This document shows positions 1-64,000 of a stretch of DNA of 64,000 nucleotides, one piece after another. Source of the DNA: Bilabrum cf. latius (taxonomy: Eukaryota); assembly GCA_965178125.1 (NCBI GenBank), contig OZ237765.1, positions 372,001 through 436,000 on the forward strand. The letters run 5' to 3'. Under the pieces are notes generated by a model. The model did no database searches. It saw nothing but the letters and a program-made list of their open reading frames with translations, and was not told where the DNA came from. How positions within the stretch are numbered: the first letter of the stretch is position 1; every line of letters starts with the position of its first letter. Made by a program: the position numbers and the translations under genes.

Positions 1-368
1 GCTTTATTAATGAAGAGTGAAAACCGTTTAGTGGCTACTGTTTCCACTGATGGCCTTTTGCGGTCGCTCAACCGAACTCGCGCGGCTGCAAGATTCCGAG
101 TCTAGCGCCGCAGCCGCCGTGGCTTGATTTTGCGACGAGCAGCACCTGGACGCCAGTGTTTATCGGAACGGCACAGGTTTACCACAGGCTTGCATCCAGT
201 CTGGAGTTGTGACATGGAAGCAACTACAGCATCTATCGTGAGTAGCTTATGCCGCGCCGCCACTCGAATCAATGGCATGATCGCAAGTTTCGCACATTGG
301 GCAGCGAGCGGTCGCACTGTTCGGCCTGGGCCACTGCTTGCAACGCCTCGACTTGCTAGAATCGGCAT
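1..368 (-). CDS. Possible 5' end of a gene running off the left edge (unknown product)
   Basis: ORF 102..368 ends on TAG. Reading TAG as sense, the frame stays open to base 1 (...RLRR*TRNLAAARVRLSDRKRPSVETVATKRFSLFINK). Basic N-terminus; divergent from the gene at 454. No recognisable domain. Confidence 0.3.
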
Positions 369-453
369 GAAGAGCCCACCAACTCGTTGATACTAAAACA
401 CCAGTTCTTTGATCCCAAGTACTAGCGCGCGCCTGACGTGTTTCCCTCCCTCC

Positions 454-3400
454 ATGCAACAACCCGCACAGGCGGCAACGGACGATTCCGAACATGATGA
501 GGGCCTGCTCAACCAAGGCGGGGCCGCCGGCGCAGACCCAGCCTTGGCGGGAAGCAATGAAACTAGCACACACGATGGCGACACCGAAGCTGGCGCTGGT
601 GCAGCAGGCGTTGGTGGCAGCTCCACAGGAGAAGCGGTTTCGTCCTTGTAGCTGACGGCGGAGGCTAGCGAGGCTCCATCAGGTCCGGCGGCGCAGTCTG
701 CCACCATGCGTGAATCCGATAACGGTACGCATGATTCTGATGACGATGATAGCTGGCTGGAGGAAAGCGCGATTCCACCTCCACCGACGGAAGCCGTGCC
801 GCCGCCACCGGTTGTCAAGGACGTGCTGAAGCGCATGCCGGCCCCGCGGGGCGCGGGGGCTGAAGAGAGCAAGACGGGCGAGGGCGAGTCTGATGACGAA
901 GCCGCTGGCGCTGCGGGTCGCCATGCCGGCGAGGAGGGCAAGGAGGAGCAGGAGGAGGAGCCAGACGACGAAGACGCCGCCGAGGTGCGAGGGCGGTTCG
1001 AGCGCACAGCCCGCGAGGCGGAGATTGTCGTCGGGGTGGTGTCTCCAGCTGCCGCGGCCGCGCAAGAGGCCGCTCTAGAGGCGGCTCGGCTGCGGGACGC
1101 CGAGAGGTCAGCCCGTGACTTCGCCCGGCGCGAGGCCTCTCTCGCTCGCTTGGAGGAGCAGGCGAAGCGCCGAGTGGACGCCACGCAGCAGCAGGCCGCC
1201 TCGGAGCTGAGACGGCGAGCCAGGGAGGCGCGGGAGGGCAGGGAGGGGGAGGAGGAGGCGGTGAGGCGCGAGTACCGGCGGGCGCAGGCAAAGCTCGTCA
1301 CGGCGCTGGAGCAGCAGCAGGCCATTGTCAGCGAGAAGTACGGTGTGCTCAAGTCCGAGAAGGAATGGGAAATTGAGGGGAAGCTGGAGGAGGTGGTGGG
1401 TCGCAGGAGGCACGGGGGCAGCGACACCTGGCGGGACGAGAGCACCGGTGCTGTCAGGAGGCTGCGAGTGGAGTGGCGAGATGTGCCCTAGCCTCTTGAG
1501 ATCCGGTTGCACCAGATCCGGGCTCTCAAGGGCAAGGCAAAGGCAGGCCGGTACGCCTTGCTGGTGACCCTATACGACCGCCTCGGGGGCACTCCCATGC
1601 GCTGGAGCCGACTGGGCCTCAAGAGCGGGCTGGCCTCGGCTGCCAGGCCAGGGGCCTCGAGGCCGGTCCGGCACCGGGGCCGGTTCTACGATACGGAGCT
1701 TGATTTCAGGGGATAGAAGGTGTACGCGGTGAGTCCGCCGGAGGCCTCGCTGAAGCCCTCGCACGTGTTCGTGATCGAGCTGTTCCGACTGGGGTCCAGG
1801 CAGGACCCCGTCGACACTGTCGTTGGGTGGACGGCCCTGCCCGCAGCCGACGCGAATCTGAGAGCTGCTCGGGGCCGGTTCCGACTGCCGGTGCTGCGCG
1901 GCGAGGTGGACCCCACGCTGGACCAGTACCGCAAGATGGAGTCTGCCATGCTGGGCGACCTGGACCGGTGGCTGGCCAACCTGTACCTCGAGGTGACACC
2001 GCTGCCCAGGGAGGCGCTGGACGATGGAGGCGAGCTGCGGAGCGAGTTCGAGCAGGAGGTCAGGTATACTTCCAGGCTGCTGGGGCGGCGGGGGGCACGG
2101 GCGGGGCAGGCGGCCGTCGGCGATGGGGCAGAGGACGGCGACGGCGAGGACGACTCGGGGGGAGAGGACGGGGGGGACGGGGGGGGCGGGGCCAAGGGTG
2201 GGGGTGGGGATGCCGGGGCGGGGGTCGGCTGGAGCGACGGGGACGAGGCAGGGGATGCCTGGGTGGGCGCCGACCCGGATCCCTCCAACGAGCGTGTGCC
2301 ACTCATCAACGCCGACATGCCGCGGGACCGCGTGCTGCAGGGCCTGCAAGGCAGGGGAAAAGAGCTGGAGATGGATGGGGGGTTGGCACCAGCGTCTGCC
2401 TCATCGAAGGCACCCCGGCGCGGAGGCCGGCAGGAGACGGACGCTCGGGTGGCTAAGTAGGCAGACATCACCGATGCGTCATCATTGTCCAACCTAGGCT
2501 CTTACGCCTTTGCCGTGTCTCGCTAGGACCAGCTCGACCAGACCGGGGGACGCCCCCTACCCGAAAGCACCCGCAAATATCGCTACTTGCAGCAGGAGCT
2601 TTTGGCTGACCTGTCTCTCTCCAATTGGCAGACGTTCGAGTTCTGGATGGAAGTTTTGCTGCTTGTTTGCGCTCTCTACCTGCGCATCTACACGCACTAC
2701 CTGGCGCAGTGGCTCTACTTGCAGTGGCTTCGTGTTCCAGTGTACGAGTTTGAGCCGACAGGTTATAGCGTGAACCTAAAATACGTCGGTAACGTGCTGC
2801 CAATGGAATACGAACTTGGATCCGTCATTTGGGGACCGCTCGGAAACTTGGCTTTGTTCGGCGTAATGGCATTGATCGCCTACTTGTCCATAACAGCTGT
2901 TGGAACATTTCCGGAGAGCCTATCGAGGTTCGTTGCTTTTTTTGGAATTGCCGTGTGCTTGGATCCTGCGCTGATTTTGATCGTAGATGCAGCTGCTGGC
3001 AATTATGATTGCCTTTCGGATCGCTTTCCCGAATGCCAGAGAGATCTGGCATCTCCAGAGTGCGAGTGTTATGAGGGAGACGCTTTCAAGCTGTACTTCA
3101 GATTTTTACGCGATGAAGGAAGTGGCATCGTTGGTATCATCATGACGGTTTTTATATATGTGGTTTTGTTCATGCTGGCAGCCTTTGGTCTCTATGCATT
3201 TTTGTTGCATCTTCATATGGATGGCAGGATGCTAGATCTCTATAGAAGGCTTCATTCTCCTGAGGAAAGCTTCACTCTACCACACGACATGGAGGTTAGC
3301 GCAAAAGAGTTGCAGGATGTTGTGGGCAAGGCAAGGAGGTGGAGGGGACCAAAAGGGACTCAGCGGAAAATAGCTGTATGTGAGTATGTTCTTACAGACC

Positions 3401-3642
3401 CGCTAGATGACCACTTCTAGGAAGTTACAACGCATTTAGTTGTCTATCACTAGGCGTTAGATGGGAGCAGAGAACTGTTTCGCCACTTTTTGAGACTTCC
3501 AGATGGCACCATTCTTGAAGTGTTTGGTTCGATGGAACAATTTGTTGGTGCTCGAACCAAGGCATTGCAAGATATATTGGTGAAGGGGGATGGCACTGAG
3601 CCTGGTGAAGAACAAGTTGATGAATTGTTCAGGGGAGTATAA
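454..3642 (+). CDS. OFCC1-like (orofacial cleft 1 candidate) multi-pass membrane protein, about 1062 aa
   Basis: ORFs 409, 706, 1507, 1720 and 2587 share one frame, joined by 7 TAGs (649, 1489, 1714, 2458, 2524, 3418, 3451), ending TAA 3640-3642. The segment VP*PLEIRLHQIRALKGK...RYALLVTLYDRLGG..RWS and the C-terminal TM region (HYLAQWLYL, MDGRMLDLYRRL, RELFRHFLRLPDG) resemble OFCC1 homologues as I recall them. Confidence 0.75.
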
Positions 3643-3701
3643 TTTTCAAAGTTCAAAAAGTAAAGGGTAGATAGAGTATCAAGCACAGCAATCGATCACT
3701 C

Positions 3702-6700
3702 TCAAAATAATCTCAGCCTCCTGGTATTTGTACACAAGTTTTTCTCACACCCGCAACTCCGGAAGCCTTTTGTCGATGTGCCCAGGTCAACTGCGAACTC
3801 AGGCTCCGATTCAGATTCTTCTAAATCGTCTGGTATTCTCTAGTACTGTTCCGCTGCATCTGTTGTAAAGCAGCTCGATCCACAAGCTGAAGTGCGACTG
3901 ATTGCACGATAAGTATACAATAGAAGGGAGGACAACACCACGCAAACAGAAGACATTGCCATAGCAAGTCCGGCAAGCTCTGGTGGAAGTATTAACCTTG
4001 TTGCTGGGTAAAGTGCTCCTGCTGCGACTGGGATCCCAAGAGCATTGTAGATGAATGACAAGATCAAGTTCAGTTTAATCCTGCCGAAAACTGTTGACGC
4101 CAAATCGATTGCAACCACTACATCGTCGAGCTTTGACTTAACGAGGACAACTCCAGCTGCTTCCTTTGCTACATTCGTTCCAGTCCCAACTGCTATTCCA
4201 ACATCGGCAGCCGCTAAAGCTGGGGCGTCATTGATGCCATCTCCTACCATTGCGACAGTCTTGTTCTACTACAACCGCAAGACAACTGCCTACTTATCCT
4301 CAGGCAGTACCTCTGCGATGACATTCGATTCGGGTATCCCAAGCTGTCTCCCAACTGCCAAAGCTGTCAATTTGTTATCACCAGTAAGCATCGTGACAGA
4401 TACGCCAAGGTCAGCTAGGTTGCGAACAGTTGCTTTCGATTCTAACCTTAGCGAATCCATCATACCAATCAAACCTACAACTTGACTGTCCTTGCCAACC
4501 ACCACAACAGTTCGACCACTTCTTTCAAGCAAATTCAAGTCATGCTTCATTTCAAGAGAAACCTACAATCCGCATTTTCGCATCCATCGAACCGTTCCAA
4601 CACACACAGTGCCTCCGTTATAGTTGCATTTGACTCCAAACCCTGGCTAACTTTCATACTCTTCTGCTTGCAAAGAAGCTAGATCGACGAAGCTTGAAGC
4701 GCACTTTAGTATTGCCTACGCAAGCGGATGAGTTGATCCCAATTCTGCCAGTGCGGCTGTTCGAACCACTTCCTAGAACCTCTTGATCGTATCATCACCT
4801 CGGAACTTTACAGATGCCGTTGATTCCGCTTCTATGCCATCCAATGGCGTAGATCCAGTTCCCGATCCCGTGCTCTTCCGAGCGGCGCACAGGCATTCCT
4901 CGGGATTGCATGTGCATGGATCGCCAGATGCCGAGCTGCTCGCACAGCATCCGCTACCAGTACCGCCGCTGCCAGGAGACTGCAGCGAATCGCCAGTTGC
5001 CGCCACATCTGCTTCAAGTGGGCACTGAGATGGTTCCGCGGTAATAGAAAGTATCGATGAACCGGTCATCTGCATGCTCGTGCCACTCGCAGCGCGGCTT
5101 GATGGCTTCCTGCACGAATTAGCTGGTACACTAGGGGCAAGTATGATGTCAGTCACCACCGGCTTGCCTTGCGTGAGCGTGCCCGTCTTGTCAAATATCA
5201 CTGTGTCAACGCCAGAGAGGGTTTGGATCTCTGCGGCTCCTTTGAACAGGATTCCCATGCGCGCACCCACCCCGGTGCCAACCATGACTGCGGTAGGGGT
5301 GGCCAGCCCCAGGGCACAAGGGCACGAAATGACCACCACGGCAAGCGAAAACCTCAGCGCCAGGAGCCACGGACTCTGGCCTTTGGGCACGTATCCGGCA
5401 GGGGCCCAGCCCTGCGACAGACACAGGCCCCACGCCAGGAAGACCACGGCAGCTGCGATCAGCACCCCCGGCACGAACATTGCACTGACACGGTCCGTGA
5501 AGTCGTGGATGGGAGCCCGCTGCTCCTGGGCCTCCTCCACCATCGTCACGATGCGAGACAGCTGCGAGTCAGCCCCCAGTCGCTCCGCCCGCACCACCAC
5601 GCAGCCAGACACGAGGGTCGTCCCGCCCGTCACCTCGCCGCCCGGGCGCTTCACCAGCGGTGCGCTCTCCCCAGTCAGCATGCTTTCGTCGGCCTCGGCT
5701 GCCCCAGCCAGCACAGTCCCGTCGGCCGGCACCCTGTCCCCCTCCCTGAGCTTGAGAAGATCGCCGGCCCCCAGCAGCTCTGCACGCACGGTGACCTCTC
5801 TGTGCCCCGCGTGGGAGGTCGCGTCCAGAATGCCCAGCGCGATTGCCTCGGGGAGTGCCTTGATTTCCGAATCCGAATCGCTTGCAGTGTCTGCACTGGC
5901 CTGCTTGCCGAATTCAGCCGCGTTCAAGCCCCCGACAAGTGCACTTGCCCCAGCACCACCGGCACCACTGGCCCATTTCGCGCTCCTGCTCATCTCGATC
6001 TAGTGCCCGCCATTGCTACCAGGCAAGGCCGCAGAAGCTGCCGCGCCACCAATTGGCGATGGTGATGTAGACCTGGATTGCGCGCCTTCATTCCCCGCAC
6101 CAATAGGCTCCAGCACAGTGGCCTGGTCCGGCCGCAGCCGCAGCAGCTCAGTCACAGCAGAGGAGGTTCTGCTCTTGGCCAGCACCTCGAGCAGCTTACC
6201 CAGGCTCACGAATGTAAGCAGCAGAGCGGGAGTGTCGAAGAAAGTCGCCGGTTTCTTGCCGTCACCAACCCCAGCCGCGAAGAGCCCCAGCTCCAGCACG
6301 CTCGCGAGATACGCCACTGAAGTCCCCAGGGCAACAAGAGTGTCCATGCCCATGCGACAGCCGCCACGGAGACCCCGCCAGGTGCCCTCGTAGAAGGTCC
6401 ACCCCACAGTGCACTGCACCACGAGCGACAGCGCCGCCTGCGCCACGTGTCCGCGGGGCAGCCTCTCCACCCCGAACGTGCCCTTGTACAGCTCTCTACC
6501 ACCAGCCGAGTCGCGGGGCACCATCGACAGAGCAAAGACCGGAACTGCTAGCATAGCCGCGACAATCAGCCTCCACACCCACGCCCACAGCGCGGCCCGT
6601 TGTTCCCTGGCGGCTGCCTCGAGACGCTCCTCGCTCGATCCCCCCGCCGGACCAGCTTCGAACCCCGCCGCCTCCACCACAGAAACGAGCTGCCGCAGCG

Positions 6701-7562
6701 AGATGGCAGCTGGTGCGGCGGTATTCCCCGCGCCCGATGCCGCCCCGGCAGGGCTGAGCTTCACGATGGCAGAGTTGGTAGCAAGGCTGACTGCAGCAGA
6801 CTGCACGCCGTCCACGGCCTCGAGCGCCCGCCGCACGGCCCCCGAACAGGAGGCGCAAGTCATCCCGTCGACACGTAGCCGAATTTCACCCTGGTTACCG
6901 CCTGCAGTGCCCCCCTGTGACTCGCCACCAAACGCCTCCCCGGCGGCGAGCCGGGCATCGAACCCTGCCGCTTCGACCGCCGGGATGAAGCCGGCCTCGT
7001 CTGCATCGGATGGAGCATACCGCACGACCGCAACGTTCGTCGCGAGAGAAACACTCGCATCATGCACGCCATGTAGTGCGGTAAGGGCATTTCGAACCGC
7101 AGTGGAGCAAGACGAGCACACCATCCCGTCTACCTTGATGCGCACCACGGATTCCTCCTGAGCGCTTTCCACCAGCGACGGCGATTTTGCTGGTGTGCTG
7201 TTGTTAGAGCCTAGCATACTTCCTCGACCCCCAGAGGCTTCACTGGCCTAACTTCCAAGCAGGCTGCTCTGTTCAGAGTTCAGCTGATTCATAGCAGAGT
7301 GCGTCGGCACGTGATACTCACGGTCGTGCCCGTCGCTGCCCTCACTCCCTACACCAGGGACAATTTTGGCATCAAACCCGGCAGATTCAACTGCATCAAT
7401 CATCGCCTGTTGGCTGGAAGCGCTGGAAGCACCCACAGTTGCGCTGTTCGGCAACGAAACCGATGCAAACTCTACCCCGTCAACTCGAAGCAAAGCGCTT
7501 TTAACTGTCTTAACGCAATGCTTGCAAGTCATACCATCAATCTAAAGATTAAATTCAGGCAT
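3702..7562 (-). CDS. Copper-transporting P1B-type ATPase (ATP7/CopA/RAN1 type), about 1286 aa
   Basis: One frame from ATG 7562 to TGA 3702 through 11 TAGs. Three HMA domains (GMTCKHC, GMVCSSC, GMTCASC), [39 protein letters not shown], and the YN and MAMSS Cu(I)-site motifs. Confidence 0.95.
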
Positions 7563-7741
7563 GGCTTGGTTGATAGACGACTGAATATCGCTCTAAATTC
7601 TGGCTAGAGAGCGTCGACGTCCCTTCACCCCGATCCGCGAAAGGAATGACGAGTGGCACGCACCAGGAGTGGGTTTGCCGATTCGACGCAGTTTATAGCC
7701 GAGCAAGGGAGATGATGAAGACGTGCCGTTAACCTTTCGCA

Positions 7742-10700
7742 ATGGAAACAGTATCTGCTGTTGCTCGCTTGGTTGCCCCCCTCTTGTCGTGGGCTTCCAC
7801 GCAGGACGAACGCACGGAGCAATCGCAGAGCGTTGCCGTGCCCAGTGGTCGACCTCTCCGCGAGTCACAAGGAGGATTTGCCGGCCAGACGGTAGAAGTC
7901 GGAGCGGAAGCGAAAGATAGTTCAGCTGTACATGCATTGGCTGTTGGTAAGTAGGCTCGTACCCGCAACTGCAAGCCTGGAACAGCCGGTGTATTCCTCA
8001 GCCAACGGCAACCTAGTCGACTGCGAAAAGCGGATCTACTCAGGGAATTCCCCGCCCCGATTACGCCTAGTTTATGCCCTGCTCCATCGAGACTGGTGAG
8101 GGATTTCTTGGGCCCTAAGGATCTTGCCTCGCTCGCCTCGGTGAGCACGGCTTGGGCGGCGGGAAACTATTTGAGCCGCTTGGACAAGACATTTGGCGAT
8201 CAGACCCTGGACGAGACATAGAGAGGTGTGCACAGCGTCATGCATGTCGATGCAGCGCTTGCTGCGACTGCCCTCGGTGTACTCCCAGCGGCTGATCCTT
8301 CCCCCGGACATTCGGAGCGAGCTGCAAGCGGAGCGTCCGAGAGCAAAATCGAGCACCCTCCGCTCGATAGCGAGGACAAAGCATGCGCTTCACCTGGAGC
8401 AACCAAAGAACACGACCGTGCAGCCCCAGGCCCAACAGCAGGTGCAGGCCTGGTGTCTCCGGAAGAAGCCAGGCGTCATGCCGTGGCAGTCTGCCTCGCA
8501 AGGGGCCAGCTCAGGCTCGCCCTCACTGCCCTGCACCTGCGTTCCGACGCACCCATGGGCATGGCACCGGGCAGGGAGCCTGATCCCAGGTGCCACTACC
8601 CCCGCCTGCTGCAGGCCGCCCGATTTGACAAGGAGGGCCCGCAGGCGGCGCTGGAGGTACTCGGAGCCGTAAAGGCAACTGGGGCACTGGCGACTCCGGA
8701 ATTGTTCCTTGGAGTCATAGAGGCACTCATCACGGCCCCTCGATTCGCGGTGAAACACGTGCCCAGCGTGCTGGCGGACATGGCGGCTCTCGGCCTGGGC
8801 GCCCCGCGAGCGCTGGCCCTGGCACTGCTTCAGTTCGAGATGGCGGCAAGGCTCGTGTCGGCGTCGGCCCGGTCAAAGCGAGGGCGCACCAGGGCGCAGA
8901 TGAGGCGCAAGCGGAAACAGGCGCACGTAGGGGCGGGTGCGGGGAGCAGCATCGTGTCAGATGGGACGTCGGCATGCCAGGGGCGGGAGCTGCTGGGCGC
9001 CGATGGCATGAGTCAGAGTCAGAGCCACGGCTAGAGCAGGGGCGGGAGAGACAGACCAACGGGTGCCAGAGGGCGAGCGGGCACCGTGTCGACTCAGGGA
9101 GACACGGTGAGGAGCGCGCTGGAATTTCCAAATGGGAATGCAGGGCATGTGGCTGGCGGTCAAGGCTCGTCCAACGGTACCCAGGATCCGTATGACGGCA
9201 TCGATGAGGCAGCAATGGCGTGGCTTGTGCCCACCTCAGCCGGTGCCGCTGCTGCTTCATCGGTGGGGCGGTCAAAGGCTAGGGGCACCAGCAGGGGGGC
9301 CGTGGGCGCGAAACATGGCGGGACCCGAGATGCACCTGAGTTTGAGGCCTAGACGATTGCAGGTATGAAGCAAGCAGCAGGGCAAGCAGCAGGCAGCGGA
9401 GAATTGCATGGATGTGGTGCGTAGCCGTCCTCTGGCACTATACCGCCGATTCCTGCCCCGAGCCTGCCTGGCTTCACGGCAGCTGCTGTGGACCTAGACG
9501 CAGGCACCCCCGCTTCCGCGATGCACCCAGCCTTGCCCGGCTTCACGGCATCCAAGCTGCCCGCTGCCCCCGAGCACAAGCAAGGGGAATAGGGCGACAG
9601 CAGCTCCCCACGGATAGAGAAAGGGGCGCCAAGGGCAGCCACGGATGCCGCACAGTCCGAAGCTGGTTAGACACGGACCAGCAAGGGCTCCGGTCGGCGG
9701 TCGAGGCGACTCAGGAGCAAGGCGGTGTCAGCTAGGCGGGCTGCGTTGGAGTGGTACGGCAGCAGGGGGCGGGGCCTTCCAGGAGTCGTCCTGCCAGCGG
9801 TGCCCTGTGCCAGGGGTGAGGAGGACCAGGGCGGGTCCAGGTCAAAGTCGGCGTCTGCATCCAGCAAGCCTGTCGCGTGGGTGCAGGCTGCGCCAGGCCC
9901 CCAGCCGGCCGCGCCTAGCGGGGAGGGCAGTGCAGGAACTGGCACCCGCGTGCAGCCTGGCGGCGCATCTATGCCTGTGATCGGGCTGGATGCAGGCGGA
10001 GAGGATCCAGAGGGGAGCGCGCGCGCACTGGTGCCAGGACACGATGCGCACGAGGATAGATCGGCCGGGTGTCCCTCTGTTGCGAGGTCGGTCGTGACCA
10101 CCCAGTCCGCTACTGCCGCCACCGGGCCGCCCCTGCTGCCATTCCCCCGTCGAGCGATCGATTTTGTGACGTGGGCGAGGGCACTGACCGGGTGCCCGCT
10201 GCGCCGAGTCGGGTCGTTGGTGGCGAACATGCAGCAGCAGATGGACTCTGCCGGCAAGTCTACCGGCAAGTCTGGCGGGAAGAAGGAGCGACGGTCCAGC
10301 GAACGAGCGCACGGTAGTGCTTCTGTATCTGCGGGAAAGCGAGAGCCACGATGCCCCTAGCAATGTGCTGCTGGGAATGCCGGATTGCAAGCGCTGCCAG
10401 CGCAAGCGCCCGAGCCACCCGACACCAAAGGCCTGGGGTCCCACTCTAGGCAACCAGTACGTGCTATGCAGGTGCCAGGCTTCAACGCCGAGCCGGCTGC
10501 TCCCATGGAGGGCTAGCCTGGCGGCGGCGTGCCATTGTTTGGGACGGGAGGGCAGGGGAGGCGGCCAGCCAGTGGCTTGTCATCTATGCATGCTTCCCCT
10601 GCGCGGCGGTCGCGGGCTGGTACGGGCGATTCGAACGTATCTGCCAGCACAGATGCGGCCGGGTCAGGGCGTTCGAGGAAGAGGAAGCGTCGCAGGAGGA

Positions 10701-11497
10701 GGCGCGGGCCCAGCGATGGCGAGACCGGTCTCCTGGGATCGGCCAGTGGCATTGACGGCGCATCCTCCGTTCAGACCGGCAGAACGAAGAGCACAACTGC
10801 CAGCAGCCGGGTGCAGGCACCAGGCAGGTTCTCGCCACCCAGTGGGGGCATGCAAATGCCGATGATGGTGGGTTTGCAGCAGCCTGGCGGCATGCTGATG
10901 CATCGTACCACCCAGCAGCCGCCCATGGGCTTTTAGGCAGTCCCCGCTCTCCCCATTGCGAGTGCTACCGCCGCTCCGCTGCAGGTATCAGGCCCCCGAT
11001 CAGCCGGGGCACACCCCGACATGCGGACAGTTCACCACGGCGTGCATCATGCCCGTGCGCTGCAGCCCCCTCTCGTAATGCAGGGGGCGGGCCAGCAGCA
11101 GTACACATCCGGGATACCTGGCGTTGTGGCTTCGCAGTTCCCATCACCGGGTGCAGCACTTGCCCGCGGGGCTCCCGCTAGACTTGGGCCGGTATCTGGC
11201 GACGGAGCTGCCCCTTCTGCCGATACTAGATCCCCTGCCTCATCTCTGCGGATTGACAGCAAGCCATCCACGGGCCTGCCGGTCGTGTCCTCAGGGTTCC
11301 GCCGATCTCGCCAACGAGGGTCACGGTCGGCGCTTCTTGGCGGGGACTGGAGCGACGGGAAAGACCAATCCAGGGCGACAGCGGCTTCAGGTGGCCCCAG
11401 CAAGGGACAGAAGAAGAAGGGAGGGTCAACCGGGAGTGCAGCTGCGGTGGAGGAAGACATGCGCAGCCGATTCGGGCTGGACCTGTCCTTCCTATGA
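7742..11497 (+). CDS. Large low-complexity protein with N-terminal F-box-like and PPR-like helical segments, about 1250 aa
   Basis: ORFs 7742, 8228, 9086, 9725, 10529 and 11021 share one frame, joined by about 10 TAGs, ending TGA. LVRDFLGPKDLASLASVSTAW resembles an F-box; YPRLLQAARFDKEGPQAALEVLGAVKATG resembles a PPR motif. An intron may start at GTAAGT near 7947. Domain calls are weak. Confidence 0.6.
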
Positions 11498-11768
11498 GGA
11501 ACCAGTAGTCGCTCAGCCGGCAGTGGTTCGCAACTCTTGGAAATACATACCAGGATCTCAGGCAGACTAAGGCCGTAAGCAAAGCTCGCTGCCTTGTCCG
11601 CTGTTGATTCGATTCCGATGGCATTTCCTGCTTGCTTGCCGGTTTGACCAAGATTATAGCTATGCGTTTGCTGTTTGAAGATGAAGATCCAGCATGTGTC
11701 GACAGGACAACCTTGAATACAACTCTACCAAATTAGAATAAACACTGTCAGCTGAAATGAATGGCGCC

Positions 11769-14700
11769 TCAAACGTGCACCTTCGGCCCAGTGGTACCCC
11801 CTGTCAACTTAGCGGTGACGATGGCAGTCCTGGAGGCTTCCACCGCCACGTGGGCGGCGGCAGCTCCCGGACCACCGCCAGACGTGTCACCGATCCACTC
11901 CTTCAGCCGCCGGTGCCCGCCCGACAGCGTGCGCACAAACCGCACGATCTGCTCTTTGTGCAGGCACATCACCACCGCGTTGCTGTTCCGCGTGCCCACC
12001 GTGAAGTAGGCGACCTGCTCGTCGTGCTGCGCTGTCAGCAAGGTCCTCCCCCCCACCCACTCCCCGACGCCAAACACCTGCGGCTGGGACTCGCGCTGGG
12101 CCAGCAGCGCGGCGGGGTTCCTCAAGGCGTGCCTCCGCCCGGCCAGCTGCCCGTCCTCCGCCTCCCTCTCCGCCTCCATGACGCCCACGGCGCCCTCGGC
12201 CGTGACCTTGCGCGGCTTGGGGTAGACTCGAGCAGACCCGGATGCCACCAGCATGAGAGAGTGCAGCGCCTGCCCCGCCACTCCGCTCGTGCACAACGGT
12301 GCCAGCAGGGGCACCCTCTCGCCCCCCATGCCGGGGTAGTCCGCCCCTTCGTCCACCTCCAGACCGAAGGCGTCCTCGTCCCTGTCCTCGGCCCATCCAT
12401 AGCCCCTCTGCAGCTTGAGCAGCTTGTGGAGCCACACGGGCCTCCAGTCCGTCCTTCGGTCCACGTGTGTTCTCTTCCTCACCGCGGCGGGTCCATAGCC
12501 CCTCATGGCCCCCATCCCATCCTCGTCCTCGCTGCTGCCACCTGCGCCATCGCTGCTGTCCTCGTCCTCGGCATACCGAGCAGCCGATTTCACCTTGACA
12601 CGCATGGCGCTCATGCGGATGGACATGCGCCTCTCCGCACGGTGCCCCACCAGTACGGCCGCGTGCTCTGGTCGGATGCCGCCAGAGGGGCCTGCCGCTG
12701 CTGAAATGGCAGCAGATTCGCCCGACTTGCTTCCCCCACGAGAGGAGGACGAAGACGAAGACGATAGGCCCGTCCTGCCGCCTAGCCCGCTCATAGTGGA
12801 GGCTCGCCGGGAGCTGGTGCGAGACAGCGCGTCCCTTCTGAGCGCCCTGCGGCCCCCCACCACTGAGTCAGCCAGCTCGCCGTCTTGGGCCCCTCCGCTG
12901 GCCGCCACCACGTCCAGCCCACTCGAGGCGCTCCCCCGCTTCGGGAACATGCTGCCTCTCCTAGAGCCCCCACCGCTCGACGTTGGAGTCCCGACACCGC
13001 CAGCCAGCGCCCCCGCAGACCCGCCCAGGCCCACGAATGACGAGTGTCGCCTCGCGCCCCGGTTAGTCCCCGTACTAGAGGATCTTCCGGGAGTACCCCC
13101 GGTGCTGCCACCAGCGGGACCGTGGCTCTTTACCGAGGCTCGCGAGTGACCCACTGCAGAGCCGCTGCCGGGCACTCCTGTCCCGACTCCAGGTTCCGCA
13201 GGTGCTGGAGCTGGTGCCGCAGCCACGAGCGCACCCGTTGCAACAAGCGCGTCCTCATCTGGCGCGTGCGACAGGAGCGGCGGTACTGCCGCTCCCTGGT
13301 CTGCCATGCCCGCGGGGCCCTCGCCAGTCCCAGAGGGCACGGGCAGCGGCCTGGACCTGACCTTGCTGAGCACACGGACTCGGAATACCTCCGTGAGAGG
13401 GGCCAGCAGGTCGGCGTTCTCCTCCCCACCGATGAGCTGCGACAGAATGGCCAGCCGCACCAGCTCCGATGGCTCCCTCTTGGCCACCGAGTTGCGCGCG
13501 AACCGCCACACCTGCGGCCTACCAAGCAGCGCCCCCCGGAGCGAGGAGTTGGTGATGCGCATGAGCAGACTGGGTGCCAGCGCCGTGGCTCGCACAGACC
13601 GGGCGGCGGGCACGATGAGCCCGGGCTCCCCGATGCATCTCCCTGGGCCCATCACATCGAGCAGCACCCATGCACCAGTTGGTGTGGGCGCGCTGACAGC
13701 CACCCGTCCAGCTGCCACGACATAGGCGCAGTCTCCGTCGTCCCCGGGGAGGAATATGTCTCTGCCAGCAGGCACTACCACCGGCTTGAAGAGGTGTCCC
13801 AGCACGGTGGAGAGGGCCTCGGAGTGGGCAGCGCCCCTGCCGCTGACGCTCGTGTCAACCAGCGCGGCCGCAAGACACGGCACGCAGGCCACCAGTCGGT
13901 CGGGCCTGGACATGCACTCGAGATAGGGCAGGCAGGTCAGCGTCAGCGGGGCCACGGTGGCCACTGACCGCAGCTTGGCCCTCGACAGCACCAGCATCAC
14001 GCATCCGGTGGAAGCAGTCACCATGGCCGGGGCAGGTGATCCCCGCATGAGCTGCGAGACGCCAAGCATGATGGGCGCTGATTTTGAGTTGTACTCCACC
14101 CACGTGTACAGCCCGTCCACCCCGCCCACCGTACCCAGTCGACTGAGTGCCAGTCCCTGAGAGGCCTGGTCCACGCCCAGCATGCGCCTGAGTCTGTCTG
14201 CCTTCCTGGCCTCCGACCCCTGTGAGCCTGCCTCCTCGGGGTCTATGCCCTGCCGCACCATGTCGTCCTGCGCCTGGCGGTCCCGGGCCATCCTGCGACT
14301 GATCTTGGCCGCTCGCTTCTTGCGCGCAGCGTTGCGGAACCAACCGTCCTCGACCCCGTCGTCCGCCCATTGAGGGTCCAGCAAGCCATCTCCCGCTGGG
14401 CCGCTGCTCTCGAGAGCCGATGCGCTGCTGCCCTTGCGGCTGTGATCCTGTTGGGATCCGACCGTCCCCGGCTGCGCCTATATGCGTCCAGCAGCAGCCG
14501 CAGCAGACGGGCACATGAGGTCGGCACTCCCGGTGCCCGCCGCCATGCCCGAGTGCGCCAGCAGCCGCTCCACGGTCGAGTGCCCGTACTTGCTGTCGTC
14601 CCTCCGCGGCAGCAAAGAAGTCGTGTCCGGACCAACCGTGGCTCGCACCCGCCCGTGCAGCACCACCACTAGGCTGGATCGCGGCACCACCGCCGTCTCA

Positions 14701-17700
14701 GCGTCCAGATCCTGGGGGACCTCCTCGGGACACGAGTCGTCCAGCATCAACACGGAATGGGCAGGGACGCACACGAGCCTCCAGTTCCACAGCAGAGCTT
14801 CCAGCGCGTCAGCACGAGGTGCTGGCTAGAGCAGGCCGTCCTGCACGTCCACGCCCGCTCTTGAAGCATCCAGCGCATGCCTCGCGGCCATAGCGTCTGC
14901 CCCCGATGGCCCCGGCTACAGCAATGCGGATGCACCTGCCGCACCGCTGCCCCCGCTTGCCGCGTGCTTACCCACCCCTGCGCTGGCTGCATCCCTCTCC
15001 CCTAGCCTAGTCTGCTGCAGCGGGGCAGGCAAGGTGCGATGGAAGCACTCGGGCGGCTTCGGCACCTTGAGCTCGACCTCAGCCAGGTCCTCTGCCACCA
15101 GCTCGGTTGACACGTGGCTCGGCGCGCCGCCCCCCGTGGGTGATCCAGCGGTGCCACGGATTGAGGGCGAGACGCCACCCCCAGTCATGGGTGACCCGGA
15201 CAATCGCTCGGGGACATGCGCGGGAGTGGGACCCACGGGCCCCCAGAGCCTGTGGGGCTCGGCACCTCCGCTGGCTGCCCCGAGAGGCGGGCCCGCCACG
15301 GCACCAAAGGAGGAGAACAGCCCAAACCTAATAAGTGCGCCTCTGTTCTCTCTCCTCTCCGTCTGTTGCACGGCCTTCTGCATCACCCGCCTCGCCCTCG
15401 CCTCCCGCTTCTCAAAGGGAGACAGCTCCTGCGATGCGCCAAGCCCTTGCGAACCGGACCCGGAGGCTGTCGCGGTGGATGGTACCGGCGAGCGACTTCC
15501 CGACGGAGCAGAGACAGTTTCGCCCGCACGCTTCGGCAGCACCTCGCTCTTGGAAGATGCCCTGGCAGGCACAAGCATCTCAGTGGTGCCAGTGGCCCCA
15601 CCCGACCCCGACCCAGCCGCCGGCCCCACCCCGCCGTCAAGCACTGTCCCAGTCGGCACCTCCTCAGTCTGGAAGCTGCCCTCCTCAACAGACGAGGAGT
15701 GCCGCTGCAAGTACATAAAGGAGTGCTTCCTGGCCCCTAGCCGAGAGCCCTTGCGACGGGGCGACAGGGGCGGCGATTCGAGCCCAGCCTTGAGGTAGAT
15801 GGCCCGGTGGCTCTGGTTGTGGCCGCCCATTTCCAGCTCCGGGTCTCCTCCGTGATCGTGATCCATGCCGTGCCCTGGCCCAACATCGTCCGAGTGGAAC
15901 CCATCCATCGAGGCCGTGGCCGAGTTTCTCAGCCGAGCCAGCCGGTGGGGCTTGCCCCCGGGCCCCAACGCTTCCTCATCCCCCGCCTTGCTTTCCAGGG
16001 CAAAGCCGCCCAACTCGTGGGACCCGAGCGTGTCCATGGAGGCGCCCGCAGACCGCCGCAGCGACTTGCGCCGGGAGCCTTCCTGCGAAGTGCCCCCTGC
16101 AGCCTGCAGCTGCCTCCTCCTCCTCGCGCTCTCCTCCAGGGCCTTCTCTTGCAGCAAGGCCTCCACCCTCGCGGCCACTGCGCCTGACTCGGGCAACGAG
16201 TCCATGATGTCACTGGCACTCTGCAGCAAGCTGTCCACGCCATGTGCGTAAAAGTTGGGGTTGGCGTGAAGCTGCCTGTAGGCCAGCAGCCCCAGCAGCC
16301 TGGCCTTGGTCCATGCCTCCACCCTCTAAATCGAGGCCTGCACCGCGCGGCGAATCGCCAGCTCCTCCGTGCGCTGGCCCGACACCCTCACGCGGCTTGA
16401 TGGGGTGCGGCCCCTCCGCCTGTCCTGCCGCTTGGCGCGCTCCACAGCTGCAGCCGAGTACCTGTCTGCCTCCACCGTGGCCCTGGCCTCTGAGGTCAGC
16501 ACCAGAGACTCACCGGGAGTTGTAGGCCCAGTTCCATCAGCGTGCAGCTCCTCCTCATCCAGCTGTACGTCGTCCTCGTCCTGGTCGTCGGGCCCCAGCG
16601 CCATCCTCCGTCGCTTCTCATGTCGCCAGGAACGCTGCACCACGAGCCAGAACCGCCTCCTAGCCCCCTCATCGATGATCGGCACAGCTGCAAGCACGCT
16701 CCCTGGCCCGGCCTTCCCGTGCGCCACCTTGTCCACCTGCAGATGTGGGCCCTCGCCGCCCACCGGCGTGGCACTGCCCGAGGTAGGGGCTGATTTCGAC
16801 TCCGAATTGGCACCCGAGGATGCCCCGGTTTCGTTCCCTTTGCCGCGGTGCTGGCCCGCCACCGCTCTGTGCGCTGCCCAGCTGAGCGCCAAGGGGCCCA
16901 GCGACACCGGCACCTGCACGTTGACGGGAGGCGCCAAGGACCGGATGGGCCTCTTGGCGGCTGCCTCGCGGGGCGTGCGCGCGTCCAGGGCCCGCCTGGA
17001 TCGGAGCCTGGAGTACACCTCCGTGGGCTGCAGCTGGCGCAAAAAGGCCGGCACACGGGTCTCTCTGGACGACGCAGCGCTGTCCATGCCTGCCCTGAGC
17101 AACGGAGGGGTGGTCGGTCTGCCGCCCAAGGACTGCGTCGAGAGGGCGTCCAGGGGGGCGGGCTCTCTGCGCACGCCTGCCGGAGTGCTTGCTCCACTGG
17201 GCAGTCGGCTGCTGGCCCCGCTGGACGCACCGCTCTCTGGATCCTACCCGTCGCGATGGGGGTCCTTCTAGAACAGGCGAACGTTCCTCGGAAGCTCGTT
17301 CTCCAGGTCGCTCGCGTCACTGTCCCCGTCGGACGAGTCCGATTCCCAGGTGAGCGAGCCGAGGGCCCGCTACCAGGAGGGCACCCCCTCGTCAACAGAC
17401 GAGTCAGAGTCGTCCTCCACGATGCTGCTCCCGCTGATGGTGCGGTCTTTGGTACCCATTCCAGCCGCCTGCCTGCGCTGTGCCCCTACAGGCAGCAGCC
17501 CAAGCCCCACCCAAGTGGGGCCGTCACCCAGCACCGCCTTGGCTGCGGCCTCCTCCCTCTGGTCCAGAGGCTCCCTGATCGCCCCGCTGTTGGGCTGCGC
17601 GTCATCTTCCTCCAGGTCAGGCCGCCCGCCCTCCCTCCTCTCGGCCTGCTCCCTCTGTGCCCTGCCCACCAGCACCGTAACTCTAGCAGCCCTGTCCGAC

Positions 17701-20403
17701 CAGAACCTCCTCTCGGGCCGCATCGAGGCCGGCACCCTTGAAAAGGTGGGGCCCAGCCCAATGCGCGCCGCGAAGGAATGCGTGGCACTCCCCGCGGTGG
17801 TGCGGGCATAGGCAGGCACATCCACGAGAGCCTCCTTCCTCGCGCGGCCCCTGCTCTCGTCAGCGTCGGCCTTGAGATCCACGGGGCCCACCTGCAGACC
17901 CTGGTCCTCGTCGAAGCGGGTGCGCGGCCGCTGGGACATGAGCCAAGTGCCCGAGGTGGACCTCCGTCTGGCCATGGACAAGCTCCTATCCCTGGGAGAC
18001 AGGCCTTGCCCGCTGCCCCCGTCCACTGCCCCCTCTTCAATGGCCAGCATGGTACCCCCACCGGACTCCGCCTCGATGTGTTCCCTGGCCTTGGATCGGA
18101 TCAAGTGCTCCAGGGCCCGCCCCTGCTTCGCCGCCTCCATCCTCAGCGCCAGCCCAGTCCTCCTGAGCTCCCTCCACTGCCTGCTCATCTCGGCCAGGTG
18201 CTCACGGGTAGACGATGACAGACTCAGCAGCACGCCAGCATCAAAGCCGCGCAGACCAGACAGAATGCTGGGCAGCTTGCGCACAGTCGACCCGCTCCGC
18301 GACCTGCCCCTCCCACCGCCGCTATCGCTGGGCATCTCACCCTCCCCGCTGCTACCCTCTTTATCGGCATCGGCATCGGGCCCGCCCAGCGCCCGCTTCA
18401 CCCGCGCCTCGTCCTCATCCTCCACGCCGCGACCCACGAGACCAACCCCAGACACGCCCGCCTTCATCGCCCTGGAGCTCTGCGACCGCACCGCCAGCAC
18501 GCTCTCCGCCTCCAGCAGGTGACCGGCTGCCCACTGGTCCCGCAGCACGGCCCCAGATGCCCCCTTGCGTTTCCTGGAGGCTCCTTTCCCAGACACGGCC
18601 TGGCTCAGAAGCGCCGACCAGCCAGAAGCTGCCGCTGTCTCGTCCGTAGCTAGCCCCACGAGGCGCGCGGCCTCGCTGCCCGGGGGTGCCACGAACCCCC
18701 CTACCCCCCCGCGGTAATCCCTGACAATCCTGGTGGTCAGCCGGCCCATGGCCCTCAGACGCGCCTGCAGCCGCTCCATGTCTGCGTCGGGGCCGCGCCC
18801 TCCCTGGCCTGCAGGGGGCGGGGCTGGGGCGCCTGACCCAAGAGCAGGAGCGGGCCCCTCGATGCTTGGGGCGCTGGAAGCTCCCGCCGGCCGACTGCTC
18901 GCGGCAGGCGCGGGTGGCTTCGTGCGCGGAGTACCGGGCTTGCCAGCTGCTGCCCTGCTTGCCGCCAGCCTGACGTCCTCCTCTCGCTGCGCCTAGGCAG
19001 CCGCTTCGCCCGCGGCAGTGACTCCGTCCGGGGTCATGTAGGAGTGCTCCGCCTTCGCGTTCTTTGCGTATGCCTGCATAGCGTTGACCCAGAACTTGCC
19101 CAAGCCCTGCGCCTAGGCAGCGTCCTCCTCCTCCTCCTCCTCATCGTCATCGTCCTCGTCACCTTCCGCGTCCCCGGACGCAGCTTTAGCTTTTTTCTTC
19201 TTTTTCTTCTTCTTTTTCGCTTTCTTCGTGTCAGCCTTTTCCTTCCCCCCCTCCCCTTTCTTCTTCTTGCCCTTGTTCTTCATCTTCTTGCCAGCCTCGA
19301 GCATGGCTGCACGCTTGACGTTCCTGCTGCTGCTACCCGCGAACCGCGAGGGGGGCGGGTCCCTCTGTGCCAGCACAGAGGCGAAGAGAGGCACGTGTTG
19401 GAGACGGTCAGGCTGCAAGAAGCTCATCTTCCAGATGGGCGTGTTGCCGCTGAGGCTCTCCCACCGCGACAGGGGCCTCCGGTCTGGTGTGGCCGCCTTC
19501 ATGTAGCCCTCCATGCCCACGAGGGGGGCGCTGTACACGACGGACTTGCGCCGGAACTGGGCTTTATCGGCGATGAAGGGCGGTGCGATGGCAGACAGCT
19601 CCGCCGCCTCCCTGCGTGACATGGCCCGCTGGGGGGCGGCCATGGAGGGGGCGGAACCATCGGGCTCCACCCTCTGGCTCTCGAGGGAGGGCTCAGCGAT
19701 CGAGGCGGCTAGTACAAGGACAGAGTTGCCCCCGCCTTCCTTCGATCCGGAGCCGCCCATGGCCGTCGGGGTGCCGCTGGGGCCAGACCCCTGCCCCGAG
19801 GCGAGTGCGGCTGCCGAGGCTCGGAGCGACTTCGCGAGGAGGCCCCTGCGCCTGGATGCAGCAATCTGCGAAGAAAAAAGCAGTACACGGACAAAGCTTA
19901 TGGCGTGAATATCGCCCTTGTGCTCATCGTACGGAAAGAGATTTCGATGCCCGACTCACGACACCTTGGAGCCGAACCTTCCACTCTTCGTATTCATCGA
20001 TAGACTCAGCTGAAACGGTGAAAATGCGCGCATCCGTCACCAAATCTAGACTTTGGGACGGTGCATCTGCATCTGCGGATTTGCGAACCTCCAGTACGGT
20101 GCCCAAGTCGATTCGGCCGACGTAATCGCGCGCCTTCTCGTCTTTGTAGTACCGAAGATCGTAACCATCTAGCACAAAGTACCTGCGCTTGAAGTCTCCA
20201 TTACGAACCACAGTACTCCATATGGAATTCGCAACCATCCGCAAACTTCTGCCTACGCTGGCAACTTTATCTGTGTCTGCGGATTGCGGTGCCTTCTTCA
20301 GCAGCCATCCCTAGTAGACCTCATCCCCCTCTCCAATAGCAGTTCGGCCTAGCATGGGATTTAATGCCTGTATAGACGCCGCCCGCCTGGCGAAATTTGC
20401 CAT
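11769..20403 (-). CDS. Giant PH-domain + cyclic-nucleotide-binding-domain protein, about 2855 aa
   Basis: Exons 19933-20403 and 11769-19865; phase-0 intron 19866-19932 (GTACGA...TTTTTTCTTCGCAG). PH domain: VY*GWLLKK...FKRRYFVL...LRYYKD...EWK. cNMP domain: IFLPGDDGDCAYVVAAGRV...GPGRCIGEPGLIVPAARSVRATA, plus degenerate copies. About 10 internal TAGs; ends TGA. Confidence 0.85.
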
Positions 20404-21195
20404 GGCTAGTCAGTAGACCCAACCGTTCGGTATCAGTTGACAATAGTTACTCGCAGTTCGTACGGCAATGACTTGCGATTGCCAGTCAGACCAGGTCTTA
20501 GTGATCAATCAAAGACCTAAGCATTCATATGCCCAACAGAGGCGCCTCTTCCGACGGGTCGTGGAACTCGTCAATCGAGGCCCACGTCGCACCGGCGCCG
20601 CGCAGTGTCTGTGCGGAACCACAATGGGTGGAGTAGCTGGATGTGCAGTCATCAAGATGCTGGCTGATCCATAAAGCATGGAGTAGTTCAAAATTAAGTT
20701 AGCTTACAGTACATGTCCCACCAGCCTAAACCTAGACCGTGGGCGCGACTCGACATGGGCGTATGATGCCTGCACACAGTGCACAGCATGCCGCCGCGCA
20801 CAGGATCCGAGCCGAGCTTGCGCATAGACCCAACCGTATGAAGCGTCTGTGGCTTTCCGAGGGCTCGACTGAGCAAATGTCTAGCTTGTGCTTATGCACA
20901 GCAACGCCACTCTTGTATCGCAACCACGGCGCCGGCAGCCACCGACCCACCGCCTTCCTGGGCCTACATTGAACACCGCATAATTGTCCCGCAGACGTCT
21001 CTTGTCACATGGTCTATTGTGTCTCTTACTCCAACTCCGAGCCGGACTGGCCGGGTCCAACCATTGTCAAGCCGACTCCGCGGTGCACTTTCGACCTCGA
21101 CTCGCCAACCAAGTTCGCGGCAATGCCATGCATCTCGCAGTGGACCTGTCGTTTGTTTGTGAAGGCTACTATTTCCCTTAGTCTATCCCTCGAGG

Positions 21196-23842
21196 ATGCT
21201 TATCGGTCACGTCCGTGTGATTTTTGTTGTGGCTGCACTAATGGCTGCAATGTGGGCTCGCGTATCGGCTTAGGACGAGGATTACATTGAAGGCTTGTTC
21301 CAGGAAGCCATGGCAGCTGATCAAGCAAATAACTACAAGAAAGTAGTGCGAATCTTTAGAAAGATTGTCAAGGAAGATCCTGAAAACGCGGGAATGCTGA
21401 ATAATCTTGGTGAGTTGCTAAATGAACTGACATACGGCTGACTCGGCATACTTTCCGGCATAACGAACCACCGCACCCCGGCGCCTTCTTCAAGATCCGG
21501 CGAACGCAGGCGTCTCTTTGATGCGGCAGGCCCGAGAAGCTATGTTTGCACAAGAAAGAGATATGGGTCGAGAAGCTTTTCTGGAGGCCTCGGAGTGGAT
21601 CCGCAAAGGCGTGGAGGCCGACCCCACCACAGATTACGCCGGGGAGAACCTCAGAGCCGTGCTGGTGGCACTCGAGGCAAACTTTAACATCCCTGCCAGT
21701 GAAGAAGACAAATAGTTACTCGAGGATATCGGTGCGCCGTACGATGTAAGACGGTTGAAACTCGTAGTCGCGCCTACATCCACATTGCTTGTTCAGCACG
21801 CACACTGGAATGCCGTTTTGAGCACGTCGCAGGAATACAAGCCAGACGAGGAAGTGGAGCAAGAAAAGCAGGAAAAGCAGCAGCAGCGCAGGAAGCGCAG
21901 GCAGCGTCGTGGCTCCCCGCCATCAGGCGGCCAGGACCAGACTCAGGACGGCATGGACTGGATAGACGAGCAGATGGGCTTTGACGAGAGCGAGGCGCCC
22001 GGTCTGGACGCAGAGATTGATGCCTTATTCGGCGAGGGTGGTGGCGAGAGAGACGGCCTGCAGTAGGGCGGTCGCAAAGGCAAGGGGCGACCCAGCGCGG
22101 CTAGCAAGCGCCAGTGGGGCTCCGAAGACATGGAGATGGGCGGGCCGGAGGAGGGAGGGTTCGGGGTGGACGTGTACGGCGACGACTTCGGCGAGGATCG
22201 CGAAGACAGGGGTGGTGAAGACTGGCTGGAAGAGCTGGCCATGGACGATTCCGGCGAGGAAGCCCCCGGGCTCGGTTCCGGGCGCTCGCATTACCCCCAT
22301 GGCCATGATGGGGGTGAGGGCGAGGACGAGGACCGCGAGCTAGACGCCTTGATGCGCGAGCTGGACGAGGAACTAGGCGTGGCTGGCAACGACCTGGAGG
22401 CGGCTGGTTCCGGCGATGCGACCCTGTAGAAGGATGTCGATGCTCTGCTAGGCGAGGGTATGGGTATCCCTGCCGTGGGTGCCGTGGGGGACGGACGCGG
22501 CGACGTCGATTCGGAGGATTCAGCGGCCGCCCGGCGCCGCCGCAAGCGCAAGCAGAGAAAGGCCGAGCTGGAGTTGGAGCTGGAGGGCATGACTGGTGCT
22601 TCCTCCGATTCGTTCGACTAGACTCAGGGCGTGGAGCTGGACCGCAGGTACTACCCTCTGTCGGACGTAAGCGAGGACGAGATCCAGGCCAGAGCAGAGC
22701 TGCAGATGCGCAACAGCAAGATCTACAGGCAGGCCAAGCGGCTCTTCTGGGAGGAGGAAGAGTACCGCAGGGCGGCCGAGATCCTGTGCAAGGAAGACTA
22801 CGTGAGGGTGCCAGTGTCTGACAAGGAGAGACAGACGGGGGAGCCTACCTTCCGGACGGTGGAGCACGCGTCGGTGGCGCTGCAGGTGTGCGGGTTCGTT
22901 GTGCTGGAGAAGCTATTCCAGCCCGAGTTCATCGCGAAGATGCGGGCGGCTCACGAGCCTCACTTCGAGAAGTCCATGCGAGATATGCAGGCCCTGGACC
23001 GGGCAGACCTGGCCACCTTTGAGACCAACGACGCAGCCAAGAGGGCGGAGAAGAGGTTCGAGTTCTCCAACCCTCTGTAGGAGCCGTGGATCGAACACAA
23101 CTACATGTACAACCCCATCGTGCGGCCCATCCTGAAGCGCGTCATCGGAGGCATCTTCGAGATCGATACATTCAGCGTGGTCACCTCGGTGCCTGGTGCT
23201 CCAGTGCAGCACATGCACTCAGACGCCAGCCCGCTCTTTGAGCACGGGGAGGCTCTCACCCAGCTGCCGGCACACGGCATCGTGCAGTTCGTGGCCTTCA
23301 AGAACATCACCAAGGCCATGGGGCCGACTGAGTTCGTGCCTGCTTCGCACGTGGAGTGCACCCTGGGAGAGAGGCCCAAGCCCATGGAGGTCACGGGCAC
23401 GGGTGGACTGGCCATTCCGGTGTGTAGGGCCGCTCTCACGGACCGGCTCATCAAACCCAACCAGGTGGAGGGATCGGCGGTTCTGTTCGACTTCAGAGTC
23501 TCCCACCGCGGGGGGCCCAACAAGCACAAGACCGCCAACCGGCCGCTGGGCTACACGACCTACATGCGGGGCTTCTACTACGATAGCATCAATTTCCAGC
23601 GACCGCAGAGCAAGGCGTTTGACGCGTTCACCCCTCGCGAGAAGAAGCTGCTGACGCGCAGAGACACTGTGCGGTACATCAAATCGCTCGAGGACAAGAT
23701 TGCCGGGGAGCTCGGGCAGGACGTGCTCGATGGTATGCGGAGCGACTATAACTACACTGCGATGGGATTCAAGCCCGACAAGCAAACCAACTACCAGGAT
23801 GGTGCCAGCACAAACGACAATGTGCTGCAGCCTGACCTGTGA
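21196..23842 (+). CDS. Secreted/ER TPR + PhyH-family Fe(II)/2-oxoglutarate dioxygenase, about 819 aa
   Basis: Signal peptide MLIGHVRVIFVVAALMAAMWARVSA, TPR-like region (DPENAGMLNNLGVSL), acidic linker, and PhyH motifs GFVVLEKLF, PGAPVQHMHSD, HRGGPN, RPLGY. Introns 21410-21509 and probably 21746-21832. Six internal TAGs; ends TGA. Confidence 0.85.
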
Positions 23843-24281
23843 GGCCGGCCAACTCGAGACGCGCCCGGGATGCCGAGGAGACCATGTCGTTGCTGTTGTT
23901 GTTGTTGCTCGTGTACCCTGAAATCCCCGCTGGTGATACTGTGGCTGGTGGGTTCGTACCACCACCACAGCTGGTTAAGTGAGGGTGGTGGACTTGCAGG
24001 GGTTCGCTTTGTATCACCAGTGCGAGGGACCCACTGGGGGTTATCCTTCTAGGCGCGGAGTGCTCGTTGGCCAGTGCTTTCACCCACAGTCTTTGATTCT
24101 CGAAGCTGTGCTTGTGATCCGACGAGAAGTGGATGAGTTGAATCAGGGACAAGAGGACAGACACAAGCTCGTGACTAGATCTACAAGCATCGGAGATTGA
24201 AGAAGCCCAAGACTGCGCAAAACCCTTGCATTGCGGACTCCGGGTCCAGGTCCGAACCGATCTGTCGACACCTGTACACCT

Positions 24282-25916
24282 TCACGTGGACCCTTGGATA
24301 ATGGTAGCAAATCTCTGCATCGTCAGCTCCGGACTACCTCCTTGGTACATGGCATTCCCGTCTCGCAGCAGCTGCTTGCTCCCCTTGCCTTCTCCGACTG
24401 CCCCACGTGCCTTCTAGGCCGTGCCTATTGAAGGTATCGCACCCTTGCCCGTGACGATCGGTGGATCCGCCCTGTGCTCGGCTAGCCGTGATCGAATACC
24501 GATTCGGCGATGTGCAACAGGCATCGTGGGACGTGCTGTGCCATCACTGTCGCTGGCACAACAGCTTAGCTGACGTATGAGCGCATCATCGCCTGCCCCA
24601 GCTGGCCAGCCCAGGTGCATGGCGGCAGCCTCACGTATTCGCTCCAGTAAAGTGTCCACAATGCATTTGTAATCCACCTTCACAGCTGCGGGCATTGACT
24701 GGGCAGGCCCGCCAATCCCTTCTTCTGCAGGACCAGCTGACCTTGCAAAGTGTCGCTGAATTGATCTCGCGATGCCCCACCCGCAGGATGAAGGCTCTAG
24801 GTTGCCAAACAACGAGCACCAGTCCGCAGGAGCTCTCTCAAGCAGCACCGCCCAAGTTTGCAGTGAAATGCACCGAGATAACCGATCTGCGGGTTGCCGC
24901 CCGAGAATGCTCCACATGTCGACGCATGTCTCGGCGTCAACGCATGAGCTCTCGATAGCCTGGGCTAGCTCACTGCCTCGGCGAGAGGCCGCATCATGCC
25001 TGGCAAATCCAACGACTGAGCAATGGAACGCACCAGATCGCGGGATGAGATGCCGAACGTACCCGGCACATTCCAAGCCAGACGATTTGCTTGGTCCGGC
25101 CGGTCTATCGGTCGGTCTATTTGTTGGCAGCAGCACCCGGTCCACAGCTGCTTCGATTAGCCCCAGATCTACTCCGACCGAAAAGCACCCAGGATTGCCC
25201 TGAAAATGTACATCAAAATGAGGTAGCACTGGGGCATCTGATACATCTTGAAGGGCAGGTCGGGAGCGAGCCCCCGTCGGCATGACCGGCATTGAAACTT
25301 GACCGCCACCCGTCCGCGCACGTTTGCTGGGGGCATACGGGGATGCCGCTGCAACCTGTGGAGCTTGAGAAGGCAGGCGCCAGGCAGCACACTGCGAAGT
25401 GTCAAACGTCTTATCTCCCAACATTGCGACGAGTTCTATGCCTGCCCGAGCACCTAGCCGTGCCTCTTGCATGGCCTTAAGCTGAGACATGACCCAAAAG
25501 AAAGGCGTATGCAAGAGCCGCACCGTGGACGGCACGGTATCGTCAGTGCCCGCAGAATACACCTGATTCAGTGCAGAGTGCAGCATCTAGGCAAAATAGG
25601 TCCTGGCTGTGCTCCGCATCCCGGCCGGTTCGCTGGAATCAGGTCGATGCCGACGAGAGGTGCACTTGTCACTGGCATTGCTGGCGCTGTGGCTGCTCGA
25701 GCTTCTGCTGCTGCTCTCACCACTGCCGCTGGCTAGCATGGAAGCACCACCTTTGCTTACACTGCATCCAGCCCCAGTATTCGCCTCGCTCAAATCCAGA
25801 ACAACTCTTTCCGACCGCAGAGCTGCATTGGCTGCGTACTGGTCTGCCAGACTACACGCTAGATCCGCTGTGGATCCAGTCGTCCAGATTGCACGCGGCT
25901 CGGCATGACTGGATGC

Positions 25917-25948
<32 letters not shown>

Positions 25949-27056
25949 GTGCGCCCTCTGCAATCGATACCATACTAGATCGGGATCCTGTAGTCTATAC
26001 ATGAGCTTCCCCACGCATGACCACCTCCGGCCACGCCCTTACGTGACGAGATCGCAGGGAGCCGAGCCACTAGGCTGTCAGGTCATCCGCAGGGAATGAT
26101 GCAATGCTAGCGCTTGGGGGTGCCGCACCTCCGTGAGATCCATCTCTCATGAGCCCGTGCGTTCCATGTGTTCCTTTAGCAGCTTGCTCAGAGGCACTTC
26201 TGGCTGGTCGGGGCATTTCCGCAGAAACACATTCGGCATCAGATGCACTGTCAGCTGTCAGTGGTGTATCATCCCACGGGCCTGGCCCTCTGACAATATC
26301 AAATGGCATGCTATCTAAAGCATACATCCACAGCGATACGATGCACGTCCCGCAAATCAAATCAGACACGTACATGCCGCTAGCTGAGCTTTTCCTCTAG
26401 GTTGTTGTGCATCCCGCCTCGCATGCGCTCGTCATGCCGACAGTCCTACATGACAGCAAGTCCTCAGTCACAGACAGTCTTGCGAAGTCTACTGCATACT
26501 CACGGCACAGCGTCTGCATCTCGGGCCTCTACATGGCGTGTCGCATGACGGCCACTGAACAGTCAGTGATGAGCACCTGCACGCAGGGAGTACGCGACAT
26601 CGCTTTGGGTATTCCTGATGTATTGGGCTAAGTTGTGCTTCCAGGCGGCCTAGCTGGTGCCGCTTCACCACTATGCCGTTCACCTCTTCCCAAAGACCTG
26701 ATACCATGTCCCATACCATCGAGCCCGAGGGATGCGTCGCGCTCACTCCTGGATAACAGCAGCCCTTTGCGCTTTAGGGCGACCGCAAGAGCAAAGGACA
26801 AGCGCGAGTGCCCAGCAGCGACATCGATGGCAGTCAAAATACAAACTCCATCCGTCTATTGACCTGAGATCTGTTCAATCAGTCGGAGCGCGCGACGTAC
26901 GGTTGCGCCGCAGGTAGTCACACCGCTTGGAACATGGCCAGCAGAAAACGCTCCAGATCCAGCCCGGCTGTAGAACTAGGACTACTACTCCCATACTGAA
27001 CACATTGATAATGGACTGAATACTTTCCAGTCAGATTTTTGTCGGGAGTTTGCCAT
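24282..27056 (-). CDS. SAM-dependent methyltransferase-like protein (MidA/NDUFAF7-like fold), about 924 aa
   Basis: One frame through about 11 TAGs: FSPLSMCSVWE**S*FYSRAG..AF..GHVP, motif I AIDVAAGHSRL, LITD, MYALDSMPFD, LGDK, HF...CFSVGVD. The start could lie further upstream (frame open to 27470); the 3' end at TGA 24282 is less certain. Confidence 0.65.
25918..25948. repeat. (CTG)n microsatellite encoding poly-Ser on the minus strand
   Basis: About 10 CTG units read directly. Confidence 0.9.
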
Positions 27057-27666
27057 GTCGAGGCTCTGTGTTTCAAGTTGAACTGCAGCCGGAGGCCGAA
27101 ATGTAGCATCGCTGCCAGAACGAGCCCGTTTCCTCCCTATGGCCAGACATTCGGATGAATCAAATTCGCAATGATGACTATCGCTAATGATTTTTGCGGT
27201 TGGCCAAAGAGAAAGCCTGCTGTCACTTGCTGCACGATGCAGCAGACCGACCTCAGGTGCATGCAACGGGACGTGCAGCATAACCATGGAAAATAAATAG
27301 CGGCCGAGGTGTGAAGCATTTCGACTGAGCTCAATCGCAACTGATAACATTTGGTGCTCGCCTGAGGACAGCACAAGCCCCGGCAGTCGACGAGATGCGC
27401 TTGCAATCAATGATACGTTTGTGGCTCGATTGTCCAATCCAAGCCGTAACTGACAAAGTCGGCACACCATTAACGCAAACTAAACTTCTCTAGGCACGAT
27501 CATAAGCGATGAAACAATCTCATTGGCCACCATACTCGGCCAAATGCGTCCAGATAGAACTGCGGTCAAACCGGAACCACGCGGCGACGGGTGTTGCTCC
27601 TGGCCCATGCTTTGCGAAGCCGTTTCATACTCGGTATGAGTCGAGATCACGCGCTTGAGCGCATGC

Positions 27667-30600
27667 TTACAGTCCTGCGGGACCATCTCCGCCACCAGCA
27701 GGCGGCTGTACCACAGTTTCGGTCGGAGCTTCCTTCTTCGGGGGACCACTACCACCCGACTGCGGCGCAGGCTGGGGGAACTCGGACTCGGGGATCTCGG
27801 CGACGGGGCTAGGCATGCCCTCCTTAATGTAGAAAGTCTTGCCAAAAGCCGGCGGCATGGCGACGTATCCCGGAGGAAGATCACGGCCGTCCTTGTATTT
27901 CTTAGCGCCGCTGTTGAGAGGACCGGCCCCACCAGTTGCAGGCCCTGCCTCCGAGCTGCCAGCGTCGTCCTGGCCGCCAGGTATCCACCTCATGCTGCGT
28001 GTGCCCGTCCACCCCGCTGTTTCCTCCTCTCTGTTCGTTCCGTAGCACTCAAACGCCAGAATAAGGGACCTAAAGCAATCCCTGAAGTACTCCTCCGCAC
28101 CGTTTAAGCTGAAGTAGAACCGCCGGTGTTGGTGGCCCCACAGACTAGTCGTGCCCACTGGTAGTGGGATGACATCGAATTTCTCCAGACCAGTGCAGCA
28201 CCCGTACATGGACCGGATCGACATACCAGGTGAAGCCACCACGGACTGCACCTTGGACCGAATCTGGGCGCGATTCCACTCGAGTCTGCCCTCGGCGATA
28301 CCAGCTCCCACATCATGAGCCGCGAACGGTTGCCGAATGTGCCTGCCGACGATTCCGTGAGCCATGCCGTCGATCGAGGGAATAGTCTGGGGAGTGCCGT
28401 CGCGACTTCTATCGAGGATGGGCTAAATCCCGCTGCTCCTCCCCAGCACTGCTTCGAGCATGCTGTCCGCGTCCTTCTTCGGCGATGCTCGAACTCTCGC
28501 TGCACTGCTCTCACCGTGTACGTGCGGGCACCTAGCCTCGGCACCATCGCCGCTGCCTGGCGCCTGAGCCGCGTCGCTGCCCTTGCCCATGTCAGCACCA
28601 GGTCCTGCTGCTCCGTTTGAGCCGTCTTCTTCAGGCCTTGGAGTGGATCGACTGAACAGTGGGTCGCAGCCGGCGTACTTGTCTCTCCTCTTCTGGGCGA
28701 GGAACGGGCCAACGATAGCCTCTATTGGAATAGGAGGCAGTGCCAGCTCTGCCTTGGCCAGCAGGATGCGCTGGTTCCTCACCCATGCTTGCATGCGATT
28801 GCGGCCCTCCTTGGTGTCAGCCGAGGTCTTGGCGACATCATCCATGTCCTCGCACCCATACAGCAGGGCCACCATTGCCTGGATGGCGTGCTCCAGGGGC
28901 AATCGGTGCGCAGGGTTCGGCTGCATGCATCCTCGCAGGATCGCCTCAAATTCTACAGGCCGCCTCTGCTCGGCCCATGCGTCGTCTGGAACGTCCGGAA
29001 TGGTTCCCTTCCCGTCAAAAAGGGCTCCTTCGTGGGTGCTCTAGCGCAGAATTGTGTTGTAAAACACCACAGCTGCCTGGTACATGTCAGTGGGGCCAGC
29101 CGCCTGGGCTGCCTATTTGATAGGCCGACTAGCAGCATCGTTGACGCCGAAACCGCCTGAATCCCGCAGTCGTGCCACTTCAGGCAGCCACGGTGCCCAT
29201 GGTGTATCATCTCTCCTCTCGAATAGATCGGGACTATATGCAACAGGCCTGGCCTCGCGGCCCCTGCAGCCCTCATAGAGGGGCTCTTCGTCAGCGTGTT
29301 CCGGCTGCATCTCGCTGGGATGCATGGCCCGCAAGCCAAATCCAATGTCGTTCGCCCTGTCGAGTTGGGCATCAGCTTCTGAACCAACGCTGCCATCGGC
29401 ATCCCCGACACTGCCCTCAGAGGACAGTGGGCTCGATGAGTCGCGAATGGAGCTGCTCGCGGAAGTGGGAGCACTGTCAACACAGATCTTCAGACGGGAA
29501 ACCAACTCGTCGGTGGCCTTGTCCACATCAGCCCGCAATCCGCCCTGGTACAGGAACATGGCGTGCTCGAAGTTGAAGAGCAGCGCCCTCCCGTCCGGAG
29601 TCAGGCCTATGTTCTCAGGCCGAATGTCGCTGTGGACGACACCACGCTGGAGCATGTGCTTGCATGCCATGAGCATCTGCAGGAACCAGACACCCAGTTG
29701 GCGTGCCGACAGCTTGCTATTCTCCTTGCGACACTCCTCTACCACCTGATCCAGTGTAGCCGGGAAGCGCTCCTCGATGCAATAGATTGCCTTGCACTAA
29801 GTCGCGCACTCGCGCTCGTTCCTTTTCCGCAAGTATGGCAGCATGATCTGCGCTGGCGCCATCCAGCTCGAGATGACCCTTTGGATGAAATGGCACCCGC
29901 GGCAGACGACGCTCTCGGATCGATCTGTGTCGGACCGGTGCATGCGCTCGCCAAGAGCCACCCGGATCAGCTTGTCCCGGATATATCGCCTAGCAAGGTC
30001 CTCGTTCACCACGAAATCCGCTCCCCCCACGGGCAGCTGCACGGACATGATGCCCTGGAACCCCGTGTACCACCGGCCATCTTCGTTCGCGTCGTTGTAT
30101 GTCTCCGACTCGTCCACGCCCGGCTGGGGCCCGGCCTCCACTGCGAACCTGAGCTCGGTAACGGATAGGCCCTGTCTATGCCGTGCCTCGTGCTCCGTTC
30201 CGATGGGCCTGGCCTAGGCAGACCTTTCTTCCCTGATGCTTTGTGAATCAGCCGCAGGGATGCCGGCATCCTCTTCGTCAGCCTCTTTGCTCTCGCTCGC
30301 TCCGCAGGTCGCGGCACTGCCGCCAGATTCTGAAGTCCCCTCTGCAGAATGGCCTTCAAGGCTTGCTCCTCTGGCGCCCCTTCGCGTCCCACCTTCTCGC
30401 GGGTATTCGGACTCCTGCGAGACCTAGTGGTACGAGGGGCATTCGGGCTCCGGGTCGACGACGCGTAGCTTACCACCGTCAATGAGCGACAGTGCCTCGC
30501 TAGACAAGTCGCACTTGCTGATGCGATCGACGGATTCAGTGCTCTGCTCATCTTCATCGCCCTCTGCACCGAGCGCGGACACCGCCGGGTAGTGCTGTGT

Positions 30601-32407
30601 CAAGTTGGCCCCAACACGGGCCAGCCTCCTGCCCCACCTGGCCATTCCCCGATCCTGGACCACCTGCGCGCACTCCTCATACCGCTTCCTGGACAGTAGC
30701 GCGCACAGCTCTGCATTGCTTGCGTCGTTACCGCCTGTTATTTTGAGCGTGGTATGGCCGTTTTCGCCCACGAGCCAGGCGGACTGCGGGACACCAGCCG
30801 GTAGTCCGGGATATTTAGTGGTGTCCGGCACGGCACCATCTGCATCTGCGATACTACCCACCGCCGGAACCTGGCTACCCGCCGCCGTGGCACTTATGGG
30901 GTCTTGTTGCTGTACATGGGTGCCAGTGCCACCACCCTGAGGGGGCATCTTGTCACGAGCCGTTGGGGAAGACATCGACGTGCCCGGGGTGCCCCGTGTG
31001 AGCTCGCGGGTCTTTTCCAGCGCAGCCTTCCTGGCTTGTTCACATTGCGCCTTACGAGCCAGCTCGACAATAGTGCTGAGCATGTGTAGCTGCATGTCGC
31101 CCTTGTCCTTACTAGTCTGTAACAGCTCCTGCTGGACCTTGTGAAGAGCCTCGGATGCTTCAGCTTTGTGCTACTTCTCTCTTCTTAACAAGTCGCGTCG
31201 CTCTTGCTGCGCCTTTAGCTGAGCACTGGCTGCCTTTTCATTGAGGCTTTGGTTGCTATCGGTGAGCGACGCTACCCTGGCGCCAGGGGCTGCGATGTAC
31301 TTGAGCTGGCTCAAGAGAAAATCAAACTTCACGTCGGCATGCTGCACTTGAGCCGGTGTCTTGCCATCCTGCGATGTGTATACATGATTGTAAGCCAATC
31401 GCCTCATCAATATCAATGCGTTCGGCGCGGGTGCTTCATCATGATAGCTCAAATCATCGCCTAACCTTGTTAGTGGCCGTCACGTCGATATTCGGCACCC
31501 CCAGAAGAAGAATAACGCATTTTGCGCACCGAGCCGATGCTTCATGCAGCGGAGAGTTGGTGTTATTTTCGGTGTTGCGTTGTTTGTTCACGTCGGCACC
31601 CTTCTCAAGCATGGAGGCTAGTGGCTCCGGACGTGCGAAGTGAGCCGCCCAGAACACAGCCGTACCCCCGTCCTGAAACGAATATTTACATAAAAAGACG
31701 AACGAAAAGATGTTACGGCTTACCGCTAGCATGTTGCGGGGCAGTTCTAGCTGGGAGAACTATGGCTGCTCACATGTTGGTCTTGATTTAGTTGCTCCTT
31801 CGTTTGTGCATCAACAAGAAGTTTGGCAATGTCGCAACTCTATTGTCGCAGTGCCTAGTAAAGCGGGGTGAAGGTTTTGCCGCTGCCGCCCGCCCCAGTC
31901 TGCAATATGACTCTAGAAAAGAAGACTGGTCAAATCCGCTCTGACGTCACGCTCTGGAAGAAAAGACTGTCCTGACGGCTGGATTCCAAGCGATCCGGCT
32001 AAGTCTTACGGTAGATTCTTCAGACAACCCGATAGGGTTCGCTCCTTGGCACAGAAGCTCCTTGACAGCGTCTGGTTTCTTGTGTATGACCGCAAAGGCC
32101 AGAGGCGTCAGCCCTTTCTGCTTAGATTGCAACAAATTGAACCCGCACCAAGAAATGTCGAATAGTTTGCAAAGGGGGATATTGAATTTGAAGCACTCCT
32201 CTTTCATACATCGTTTCTTGAATTCAGAAGGGATGCCTTTGCCTCGGCTCCATCAGCTGCCTCAAGGATCTGCTGGATAGCACTCTTTGGATTCTCATCT
32301 CGGATCGCCTTCCAGATTCCGGAGTCCCTGAGGGTAGGAGCAACGCAGCAAAACAACAAAGCGATGTACTAGGGGTATAGTTACCGCGCTCGTGCGTGAA
32401 TACGCAT
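27667..32407 (-). CDS. Ankyrin-repeat + coiled-coil + protein (pseudo)kinase
   Basis: Ankyrin exons 32210-32327, 32010-32117, 31774-31899, 31466-31672 (KGLTPLAFAV, TPLY*AL, GGTAVFWAA, SPLHEAS, NK|DGKTP), each bounded by GT..CAG, then a long exon 27667-31368 with kinase C-lobe GVVHSDIRPENI...LLFNFEHA...TDMYQAAVVF...MQPNPAHRL. About 9 TAGs; ends TAA. The first exon and start are uncertain. Confidence 0.8.
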
Positions 32408-32764
32408 GGATGCTAGGTTGCAGACGGGATTGCCCAGTTGCTGTTGAATGTCAATCCGCTAGCATGCTACCGTCCATTACTAGCGAAAACGTTCAGTGTT
32501 GATCTCACTCTGTCACACCGCCAGCAGCCGCCATTTTTGGCAATAAATGAATGGTAGTGTGACCGATCGCTCGACATTCTCCAGCTCGGTGATAGTCCAT
32601 GCTGGCCGTGTGATGAGTGCGGATATACGGATCCGAGTCTATCCCATTGGTGAATCCTAAGCCTAGATTCAATCACCTTCCCAAAATGCCTCCATGGCAA
32701 GCTCCGAAGACAGACCAAGCAGCCCGTTCATGCCAGACTGGCATTCCATCTCTACTGACCGCCC

Positions 32765-34717
32765 TCAGTCCAGCCCCAGGTCCCTGATGGCAGCCTTGCC
32801 CACGTCCTCGCACACGAAGAACCGCGCCTTGGCCGCCCGAATGGGCCCCTCCACCTCCTCCTCCAGCACGGCGGGCCTCAGGTCAGGCCTCCTGCTCACG
32901 ATGTTCCTCAGCGCGAGGCAGCACTGCCTCTGGGTGTTAGCGTGCGAGGGGTGCCGCTTCAGGGCCTGTGCCACCAGCGGCACGATCCCGAACTCAACGG
33001 CTTTCTCGCAGCTGTCGGGCTGCCTCAGCAGGACGTTGGCAACAGCCGCAATGCCGGCTTCGAGCACGTGGGGGGCGTCCCTATGCTTGGCCAGGATCGC
33101 CATGAGGGCCTTGAAGGGGGCGCACTCCTTCCTCATGGCCTTGCGCTTGTTGCTGTCCGCGTTTGCCAGCTGCTTTACCATGGCGCTTGCAGCGCGGCAC
33201 ACCCCCGGGTCCTCCACCTGCGCCTGCACGCTGGCCACGAAGATGTCCCGCAGCACCCCCTGGTCCTCCATGTCCTCGCAGATCTCGTTGTTCACTGCCA
33301 AAGAGCGCACACAGTCCAGGAGAGGCTCCAGCGCCCTGGGCCTCTTCATGTGCGCCTTGATGCAGTCGAAGAACAGCGTGACCGTGGTGCCGTCCCCGCC
33401 CAGTTCCCTCGCATTGTCGAAGCACCTCGTCTTGGGAGCAGAGAGGTCGTCGTGGGTGATGCACCCGCGGACCAATGTGGCGATCAGCCCCGCCAGCTTG
33501 CCTTTCGACTCCGAGTCCTTGATCCCCTCGCTCCGCAACAGCAACAGGGCGGATCGGATCACTCCCAGCTCGAACGCCTGCCTCTTGGCGAACTCGCTCT
33601 TGTGCACGAAGCGGGTGGTCAGCAGGATGGAGCTCCTGGCCTCGTGCCCGTCCCCTGCCGTGAGGGCTTCCTAGACCTCCTCCAGGAAGGCCATGGGAGA
33701 GCTGCCGCACACGTCGGGCAGCTGCGCCAACCTGGCGGCAGTGCGCAGCGCCGACCGCCTGGCGCCGGGACAGCCGTCCCTTCGGCCCGCGAACGCCGCC
33801 CGCTGCAGAGCCACCATGGCCCCGCGCTCCCCTGCCAGCGCGATGAGCAGCTGCCGGGCCCTGGCTCCGTCGGCGGCCGCCTCCGCGGCGCTGCCCTCTT
33901 CCTCACTCGTCACACCCGGTGCTCCTGCATCCCCGCTGTCAGCTGACGCAGCATCAGCCGCGCCACCGCTAGCGGCCCCCGCCTGTGCCCCGCCCTCTGC
34001 TCCCGCTCCCGCCCCGGTCCCCTCTGCTTTCGTCTTGGCTGCGTCTGCGCCGGCCATCTTGGTCACTTCGGCCGTGACCGAATCCAGCGCTACGTGGATC
34101 TCGGCGCACAGCTCCTCCACTCGAGGGCCGCTCGTGGCAGCGGCGGCGCTTCCGTGCGGCCGCGCCTCCGCCGCGCCTGTACTACCGGCGGGAGCCGCTG
34201 CACCGGCGGACGCTTCGGTGGATGCTAGCGCTTCCGTCGGCGCACCTGGGGGCATCTCAGCTGAAATCGCTTCGGCGATTTCGGGCGGCAGCAAGTCGGC
34301 AACTGCTTCCCTGGCTGCTTGGGCCGCTCCCAGAGGAAGCCTTGCCTCCCGACCGGGACAATCTAGCCCTGCCCACCGGAACGATATGCGCACAAGTTCA
34401 TCCACGGTTCCAACAATTGGGTGCGACACGGGGATGCCTGCAGAGCTATCGGTGCGCTTGCCCTCTTCGTTCTCGCTCGCCTTGCTTTCTTCGTCACCCC
34501 CGTCGCCAGCTGTACTACCATCACAAGTTCCGCCCTTCTTGACCCCGGCGCCGGTGAGCACGATGTTTGTGAGATCCACACGCTCAGTTTCAAACTGCAG
34601 CTTCGTCTCGGCGATTGCCTCTTCTAGACCCATATCAAACATCTCCATGGTTTCTTGTACGGCTTCATCGAAGGTTTCCTAACTAATACGCTTAACACCC
34701 ATGGCAACAGCCTCCAT
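32765..34717 (-). CDS. ARMC6: Armadillo repeat-containing protein 6, about 650 aa
   Basis: N-terminus [43 protein letters not shown] and C-terminus CLALRNIVSR...CEDVGKAAIRDLG match the ARMC6 family termini; LAVNNEICE and KQLANADSNK are also typical. TAGs at 34679 and 33671; ends TGA. Start is 34717 or 34702. Confidence 0.88.
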
Positions 34718-34865
34718 CTCAACCGAGAATTTGAAGCCACGGGGCTTGAGAAGTCTGCTTCCGCAACGGGTTCATTCGCATAAACTACTCGCAACTGAAT
34801 CACACAAAACCAGATTGTTCTTGAACGGCAACTGGGCCAATACTGTTGGAGATAAAGCACTACCA

Positions 34866-36491
34866 ATGTTATTTCATTACTGTTTGATACCATGTATGCT
34901 AGTAGCTACCAGTACTGCAAGCTTGTACGTCCATCTTGACGGTGAAAGTCGCTGGGAGGTGGTGTACAACGTCACGCGCGATAATTGCACTGATCACGAT
35001 CTCCCCGACAGCATGCCGGTTGCATACTATTCGCCCAAGCTGAATCTAACGTTTTTAGTCTCTGCTGTCGGAACAGGGACTTGGATGAACGTTGGGCTGA
35101 CGCTGGATACGGTCGCCCACGACTGCTCCAAGCCCCTCTACAATTCGACATTTGACCAGACCCCTTGGTCGTACGCCAATTATTAGTGGATCCAAAGCGT
35201 CCATGTGGACCCTGAGTCGGGTGTTCTGACAGCCTTATTCCACAACGAGTTCCACGGCTTCGATGAGTGCCCCGAGTGGTGCACGTCCCACCAGCTGGGA
35301 CGTGAGGGCAAGTGCAACATGTGGAGCACGAGCATCGCGCAGTCTACCGACGGAGGCAAATCATTCCACCTCATTGCAAAGCCACCAAGCGCTAGGGTGT
35401 TCAGCTTCCCCTACGAGTACGTCCGCAACGGCTCTAACTTCGGGTACGGTGCACTGAGCGGCACGTAGCAGGGGCAGGACGGCGCGTGGTACGGAATCGT
35501 CGCAGCCAACACGAGGACGGGGCAGATGCAGGGGCGGGGGCCGTGTCCCTACCGCGCGACAGATCTCGCTGACCCGGCCTCATTCCGCGGGTGGAATGGG
35601 ACCCATTTCTCCGTTGAGTTCGCGGACCCGTACACGGACCCCGTGGCTCGGGCACACCCCGAGAGGCACAGGTGCGAGGTGCTGGGGGCGACGGCCCCCG
35701 GCGGGGACTCCTCGTGGCCCTCCTCGCACTCGCAGATGAGGCGGCTGGTGCTGTCTCAGGAGGAGGAGGCTGCTCTGGCGGAGGGCTCGCTTCCGAGGGG
35801 GCACGCTGTGGATGGGGCGCCGCCCCCCGGGTCAGGTCAGCCCTAGTGGGTGCTTTCTGGCGACCACGACCTCAAGGCGCTGCAGGTGGGGTTCCGGTTT
35901 AGCAGCGAGCCAGACGCGGGCAAGGCCATCGTGTCTTGGTCGCAAGAGGCCCAGGCACTGGACACGGGCGACCTGTCGCGATACGCCACCCCTGAGGGGA
36001 TCATCATCTACCCCACCCTGCTGGACGCGAGGGCCCCCCAGCTGGGCAGGCCCTCCTTCGACATCGCGACTAACACCAGCACGTACCTGTATCTCGTTCT
36101 CGAAAGGAACATCTGGAGGCACAGGGTGCTGTTCAAGGCAGAGCCGCCTGCCCCGCCCCCGCCCCCGGTGGTCCCACCGGCGGATTGCTCTCGCTTCGTG
36201 GTGGCAGGGGCAGGGCTTGGGGGCGTGGACGGTGCGTACGTCCAGACCAATCGAGTTAGCGATGGGGTGCCTGTCTTCGAGAAGGACAAGGAGCACCAGC
36301 TGTACCGATTGGGGGGCCAGTGGCGGCTGGCACACGAGGGAGTCAAGAGCTTCTACGCGGAGGCGGGGAAGGTCGCGATGGAGAAGAGGCACGGTGGTGA
36401 AGGCCCTCATCGGCTGCCGCTATCGAACGACTGGAGAGTTTCTCCCGGGGGCTACTACCCTGCGCCTGCCAGCGTGCTTTGCAGCGACTGA
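34866..36491 (+). CDS. Secreted protein with Asp-box/BNR motif (putative beta-propeller glycosidase-like), about 541 aa
   Basis: Hydrophobic N-terminus MLFHYCLIPCMLVATSTA, N-glycosylation sequons, HNEFHG, STDGGKSF, YPTLLD, Pro linker and a small C-terminal domain. TAGs at 35184, 35466, 35844; ends TGA. Confidence 0.7.
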
Positions 36492-36693
36492 GCGGGCCAC
36501 CAGAGGAGGATGGCATGGTGCTGATCCAGTCCATTGTGAACGACCTTCAGATCCGGGAATTATGCCTTATCGGTATATTGATCAATGTGAGCAGCTCACA
36601 CAACCCCGGCGCTTGCTGCTTGATGATGAGAGTGCGATTCAGTTGTTCGTTCGCTGCTGCGCGTCTGATACAGAATTCACAGCATAGCTTGCC

Positions 36694-39600
36694 ATGCGAG
36701 CGTCTCTACTTGCGCTGTTCTTGCCATTTTCAGTGGTCGCCACCGAGTCCTTGCCATTTTATTTCGGGTGGCGGCAGAGGAAGGGAGTCTTCGTGCCGCC
36801 CCTGCCTCAGTGTCCTGCGCATGCGTTTCCCACCAACATGTCGGCAAATCGCTGCAGTGGCCTTCACTCTGGTAGTGCTACGGATGCAGATGGATGCAGG
36901 TCGGAGTGCTGCTTCGATCAGCAGTGCACGACGTGGCAGTGGAAAGATCCGTCCGACCCGAAAGGAGCGAAGGGCGGCTGCTGGATCGGACACCCCCAAT
37001 CATGCGATGCTGAAGGAATTGACTGGGTAGGAGGATAGCGATCATTTCCAGTCCCGCCGATTCCCTCGCCCAGTCCCGCCCCTTTGCCGGCGCCGGCGAG
37101 TCCGAACTTCGACGATTCGCGGTGGGCCTCGATCGACTTGCCGCACGACTTCTTGCGCGGGGGCGAGTACGAACCAGGCAACGGGGAAAGGAACGCATTT
37201 CTTCCTCGCAATACGTCGTGGTATCGGAAGTCGTTTTACCTGCCGGACGAATCCCAGGGCAAGTCGATTTGGGTTCGACTTGGAGGCGTCTTCCACAGCA
37301 CGCAGGCCTTCTTCAATGGGCAGCTGCTGCAGGCGCACCAAGAAGGATACACGCAGTGGCAAATTCGGCTGGATAATGCCACCACTGTGCATTACGGCAC
37401 TTCGGGCCCAAAGAACGTGCTCGCTCTCTTTGTGGATGCCACCAAGACATCCTCGTGGTGGTACATGGGGGGAGGTCCCTTCGCCCAGGACGTACAGATC
37501 ATCCTGCACGATCCGAAAGCACACGTGGCGTTCGATGGGATGTTTGCCGTGGGGAACGTGAGCAGCGGCAGCATCAGCGCGGACGGGCTCCGGGCAAGCG
37601 AGGCCACCGCGAGTGCGTCTGTCGAGCTGCAGTGCGATGCACCCAGTGGGGCCCAGGTCCGCGTCACGGGGCAGCTGCTAGACGCCAACTCCCGAGTCGT
37701 GGCCCAGGGAACACCGGTCTCCACGAGCGTGCCTGGCATGTCGCAGCCCCCCTTCAACACGGTACGCGTGCTCTTCAGCTCGATCAAGGACGTCTCCCTC
37801 TGGTCCGTCCAGCAGCCTTACCTCTACACCGTTGCCATCCAGGTCACCGATGCAGGCAGCGGGCAGGTGCTCGACAGCGTGAATCGGACCCTCGGGTTCC
37901 GCCTGTCCGAGTTCGGCTTCGAGTACGGCTACAGGCTCAACAACCAGCCGCTCAAGCACACCGGTTTCTGCGACCACGACAACTTCGGCGGAGTTGGATC
38001 CGCCGTTCCCGACCGCATTAGTCTGTACAGGGCGCAGATGCTGCGGGCAGCCGGTGGCAACGCCCGCAGGTTTTCTCATAACGCCCCTCTTGGCGTGCTG
38101 CTGGACCTGTACGACCGTCTAGCGGGTGGTTTCCATGCCAGAGCACAGGAACTTCATCAACGACACCCAGTACTACGACGCGTGGCGTGCCATGGTGCGT
38201 CGCGTGAGGGGGCATCCCACGGCAGTCTTCGTCTCTGCCTGCAAGTGAGTCACCTTCGCCGTCCAATCCGTGTTGACGTGCGGCTTGCTGCCGTGCTTTT
38301 GCACCACACTGCTATCTGTCGAACCCCGCTGTGCACCTTTCTGTACGTATTTGCGTATCTGTTTTACCCTGGTCGCAGCGAGGGGCATTGCCTGGACGAT
38401 GCAGGCAGCGAGGCTGCAGTGCATGCCGCCATCGACGTGATGAAGCGCACGCTGCTGGAGGAAGCTCCCGAGATCCCACTGACCGCCAACATGGGCCCCT
38501 CCCAGGCCGGAGACAACGTGTCACGAGCGCTCAACGTGCAGGGCTTCTCCCATAGGCACACCTCTGATTTCCTAAACTACCACAACAACAACGCGATGCC
38601 CCGAGATGCGCTCGTTGCCTCAGAGTGCTGCTCCTGCGAGAACGATCGTGACGAGTCCTTCCCGAACCGCACGCTGCACTACGGCAGCAACGCCGCCAGC
38701 TGCGCGATGGAGCAGACGCAGTACGCACTTAACCTGACATTCATGGTGGGGACCTACACGTGGACCCTGTTCGGGTGAGTGCATTGCGGATTGAGTTGCA
38801 TGCTCGCATTGCTTGTAACCCTTGCAGTGCTTGCTGCCGAGAGTACGTTGTGCGTGCTGATTGTGCTGACGGCAACCTTTTGTATGCAATGATTGCCTTG
38901 CTGTCAGCACATACTATTGCCTGCAATGTGCAACACTTGCTCCTAGCCCGACATTTGCTCCTTGCCCACCTACCCGCAGGTACCAAGGGGAAGGACACAC
39001 ATGGCCCCGACAGAGCAGCTCGTACGGCCAGTTCGACAGCTCTGGGGCACCCAAGGCCATGGCGTACTGGTACAGGCACATGTGGCTGGGCGACCGCAAG
39101 GTGGACACGTTCGGCACCCCTGCGATCGTGAACGACCCGTTCGTGAAGATCATGGACACTTGGGACGCAAACGAGAAGCAGCCCACCCGCAGCGTCAGCG
39201 TGATCGGCAGCCAGGTTGCCTCCATCCGTCTGCTACTCAACGGTAAGGAGGTGGATGGCAGCCCGCAGCCCTACGACTGGAGCAGCCCCGCCCAATTCGA
39301 GGGCATTCAGTACGCCTCCGGCGAGCTGACGGCAGAAGGCCTGGATGCCAGCGGCAAGGTGCTGGCCCAGCAGTCGATCTCGAGCTGCAGTGCCCCGACT
39401 GGGATCAAGCTGCGGCTAGACGCCCCCTCACCAAGCACAGGCACCGGCACTGGCAAGCTGGTGGCAGACGGCCTCGACACAGCACTGCTCGCGGTGCTTC
39501 TCGTGGACGGCAACGGACACTTGTGCAGGCAGGCGAGCAACAACGTGTCGGTGCGAGTGGCATCTGGGCCCGGCCTCCTGCTGGGCATGGACTCTGGTGA

Positions 39601-39946
39601 CCCGGCCTCGATCGAGAACCAGACCGTGAGTCACCATACCGCCTTCCACGGGCAGGTACGGGCCGCAGTGCGGGTCACGCAGGTCTCGGCGAAGAACTGG
39701 CGGGAGCTGGCGATGCTGCGGGCCCTTCATCCGGAGTCTGAACTCGCCACGTTGCAAGGGGGCGGCACCACCGTCGTGGGGCCCGGCTAGGGCGCAGGCA
39801 GCATCGTGCTGGAGGTATCTGCGGACGGCGTCTCCAAATCAGCCCAGCTGTCGATCGAGCTCTCAACCGACCCGGATACGGACGGCGTGCTCGCAGCTGC
39901 CACGCAATTCGCGGCGGGCGCAAACCTGCCGCTCCCAGGGGCGTGA
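36694..39946 (+). CDS. Glycoside hydrolase family 2 (beta-galactosidase-like), secreted, with a PAN/apple-like insert; apparent +1 frameshift near 38122-38125
   Basis: Signal peptide, FDDSRWASIDLPHDF, WYRKSF, LWSVQQPYLY, HDNFGGVGSAVPDRI, RFSHN, ACNE (across intron 38245-38378), ASECCSC, WTLFGYQGE (across intron 38775-38979), LVADGLDTAL. TAGs at 37036 and 39788; ends TGA 39944-39946. Confidence 0.9.
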
Positions 39947-40177
39947 TGTGTGCTGGTCATGGTCTTGATCAACCAGCGCATCTGGATGCCAGTGGCAGCA
40001 CGACTAGATCCAGATGCTTTCAAATGTGAATGTCGTGAATTTTATGTTTGCTTCTTGGCACTTCAGGCCTGCGGCGCGCGGATCGGACCGATCCGATCGG
40101 TGACCAAATACACACGCTACTTCGCAAAATCCAGATTCGGGGGTCTCGAAAGTTGTATTTACGGCCCGACTTTCAGG

Positions 40178-42729
40178 ATGAAGAGCGCCCTTGCAGCTCT
40201 CTCCGTACTTGCGGCTAGCGCATTCAGCGCTCAGACGTACTTCTGGAGGTTCCCTAAGATGGATGCCGTGAGTCGGTCTGCACTCCGACCGCATAACCGC
40301 AACTCGGCAAGTATCCAAGATCCGGGGCATTGCTAGCTATTTGTCTTCTACTGCAGCCTTAGAAAGACATAAAAGATGCAGGAACGACCGATATCCAACA
40401 GCTCGAGAAGCTCTGCGAGGCAAACTCGGAGTGTACCGGTAAGGCAAGCTTACGTGCAACGCTTCGCACCCGTGTACCAGGACATGTGTGGGAGCTATGT
40501 TACCTTAGAGCCTTTAATTGCACTCGATCTTGATCATTGCACCTAGCGATGCAGGCTTCAACAGCGACGGCTGGTTGAAGAACGACTGCCAGCCAAATGT
40601 TGTGTCAAGCGTGAGGTCGCCAAACTCTTACGAGATCGAACACGTTCGCCAGTTTAAATGCTTCAGCACCCCGACCTACTTACATGTTAGGTCAACCCAC
40701 ATCCGCGCGCAGGCTACGTGCGACCTGTACGTAAAGATGGACAAGCCCGCATCGGACCAGCACACCCAGATCATGCCGGTCCCCGTGGTCATGACCAACG
40801 GCAGCACCCCCATCGCCCTGGACAAAGCTACTTTCAAGTTTGTGGCAGCCACACCCATGCCCGAGCTGGACGCTGCCTTCCAGCGTTTCGCGGACATCAT
40901 CTTCCCCCACAACACCCCTGCCGATCGCAGGGGTCTCCTGGAGCCGGCGGTTGCAACCCTCCCCTCCCTCACCGTCACTGTGGAGAACACCGACGTGCCC
41001 CTGGCCATGGGCGTCAACGAGACCTACGTCCTCAGCATCCCCGCATCGGGCGGTGGTGCCACCCTCCGGGCCAGCACCGTGTATGGGGCATACCACGGCC
41101 TGCAGTCCTTCAGCCAGATCGTGAGGTTCGACTACGTGGGGCACCAGTACCTCGTTGACAACGCCCCCATCATGATCAACGACGGGCCCAAGTTCCCCTG
41201 GCGCGGGTTGCTGATCGACACGTCCAGGCACTGGGAGCCCGTGCTGGGCCTCAAGCAGCTGATCGACTCGATGGCCGCCGCCAAGCTCAACACGGTGCAC
41301 TGGCACGTGGTGGACCTGCAGTCCTTCCCCATGGAGGTGCGCAGCTACCCCAAGCTTCAGGACGGGGCATACTCGCAGTTCGAGCGGTACTCCCGGGAGG
41401 ACATGCAGGAGGTGGTGGCCTATGCCAAGGCCAGGGGCGTCCGCGTGTACATCGAAACCGATACGCCCGGGCACGCTGCTGCCTGGGGCGTGGGATACCC
41501 CCAGCTGTGGCCCTCACCCACGTGCCAGATGCCCCTCAACATCGCGAACAACTTCACCTTCGAGCTCATCGACGGGATGATCAAGGAGATCACCAGCGAG
41601 GTCATGCTGCCCTCCGAGGAGTTCTACCATGTGAGATGCATGGCAGAATTGTGCCCCTTCTGTGATGCAGGGTGCGATGCTGACAGATCGCCGTTCCGCT
41701 GTTGTGTCACCGCCTCCGTTCCCTTTATTCTGCCTCCATTTCAAGCACACCGAAGCGCGTCCCGCCGTACCCCTCCTCCCCCTCCCCCTCCCCCCCATCC
41801 CGAGTACCCCTCGCAGCTGGGCGGCGACGAGGTCAACACGGACTGTTGGACCAAGACCCCCGCAACTGCCAAGTGGCTGCAGGACCACGGGCTGACCGCA
41901 GACCAAGGGTACGAGTACTTCGTCAAGAAGGCGCAGGAGTCGGCCGTGGCTGCCGGGAAGAGCCCCGTGCAGTGGGAGGAGGTGTGGAAGCACTTCGGCA
42001 CCGACCTGCCCAAGGACTCCATCATCCACGCCTGGCTCTCGGCTGAGGCGGCGCAGAACGCCACCGCGCACGGGTACAGGGCGCTGTGGAGCGTGGACGG
42101 GCGGTGGTACCTCGATGGCCTGGGTGTCACCTGGGACACGATGTGGGAACAGGACCCGCTCGCAGGCATCACCGACCCCGACCAGCAGAAGCTGCTCCTC
42201 GGCGGCGAGGGGTGAGACAGTATTGAGCGCTTTCATGGCGTGCCACTTGTTGAGACTTTGTGCGGGGTGCTTAGTGTGTCGATCTACAGAATGTTGTGTG
42301 GTGTTGGCTCGTTGCTGTCGTTGCGAATGCGTATCGTGGTGATGCCGGCAGTGCAAACATCCCCTCCCCTGCGTGTCGTGGTGATGCCACAGCAGTGCAA
42401 ACATCCCCTCCCGTGCCTACCCTAGCCTACCCATCTGCTCCTTCGCCAACCCATGGGCAATGAATCTCTCCTCTTCACACAACCGCAGCTGCATGTGGGG
42501 CGAGACCGTGGACCAGAGCGACAGGAGTGCCACCGTGTGGCCTCGTGCAGCCGCCATCGCGGAGCGCCTGTGGTCCTATGACGTGCTGGGCGGCAACGCG
42601 ATCGAGGCGCTCCCCCGCATCCTCAACTTCAGGTGCATGCTCAACCGCCGCGGGATCTCCGCCGCACCCACTTTGAATGCGCAGGCCCGGACGTCGCCGC
42701 CTCATCCCGGGTCATGCTTCACCCAGTGA
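40178..42729 (+). CDS. Beta-N-acetylhexosaminidase (GH20), secreted/lysosomal, about 593 aa
   Basis: Exons 40178-40267, 40357-40438, 40555-40610, 40713-41630, 41817-42211, 42489-42729. Motifs DGPKFPWRGLLIDTSRH, HWHVVDLQSFP, ETDTPGH, H|LGGDEV, GGEG|CMWGETVD, VWPRAAAIAERLWS. One TAG (40360); ends TGA. Confidence 0.95.
42334..42416. repeat. Imperfect tandem duplication of about 42 nt in the last GH20 intron
   Basis: TCGTGGTGATGCC..GCAGTGCAAACATCCCCTCCC occurs twice in tandem. Confidence 0.8.
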
Positions 42730-42734
42730 GCGCT

Positions 42735-43199
42735 TCACTCACTCCTTCGGTGGATGGGAGCCAGCTTCCCAGCGGCTAGCCTTTCAATGCTTTCTTCCAG
42801 TCGCCCGAGAGTGCGGGAGAGTTCGAGGGCTTGCCGCTAGGTTGCTGCCGCCGACTATCTTACAAGTGACTCTGACGCTGCTGCTACGCTTTCGTGCGCT
42901 CGCGAGTTTAGGCGGCGCCGATGCAATGCAGCGTCTTGCGCAAGAGCCACCATGAACTGCGTTACATCGTCTGCAGCTTCCATAGCAAGGACGAGTTTCG
43001 TTGCGTGTTCTTTAAATTCTGCGTTTGAATCACTTACGGCTGCATCACAACATTTAATTTGCTCCATCGGCAACAATTTGCACTTTTTTGCTCACTCTAG
43101 GGCCTTGCGGAACGTTCGGCATGGTTCGCATTCTGTATTTCTGGCCAAGTTTCGCAAGATCTGCGCCAGATCTCGCGACAAAGTACTTTCAGTATCCAT
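42735..43199 (-). CDS. Possible small helical/coiled-coil protein
   Basis: Frame of ORF 42855..43076 extends through two TAGs to TGA 42735 (...LELSRTLGRLEESIERL...). A GTGAGC donor near 43095 could join MDTESTLSRDLAQILRNL..., but the splice phase is not cleanly resolved. Confidence 0.3.
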
Positions 43200-44318
43200 G
43201 TGCAGTCCAAGCCGTATTGCTGCCGCCGCATGCGCGATTGCCCTCCCCATGGCGTCATTCGGTGAGACAGGGTGCCCCAATGGACGAGGCTGCCTTGCTG
43301 AAGGAGAGAGCATGCCCCCACTTGCAGAATACGACCTGACAATAATGAATTACTAATACTTAAACTTTGTTTGTATGCATCTTGGCAGTATACTCGCCTG
43401 ATAACCCTTTTTTTAGTGCTTGACCCAACCGTCGCAGCTGCGGGATACAATGAAACTGAGGCGCTCTCATTCGTGTACATGGCAGCAGCGGCCTACTGCG
43501 ACAACTCAAGTTTGCAATCCTGGACTTGCGTAGCCTGTGGCAAGGTTCCGATCGTGCCTGGCTCGCAAACTATTCGTTACGACGACGAGACGGATGTGCG
43601 AGGATACACTGCCAAATTGCAAGACGGAAGTGAGATGAGGTTATTACCACTTGAACCTATACCTGTTTAATGTTACTTGTATTTCGTATGGCTTGCTTGA
43701 TCCTTCCCTGCCGCACCCGCAGCTGGTCTCGTGTCCTTCCGCGGGACCGTCCCATCCGACCTTCTGAACTGGGTCGAGGACCTGAAGAGCGCCTTCCAGC
43801 AGGACTACCCTTTCAACGGGTGCCAGGGCTGCAAGGTGGCGGATGGGTTCGACCAGGCCTACGACCTTCTGCGGTCGGGCGTCCTGGACGACCTCAAGGC
43901 AATGGGCCTGGGCCCAGGCTCCACCGTGTACGTCACGGGGCATTCCCTCGGTGCCGCCATGGCAGGCCTGTGCGCCTTCGATCTAAAGACCATGGGCTAC
44001 AACGTGAAGGGCTACACCTTCGGGCAGCCCCGGGATGGTGACCCGACTTACTCGAGCACGTTCGCGCGTCTCTTCCCGGTGTCGGCCGGGAACTGGTTCC
44101 GCGTGACGCACAACGCAGACATCGTGGTTCACTTGCCCCCTGAGTTCCTGGGCTTCCACCACACATCTCAGGAGGTCTGGTACAACGAGGCATCCACCTC
44201 GTACAAGGTCTGCGACGGGTCGGGGGAGGACGCGTCGTGCAGCGATTCGGTGGACTTGCCGATCAGCATCGACGATCACCTGCACTACCTGAATGTGCCC
44301 ATCAGCAGGTCGTGCTAA
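43198..44318 (+). CDS. Class 3 lipase, secreted, about 283 aa
   Basis: Exons 43198-43261, 43438-43629, 43723-44318. Signal peptide, AAYC, VSFRGT, VTGHSLGAAMA, YTFGQPRDG, RVTHNADIVVHLPP, DHLHY. No internal TAG; ends TAA followed two codons later by a second in-frame TAA. Confidence 0.93.
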
Positions 44319-44516
44319 TGGTAACCCTAGCGGGGCCGACCGAAAATCTCAATGGAGAAGCCGGCCTACATTGAGGCCACCGTGGAGGTACACGGTTGCC
44401 GCTGCGTCGGCTCGGATTGAGTTGTGCTACCCAGTCCTGCGGTTGCGCAAGTGCATTTACACGTGTTAAGAGTAACTTAATGCGGGTGTACAATATCAAG
44501 TAGCAGGAAACACATA

Positions 44517-44601
44517 TCACCCAGTCCGCTCTGGTCTTGTCACCCAGTCCGAGCACGCTTGCCGCCCCCGGACTCGATCGGCAGTCCGCTCTGGTCTTGT
44601 G
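44517..44601. repeat. 19-nt direct repeat spanning the AP2 gene stop codon
   Basis: CAGTCCGCTCTGGTCTTGT at 44522 and 44583; TCACCCAGTCCG is also repeated at 44517 and 44540. Confidence 0.75.
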
Positions 44602-47600
44602 TCTCGTCCGTCCCGAAAGCTCCGACGGCCTAGTCCCTGGAGCGCTTGCCGCCCACCCAGTCAGTACCTGACGATGCGCTGGTCAAATGGGGGGTCGCCT
44701 TAGAGCCTCCTACCCATCCCGTACCGCCGCTGCTCGCCAGCTCAAGATGCGCTCCGCCGGGCCAGCTGGTTGGGCCCGCACCGCTCCCGCCCTGGTATCC
44801 GGCCACACCAACCTCAACACCAAGCCCCACGGCGTTGGGGGTCTCAAGGTCCGGGTTGTACGTGTGTCTGCGGGGCCCACCAGATGTCGGCATAGATGCG
44901 TACCTGGGTTGGGACGACTGCATGAGGAGAATGGGCTAAGCTCCGTCGAGCTGGCCTGCAGAGCCCGAGCTGGCCGTGCCTATCGGCTCCAGGCCAGCTC
45001 CACTGGAGCTCGACGTGGCAGCTGACGCCGCCGCCGGTGCCTCAGCACTCCCAGCCTATGCAGTTGGTTTTCCCTTACTCCCTCTTATCTTTACACCCCC
45101 TTTCGTGAACGTCCCCAGGTCCTCCACCAGCAGCACGCCTCTCCTGCCCCTCCTGTCATAGGGTATCCTCTCTCCAGTGTCCTACCGGAAATTGGGCTTG
45201 GGCTAGTTCTTCGGGGGCACGTCAGGGTTCTCTTGCATGATCGTATACGCCATTCTGTCGTAAGCGTGCGCGGCATCCTCCTCGCGGACGAAGACCCCCA
45301 GCCTAGACGTTTTCCCCCTGAAGCAGATTGTGGCGATCCACTTGTGGGATCGCTTGCAGTACCGCACCCCACGGAACTGCGACGTCTTGACGATCTTGCG
45401 CGCCGGTTTGCCCACAGCTGGTGACCCGCCACCGCCCGCCGATGAGGATGACGCGGCAGATGGCCTGCCTCCCCGGGTGCGGCCCCCAGCGGCCTGCCTC
45501 CCCCTGCGGTTGGTGGCACCGGCCAGGGCAGTGAGGCCTTCGGTCGCCTCCGCGCTCTGCTCTTGGCTTGGATCCCACACTGCGCCGGTTGCCTAGTGTC
45601 CCGTTCCTTTGCCATTTCCTTTGCCCTTTCCCTTCCCTTTGCCCTTGCCTCTGCCAGTGCTCCTGCCTCTATACGACCCACTATCCGAGTCACCTCCGCT
45701 GGACACGCCACCCCCGAGGGCCCGAGCCGCAGCAGACAGGGCAGCAGCAGTGACCAGGGACTGGATGTCGTCCCCATCCCCGTCCCCGTCCCCATCCCCT
45801 CCTTCTTGGTCGCCCCTCATCGAATCGCCAGCCGCGCCGCTTGTCCCAGCTCCCCGCCCCCGCCCCCGCCTCGCCCTCCTGCTACCCGCCCCGCGTCCTT
45901 GATCCGAACCGTCTTGATCCGACCCATCGTCCTCGTCCTGCACACGCCTCGAGGGAACCCGCCTGCGCCTGCCGCTCCTCGAAGCCCCGCGCCCAGACCC
46001 ACCTCCCTGTTCTTGTTGCCCATGACCCGCGCCAGTCACCGTGCTGCTGCTCACAGTCGCGTTCGTCCCAGACGTGGACTATGGCAATGACGCGGACCCA
46101 CGGCCCTGCCCCGGGATGCCCACCCAGCCATCGCCCGGCCCCAATCCACCGCTGGATTGTCGAAGGCTGGCCAGTCCCCTCAGTGCCTCTGCGTGCTCTG
46201 CCACATGCACCCGCCCCTGGCGCGGGCCTGCACCAGCCCCGCCCGATTGAGGCGATGCAGAGGGTCCCAGCTGGCTTGACACAGACACTGACCCGCTCTC
46301 TGCACCGAGAGGCAAGCCCGCTTTCGATCCCGGAGGCCCTAGATTCCCGCTCCCGCGGCCCCCACCAAGCCCACTTGCCCCTGGTCCGGACATGTCCAAT
46401 CCCATGGCCCCTGGCGTGAGCCCGCCAAGGCCCAGTCCGTCCCCAGACAAGTCGAGCCCAGCCGCGTCTGCACCGAGCGTGGCATCGCCATGCGAGGGAG
46501 TGAACGCGCCGGCTCCCGTGTGCATGGGGCTGTTGTCTGCCCAGCCCACGCCCGTCCCAAGTCCACCGCTGCTGCCAAGCGCGGGACCATGCCCGGCTCC
46601 GCTCCTCGACACGCTCATCACCGCGTGCTCGTTCCGAGATGTGCCCATGCCACTGCCTGACCTGCTCCTGCCTCTGCCTGTGCCTGTGCCCACACCTGCA
46701 CCACTGGAGCCAGCCTCTCCCATCCTACCTGCCCGCAGCAGGCCCTCGTGGAATGCACCCCCATGAGGGCTACCTCGCCCCGAGGAGGAGAGCCCGGCGG
46801 ACGGCGGCGGGGACAGGCCAGCTGCGCCCCCGAACACGTCACCAAAGGCAGCCAGGTCGCTTGGGAATGGGGAGCCCTCGGCCGATATCCAGCGGGACCC
46901 GCTCCTGGTGCCTGCATCGCTCCTGTGGCCAGAGGACATACCCGAGGAAAGTCGCGCGACGTACCCGCCCGAACCGGTGCTCGTCCGCCTGTCCCTGTCA
47001 CTGTCCCTGTCCCTGTCGCTATCTTGGATGCCGCTAGAAGCTGCTGCACCAGTCTCGACTGTGGTATTGCCATTATCCATGATACCTTTTTGCGGCTGCA
47101 GGGGTCTCCATGCTGACCCTGACCCTGACCCTGACCCTGACGTTGATGCTAGAGCCTTCTGGTCTGAAAAGCGGCCTTCCGTCGTCGATATCTGCGCAGG
47201 TGTCCCGCTTGCGCGCGGTGATGATGGACCAAAACCATCTCCGGAAAGGCTTTCCGTAGAGGACGGTGGTGCGGATGCGCTGCCAGCCGTTGTGCCCACT
47301 GCTTGTGATGAGAACGCATCGGCGCAGGCCTGGGCTGCTGCACCGGCAGCCGTGGCCTCACCTTGCACTAGCGCTGTCGCAGATGCTTGCACTCCGAACA
47401 GCTTCGCGGAAAAACGCTAGAGGGCACCCACGCTGGCATCGTCCTCACTCGTCACACCGGATACGCCTTGTTCCCTGCTTGCTCGGAGCACCTGCTCCAG
47501 CCGCCCCGACGCCACGGCCAGATCCAGTGGAACGTCCTGCGTCAGGCAGCTGGCTGCCAGGCCACCAAGGCACAGCGCCGCGCGATCGTGCGCTGCAGCC

Positions 47601-49018
47601 GCAGCGGCCATGGTAGGGTACAGCCCCAGTGACACGTGCAGGTCTTCCGTGCCGTGCGCAGACTCGGCTCCGATCGATTGCACCCCAAGCGAGGCATGAA
47701 ACCGACTGGGGCCGTCGTCGCCCGAGTTGCTGCCGCTCGCCCCGCCTCTGCTGCTGCTGCTGCTGCCAACCTGCCGGGTGCCTCCAGCTCGCCCCGCGAC
47801 ATCCATCGCCTCTTCCTGGCTGAGATGCTTCACGCTTGTGGTGCCCGCTGGTATGGAGGGCTCGGGGTGCTCCCTGGTCGCATTCGTCACATCAACCACC
47901 AGGGGCAGCAGCACCAGCTTCGTGCCCGGGGCGCGGGTTGTGCTCTTCACGGCCTTATTGAATTCGTCTTGGCTCTTGATGATGGCCCAGTGAGGAGATC
48001 CATGTAACGCGGGCGACGCGTATGACTAGGGCTGTGACGAGGATCCAGCTGAGGTCTGGACGGTGTCTGGGTCTCGATCTTTGCCGGGTGGCGGGGGTCC
48101 CTTCGTACTCTTGATATCGTTGACAAGAGCATTCAATCCACTGGCCCCGGCAGTCCTCCAAGCCCGTGTATCCACTGGCCTGTCCTTCTCATCCTCTGCT
48201 GCATCTTCCATGGGGGAGGAAGAGGTTCCGGAAGAGGAGGGCTTCGGCTGGCAAGGCCCGGCGCGTGACACTGCTGCCCCAGGTAGTGTGGGGGGTCGCA
48301 GAACCGCAATGCCAGCGCCATTTCCCAGCAGTTTCTTGGCTTGCTTTGAGAGAATCGCATGCTCGCTCGTTCCCATGGGGGTGTTGCTCGCACCGAGCTC
48401 AACGCTTGTCAGGTACGCCGGACGAGTTGAACCCAGGAATACCGTGTAGAACTTAGACGGGTCAATGGAGTGGTCCAAGCTGGCTGCAAGCTCGCTGACT
48501 CTGTCGAGTAGCCGGCCTGCAAGCACCCGAAGAGACGGTACGTCAAGCGAACCGACCAGCGGCTGCACTCCACCGGACTTGCCAGCAGCAGCCACGTCCT
48601 CGATCCATCGCACATCTACAGGCATGCTACTTGCTTCGGACGGAGATAGAAGCTTGCTCCGCTCGAAACTTGTCAAGCGACGATATTTTCGTGGGGTCGG
48701 TCCCTATTGCTACGCACCCGTTGCAAGTGCTTCACGGCTTCGTAAACTTCCATGCAATCGGGAGTCAGGCAACTACGGGGGCACTAACTTTGAATCCTGA
48801 TGTTTTATTCCTCCCTTGTTGACTATGCTGTCTATTTCAGCGGATGGTACCCGTGGTCTCCGCTTTGGTTCAGCCGACGCTGGTGTCCCCGTCTTGGAGG
48901 CAATCTCTCTAAATGCAGCCATGGCAGATGCGGCTTCCATGCTTGTGGGGGACCACATTGAGTCCACTTTCTTCTTCTTTGGGCGCACTGGTGATTTCAT
49001 CTCATGCTGGGCCTACAT
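44540..49018 (-). CDS. AP2/ERF-domain transcription factor, about 1490 aa
   Basis: Seven track ORFs share one frame, joined by about 13 TAGs, ending TGA 44540. Clear AP2 domain TSQFRGVRYCKRSHKWIATICFRGKTSRLGVFVREEDAAHAYDRMA...NF at about 45190-45390; second degenerate AP2 (SLGLYPTMAAAAAAHDRAA) at about 47560-47710; NLS-like RPKKKK. Confidence 0.85.
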
Positions 49019-49157
49019 CCCTTGGGTTTACGTGCCAACGGGCTCGCTCGACGATTTCTGGTTAAGCAAGCACCACACAGAACTGCACCTTTCAAAACAT
49101 CTGGTTCGGAATTGCAGCTTCATTTTGCTCATGCAGCGGCGCTAGCTTGACCGGACA

Positions 49158-52100
49158 ATGCTGCACTAGTGGCGAAGGGGGTTTCAACAACTGCTTCGTA
49201 GGCACCTAGGAGTTGGAAGCCCTGTCCCTGCCAAACCATTCGGTGCCTCCAGAAGTACGCAATCTAGTCTGCATCAGCGCGGATTCTCCTCCATTCGACC
49301 GTGTAACGGACGTTTTTCATAGCATATATTGTCTCGTGTATACATGCTTAGCGACTACCGGAGGTGCATTGGAAGCAGCTTGTCAAGATGCTGCAAGCGG
49401 CATACCACAGTGCCCTCACACGATAGCTAGCCGCATGGTGCAATTGGAGAGGATGAAGCCGAAAGATTACGAGCTATGCGATCATCAGCTGAAATATTTT
49501 AGCTTGTCATGCAATCTGATGCGGCGGGCAGTTCGCAAACCATCGCTGCAGCGCTGCTTCGCTTGACGGAGGTGTCCCATCAACCACACAAACTCTTCGA
49601 TCACGCTACGCTGAGACGAATTCTTGATCAGGCATCCTTACTATATCGGAAGCATCGCGTTGCTTGGTCGCATGAATCGCGCATCAGCGCGATGATCGCG
49701 CTCGGGCGACTGCTGGAATCTGCGAGAGGCGCAATCGGTTCTGGCAACCCAAGCGCAAGGAAAGCTGCCGCCCTCCATGCAGCCATCGCAACGGACTGGA
49801 TGGCGTCAGATGGACCTCACGTGCGCTGGGAGGTGCTGCACCAGGCTGCGATTGGTCTCAAGAGCAGGGCAGAGGGTGCCATGCTTCCATCCCTCAAATT
49901 GCTCGGGTAGGCAACTGCCGCGAGGCTTGCTCGCCTAGCCTCGGTGGGCGCCGAGGCAAGAGCGAATCCTGGCGGTACTACCATTTCAACCAACATAAGC
50001 GTTCAGGAGACAGCGAGTGTGCCCAGGGAAGCAGAGTGGGAAGCGGATGAGCAGCTGGCTGGCAGCCACAGCAACCCATTGGTCGATCCAGCCACAGGTC
50101 GGGAGGACCCTTGGTCTTCCACGAAGAACCGACTCGCGCCCAGACACCTGCCCCGTACTGGCAGACAGGTAGCTCAGGTGGTGGAAGGAATTGCGTCTGG
50201 GCTAGAGCGGGTGCTGCTTGGGAGGCGGCGGCTGCCCGCCGTACTGGCATCTGGAAGGTACCCCGGTGCATTGCGAGTTCCTCCAATTGGAATAGATGGC
50301 CGATCGGAGGGTGATGCTGACCACGGGATACCTGAATCGGAGATGCGCCTAGGCAGTGGCGGTAGCGTTGCCAGTGCCGGGTAGTCTTCAGGCCACGCAG
50401 ACCGCAGTGCACTGGTGATTCAGGAGAGCGCGGATGCTGTGCGTGCGCTTGGGGTGGCGATCGAGAACGCAGCTGACCTTCTGCTGCCCCAGCTGCACGA
50501 GCAAAGCGATGGGCATGGGCTAGGGGCATTAATGGACCTACGTGCTGGTGAAGTTGGTGCAAATGGCGAGGCTGGGGCGGCCCGCACAGCAGCACTACTG
50601 TGCAGGGCCGCTTGTTTGCACCGAGAACTGGTGCTTGCCTTGCAAGGTGCGGGTGCCGACGTTCTTGGTATGGACGTGCCCCCCTTGGGACAGGAATGGC
50701 AGGATGTGCTAGCGGGGCAGGGGGCGGGCGCTGCCCAGCGAGGGATGGGGCGGCTGGGAGCTGGGGACTCTCTGCACCTTGACCTGGTAGCGCGGTGCTT
50801 GCGGGTGGGCTGGCACGATATCACTGCTGGAAGAAGTGATGCAGAGGAGGGGTCTTTGCCTGGGGCTTCTGGTATCCGCGGCTCGATCGCAGCCGGTGGG
50901 GAACAGATAGTGGATCCTGTGGATGACGCGAATGCGAGGCGACCTGTCTATGATATGCTGGTTGATAGCAGCGTGATGATTCGATCCATTGCATCTGGAG
51001 AAACATCGCTGCCGAGCGAGACTCGCGGGCTGGGCGAAGCTGCCCTTCGCAGCGTGCTGCTGACGACACATCAGCTCCATCCCGGGCTTGCAGATCACGC
51101 ATTCGACATGCTGGGGCCAGGCCGGAAAGCACTCTCGGGACAACCAAGTGGCATGGCAAGCCATCGTACAGCTGCCTTTCAGCGCGGAGACAGGCGGCGA
51201 GGAGTCATTGATGGTATCCACCAAGACGCAAGCGGGATGGAAGGTGATGTCGTAGGATTGAAACCACAAGGACGGGGCAGCGGCAACCGAGCCGGACCAG
51301 GCAAGGGCAGGAGTGGTGGCAGTGGATCCGTAGACAGGAACTACGGCTATAGAGTGCCTCCTCTGCTCTCAGAAGCGATTGAATCCACGCTCATCGGCGT
51401 GCTAGGGACCAGCACGCTGGCGGATGCGTGCGGCAGGATGGGTAACCAGCACTGGCTGCTGGTGGCGCGCGATGACAGCGATGAGCCGCATACCAAGGAA
51501 GACGTACCGTTTGGGAATCGCTCTGCTACTGGGCGGGCTGCAAAGCCAGAGGAGTCATTTGCGCTGCTTCCCGCGCTGCTTCCAGACAAGGACGGGGGCA
51601 TGGTGGCGGAGGGCGTGCCTCGCGTGTCAACCGCGTCGCTGCGACAGGTGTCGGTCGAGTCGTGGCGGAATCTGCAGGACGACATTACAGCGCTGCTCAA
51701 CGGATCGATGGGGCCGTTCTACTGGGTTGGCGTGGCTCCATCTGCCAGAATAGCACTGGCAACCGCGCTTCACTCGTCACTTTGTCGCCAGTTGGAGTCG
51801 GAGCCAATTCACAGCCAGGGTAGGAGGTCCGTGGCCCTACGAGCCGCACTGCACGCAGTCGTGGAAGCAGCCGCCAAGACTGCGAAGCAACGCACCGCAG
51901 ACGAGGCGATAGCTCTGGCTGGAAGTGCCGCAGGTCTGCAGGACCCGCCGACTCAGATGTTGCCAGGCTATGCTCGGCCGTAGCCTAAGCTAGACGCGAG
52001 GCAGCAGAAGACCATCCTGCGAGTTAGGGATTTGCTTGTAGCAAAGGCACAGCAGGCGCGGGCTGTGCTTAGGGAGGTCGCGGAGGATGAGCCATAGCCC

Positions 52101-54104
52101 CCAGCTGCACTACCCCTGCCCGCAATGGATCACATGGCTGTCCTGACGCACTCGTCACGCGCATGCGCCGAGGTGCTGCCCTTGGAGATTGCGGGTACCT
52201 CGACTGCCGATCGCATTGCAATCGCCCTCGCTGCGTCGCGCCTGTGGCCGGACGGCGCGAGCGCTGTGGCGGCCAGGTGCCTCGAAGGGCTGGACCTGCC
52301 TCTGCAAGCGAGCTACATCGCAGGCGCTCCCATGGCTGCAACGGGTGCTGCCGTTGAAGTAGAGGCCGATGCACGGTGCCGTGCTATCGACTTCAGACAG
52401 CATCGATTGCTTGAAGCCGTGGATCGGGCTGTGGCGGGGGCAGCGTCTGGTGCTCAACTGCGAGACATTGCCGGGTTGTCAGTTGCACTTGCTACCGCAG
52501 TCCCACATCTGACTCGCCCTAACTTGTCCGGCGAGATGACGGTTTCAACTGTTGAACGGAATCTCGGGCGACTTGCTTCGCGGCTGGCCCGGCAAGCGCT
52601 GGCCTGTGCCAGGCGCCAGTTGCAGGCAGGACTGTCGGCAAATGAGCAGCAGCGCTTGCTGCTTGCATTGGTTGACGTGCTGTGGTCCACAGCCTGCATG
52701 GGCGCGCTTGATGATGATCTGGCCGCAGGCGTGTGCGCTTGGCTCGAGCATATGGCACAGTCCAGCGATGTTGCTGTTATGTCGGATAGCTTCGGCCATG
52801 TCAGCAAAGCATTGGCCGAGCTGTCAAAGTTCCACCCGCTACTCAGCGCTGCTGAATTCGCGGCAAAGAAATCGGGATCCAGTGCCACCAGCGACCTGGT
52901 GCAGATGCATTCGGCTGAACGGGGCAGGGACGCTGGCGATAAAGGCGACACAGCCGAGGACCAGGCGGCAGGTGCTGGTGTGTACAGCAAGCGGCGGTCG
53001 CAATGGGTTGGCACATCGCGGAGCCAGCAGTATCCGAATGATGACATGCTGGAGGCAGGGATGCAGGAGCTAGAGCTCATGGGGTGCGATGACGGTGACT
53101 CGTTGACCACGGATGAAGCCATTCGCCAGACTTGCGAGGAGCGGCCCAGCGGTGCATCTAGCCTGCTGCAGCAACATGGGGTGCATGGAGATTTCGAGGA
53201 CCTCTTGGACGAAGACAGTCATGCCAACGGTGACGAGAATGTAGATGGAACCGTGCCAGACGAGTCGCAGGGACTGCCTGACCTAGCCACTGGTGGTGCT
53301 GTTTAGGGCTCAGCGGCGGATAGTCCGGCAGCACCGACGTGGCTGCAACGGATGCTTCCTGCGATGGCGAAGCATCCGTTGCAGCCTCACCAATGGTCCG
53401 CAGCACAGGCATCGCGATTACTACAGCTGCTAGTATGGTCTCACGCCCTTGCGTCGAGCGAACATGCTAGCCTGTCGGGCACGCAAGAGGAGGCCGCAGA
53501 TGTGAGCATGGCCAGCCACGAAGGCCTTCCTTCCGGCCTTCAGGCCATAGCCAGGTGCTTTGAATCACCTTGGGCGGTACAGCTGCGCGCCCGCAGTGTG
53601 ACGAGTGATTCGAAGGCCTCAGCCGGTACCAAGGAACTGTTGCGCAGACTGCGGAGCTCGATCCAATATACTTCGGGAGCTCGGGCTCCTTCGCAGGCTG
53701 TGTCGGATGGGAATCAGACCGAGGGAGCACAGGTCAGGGAGCAGCGGGTGGATGCCCGTGTGACGATTGGTATCCGGTCGAGCGAAGGGGTGGTTCTGCC
53801 TGCTCTCGTTCGGCACACCGGGACCGTTGTAGTGGCAGCTGACGAATTGGAGCTAGCCCCCGTGGAGGGGCTCGGTGCGGGGTTCGATCCCGGGTGCCTT
53901 GTGGCCGGCGCTCGCCTTCAGCTAGAGGCTTGGCGGGCGCATGGACTTGAAGTGGTGGTGCTACCGAGGCATCGCCTGCGCAGAATGAAGAACAAGGATC
54001 TGTTCCGGAAGGAGGTGGCTCGGCTGGCAGAGTTGCATGGGGCTGCTCGTTTAGCTGCATTGCTGAGTCTGGAAAGGGGGGCAGGTCCTAATCCGTAGGA
54101 TTGA
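49158..54104 (+). CDS. Probable mitochondrion-targeted helical-repeat protein with C-terminal RAP domain (FASTK-like), about 1648 aa
   Basis: One frame through about 10 TAGs, ending TAG-GAT-TGA. Arg/Ser/Leu-rich, acid-free N-terminus (MLH*WRRGFQQLLRRHLG...). The C-terminus GCLVAGARLQLEAWRAHGLEVVVLPRH resembles a RAP domain. Confidence 0.65.
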
Positions 54105-54250
54105 ACCAGTACGGCGGCTTGCCGCGCTTTTTGTGGCCTATGCAGCACTGCGTTCGGTGCGGCTACGATCGGATTATTTCGTCGTCACATTCGTTAGTTT
54201 CTCTTTCGTGGCTCATCAGTTGTATATCTATAGGGCATGCTTCAACTCAG

Positions 54251-57200
54251 ATGAATTCGAGCAAGCGTATTGACCGTGTGGTGAGCTATGTACGCGCACA
54301 AGCATCCTACCTACTCTCACAGAGGCACAATAAACTAGAACGTATTGCTGCCAGTCTTGTTGCACCTGTCGCAGGCAACCTAGCTCAGGTTCTACTTCTC
54401 GGATGCAAATATGCGTCGAGATAAGTATTTGAAGTCAAACTTGAGCTGCGGTGCGGCACCAGTATCCCTTTTGCTCTCGTTTCGACGAATAGAGCAATTA
54501 CTGTCAGGCCGAACTCTTCCTGAGGCGCTCAAGGATATCTTGCTGGCTGCTCGGTAGACCCCTAATTTGACTGTTGTAGCTTTGTCACCATATTCACGGG
54601 ACTATCTTTCGTCTTCGCGTCAATGGCCACCAAAGAGGGGTGTTCGGTTGACGAGGCGAGGCAATACAATCATTCCGCCCGTCGATGCTCCTAGCAAAGA
54701 AAGTATCGGGTCAATGGAGTGGATTCAATCATAGATGCAGTCTATACAATCATAGGCTGTGCGCTCTCGCCGTGGGCGTGCCGGGGAATCTCAGAGATTC
54801 GACAAAACTGAATCTGCAAGGCAGCTGGCACGAAGTGTCGGCATCCGACGCGTGCTCGCTGACCGTGTGGAAGAGCGACCGGATGCAGTCGTCTACATTG
54901 AAAGCATTGATCCTGGCTTCTGGGACAGAGTCGACTAGCAACAGCTGCGGTCTTTTTTAGAAGGCAGGTTTGGTCCCACGCATTACGTAACGGTGCCCAG
55001 GGACAGAGGCACTGGAGTCCCCTTCGGTTACGCATGGGCAGAATTCAAGCTGATCAAAGATGCGACCCGGGCTGCTGCAGACCACGCGTGGAGTGCGGGC
55101 GGCACCGAGGCAAGGCCAGCCACGGGCGGTGCATCGACAGCAGGTGCTGGCACCAAGCAAGGCCACGATACCAATATCCCACCGCAGCAGGTTCAGGAGA
55201 AAGCCTCGAGCGAGCATGGCCATGCCCCGACTGTTGCTGGCATCAAGCGTCCCCGAGTAGCCGCCCTGAACCCATCGCTAGACGAGGACGAGAGCGAGAA
55301 CGACACGCAGAGCACAGCTCGCGAATAGCCTGACCACAGTGCTGGCGGTGCTTCATCCGCCGCATCCGCTACAACGAAATCAGCAGCGCAGGTCGAATAG
55401 CTGCAAAAGGTCGAGGGGCAGCGCCCGGCCAAGCGAGCTAGAACTGAAGCTGAGGCAGCGGATCGGCCCGTGGTAGATCCAAGCAAGGGCAGCGATGGCG
55501 CTTCGACCGACGGACTGGACGACCAGAAGGGCAATTCTCGAGACTCTGGGCAAGACAAAGAGAGCACTGGTAGATCCAAGGTGCAAGCTTATGCGGTTAG
55601 TGGTGCAGATGGGGATCGCTGGAGCCGAACGCACAGCAACGAGCAACCAGTACTGACCGCCCCTTCGGATGACGGTCCCGAAGAGCCCGCACAGCCAGCA
55701 AAGACCGCCACTAAGCGCCACAGCGCGCTTGCTTAGAGCGTCCGCGACCGCATGGCTCGCATCCAGAGATAGTCTGCCCCGCGGCACGCGTCGCAACCAC
55801 CGGAAGAAGATGGATACTTTCCCGGCACCTAGGCTACTACAGGAGTTGGCGGTGCAGGGGTTGGCGGTGCAGGCGCACCACAGGCCCTACCGCCCGCCCC
55901 TCTTTCTGGGTAGCAAGCGGAAGATGGCCATCACAACACCGACCCCTTCTTGAGTGCCTACCCAAAGCTGCGTTTGCTGCAGAAAACAGGCGTGCTGGAC
56001 GAGAGGGGTGCCTCGATCGGCGCAGTCGAGACCTCCCCTGCTTCGCTCATGCAGGTCCCTCCGGTGGAGATCGTACCCCCGGATCACCCCACGCTCACCA
56101 CTGCGCCCACAAGCTCGGCAGCACCGGCAGCGGAGGGCCTTAAGAGGATGAAGATCAAATCGGGGGCGTCAGACTCTTCCTCTTCCTCCTCCTCCTCCTC
56201 CTCCTCCTCCTCCGCGTCCTTCCGATCGGGTCAACCCGCCACCGGTCTGGCTGCGCCTGCCCGTTGCCTCGCAGACCTAGAGGAAGGCTGGGGCGGGGTC
56301 GGTCTGCGGTCATACAGCGTGCTTGGTACGAAGCAGTATGGGTTGGCATCGGGTAGCCAGCTGGTGGCTGCAGGGGCAGGCCGCGTGGTAGTGCAGGGCT
56401 CAGGTCCGACATCGAACCAAGGCACACGTGACGGTGCCACATACGGCAGTGGTGAAGCGTCGTCGCGGGACGTTTCAGGCGCATCGAACGGTTCCAACGC
56501 GGTCAGATCTCCTCAGTTGTCCTTTGACCCCTCCAGTCTCCGTATCATGACCAAAGCGCAGTACAATGAAATGCAGCAGGCACTCGGGATTGGAGGACCG
56601 GCAGATGAGCCTAAGCTACAGCAGACCTCTCGATCGGCTACTGCTGACCCTGCGTGCATCGTTGTGGTGCAGGGCATTCCCGCGGGCTGCTCGTTCCGTG
56701 ACCTTCGCATCGTGCTGTCAGAAGGGGGCCCAGTCGCCTTCCTGGATTTCACTGAGGCAAAGCGAGTCCAATTGCAGACACATGGACAAGGCCCGCTTCT
56801 AGTGCAGTCACCCTAGGCAACTTTGGGCCAGAATGGGGCGGGCCCTGGACTACTGCCCCTCCCAAAGGATGGTGGGGGTGGTGATGGTAATGGTGCTGGG
56901 AAGAGCGGCGAAAATCAAGAAGCAGGGGAGGTTGCATCAGCATCGGCTGCTACGGCTGGTGAAGCAGATGGCAACCTTGCAGGCGAGCAGTCGCATACTG
57001 CGCTCACTTTGGTCTCCTCCTCGGGTGCTGCTGCGTACGAAAATGTCCAGTCGTCGGTGTTTGGCGAGATGGATGTATCCCCTTTCATGGCCGGGCCTGT
57101 GGTCCATGGCATGAGCGACGGGGACAGCGAAGGCGCCGCTTGGTAGCACTATCGGGGCAGCGGTTTCGCGGGTGGGTCTGTTCCATTCACTGGCAAAGAC

Positions 57201-57500
57201 GGAGCGGGCGAGCCAGGATCCTTAGACCCTGGAGGCACAGGCGTTCTTGGGCTGCTGGAGAGTGGCCGTGGTGCGACTGTTCGATTCAGCACGGCGGCAG
57301 CGGCAGCGAATGCAGTGGCTATGTGGCGGAGGCGGGCTCCGGTCGTAGATGCAGCGGGCCTGCAGGTGACCTCGCTACTCTCCTGGGGCCAGACGGAGGT
57401 AGAGGCAGTGCTAGCACGGATTGGCAACTCTAGGCGTGGATACAAGAAGCGCGGCAAAAAGAGGCGCGGCGCTCGCGGGGCTCCGAAAGCGCGATTTTAA
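54251..57500 (+). CDS. LARP7: La-related protein 7-like (La motif + RRM1 + C-terminal xRRM), about 1051 aa
   Basis: Exons 54251-54280 and 54375-57500. La motif AT*LRFYFSDANMRRDKYL...LLSFRRI; RRM1 VVYIE...FGPTHYVTVPRDRGTGVPFGYAWAEF; xRRM CIVVVQGI...LRIVLSEGGPVAFLDF...ATVRFSTAAAA...EVEAVLARI. About 13 TAGs; ends TAA. Confidence 0.82.
56175..56213. repeat. (TCC/TCT)n tract encoding poly-Ser in LARP7
   Basis: Read directly. Confidence 0.9.
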
Positions 57501-57747
57501 TCGACGTTGCAATCCAGACAGGGAAAAGAGAGGGGTGCATTGGTTTTGGCTAGCCCGTTGAGGCCATGAAGGATGAGCGACTAGTCTATACAGTAGAAAT
57601 CGGGAATCTGGGATCCGGGGATACAAAAAGACGAGAACACTAGGCTAGTCTGTCAGATTGAAGTTTTTATTCCTTCTGACCAAGCGTGTCCTCCGACTAT
57701 TCTAGGGCTAGGCGATGTAAAGCGATCAAAATTTTAAAAAGGATCAA

Positions 57748-60700
57748 TCAAAACCCGAACCCCCCAGGCGTCCCAGCGCCGCGCCCCCACATCCCTGGGA
57801 CACCAACTTGACCGCGGCTATCCTGCCACCCGCCGCTGGTCACAGCTGCCATACCTGCACTGGTTGCAACTGGTGCACCCCTCGAATCGAAGGGCTGAGG
57901 GTGACCCCCAGACCCAGCCCCATGAAATCCGGGAGCTCCGAAACCGACGGGCCTCGGCCCCTGTCCCACCCCTGGGTGCACTGCGTGCCCGGCTCCTGGA
58001 AGGCTGGGTGGCCCTACCTGCGGCCCTGCTGCAAAAGGTCGGGCCATTTGGGCCCCCGGTGTATCGCCAGGGCGCAACATGCCGGGTCCAGCACCAGGTG
58101 CTCCACCATGTCCACCATGCATGCCTTGCTGCTGCATACCAGGACCCTGTGACCACCTCTGCTGGGAATGCTGCTGAGGATGCGACAGCGGTGGCATGCC
58201 GGCGGCGTGCTGATGATACCTATGAGGATGAAACTGAGGTCCAGCAGGGAAACCAGGTGCCCTTGGAACGAACCCACCGTGGCTTGGCGGCCCGACCGTG
58301 CCCATCGGAGTGAAGTCACCCGGCTGTGGGCCCGCCTGGTGCTCTGATGTGGCGGGCCGGTAGAGGGGTGACGCAGAGGGCCACATGCTGCGACTTGCCG
58401 CATTGTCTATGCCCTTGTTAGCACCCGCCATGCCACTAGAGGTGACTGGGCCCGGCCAACCTCCGTACTCGCTGCCATGCCCGCCCCCGCCCCCGCTGTT
58501 GCCGTGGATCCTCCCGCCCGTATGAGTTGGATCATCCCCTAGCAGTCCACGAACAGAGTCTAGCATGCTGGAGGGCATGTCAGCCTCGCCATCCACGCCC
58601 CCAACACCGCCATACGCGCCAGCACCGCCACTGCCACTGCTGCTGACAACGCCCATGCCCCGCAGCTCGCCTTGTGTCGGCATGCGGTCGCGTTGCGGAG
58701 ATGTTTCCGCACTCCCTGTCCCGCTCCCAGGAAGGTTGCCACCAATTCCGGGATGGTGACCGTCTGATGCACTAGCATGCAAGAAACTACCAGACGCTGA
58801 CGTCCGTCCAGACGCCAATCCATCCGCAGAGTGACGGCTGCTTCCGTCCTGACTCAGGGAACCGTTCCCAAAACCTGCATTTGAAAGACCAGTCACTGCA
58901 TCCAGGTCAAATGCGCCGCCCTCCGTGAGCATTATCCCATCGCCTCGCACCAGAGGTATGGCAGCCGAAGCCGATTCCAGCATGGCCGAAGCTCGCGGGG
59001 CAGACCCATGACTTGGGGGATAGCCAGGCGTGTGCTGCAGTGAGAACTCAGCCTGCCCCCCATGACCGGGCATCGCATGGTGGTATGGCCCTGGCGGCCC
59101 TTGATGCATCGCGTGGTGACCGAGGCTGAGCCCACCCATGCCGGCGAGGCCGCCCTGGCCGTGCGCTTGCCCCATCAAGTGCAGTCCAACCGCCCCGCCT
59201 GAACCTTGTAGAAGCGGCGACCGTCCTGAAGACATGCCGCCGCTGCCACTCACCACGCTGCCGGATCCCACGTCCGATGCCACGCTGCCCGTGCCCGTGC
59301 CGAGCACAGCAGTGGATCGAGGTGCAGAGGGCGGGCTCACATGGGCCTCCCCAGCCTTCTCCGCGCTGTCCAGGAGGTCAAATAACTCCTGCCCAATCCT
59401 GGAAGCCTCGTCCACTTCGAAGGACTCCACCTGCCTGCGATGGCTCGGGGCAGACACGCGCCCTGAGTCATCGCTCGGACGCATGACCGTACCCGATGAA
59501 ACTGCCGCACTCAAGGCCGCACCAACATCCATCGGACTGGCAGCCCGACGGTTATGTGGGCCGCCTTGCGAGACAGGCAGCTCTGCTGTCCCAGTGCCGG
59601 ATACAGAGGCCCCTGCAGATGCTCCCAGCGACTCAGACAGGAAAGCCTGCTGGGCAGCAGTAGCAGTGCTTGTGCGCGAGTCGCCCAAGCTGTCCTACTA
59701 ACCTCGGCTGGAGGAACTGAAACCACTGTTTGCCGACTGGAGCTGTCGCCCTGGTAGCGGGGGCACGCTTCGGCGCTACATCGGACTCATTTCACCCATC
59801 AGAACTGGTGAACTTCCCGCAGATGGAGGTGGTGACCCATACTCGGGCTTAGGGTCTGCACCAGCTCTTGTGGGGCGCGAGGGGGAGGCATGGTGCTTCT
59901 TTGGCCTTTGGTCCGCAAGATTTGCGTCATCCTTAGCAGAACGTCGCCGAGACGCTCCTGCCGAATCTTGCACGGAAAAGGAGCCGCTTCTTTGCGACGA
60001 AGAGGAGGTTTCGCTCGAGGGCTACCGACTGCCGCCCTGCGCTTCGATCTGCTTGAGCCTCTTGATCTCGGCGAATGACATGATTGCTTGCTTTTTAGGC
60101 GCAGCTTTGCTGTCTCCTTTCGCATTTGCATGGCGCTCTGCTGCTTGGCCCTTGGATTTGCCCCCGGCGGCTCTGTCGGGCGAGACTGCGGATGCCTTGC
60201 TGTCTGTATCAGGACGTAGAGGCGTGGTGGCAATATCATGAGCCTTTACCCCTTGCAGCTTCGAGTCAGGTGTCTTGCGTCCCGAGTCTGCTGATGAGTC
60301 CGAATCTGCTGTCTTGCGAGCGACTCGCGAGCTCGTTTGCTGCGATTCAACCGTAGCATTTCTGGACTGCTTCGGCAAGGCACTGGGGGTGGAGGCGGAG
60401 GTGCCTCGGGACGAGCCTGCAGGTCGCTGGTGGCTTCCGTTGCGTGTCCTACTTGATAGCGAGGGGAAGTCCTCTAGCTCCATCGTCTTCGAGTTGGCCT
60501 GCAATGGGGATAATGACACTGTCTGTACTGTCGCAGTGTGGGCAGCTTGGACAGCGCTAGATGAATGAGGCACGACAGCTGCCTTGGTTGCTGACTGCGT
60601 GCGCAGCGTCCGCTTCTTCGCTCCATGCGCCACGTCACTTGAGCCTGGCTTGCATGGGGCCTCGGTTTGCATGCCTGTCAGCACCTACGTGGACTTCATC

Positions 60701-63700
60701 TGCCGCAGCGCCTGCCTGGCAGCAGACGGCCTTGTGGCCTTGCTCGATTCTCCCCCTTGGGCGTGTGTGCCGGTGCCCCGCTTCAGCTTGGCTTGACTCT
60801 GGTCTGCGCCAGAGCTGGGAGCATATGTTTTGCTATGCTCGGATTGAGCCGGCTCGCCAGCCAGACGATGCCTGTCTCCCTTATTGCCCATAGGAGAGTG
60901 CTGCGGGGTGCGCCCCGATGGTGCGGCTGCGCCGGTGCGAGCAGCTTCGCGGGCCCTTGCCTCAGCCTCTGCGGCTCGCTTCTCCTCTTCTTTTTCCATC
61001 TGCTCGTTCTTCTACCTTTCAAGCTGCTGCAGCTACTTCGCAGCCAGTGCCCGCTTCTCTTCCGCCTGCCGACGCGCCTCTTCTGTCCGTTTCTCTTGTT
61101 CCTTCTTGGCAGCCTTGGCTACCCTCTACCTCTGAATGCGCGCCTCTGCTTTGGCCCGCTTTGCAGCAGCCTTAGCCTGCTTTCGCTTCTCCTTCTCTTC
61201 GGTCTGCTGCATCGACTGCTGCTTCTCCTCGGCAGCGAGCTAAAGCAGCATGTCGTGCGCCTGCCTCCGCCTCCTGGCATGCACAACCGAGGCCATAGCC
61301 TCACGAGCCGCCAGAAGCCTCACGATGCCAATCCCGGCAGCGAGGCCGAACCTGACCTGCTCCTTCAGTCGCCACTCCACATCCTGCACCATGCCCCTGA
61401 GCCCATCACCCATCTTGGACGAGACCCGAAGCTCCGAGATGGAGGGAAGGTCCATAAGATCATCGTGCGGCTGTTCAACATCAGCAGCTGCGGCAGGTGG
61501 CGCTTGTGCTTTATCCTTGCCTAGGCCTATATGCGACGCATCGGGCCTCGCCAAGGAATCAGACGCAGACCCAACAGCGCCATCACCTAAATCGCCGGGA
61601 CTGCCAGAGCCTGAGCCACTGCTGCCGTCGGCAATGGCACGTTGGTCTGCTACCTGCTCGTTTGTCTGCCCATCCTTTCCAAAAAAGCGGTCATGCAGAC
61701 GGGAAGCGTGCTCGTACGCCCCTTCACTCTTTTCAAGCTCAACCAGTTTCTGCACCAGAAGCCGCATGGAATCTTTGAGTATGCCGAACCCAAACGTGCG
61801 GTTGAGCTGCTGGGCTGCCTCCATCTCCTCTCTGTCTAGCATGTCGGCCGCAAACACGCTCTGTTCAACAACACTACGGCTGCGCCACACGATGCGCCGC
61901 CACTGCAGGTCGTACAGCTTCATCTCGGAATCGAGGAATGCCGACTCATCTGCACGCTCCTGCGCCAGCATATCCTCAATGGATTCGTTCTGCCCGACAG
62001 ACCCCTGTGATTTGCCCTTACCGTCCTCCCCCTCCTGGTCATCTTCAGCATCCTCCTCAGCTCTTTCGCCAGAGTCGGGCTCGCCTGCCGATTCACTGTC
62101 CTTGCCGCTAGCCCCATCGTCGGCCTATCCCTTCGCCCGCGCTCCAGCGCCTGTTTCCCCGGCATCCTCGCGAGCACTACTGCCACTTCTTCCGGAGTTG
62201 CTCTCGCCTTGCTTCTTGAGAGCAGCTCTATGCGCCTCAATCATCATCCGTCGCTCCTTACGCAAGTCACGTACCTTCATCACTGCGTCGAGCGCAGCGC
62301 GATGAGCACTCTCGGAGTCAGCGTGCTCTCTCTCGCCCTCTGACCACGCATCCAAGTACTCCCTTTCCCTCCTGACCATCTGCTCAACGTACTCTTCCTG
62401 ACCCGTTTCATCTTGGTGCCTCTGCTGCGCTGCCGAAGCTAGGGCATCGCTGTTGTGCATCGTCTACCACTCTGCCTCCACCGCCGCTGCGCGACGCGAT
62501 AGAAGCTACTCGCAAAGGCCGTACTATGCAGAGAAGAGCCGCGCAGCACTCTCCACTACGGCGGCAAAAAGATGAGACCTGGCTTCGTCTATCTGTTCCA
62601 ATCGCGTGTCGGCATCTTCGGAAAGCTTAGACAAAATGGCGTGCTGCAGCGAGCCAGGCGTACCCAACGCGCTCGTATCAAGTTTCCCTCCAACCTGATT
62701 CGCGTCAGCTGTCTCGCCGTCAGCGTCTGTGCCCTCGCTTGTGCTCACAAGCCGAGCGTGCTCTCTATCAATTATCTCAAACTTGTCGCGGAGCAGTTCC
62801 AGACGAAGCAGCCCATGCTTGGTGGACTCGAGCGCGTTCCAGATCTCCCTCCTCTGCTCATACCCCTGCTTCCACCGCTGCACGGCCTACCAAACCACGG
62901 CCACGACCTGCACCCTCGGCACGTCGTGCCACAATGGACCGCTATCGTACCAGGGCATGCGGGTGCGGCCCTACAGGTCCTCCATGGACAAATTTAGGCC
63001 GCCTGCAGCACTCAGAGCTGCCACGGCAGTCTGCCTGAAGGGCATGACCACGCTCGAGGCGCCCTTGCCTCCTTTCTTCTTTCCCATCAAACCCGCTGCA
63101 ATCCGCGCCTGGGCAGCGAGGCGCTGTTCCCCGAGATCTAGGACGCTCATCAGCGCATCCACGGGGACGAGGACCCTTGCAGACTCTAGAATGGCCTCCG
63201 GGGTGAGCTCGCTGGGGTCCACTCTGGCTGGCTTGAAGCCCTTGGCGAATGCCTTGTCGTGCGTCCCGTCCTCCCTGGGCGTATCCCTCGCTGCCATCAC
63301 CGCCTTGCCCCATCGTTTCTCCGACTTGGCAACCCGCCCGCTGCTTGCGGCCGACCTCGTGTCGTCGAAGCCCATGATTGCGCTGCCTACCATTGCAGTG
63401 GCAGCTGCTGCAGGGTCGGTCATGGTGTTGTAACCCGCGTTGGCTGCCACCTTGTGCACATCTATGCCACGCACGGGCCCCAGCACCGGCCCGCCCTTAT
63501 CCATGTCCAGCAGCAGCTGCATGGCCCCGCGAGATAGCAACGGAATGGTCCTGCACCCGATCCCGGTAGCAGCGTCAGCCTCGCTGCATGAGTCGTCTGC
63601 TGCGTACATTGGGGCGTCGTGCGACACGCTGATCACCCCAGTCTGGGTAGAGGCAGATAGCAGCATGAGAAGGCAAGTGGTGATCCTTGGATTGAGGGGC

Positions 63701-64000
63701 CACGGCTTGAGGCTTTCATCCTGGCCGAAGAGGCCGACCGTAGCTGCGAAAGGGCTGGCCCTGCTGTATGGCAGCAGGGCATCTGGCTCGTGCCTCAGAG
63801 CGAATGGATCCCTGCGCTGGATGCTCCTCTCGCCCGACTGTACCACCGGGGTGCAATCGTTGATGTCTGCGCCCTCCTTCACGTACTTTGCCGCCTCCAC
63901 AGCGAGGCCTAGTCTCCGTCTTCCTTCAAAGTCACCTGACGGTATGACCACCTTGGCGACCTCTTCCCATTCCTGCATGCTGTCGACCCGCATTGAGGTG
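57748..64000 (-). CDS. Large protein (5' end outside window) with charged coiled-coil and Gly/Pro/Gln-rich tail; function unknown
   Basis: Eight track ORFs (57748 to 62971) share one frame, separated only by TAGs. The frame is open at the window edge and ends TGA 57748. Coiled-coil EEKEKRKQAKAAAKRAK at about 60950-61250. Confidence 0.8.

Follow-up and report, generated by a model that had tools for sequence, protein, structure and literature searches.

In nuclear genetic codes, UAA and UAG are nearly always reassigned jointly. Many ciliates, the hexamitids and some green algae read both codons as glutamine (NCBI table 6), and stop codons whose meaning depends on context occur in Condylostoma and Blastocrithidia. 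Why do UAA and UAG usually change together? Each uncoupled case puts this question to the test. Here we analyse a 64-kb stretch of DNA (the window), which very probably comes from the nuclear genome of a GC-rich eukaryote that reads UAG as glutamine, terminates at UAA and UGA, and has this code in common with a related species represented by a metagenome contig (L001). As in the table 6 codes, a stop codon has been captured by glutamine, but those codes also use UAA as sense, which is not so in L001 (0 in-frame TAA, where about 14 would be expected). Codes of the Condylostoma and Blastocrithidia type also read UGA and/or UAA as sense; here, neither is found within the ORFs of the window or the frames of L001.

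The closest described system is Iotanema spirale (Fornicata), which is reported to read UAG as glutamine and to stop at UAA and UGA, with 204 UAG in 126 genes and UAA as the end of 104 of 119 (PMC5304391). As set out in that account, Iotanema shares with our locus the codon table, the presence of UAG alone in frame, the enrichment of this codon in glutamine columns, and UAA and UGA as the sole supported terminators. Unlike Iotanema, an anaerobic metamonad whose genes mostly end in UAA, the window has TGA as terminator in 12 of 16 genes, a GC content of 61% and stramenopiles as nearest named relatives; its load of TAG is 123 in 16 long genes, and the evidence comes from genomic DNA and contigs of RNA runs, where that reported for Iotanema comes from transcripts (PMC5304391). 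The same uncoupled reassignment, UAG as glutamine with UAA kept as stop, is described as having arisen repeatedly in ciliates, namely in Protocruzia tuzeti and two phyllopharyngean lineages (PMC11687900). Ciliates are a known hot-spot of code change, whereas the window shows no ciliate affinity in any of three homolog searches (ATPase, OFCC1-like protein, GH20). The rhizarian exLh and Scotinosphaera are likewise reported to have reassigned UAG alone and to stop at UAA, but to leucine and serine, respectively (PMC5304391, PMC11687900); in our profiles these residues score 26.6 and 15.2 bits below glutamine. Finally, crAss-like and Lak phages are described as reading TAG as glutamine under 'code 15' (PMC9523058). 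Theirs is the same single-codon change, but it is brought about by suppressor tRNAs in bacterial hosts, whereas the window belongs to a eukaryotic nucleus and has spliced genes; its GT..AG introns and eukaryotic domains led us to reject a phage or prokaryote that uses code 15. The code type is already known from Iotanema and some ciliates, and the lineage looks new.

Open reading frames and genes of the window

If TAG is taken as sense, frames of at least 1000 codons in the 64-kb window go from 0 to 11, and the summed length of frames of at least 500 codons rises from 3,766 codons under the standard code to 23,061. With TAA alone as sense, no frame reaches 1000 codons and 4,272 codons lie in frames of at least 500; TGA alone as sense also leaves the window without a frame of at least 1000 codons. 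Adding TAA to TAG lengthens the long frames of the window by only 8%, and TAA as sense neither joins nor extends any gene fragment there. In 100 block shuffles, no frame free of TAA and TGA reached 1000 codons (maximum 856).

The 13 single-exon ORFs (17,201 codons, counted from the first ATG) contain 120 in-frame TAG. They terminate at TAA (3) or TGA (10) and hold neither codon elsewhere in frame; in their off-frames TAA occurs 38 and 74 times, TGA 227 and 352 times. Together with three TAG in the intron-containing genes (GH2 2, GH20 1, lipase 0), the total is 123 over 16 genes, 15 of which carry at least one and none more than 15. A sequence-only reading of this DNA had arrived by hand at about 120 TAG over 16 genes, close to this program count. 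Its claim that UAG is a sense codon is borne out by the long frames and the TAG counts, and extends to the sister contig. It had also held the P1B-ATPase (Table 1) to keep all its catalytic motifs; Pfam domains of this enzyme extend across the TAG sites.

All tests of the code draw on the 64 kb of the window and the 3.6 kb of L001. Within the window, the absence of in-frame TAA and TGA is a circular result, since these very codons set the limits of the ORFs. Two tests avoid this circularity: the frames of L001, which are defined by homology, and the conserved C-termini.

Coordinates of the genes are collected in Table 1. Antisense ORFs, for example 3-2501 and 22960-24543 of the minus strand, were rejected as by-products of GC-rich coding DNA. 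The GH2 gene displays an apparent +1 frame change near position 38120.

Table 1. Genes and ORFs of the 64-kb window, with their in-frame TAG codons and terminators.
Gene or ORF	Position	Strand	Structure	In-frame TAG	Terminator	Remarks
OFCC1-like membrane protein	454..3642	+	single exon	7	TAA	terminator at conserved C-terminus
P1B copper ATPase	3702..7997	-		12	TGA	Pfam E1-E2_ATPase, three HMA, Hydrolase
ORF, family without Pfam match	7733..11497	+		10	TGA	
2728-codon ORF	11769..19955	-		9	TGA	cyclic-nucleotide-binding domain (PF00027, E 4e-16)
PhyH-domain dioxygenase ORF	21464..23842	+		5	TGA	
ORF of unknown family	24282..27989	-		12	TGA	last TAG 43 codons upstream of end
Kinase-like ORF	27667..31479	-		7	TAA	Pkinase match below Pfam cutoff
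ORF with weak ARM/TPR-like matches	32765..34771	-		2	TGA	matches below Pfam cutoffs
ORF of unknown family	34683..36491	+		3		all TAG covered by X5 contig, 0 differences
GH2 glycosidase	36694..39946	+	introns 38245-38378, 38774-38978	2 (37036, 39788)	TGA	
GH20 beta-hexosaminidase	40178..42729	+	5 introns	1 (40360)	TGA	
Class 3 lipase	43198..44318	+	2 introns	0	TAA	PF01764, E 2e-27
AP2-domain protein ORF	44540..49027	-		13	TGA	11/13 TAG unchanged in X5 contigs listed
ORF of unknown family	48801..54104	+		11	TGA	last TAG 1-2 codons before TGA
La-motif and RRM protein ORF	54285..57500	+		14	TAA	
2083-codon ORF off window edge	57748..63999	-		15	TGA	without Pfam match

The amino acid at UAG

Which residue does UAG encode? 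To judge from homologous columns, glutamine is the best-supported one. In the OFCC1-like protein, TAG residues 365 and 440 are each glutamine in 17 of 18 homologs and residue 710 is glutamine in 11 of 19. Residue 1243 of the ATPase is glutamine in 116 of 120 homologs, in a column that depends on the placement of a one-residue gap, and residue 33 of the La-motif ORF coincides with a glutamine of La and LARP7 in all five PDB alignments listed. Near-invariant columns that hold TAG number four, and all four are glutamine. For the kinase-like and PhyH ORFs, the TAG sites fall where the PDB alignments are variable or leave residues unaligned, and so carry no information on the residue.

We built HMMER profiles that left out the query and took TAG as X; 14 match columns could be scored, and four more sites lie in inserts. 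Summed over the 14 columns, the profile log-odds are highest for glutamine (+14.1 bits), followed by lysine (+5.6), arginine (+4.5) and glutamate (+3.8). Count-based log-odds give glutamine only +0.2 bits, most TAG columns being variable, yet still place it 7.4 bits over lysine. No enrichment of TAG next to CAA or CAG, such as poly-Q tracts would give, was seen: the share of neighbours is 3.3%, against 7.1% for CAA/CAG and a background of 3.7%.

Comparison with the sister species points to the same residue. Of 22 aligned TAG sites in the window and L001, one is common to both; at the 21 unshared sites, the partner is glutamine (CAA or CAG) 8 times, glutamate 3 times, lysine and asparagine twice each, and leucine, threonine, serine, aspartate, histidine and glycine once each. 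Glutamine is kept in L001 at 5 of 12 window TAG, compared with 21 of 28 window CAA/CAG. The identification of UAG with glutamine in the sequence-only reading thus agrees with the near-invariant columns, the profiles and the partners in the sister species.

The sister contig and the terminators

L001 is a metagenome contig of a sister species, with protein identities of 85% for the OFCC1-like protein and 68% for the ATPase. Its GC content is 49%, so that two species sharing the code differ by 12 points. The 1,176 homology-defined codons of L001 comprise 11 TAG, 19 CAA and 15 CAG; TAA and TGA are present only as the two terminators, and neither is found internally. If TAA were synonymous with TAG, about 14 would be expected (Poisson P(0) ~9e-7). 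Because L001 combines 49% GC and CAA at least as frequent as CAG with 11 TAG and no in-frame TAA, the uncoupling is not an artefact of GC content. As far as these sequences go, the uncoupled code is common to the window species and the related L001 species.

The OFCC1-like gene ends with TAA in both species, at the point where its homologs end, and the ATPase ends with TGA in both. These conserved C-termini, together with the clean frames of L001, sustain the earlier claim that UAA and UGA remain stops. One TAG of L001 lies 9 codons upstream of a conserved C-terminus, and in both ATPases a TAG is followed by a conserved 45-residue tail; since conservation continues past TAG in these cases, UAG is still sense near the end of a gene. 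Of the relative, protein collections yielded only fragments, and one of them, P0153 (238 residues), ends exactly at TAG. More distant relatives (L002-L005, 44-55% identical) have no in-frame TAG in the gene compared, and stop-codon use at the ends of long frames gives no clear signal of the code in the distant loci L002-L009.

Spliced transcripts and TAG

The genome is not free of introns: nine GT..AG introns of 89-277 nt are absent from RNA contigs. All nine are removed in contigs of run X5 and seven in those of run X7, compared with none in the DNA run X1. None of the runs listed for this sequence is recorded as RNA; X5 (labelled 'probably DNA') and X7 are taken as RNA from their spliced contigs, and unspliced X5 contigs may derive from DNA. 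Within the stretch compared, the X5 and X7 pieces listed cover 24 of the 27 TAG of single-exon ORFs, the exceptions being those at 46079, 47417 and 49143. One spliced X5 contig spans both TAG of the GH2 gene without any other letter at these sites. The sole reported base difference between X5/X7 and the window, at 51937, lies outside any TAG. Spliced RNA contigs have TAG and not CAG at these sites, contrary to one of the outcomes that the sequence-only reading had named as refuting it; Logan contigs drop rare variants. The GH20 gene has the highest RNA-contig depth in the stretch compared with the run contigs.

Phylogenetic placement

The stramenopile Cafeteria is the best named match for two of three genes, the ATPase and the OFCC1-like protein. 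In a single-gene tree of the ATPase, the window and L001 are sister to a clade of Cafeteria plus metagenome sequences (SH-aLRT 94), on a long stem. The GH20 search gave Salpingoeca as best named match, choanoflagellates and plants as top matches, and Cafeteria in 0 of 78; we rejected GH20 as a taxonomic marker, as its choanoflagellate and plant best matches are not diagnostic. The 64-kb window contains no rRNA or other Rfam family. The best named matches and the ATPase tree point towards stramenopiles close to Cafeteria, and the organism is probably a heterotrophic member of this group with kinship to the bicosoecids. For Halocafeteria, a preprint gives a GC content of 47%.

Could the code have arisen here independently? 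An undescribed origin of its own, as the sequence-only reading had proposed, is plausible from the position of the ATPase and the OFCC1-like protein near Cafeteria, outside the known UAG-only lineages; GH20 does not add to this part of the claim. Our search of one literature library found no report of an uncoupled UAG = Gln code in stramenopiles. We lean, by a small degree, towards regarding the present case as the first non-canonical nuclear code of stramenopiles, an independent and unreported origin of uncoupled UAG = Gln in a clade of bicosoecid-related flagellates.

Discussion

Is UAG glutamine throughout, and is it the only codon to have changed? A dual meaning, with UAG read as glutamine at most sites and ending some genes in a context-dependent manner, is unlikely. 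It draws on three ORFs in which the last TAG stands 1, 29 and 43 codons before TGA, with tails that lack homologs; occasional termination at UAG is therefore possible, and contigs cannot reveal where translation ends. Against it, every homology-supported C-terminus (OFCC1-like protein and ATPase, each in two species) ends with TAA or TGA, in L001 a TAG that precedes the conserved end by 9 codons must be read through, and no gene of the window needs a TAG terminator. That UAG stands for lysine, glutamate, arginine or leucine, or is decoded ambiguously, we hold to be very unlikely. Many TAG columns of the ATPase and the OFCC1-like protein are indeed dominated by lysine, arginine, alanine or glycine, and TAG pairs with glutamate, lysine or asparagine at 7 of 21 sites between the two species. 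However, the four near-invariant columns are glutamine without exception, glutamine leads lysine by 8.5 bits in the profile log-odds, and it is the commonest partner at unshared sites, every other residue occurring at most three times.

A coupled code, in which UAA has been reassigned as well and TAA is merely too rare at 61% GC to be noticed, is highly improbable. NNA codons reach 0.19-0.41 of the frequency of NNG codons in the window, where the absence of in-frame TAA is in any case circular. Yet the frames of L001, with their 11 TAG, lack the TAA that such a code predicts, TAA ends the OFCC1-like gene at its conserved C-terminus in both species, and gene fragments of the window stay separate when TAA is taken as sense. 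Almost no weight, finally, is given to the view that TAG is an artefact in these genes or is changed before translation, be it through assembly error, pseudogenes or U-to-C editing to CAG. Logan contigs lose minority variants, and the evidence consists of contigs and not of raw RNA reads; but the same sequence recurs in runs of four studies, TAG is retained in spliced mRNA contigs, a second species has TAG of its own at other sites, and 15 of 16 genes carry TAG with their domains retained.

How might UAG be decoded as glutamine while UAA and UGA still terminate? Wobble rules and other recoded eukaryotes suggest, as the putative decoder, a tRNA-Gln(CUA), whose anticodon is a single base change away from that of tRNA-Gln(CUG). 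Its C34 would pair only with G and leave UAA untouched. An eRF1 with weakened recognition of UAG, again by analogy with other recoded eukaryotes, would be the expected counterpart. Neither the 64-kb window nor L001 contains tRNA genes. A gene may hold as many as 15 UAG, and read-through would then have to be almost complete at every one of them.

Under the standard code, annotation splits almost all long genes of this organism, and for the lineage, public annotations, counts of genes and scores of completeness will be wrong unless a table with TAG = Gln is applied. The uncoupled code would gain a further independent origin from a case that lies outside ciliates and anaerobic endobionts, and for stramenopiles this nuclear code change would probably be the first. 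If true, it would offer a free-living and possibly culturable system for the escape of UAG from eRF1 while UAA stays recognised. Runs of genomic DNA and RNA already exist, and the sister species, which differs greatly in base composition, is useful for such study: comparing the two may allow the changes in tRNA-Gln(CUA) and eRF1 that separate recognition of UAG from that of UAA to be studied.

Results

Under the standard code, the longest open frame in the window has 902 codons. Reading TAG as sense yields 11 frames of 1000–2728 codons, and no frame of at least 1000 codons opens in the window when TAA alone or TGA alone is read as sense. Frames of at least 500 codons with TAG as sense number 21, versus a mean of 0.61 in 100 block shuffles, in which a TAA/TGA-free frame reached at most 856 codons. 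GC content along the window is 57–68%. Several TAG-sense window frames lack any Pfam family; families that did match are tabulated. Thirteen long window genes are single open frames. Two antisense frames, one holding 12 TAG, were rejected as genes: they lie opposite real genes and are by-products of GC-rich coding DNA.

Features of the window (positions of the whole stretch)
Feature	Position	Strand	Observation
OFCC1-like gene	454-3642	+	
P1B copper ATPase	3702-7997	-	Pfam match in TAG-sense frame
GH2	36694-39946	+	Pfam match in TAG-sense frame
GH20	40178-42729	+	Pfam match in TAG-sense frame
Class 3 lipase	43198-44318	+	Pfam match in TAG-sense frame
AP2	44540-49027	-	Pfam match in TAG-sense frame
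PhyH dioxygenase			Pfam match in TAG-sense frame
Cyclic-nucleotide-binding domain			Pfam match in TAG-sense frame
La plus RRM			Pfam match in TAG-sense frame
GH20 and lipase	40178-44318		top RNA-contig depth in 34001-54000
Nine GT..AG introns	38245-43722		concentrated in GH2, GH20 and lipase, three secreted-enzyme-like genes
GH2 +1 frame change	38101-38130		four bases in place of one codon, between '...LDLYDRL' and 'VVSMPEHRNF...'
Low-complexity stretches, AP2 gene	45610-45650, 46671-46702		short; match numerous unrelated contigs in each of the four aligned runs
End of 1767-codon ORF	54096-54104		TAG GAC TGA
Antisense frames	3-2501, 22960-24543	-	rejected as genes

Codons were counted in 13 single-exon ORFs from the first ATG (17,201 codons). 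These contain 120 in-frame TAG; TAA (n = 3) and TGA (n = 10) occur solely as the final codon. The off-frames of the same ORFs hold 38 and 74 TAA, and 227 and 352 TGA. With exons set from RNA contigs, the spliced genes GH2, GH20 and lipase contribute 2, 1 and 0 TAG. The resulting 123 TAG in 16 genes agrees with the roughly 120 counted by hand in the sequence-only reading. Of the presumed Gln codons, 15.6% are TAG, beside 485 CAG and 165 CAA. GH20 has one TAG in 593 codons and the lipase none in 283, where the window average of ~7 per 1000 codons predicts ~6. Highly expressed genes may avoid TAG; the depth of contigs measures expression poorly.

Which residue does UAG specify? TAG was entered as X in every alignment and therefore could not bias the result. 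Among 19 homologs of the OFCC1-like protein, the columns of residues 365 and 440 are each Gln in 17/18 and that of residue 710 in 11/19; the other four TAG sites fall in variable or gapped columns. Among 120 ATPase homologs, the column of residue 1243 is Gln in 116. In seven further aligned ATPase columns the prevailing residues are Arg, Gly, Lys, Leu/Val, Thr/Asn, Ala and Lys, and three sites are gapped. The La motif TAG lies opposite Gln of LARP7 and La in all five printed alignments. In hmmbuild profiles made without the query (14 match columns scored, 4 sites in inserts), summed log-odds were +14.1 bits for Gln, +5.6 for Lys, +4.5 for Arg and +3.8 for Glu; a coarser score based on counts put Gln at +0.2 and Lys at −7.2 bits. 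Counting against this reading, TAG shows no enrichment beside Gln codons.

An all-against-library search returned P0153, a 238-residue fragment that is 90% identical to the OFCC1-like protein and ends exactly before a window Gln. Its contig, L001 (3,641 bp, a metagenome contig of a sister species), holds the 3' portions of the convergent OFCC1-like and ATPase genes, respectively 85% and 68% identical in protein and separated by 111 bp. Relatives with a common code here differ greatly in base composition (49% GC in L001 versus 61% in the window). In L001 frames set by homology, not by stop codons, there are 11 TAG. Because CAA (19) is at least as common as CAG (15) among L001 Gln codons, a TAA synonymous with TAG would be expected ~14 times in frame; none was found (Poisson P ~9e-7). 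L001 provides the non-circular evidence that UAA is unreassigned and that the lack of TAA is no GC effect. UAA and UGA terminate, as had been proposed from the window: neither is internal in the L001 homology frames, and the two genes end in TAA and TGA in both species.

Only one of the 22 TAG sites aligned over both species is common to both. The partner at the 21 unshared sites is Gln (CAA or CAG) at 8, Glu at 3, Lys at 2, Asn at 2, and Leu, Thr, Ser, Asp, His and Gly at one each. A result that weighs against Gln is that window TAG corresponds to Gln (CAA, CAG or TAG) in L001 at 5/12 sites, versus 21/28 for window CAA/CAG. UAG is a sense codon and Gln its best reading; conserved Gln columns, the top profile log-odds and the 8/21 sister-species partners uphold the earlier assignment.

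A search returned ten public runs, and contigs of four were aligned to 34001-54000. Run X1 behaves as DNA, since its depth is even and splicing is absent. GT..AG introns (89–277 nt) are removed in contigs of X5 (9) and X7 (7), so both runs contain mRNA; X5 is automatically labelled 'probably DNA', and its unspliced pieces could be DNA-derived. The X5/X7 pieces listed cover 24 of the 27 in-frame TAG of single-exon ORFs in this region without differences, and both GH2 TAG lie within one spliced X5 contig. Spliced RNA contigs retain TAG. The agreement speaks against RNA editing and misassembly, bearing in mind that minority variants are lost from contigs. The sole base substitution reported, T>C at 51937 in X7, is not a TAG; together with a 1-base deletion at 36219 in one low-depth X7 contig, it probably reflects strain differences or errors. 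The GH2 frame-change sequence is identical in X1 and the spliced X5 contig, and could mark a pseudogene that is transcribed, programmed +1 frameshifting or an error common to the assemblies. The AP2 low-complexity stretches give rise to loose ends and spurious joints in the layout of reads. The region is present in runs X1–X8 (four organism codes, four studies, 0.28–1.00 of sampled words); the organism may be a flagellate present as a co-culture or contaminant, or one filed under several labels.

Discussion

Which lineage carries this code? Cafeteria roenbergensis is the best named match of the ATPase (E 3e-154, then green algae, plants and archaea) and of the OFCC1-like protein (50% identity, then Trimastix and a fish). 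A quick maximum-likelihood tree built from 34 ATPases groups window and L001 with support 100 on a long stem; their sister clade holds Cafeteria and metagenome sequences (SH-aLRT 94), and Hondaea and an MMETSP sequence lie nearby. The best named match of the GH20 exon is Salpingoeca, then plants, and Cafeteria is absent from its 78 matches. A stramenopile near bicosoecids is therefore likely, but not established. More distant OFCC1-like homologs at loci L002–L005 (44–55% identity) have no in-frame TAG over 366–930 aligned residues, and among the relatives sampled the code change appears confined to the clade of window and L001.

An identical codon table is known from Iotanema spirale (PMC5304391) and, among ciliates, from Protocruzia and two phyllopharyngean lineages (PMC11687900); cases in which UAG alone became Leu or Ser have been described as well (PMC5304391, PMC11687900). 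In the main text of openly available papers, full-text searching turned up no nuclear code change described for stramenopiles or bicosoecids. This therefore looks like a known code in an apparently new lineage.

By wobble rules and by analogy with other recoded eukaryotes, a tRNA-Gln(CUA) would read UAG but not UAA, and eRF1 would no longer compete efficiently at UAG. Neither the window nor L001 contains tRNA genes. Since a single gene can hold as many as 15 UAG, read-through at each site must be near complete. A TAG stands 9 codons ahead of the conserved C-terminus in L001, and in both species a TAG also precedes the ATPase tail of 45 conserved residues; UAG is therefore read through even near gene ends. 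Occasional termination at UAG is possible, given that in three ORFs the last TAG lies 1, 29 and 43 codons before TGA. Should UAG retain any capacity to terminate, the TAG GAC TGA that closes the 1767-codon ORF would act as a tandem stop.

What the first reader, a model, noticed from the sequence alone, without database searches (positions are those of the whole stretch)
44316..44324. TAA is a genuine stop, so the release factor must discriminate UAA from UAG
The lipase ends ...DHLHYLNVPISRSC-TAA-TGG-TAA at the normal family C-terminus. The OFCC1-like (3640), kinase (27667) and LARP7 (57498) genes also end TAA; the other genes end TGA. Conversely, the RAP gene runs TAG-GAT-TGA and the ATPase continues past TAG 3840 to TGA 3702. 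Inference: eRF1 has lost third-position G recognition, and only a CUA-anticodon tRNA-Gln (no UUA) should exist.
Basis: partly seen in the sequence, partly recalled or inferred. Interest (0 to 1): 0.7.

Follow-up and report, generated by a model that had tools for sequence, protein, structure and literature searches.

The report
Flagellate reads UAG as glutamine
This single-celled relative of Cafeteria uses the stop codon UAG as an ordinary glutamine codon while UAA and UGA still end genes, and its one UAG-reading tRNA looks like a remodelled tyrosine tRNA, a natural example of a eukaryote freeing just one stop codon.

Summary
Confirmed, and extended to the genome. The window comes from a 48.6-Mb genome whose eRF1 groups with Cafeteria. 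Fifteen long dynein reading frames (70,356 codons) hold 236 TAG and no TAA or TGA; TAG aligns like CAA/CAG (Gln at 7 of 8 highly conserved columns). Of 43 gene ends fixed by homology, 31 are TGA, 12 TAA, 0 TAG. TAG is not depleted near stops, so termination is not context-dependent. One tRNA(CUA) gene was found and no tRNA(UUA). Unexpectedly, its acceptor and anticodon stems match the organism's tRNA-Tyr (20 of 24 bases), with Gln-type G73, G2-C71 and D-stem, suggesting a Tyr-to-Gln identity switch. The single eRF1 keeps T32, E55, NIKS and YxCxxxF but carries G29A, N30D, I35V, S60V, L69Q, N129S and K130H. Lost UAG recognition is therefore inferred, not shown, and is not the Iotanema T32G route. 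The code itself is known (Iotanema, some ciliates); my literature searches found no stramenopile nuclear case.

The parts
43198..44318 (+). Class 3 lipase gene; introns 43261-43436 and 43630-43722; no in-frame TAG; ends TAA
   Evidence: Pfam PF01764, PDB alignment, GT..AG joints, spliced frame. The start ATG is inferred from the sequence.
44316..44318 (+). TAA stop at the lipase family C-terminus
   Evidence: a lipase-like contig of run X5 (36 differences in 209 bases, perhaps a paralogue) reads TGA at the aligned place (tables 7-8)
44322..44324 (+). Second in-frame TAA in the 3' UTR; not beyond chance
454..3642 (+).
3702..7997 (-). P1B heavy-metal ATPase frame with 12 TAG, several inside the Pfam hydrolase match; ends TGA; TAG 3840 lies in a tail outside the Pfam matches
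27667..31479 (-). Kinase-like frame, 7 TAG, ends TAA (end not anchored by homology)
48801..54104 (+).
   Evidence: one X1 contig covers 49151-54185 with no joint and no difference (X1 may be DNA)
54285..57500 (+). La/RRM (LARP7-like) frame, 14 TAG, ends TAA 57498-57500 (end not anchored by homology)

Best explanation
The nuclear code is UAG = Gln with UAA and UGA as ordinary stops. Shown from sequence: TAG sits in frame at Gln positions across the genome and at none of the anchored gene ends; TAA and TGA do the reverse. Mechanism: (1) a single-copy tRNA with anticodon CUA (G000:C23:907607-907679, minus strand; the gene is shown) pairs with UAG but not UAA, and is charged with Gln (inferred from the codon's meaning). 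(2) It probably arose from tRNA-Tyr(GUA) by G34C plus loss of A73 and gain of Gln-type features (inferred). (3) The single eRF1 (G000:C35, about 455550-457423) still ends translation at UAA and UGA but terminates poorly at UAG, through changes that reshape the GTS-loop/YxCxxxF pocket (G29A, N30D, I35V, S60V, L69Q, N129S, K130H) rather than through loss of T32 (the changes are shown; their effect is inferred). My odds: code 0.96; eRF1 intrinsically impaired at UAG 0.75; Tyr origin of the tRNA 0.6.
For: Code: 236 TAG, 0 TAA, 0 TGA in 70,356 dynein codons. Against 150 outside dyneins, TAG columns are Gln in 7 of 8 (>=90% conserved) and 14 of 21 (>=70%); the TAG profile correlates 0.96 with CAG, 0.95 with CAA and 0.77 with GAA. 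Mean Tyr fraction at TAG columns is 0.015 against 0.45 at TAC. One TAG in eRF1 itself sits at Q44 (Q in 82 of 85). Stops: 14 dyneins (11 TGA, 3 TAA), 26 Ras-family tails (20 TGA, 6 TAA), eRF1, lipase and OFCC1-like (all TAA). TAG is read through 11-25 codons before conserved termini; it makes 34 of 222 Gln codons in the last 50 codons against 622 of 5,620 beyond 200. tRNA: 69.8 bits on the Rfam tRNA model, single copy; 20 of 24 stem bases shared with tRNA-Tyr, the top of 416 cross-amino-acid pairs (mean 8.2, sd 2.9). eRF1: one gene; 22 departures at 93 conserved N-domain columns against 10 in Cafeteria, while the M and C domains are level (7 vs 6, 9 vs 10). One dynein carries 60 TAG; 1% termination per TAG would leave about 55% full-length product. 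In yeast, N126S (human N129S) was enriched in an amber read-through screen (PMC12440015) and L69A raised UAG read-through slightly more than the other stops (PMC4381064).
Against: No proteomics, ribosome profiling or poly(A) map. T32, S33, E55, NIKS, S70, V71, Y125, C127 and F131 are intact. L69Q and N129S also occur in the sister-clade protein P0007, whose code is unknown, and L69Q in 10 of 89 other eRF1 fragments. N30A had no effect in yeast, and the screen's authors warn that enriched mutations may be passengers. One of the 85 comparison eRF1s departs even more in the N domain (24). At >=70% conservation 5 of 21 TAG columns are Glu (CAA: 3 of 27). The tRNA search scored only 63 of 780 candidates, and nuclear Trp, His, Asp, Leu(CAA) and Ser(CGA) tRNAs were not recovered, so both 'no UUA' and 'closest to Tyr' rest on an incomplete set. 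Zero of 43 still allows TAG at up to about 7% of ends (95% bound); 8 of 34 Ras-family tails could not be anchored.
Confidence: 0.85

Rival explanations
1. Same code, but eRF1 still recognises all three stops and UAG is decoded because an efficient cognate tRNA(CUA) outcompetes it; the eRF1 changes are lineage drift.
For: All catalogued stop-reading residues are intact; the eRF1 branch is long overall (0.69); L69Q and N129S are shared with P0007.
Against: The excess change is confined to the N domain relative to Cafeteria. G29 (84 of 84) and I35 (85 of 85) are otherwise invariant. Only one tRNA(CUA) gene serves about 11% of Gln codons, and genes carry up to 60 TAG.
Confidence: 0.2
2. UAG is bifunctional: Gln internally, stop near the poly(A) tail in some genes (Condylostoma/Blastocrithidia type).
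For: RAP-like TAG-GAT-TGA and the ATPase tail are unanchored; 8 of 34 Ras-family tails are unresolved; in-frame TAG was scarce just after stops (0 vs 5 off-frame in 3 codons), which I cannot explain and treat as noise.
Against: 0 of 43 anchored ends are TAG; TAG is read through close to conserved termini; there is no depletion near stops; coding-signal change points fell near TAG 3 times and near CAA 3 times in 59.
Confidence: 0.05
3. tRNA(CUA) descends from a tRNA-Gln (or Glu/Trp) gene, as assumed for other UAG=Gln organisms, and the Tyr-like stems are chance or a recombined mosaic.
For: D-stem 8 of 8, T-loop and G73 are shared with tRNA-Gln(UUG); D-stem 7 of 8 and loop bases are shared with Glu(CUC); whole-molecule scores are nearly tied (Tyr 50, Gln 49, Glu 48); Trp was not compared.
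Against: Acceptor plus anticodon stems match Gln(UUG) at 6 of 24 and Gln(CUG) at 12 of 24 against Tyr at 20 of 24; both differences from Tyr are whole-pair compensatory changes; C1-G72 is the eukaryotic Tyr determinant.
Confidence: 0.35
4. The TAGs are artefacts: pseudogenes, assembly errors, tiny introns or RNA editing.
For: No run is needed to exclude the first two, but editing of individual TAGs was not tested on raw reads.
Against: Only TAG interrupts frames of 3,700-6,200 codons; TAG aligns to Gln; a cognate tRNA exists; essential single-copy eRF1 carries two TAG.
Confidence: 0.02

Closest known systems
Iotanema spirale nuclear code (Panek et al. 2017, PMC5304391; Vargova et al. 2022, PMC9161772; passages read)
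   Same: UAG = Gln with UAA kept as stop; a tRNA(CUA) and an altered eRF1 were predicted
   Different: Fornicate, not stramenopile; its eRF1 has T32G whereas T32 is intact here; UAA is its dominant stop whereas TGA is here (31 of 43); its tRNA was not identified and was predicted to come from tRNA-Gln(CUG)
Hartmannula sinica, Trochilia petrani, Protocruzia tuzeti (McGowan et al. 2024, PMC11687900; passages read)
   Same: UAG alone reassigned to Gln; no context dependence found in the phyllopharyngeans
   Different: Ciliates; no suppressor tRNA was detected in H. sinica or T. petrani, and 'eRF1' does not occur in the paper's main text
Rhizarian exLh (UAG = Leu, eRF1 L69A), phyllopharyngean MAGs (UAG = Leu), Scotinosphaera (UAG = Ser)
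   Same: UAA/UAG split; in exLh a change at eRF1 position 69 with the motifs intact
   Different: Other amino acids; the Leu suppressors derive from tRNAs of the same amino acid, with no identity switch
'Genetic code 15' of crAss-like phages (PMC9523058, search listing only) and giant-virus bins best called with code 15 (PMC13524828, passages)
   Same: The same codon table
   Different: Viral; bacterial RF1/RF2 logic in the phages; the hosts of the giant viruses are unknown

Membership tests
UAG-only stop-to-Gln nuclear code (Iotanema type) | In-frame TAG at conserved Gln positions | tested here: met
UAG-only stop-to-Gln nuclear code (Iotanema type) | TAA and TGA absent in frame and used as stops; TAG not used as stop | tested here: met
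   0 TAA/TGA in 70,356 codons; 12 TAA, 31 TGA, 0 TAG of 43 anchored ends
UAG-only stop-to-Gln nuclear code (Iotanema type) | tRNA with CUA anticodon present | tested here: met
UAG-only stop-to-Gln nuclear code (Iotanema type) | No tRNA with UUA anticodon | tested here: inconclusive
   None among 48 Rfam matches or 12 + 4 pattern hits; genes with long introns, odd T-loops or editing would be missed
UAG-only stop-to-Gln nuclear code (Iotanema type) | Gln inserted at UAG in protein; eRF1 blind to UAG | not testable with these tools
   needs mass spectrometry and a termination assay
Iotanema mechanism | eRF1 T32G | tested here: not met
   GTS intact
Iotanema mechanism (as predicted in PMC5304391) | tRNA(CUA) is an anticodon mutant of tRNA-Gln(CUG) | tested here: not met
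   23 of 42 stem bases shared with Gln(CUG) against 29 of 42 with Tyr
UAR = Gln code (ciliate type, table 6) | TAA is also sense | tested here: not met
Context-dependent codes (Condylostoma, Blastocrithidia) | Dual codon depleted near the 3' end and used as terminator | tested here: not met
   0 of 43 anchored ends
Bicosoecida, Cafeteria neighbourhood | Phylogenetic placement | tested here: inconclusive
   One-gene eRF1 tree, 98/83 with Cafeteria on a long branch; Cafeteria is the best named hit in two searches; no rRNA or multigene tree

The most novel reading that the evidence does not exclude
An apparently unreported nuclear code change in stramenopiles, reached by a new route: a duplicated tRNA-Tyr became an amber suppressor and then switched identity to Gln (A73G, G2-C71, Gln-type D-arm), while eRF1 became a UAA/UGA-only factor with GTS, NIKS and YxCxxxF intact. 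That would be a natural 'amberless' eukaryotic release factor, and it makes Cafeteria-like flagellates candidate hosts for giant viruses that use this code.
Probability: 0.45. Interest if true: 0.85.

Novelty: new variant of a known kind. Interest (0 to 1): 0.72.

Why it matters
UAA and UAG almost always share a meaning; the few exceptions come from transcriptomes or partial assemblies. Here a contiguous genome supplies the code, the tRNA and the only eRF1 together, so two open questions become directly testable: how eRF1 can drop UAG while keeping UAA and UGA, and where stop-decoding tRNAs come from. A UAG-blind eRF1 is what amber-free yeast and non-canonical amino acid work need (PMC12440015, discussion). 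In practice this genome and its relatives must be annotated with TAG = Gln; public collections hold its eRF1 only as fragments (P0271 begins just after the TAG).

Tried and rejected
No RNA holder listed; contigs cannot show poly(A) sites, so stops before poly(A) were not tabulated. Ab initio ORF ends (89 TGA, 20 TAA of 109) were not used for stop preference: the ratio is close to background, some ends are intronic, and the model wrongly flagged known ends such as 3642 among 59 ORFs. Tandem-stop enrichment: none. Close relatives: the metagenome scan gave 79 eRF1 loci, none above 73% identity, so it is unknown whether P0001 (88%) or P0007 share the code or the substitutions. eRF1 autoregulation through its two TAG codons: 2 of 16 Gln codons matches the 11% average, so no support. 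GlnRS-family search: two loci, not examined. Endogenous-virus ATPase search: no match. TAG = Glu, Tyr, Leu, Lys, Ser or Trp rejected by profile. L060, L273 and L274 (UUA-pattern hits) and six further CUA-pattern hits are not suppressor tRNAs; 11 of the 14 identical repeat hits were not scanned individually as pattern hits. Dynein region 188 (frame ends before the conserved C-terminus) was left out of the stop count; four intron-rich dynein regions (186, 190, 196, 198) were left out of all codon-alignment counts. No structure was predicted, because the mRNA contacts cannot be modelled here. Literature: searches found no stramenopile nuclear code change; subscription papers, theses and supplements were not seen.

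Full report
1. The observation. Reading TAG as sense turns the window into long frames that tile it. The lipase (PF01764) has two GT..AG joints in contigs of runs X1, X3 and X5, three studies, and aligns to solved lipases to residue 191 of 197 against 263 of 269, so TAA 44316 is at the family C-terminus. A lipase-like X5 contig has TGA at the same place. The OFCC1-like gene gives a second anchored TAA, and three of its seven TAG codons fall on Gln in 25, 21 and 15 of 28 homologues; the other four lie in variable columns. The second TAA after the lipase stop is chance. The kinase, LARP7, RAP-like and ATPase ends are consistent but unanchored.

2. The organism. G000 has 48.6 Mb in 111 contigs. 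Cafeteria roenbergensis is the best named hit for eRF1 (69%) and for the OFCC1-like protein (51%). A tree of 38 eRF1 rows (chosen from 86 for named and nearest hits) joins the query with Cafeteria and P0007 at 98/83, on a long branch. I call it a bicosoecid-like stramenopile on single-gene evidence.

3. Meaning of TAG. All stops inside 28 dynein AAA_6 matches are TAG. Of 19 dynein regions fetched, 15 gave single frames of 3,700-6,200 codons, with 236 TAG and no TAA or TGA in 70,356 codons. Among paralogues, TAG columns at >=70% conservation are Gln in 16 of 24 (CAA 21 of 31). Against 150 outside dyneins, 161 of the 236 TAG had enough aligned rows: Gln in 7 of 8 at >=90% and 14 of 21 at >=70% (5 Glu), and the residue profile correlates 0.96 with CAG, 0.95 with CAA and 0.77 with GAA. 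Tyr is at background. TAG makes about 11% of Gln codons.

4. Stops. Ends fixed by homology: 14 dyneins (11 TGA, 3 TAA); 26 of 34 Ras-family tails ending in a prenylation motif or the Ran tail (20 TGA, 6 TAA; 6 had no motif and 2 had no stop in the stretch); eRF1, the lipase and the OFCC1-like gene (TAA). The total is 31 TGA, 12 TAA, 0 TAG of 43, with an upper 95% bound for TAG of about 7%. The lipase and OFCC1-like genes were picked for ending in TAA; without them it is 10 TAA of 41. The motif names are recalled knowledge. No TAG follows a Cys motif; TAG lies 11 and 25 codons before CaaX ends and 16 and 20 codons before dynein ends. In 109 of 168 scored ORFs whose coding signal runs to the stop, TAG is 34 of 222 Gln codons in the last 50 against 622 of 5,620 beyond 200 (p = 0.06, direction opposite to depletion). 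PMC11687900 names depletion near the end as the mark of context-dependent codes.

5. tRNAs. The Rfam search returned 48 matches from 63 of 780 candidates scored. One has anticodon CUA, scores 69.8 bits, folds as a cloverleaf and is single-copy. Gln(UUG) and two Gln(CUG) genes are present. Two UUA-directed patterns gave 12 and 4 hits, none a UUA tRNA; the matching CUA pattern recovered the known gene as a positive control. Region by region, the CUA tRNA matches the organism's tRNA-Tyr(GUA) at 12 of 14 acceptor and 8 of 10 anticodon-stem bases, both differences being compensatory pairs. The next best tRNA reaches 12 of 24, and this pair tops 416 cross-amino-acid pairs, in the range of isoacceptors. 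Its D-stem, T-loop and G73 match Gln(UUG). Table 1 of PMC9976931 (passages) lists A73, C1-G72, G34 and U35 for eukaryotic Tyr; G73, G2-C71, G10, U35 and A37 among bacterial Gln determinants; and none for eukaryotic Gln. The tRNA keeps C1-G72, lacks A73 and G34, and has those five Gln features, but not U1-A72, G3-C70, G36 or U38. Amber derivatives of other tRNAs accept Gln in E. coli. A Tyr-to-Gln switch is my inference; Trp, Leu(CAA) and Ser(CGA) could not be compared, and whole-molecule scores are nearly tied.

6. eRF1. There is one eRF1 gene plus Pelota. Its four exons give 438 residues ending in TAA, with TAG at human-numbered 44 and 69 (numbering through a chordate homologue; exon borders read from the sequence). 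GTS, E55, NIKS, S70, V71, Y125, C127 and F131 are intact. G29A (G in 84 of 84), N30D, I35V (85 of 85), S60V (S in 82 of 85), L69Q, N129S and K130H are changed; Cafeteria has none of these seven. N-domain departures are 22 of 93 against 10 for Cafeteria; the other domains are level. From papers (passages or named sections): T32 bonds the third-position G and is Gly in Iotanema, and exLh has L69A (PMC5304391); standard-code relatives of Iotanema keep GTS (PMC9161772); L69A affects UAG slightly more, N30A is neutral, and N129 was proposed to read third-position G (PMC4381064); yeast N126S was enriched, and I32F observed, in an amber screen (PMC12440015 sections 5 and 8). Against: L69Q and N129S are shared with P0007, whose code is unknown. 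G29A, I35V and S60V are the most specific candidates. A dynein with 60 TAG argues that termination per UAG is around or below 1% (inference).

7. Comparison and novelty. New, as far as my eight searches reach (open-access full text only, supplements unseen): the lineage, a GC-rich genome with TGA as the commonest stop, an identified tRNA with Tyr-like stems, and an eRF1 with T32 intact. I also read passages of PMC10553269, PMC10120064, PMC11412368, PMC12152300, PMC2965240 and PMC13524828; none of those passages reports such a case. The depositors may have noted the code somewhere I cannot see. Earlier notes of this scan hold nothing on this genome; two describe giant viruses with the same code and unknown hosts, which I did not test.

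8. Verdict. Observation confirmed. The code call is strong; the release-factor and tRNA-origin steps are well-posed hypotheses. A new variant of a known kind; interest 0.72.

Noticed in passing
G000:C1 about 1,036,100-1,141,035, minus strand (L203-L214): One open frame of 34,978 codons (36 TAG, ends TAA, no N): Ser/Gly/Val/Ala/Thr-rich, with about 357 copies of a repeat unit and a Cys-rich start. A titin-sized candidate surface protein; the repeat number may be an assembly matter.
   Followed up: partly
L063-L065, L068, L069, L074-L076, L080, L081 and others (14 pattern hits): Near-identical dispersed repeat with a tRNA-like T-arm resembling tRNA-Val(CAC), shared flanks of at least 190 bases and an AT-rich upstream tract; not called by ARAGORN; SINE-like.
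   Followed up: partly
G000:C111 (L004, L019): Probable mitochondrial contig carrying a tRNA with UCA anticodon, consistent with UGA = Trp in the organelle while UGA is the main nuclear stop.
   Followed up: no
L011, L045 and one gene among the loci scanned: Nuclear tRNA-Ile(GAU) and Val(GAC); eukaryotes usually use A34 isoacceptors for these boxes (recalled).
   Followed up: no
L042, L043: tRNA-Gln(CUG) has an A4:A69 mismatch and shares only 9 of 24 acceptor and anticodon-stem bases with Gln(UUG), so GlnRS here tolerates very different acceptor stems.
   Followed up: no
L184-L185 (G000:C10:11500-30500): One dynein has 60 TAG, against 4-26 in the other 14.
   Followed up: no
window 38773-38979, 40267-40713, 41630-41817, 42210-42488: GT..AG joints show that the GH2 and GH20 glycosidase genes are multi-exon, unlike the long single frames around them.
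   Followed up: partly
P0008: An eRF1 fragment labelled Symbiodinium sp. KB8 matches P0007 of the Cafeteria clade over the part shown, suggesting a bicosoecid contaminant in that assembly.
   Followed up: no
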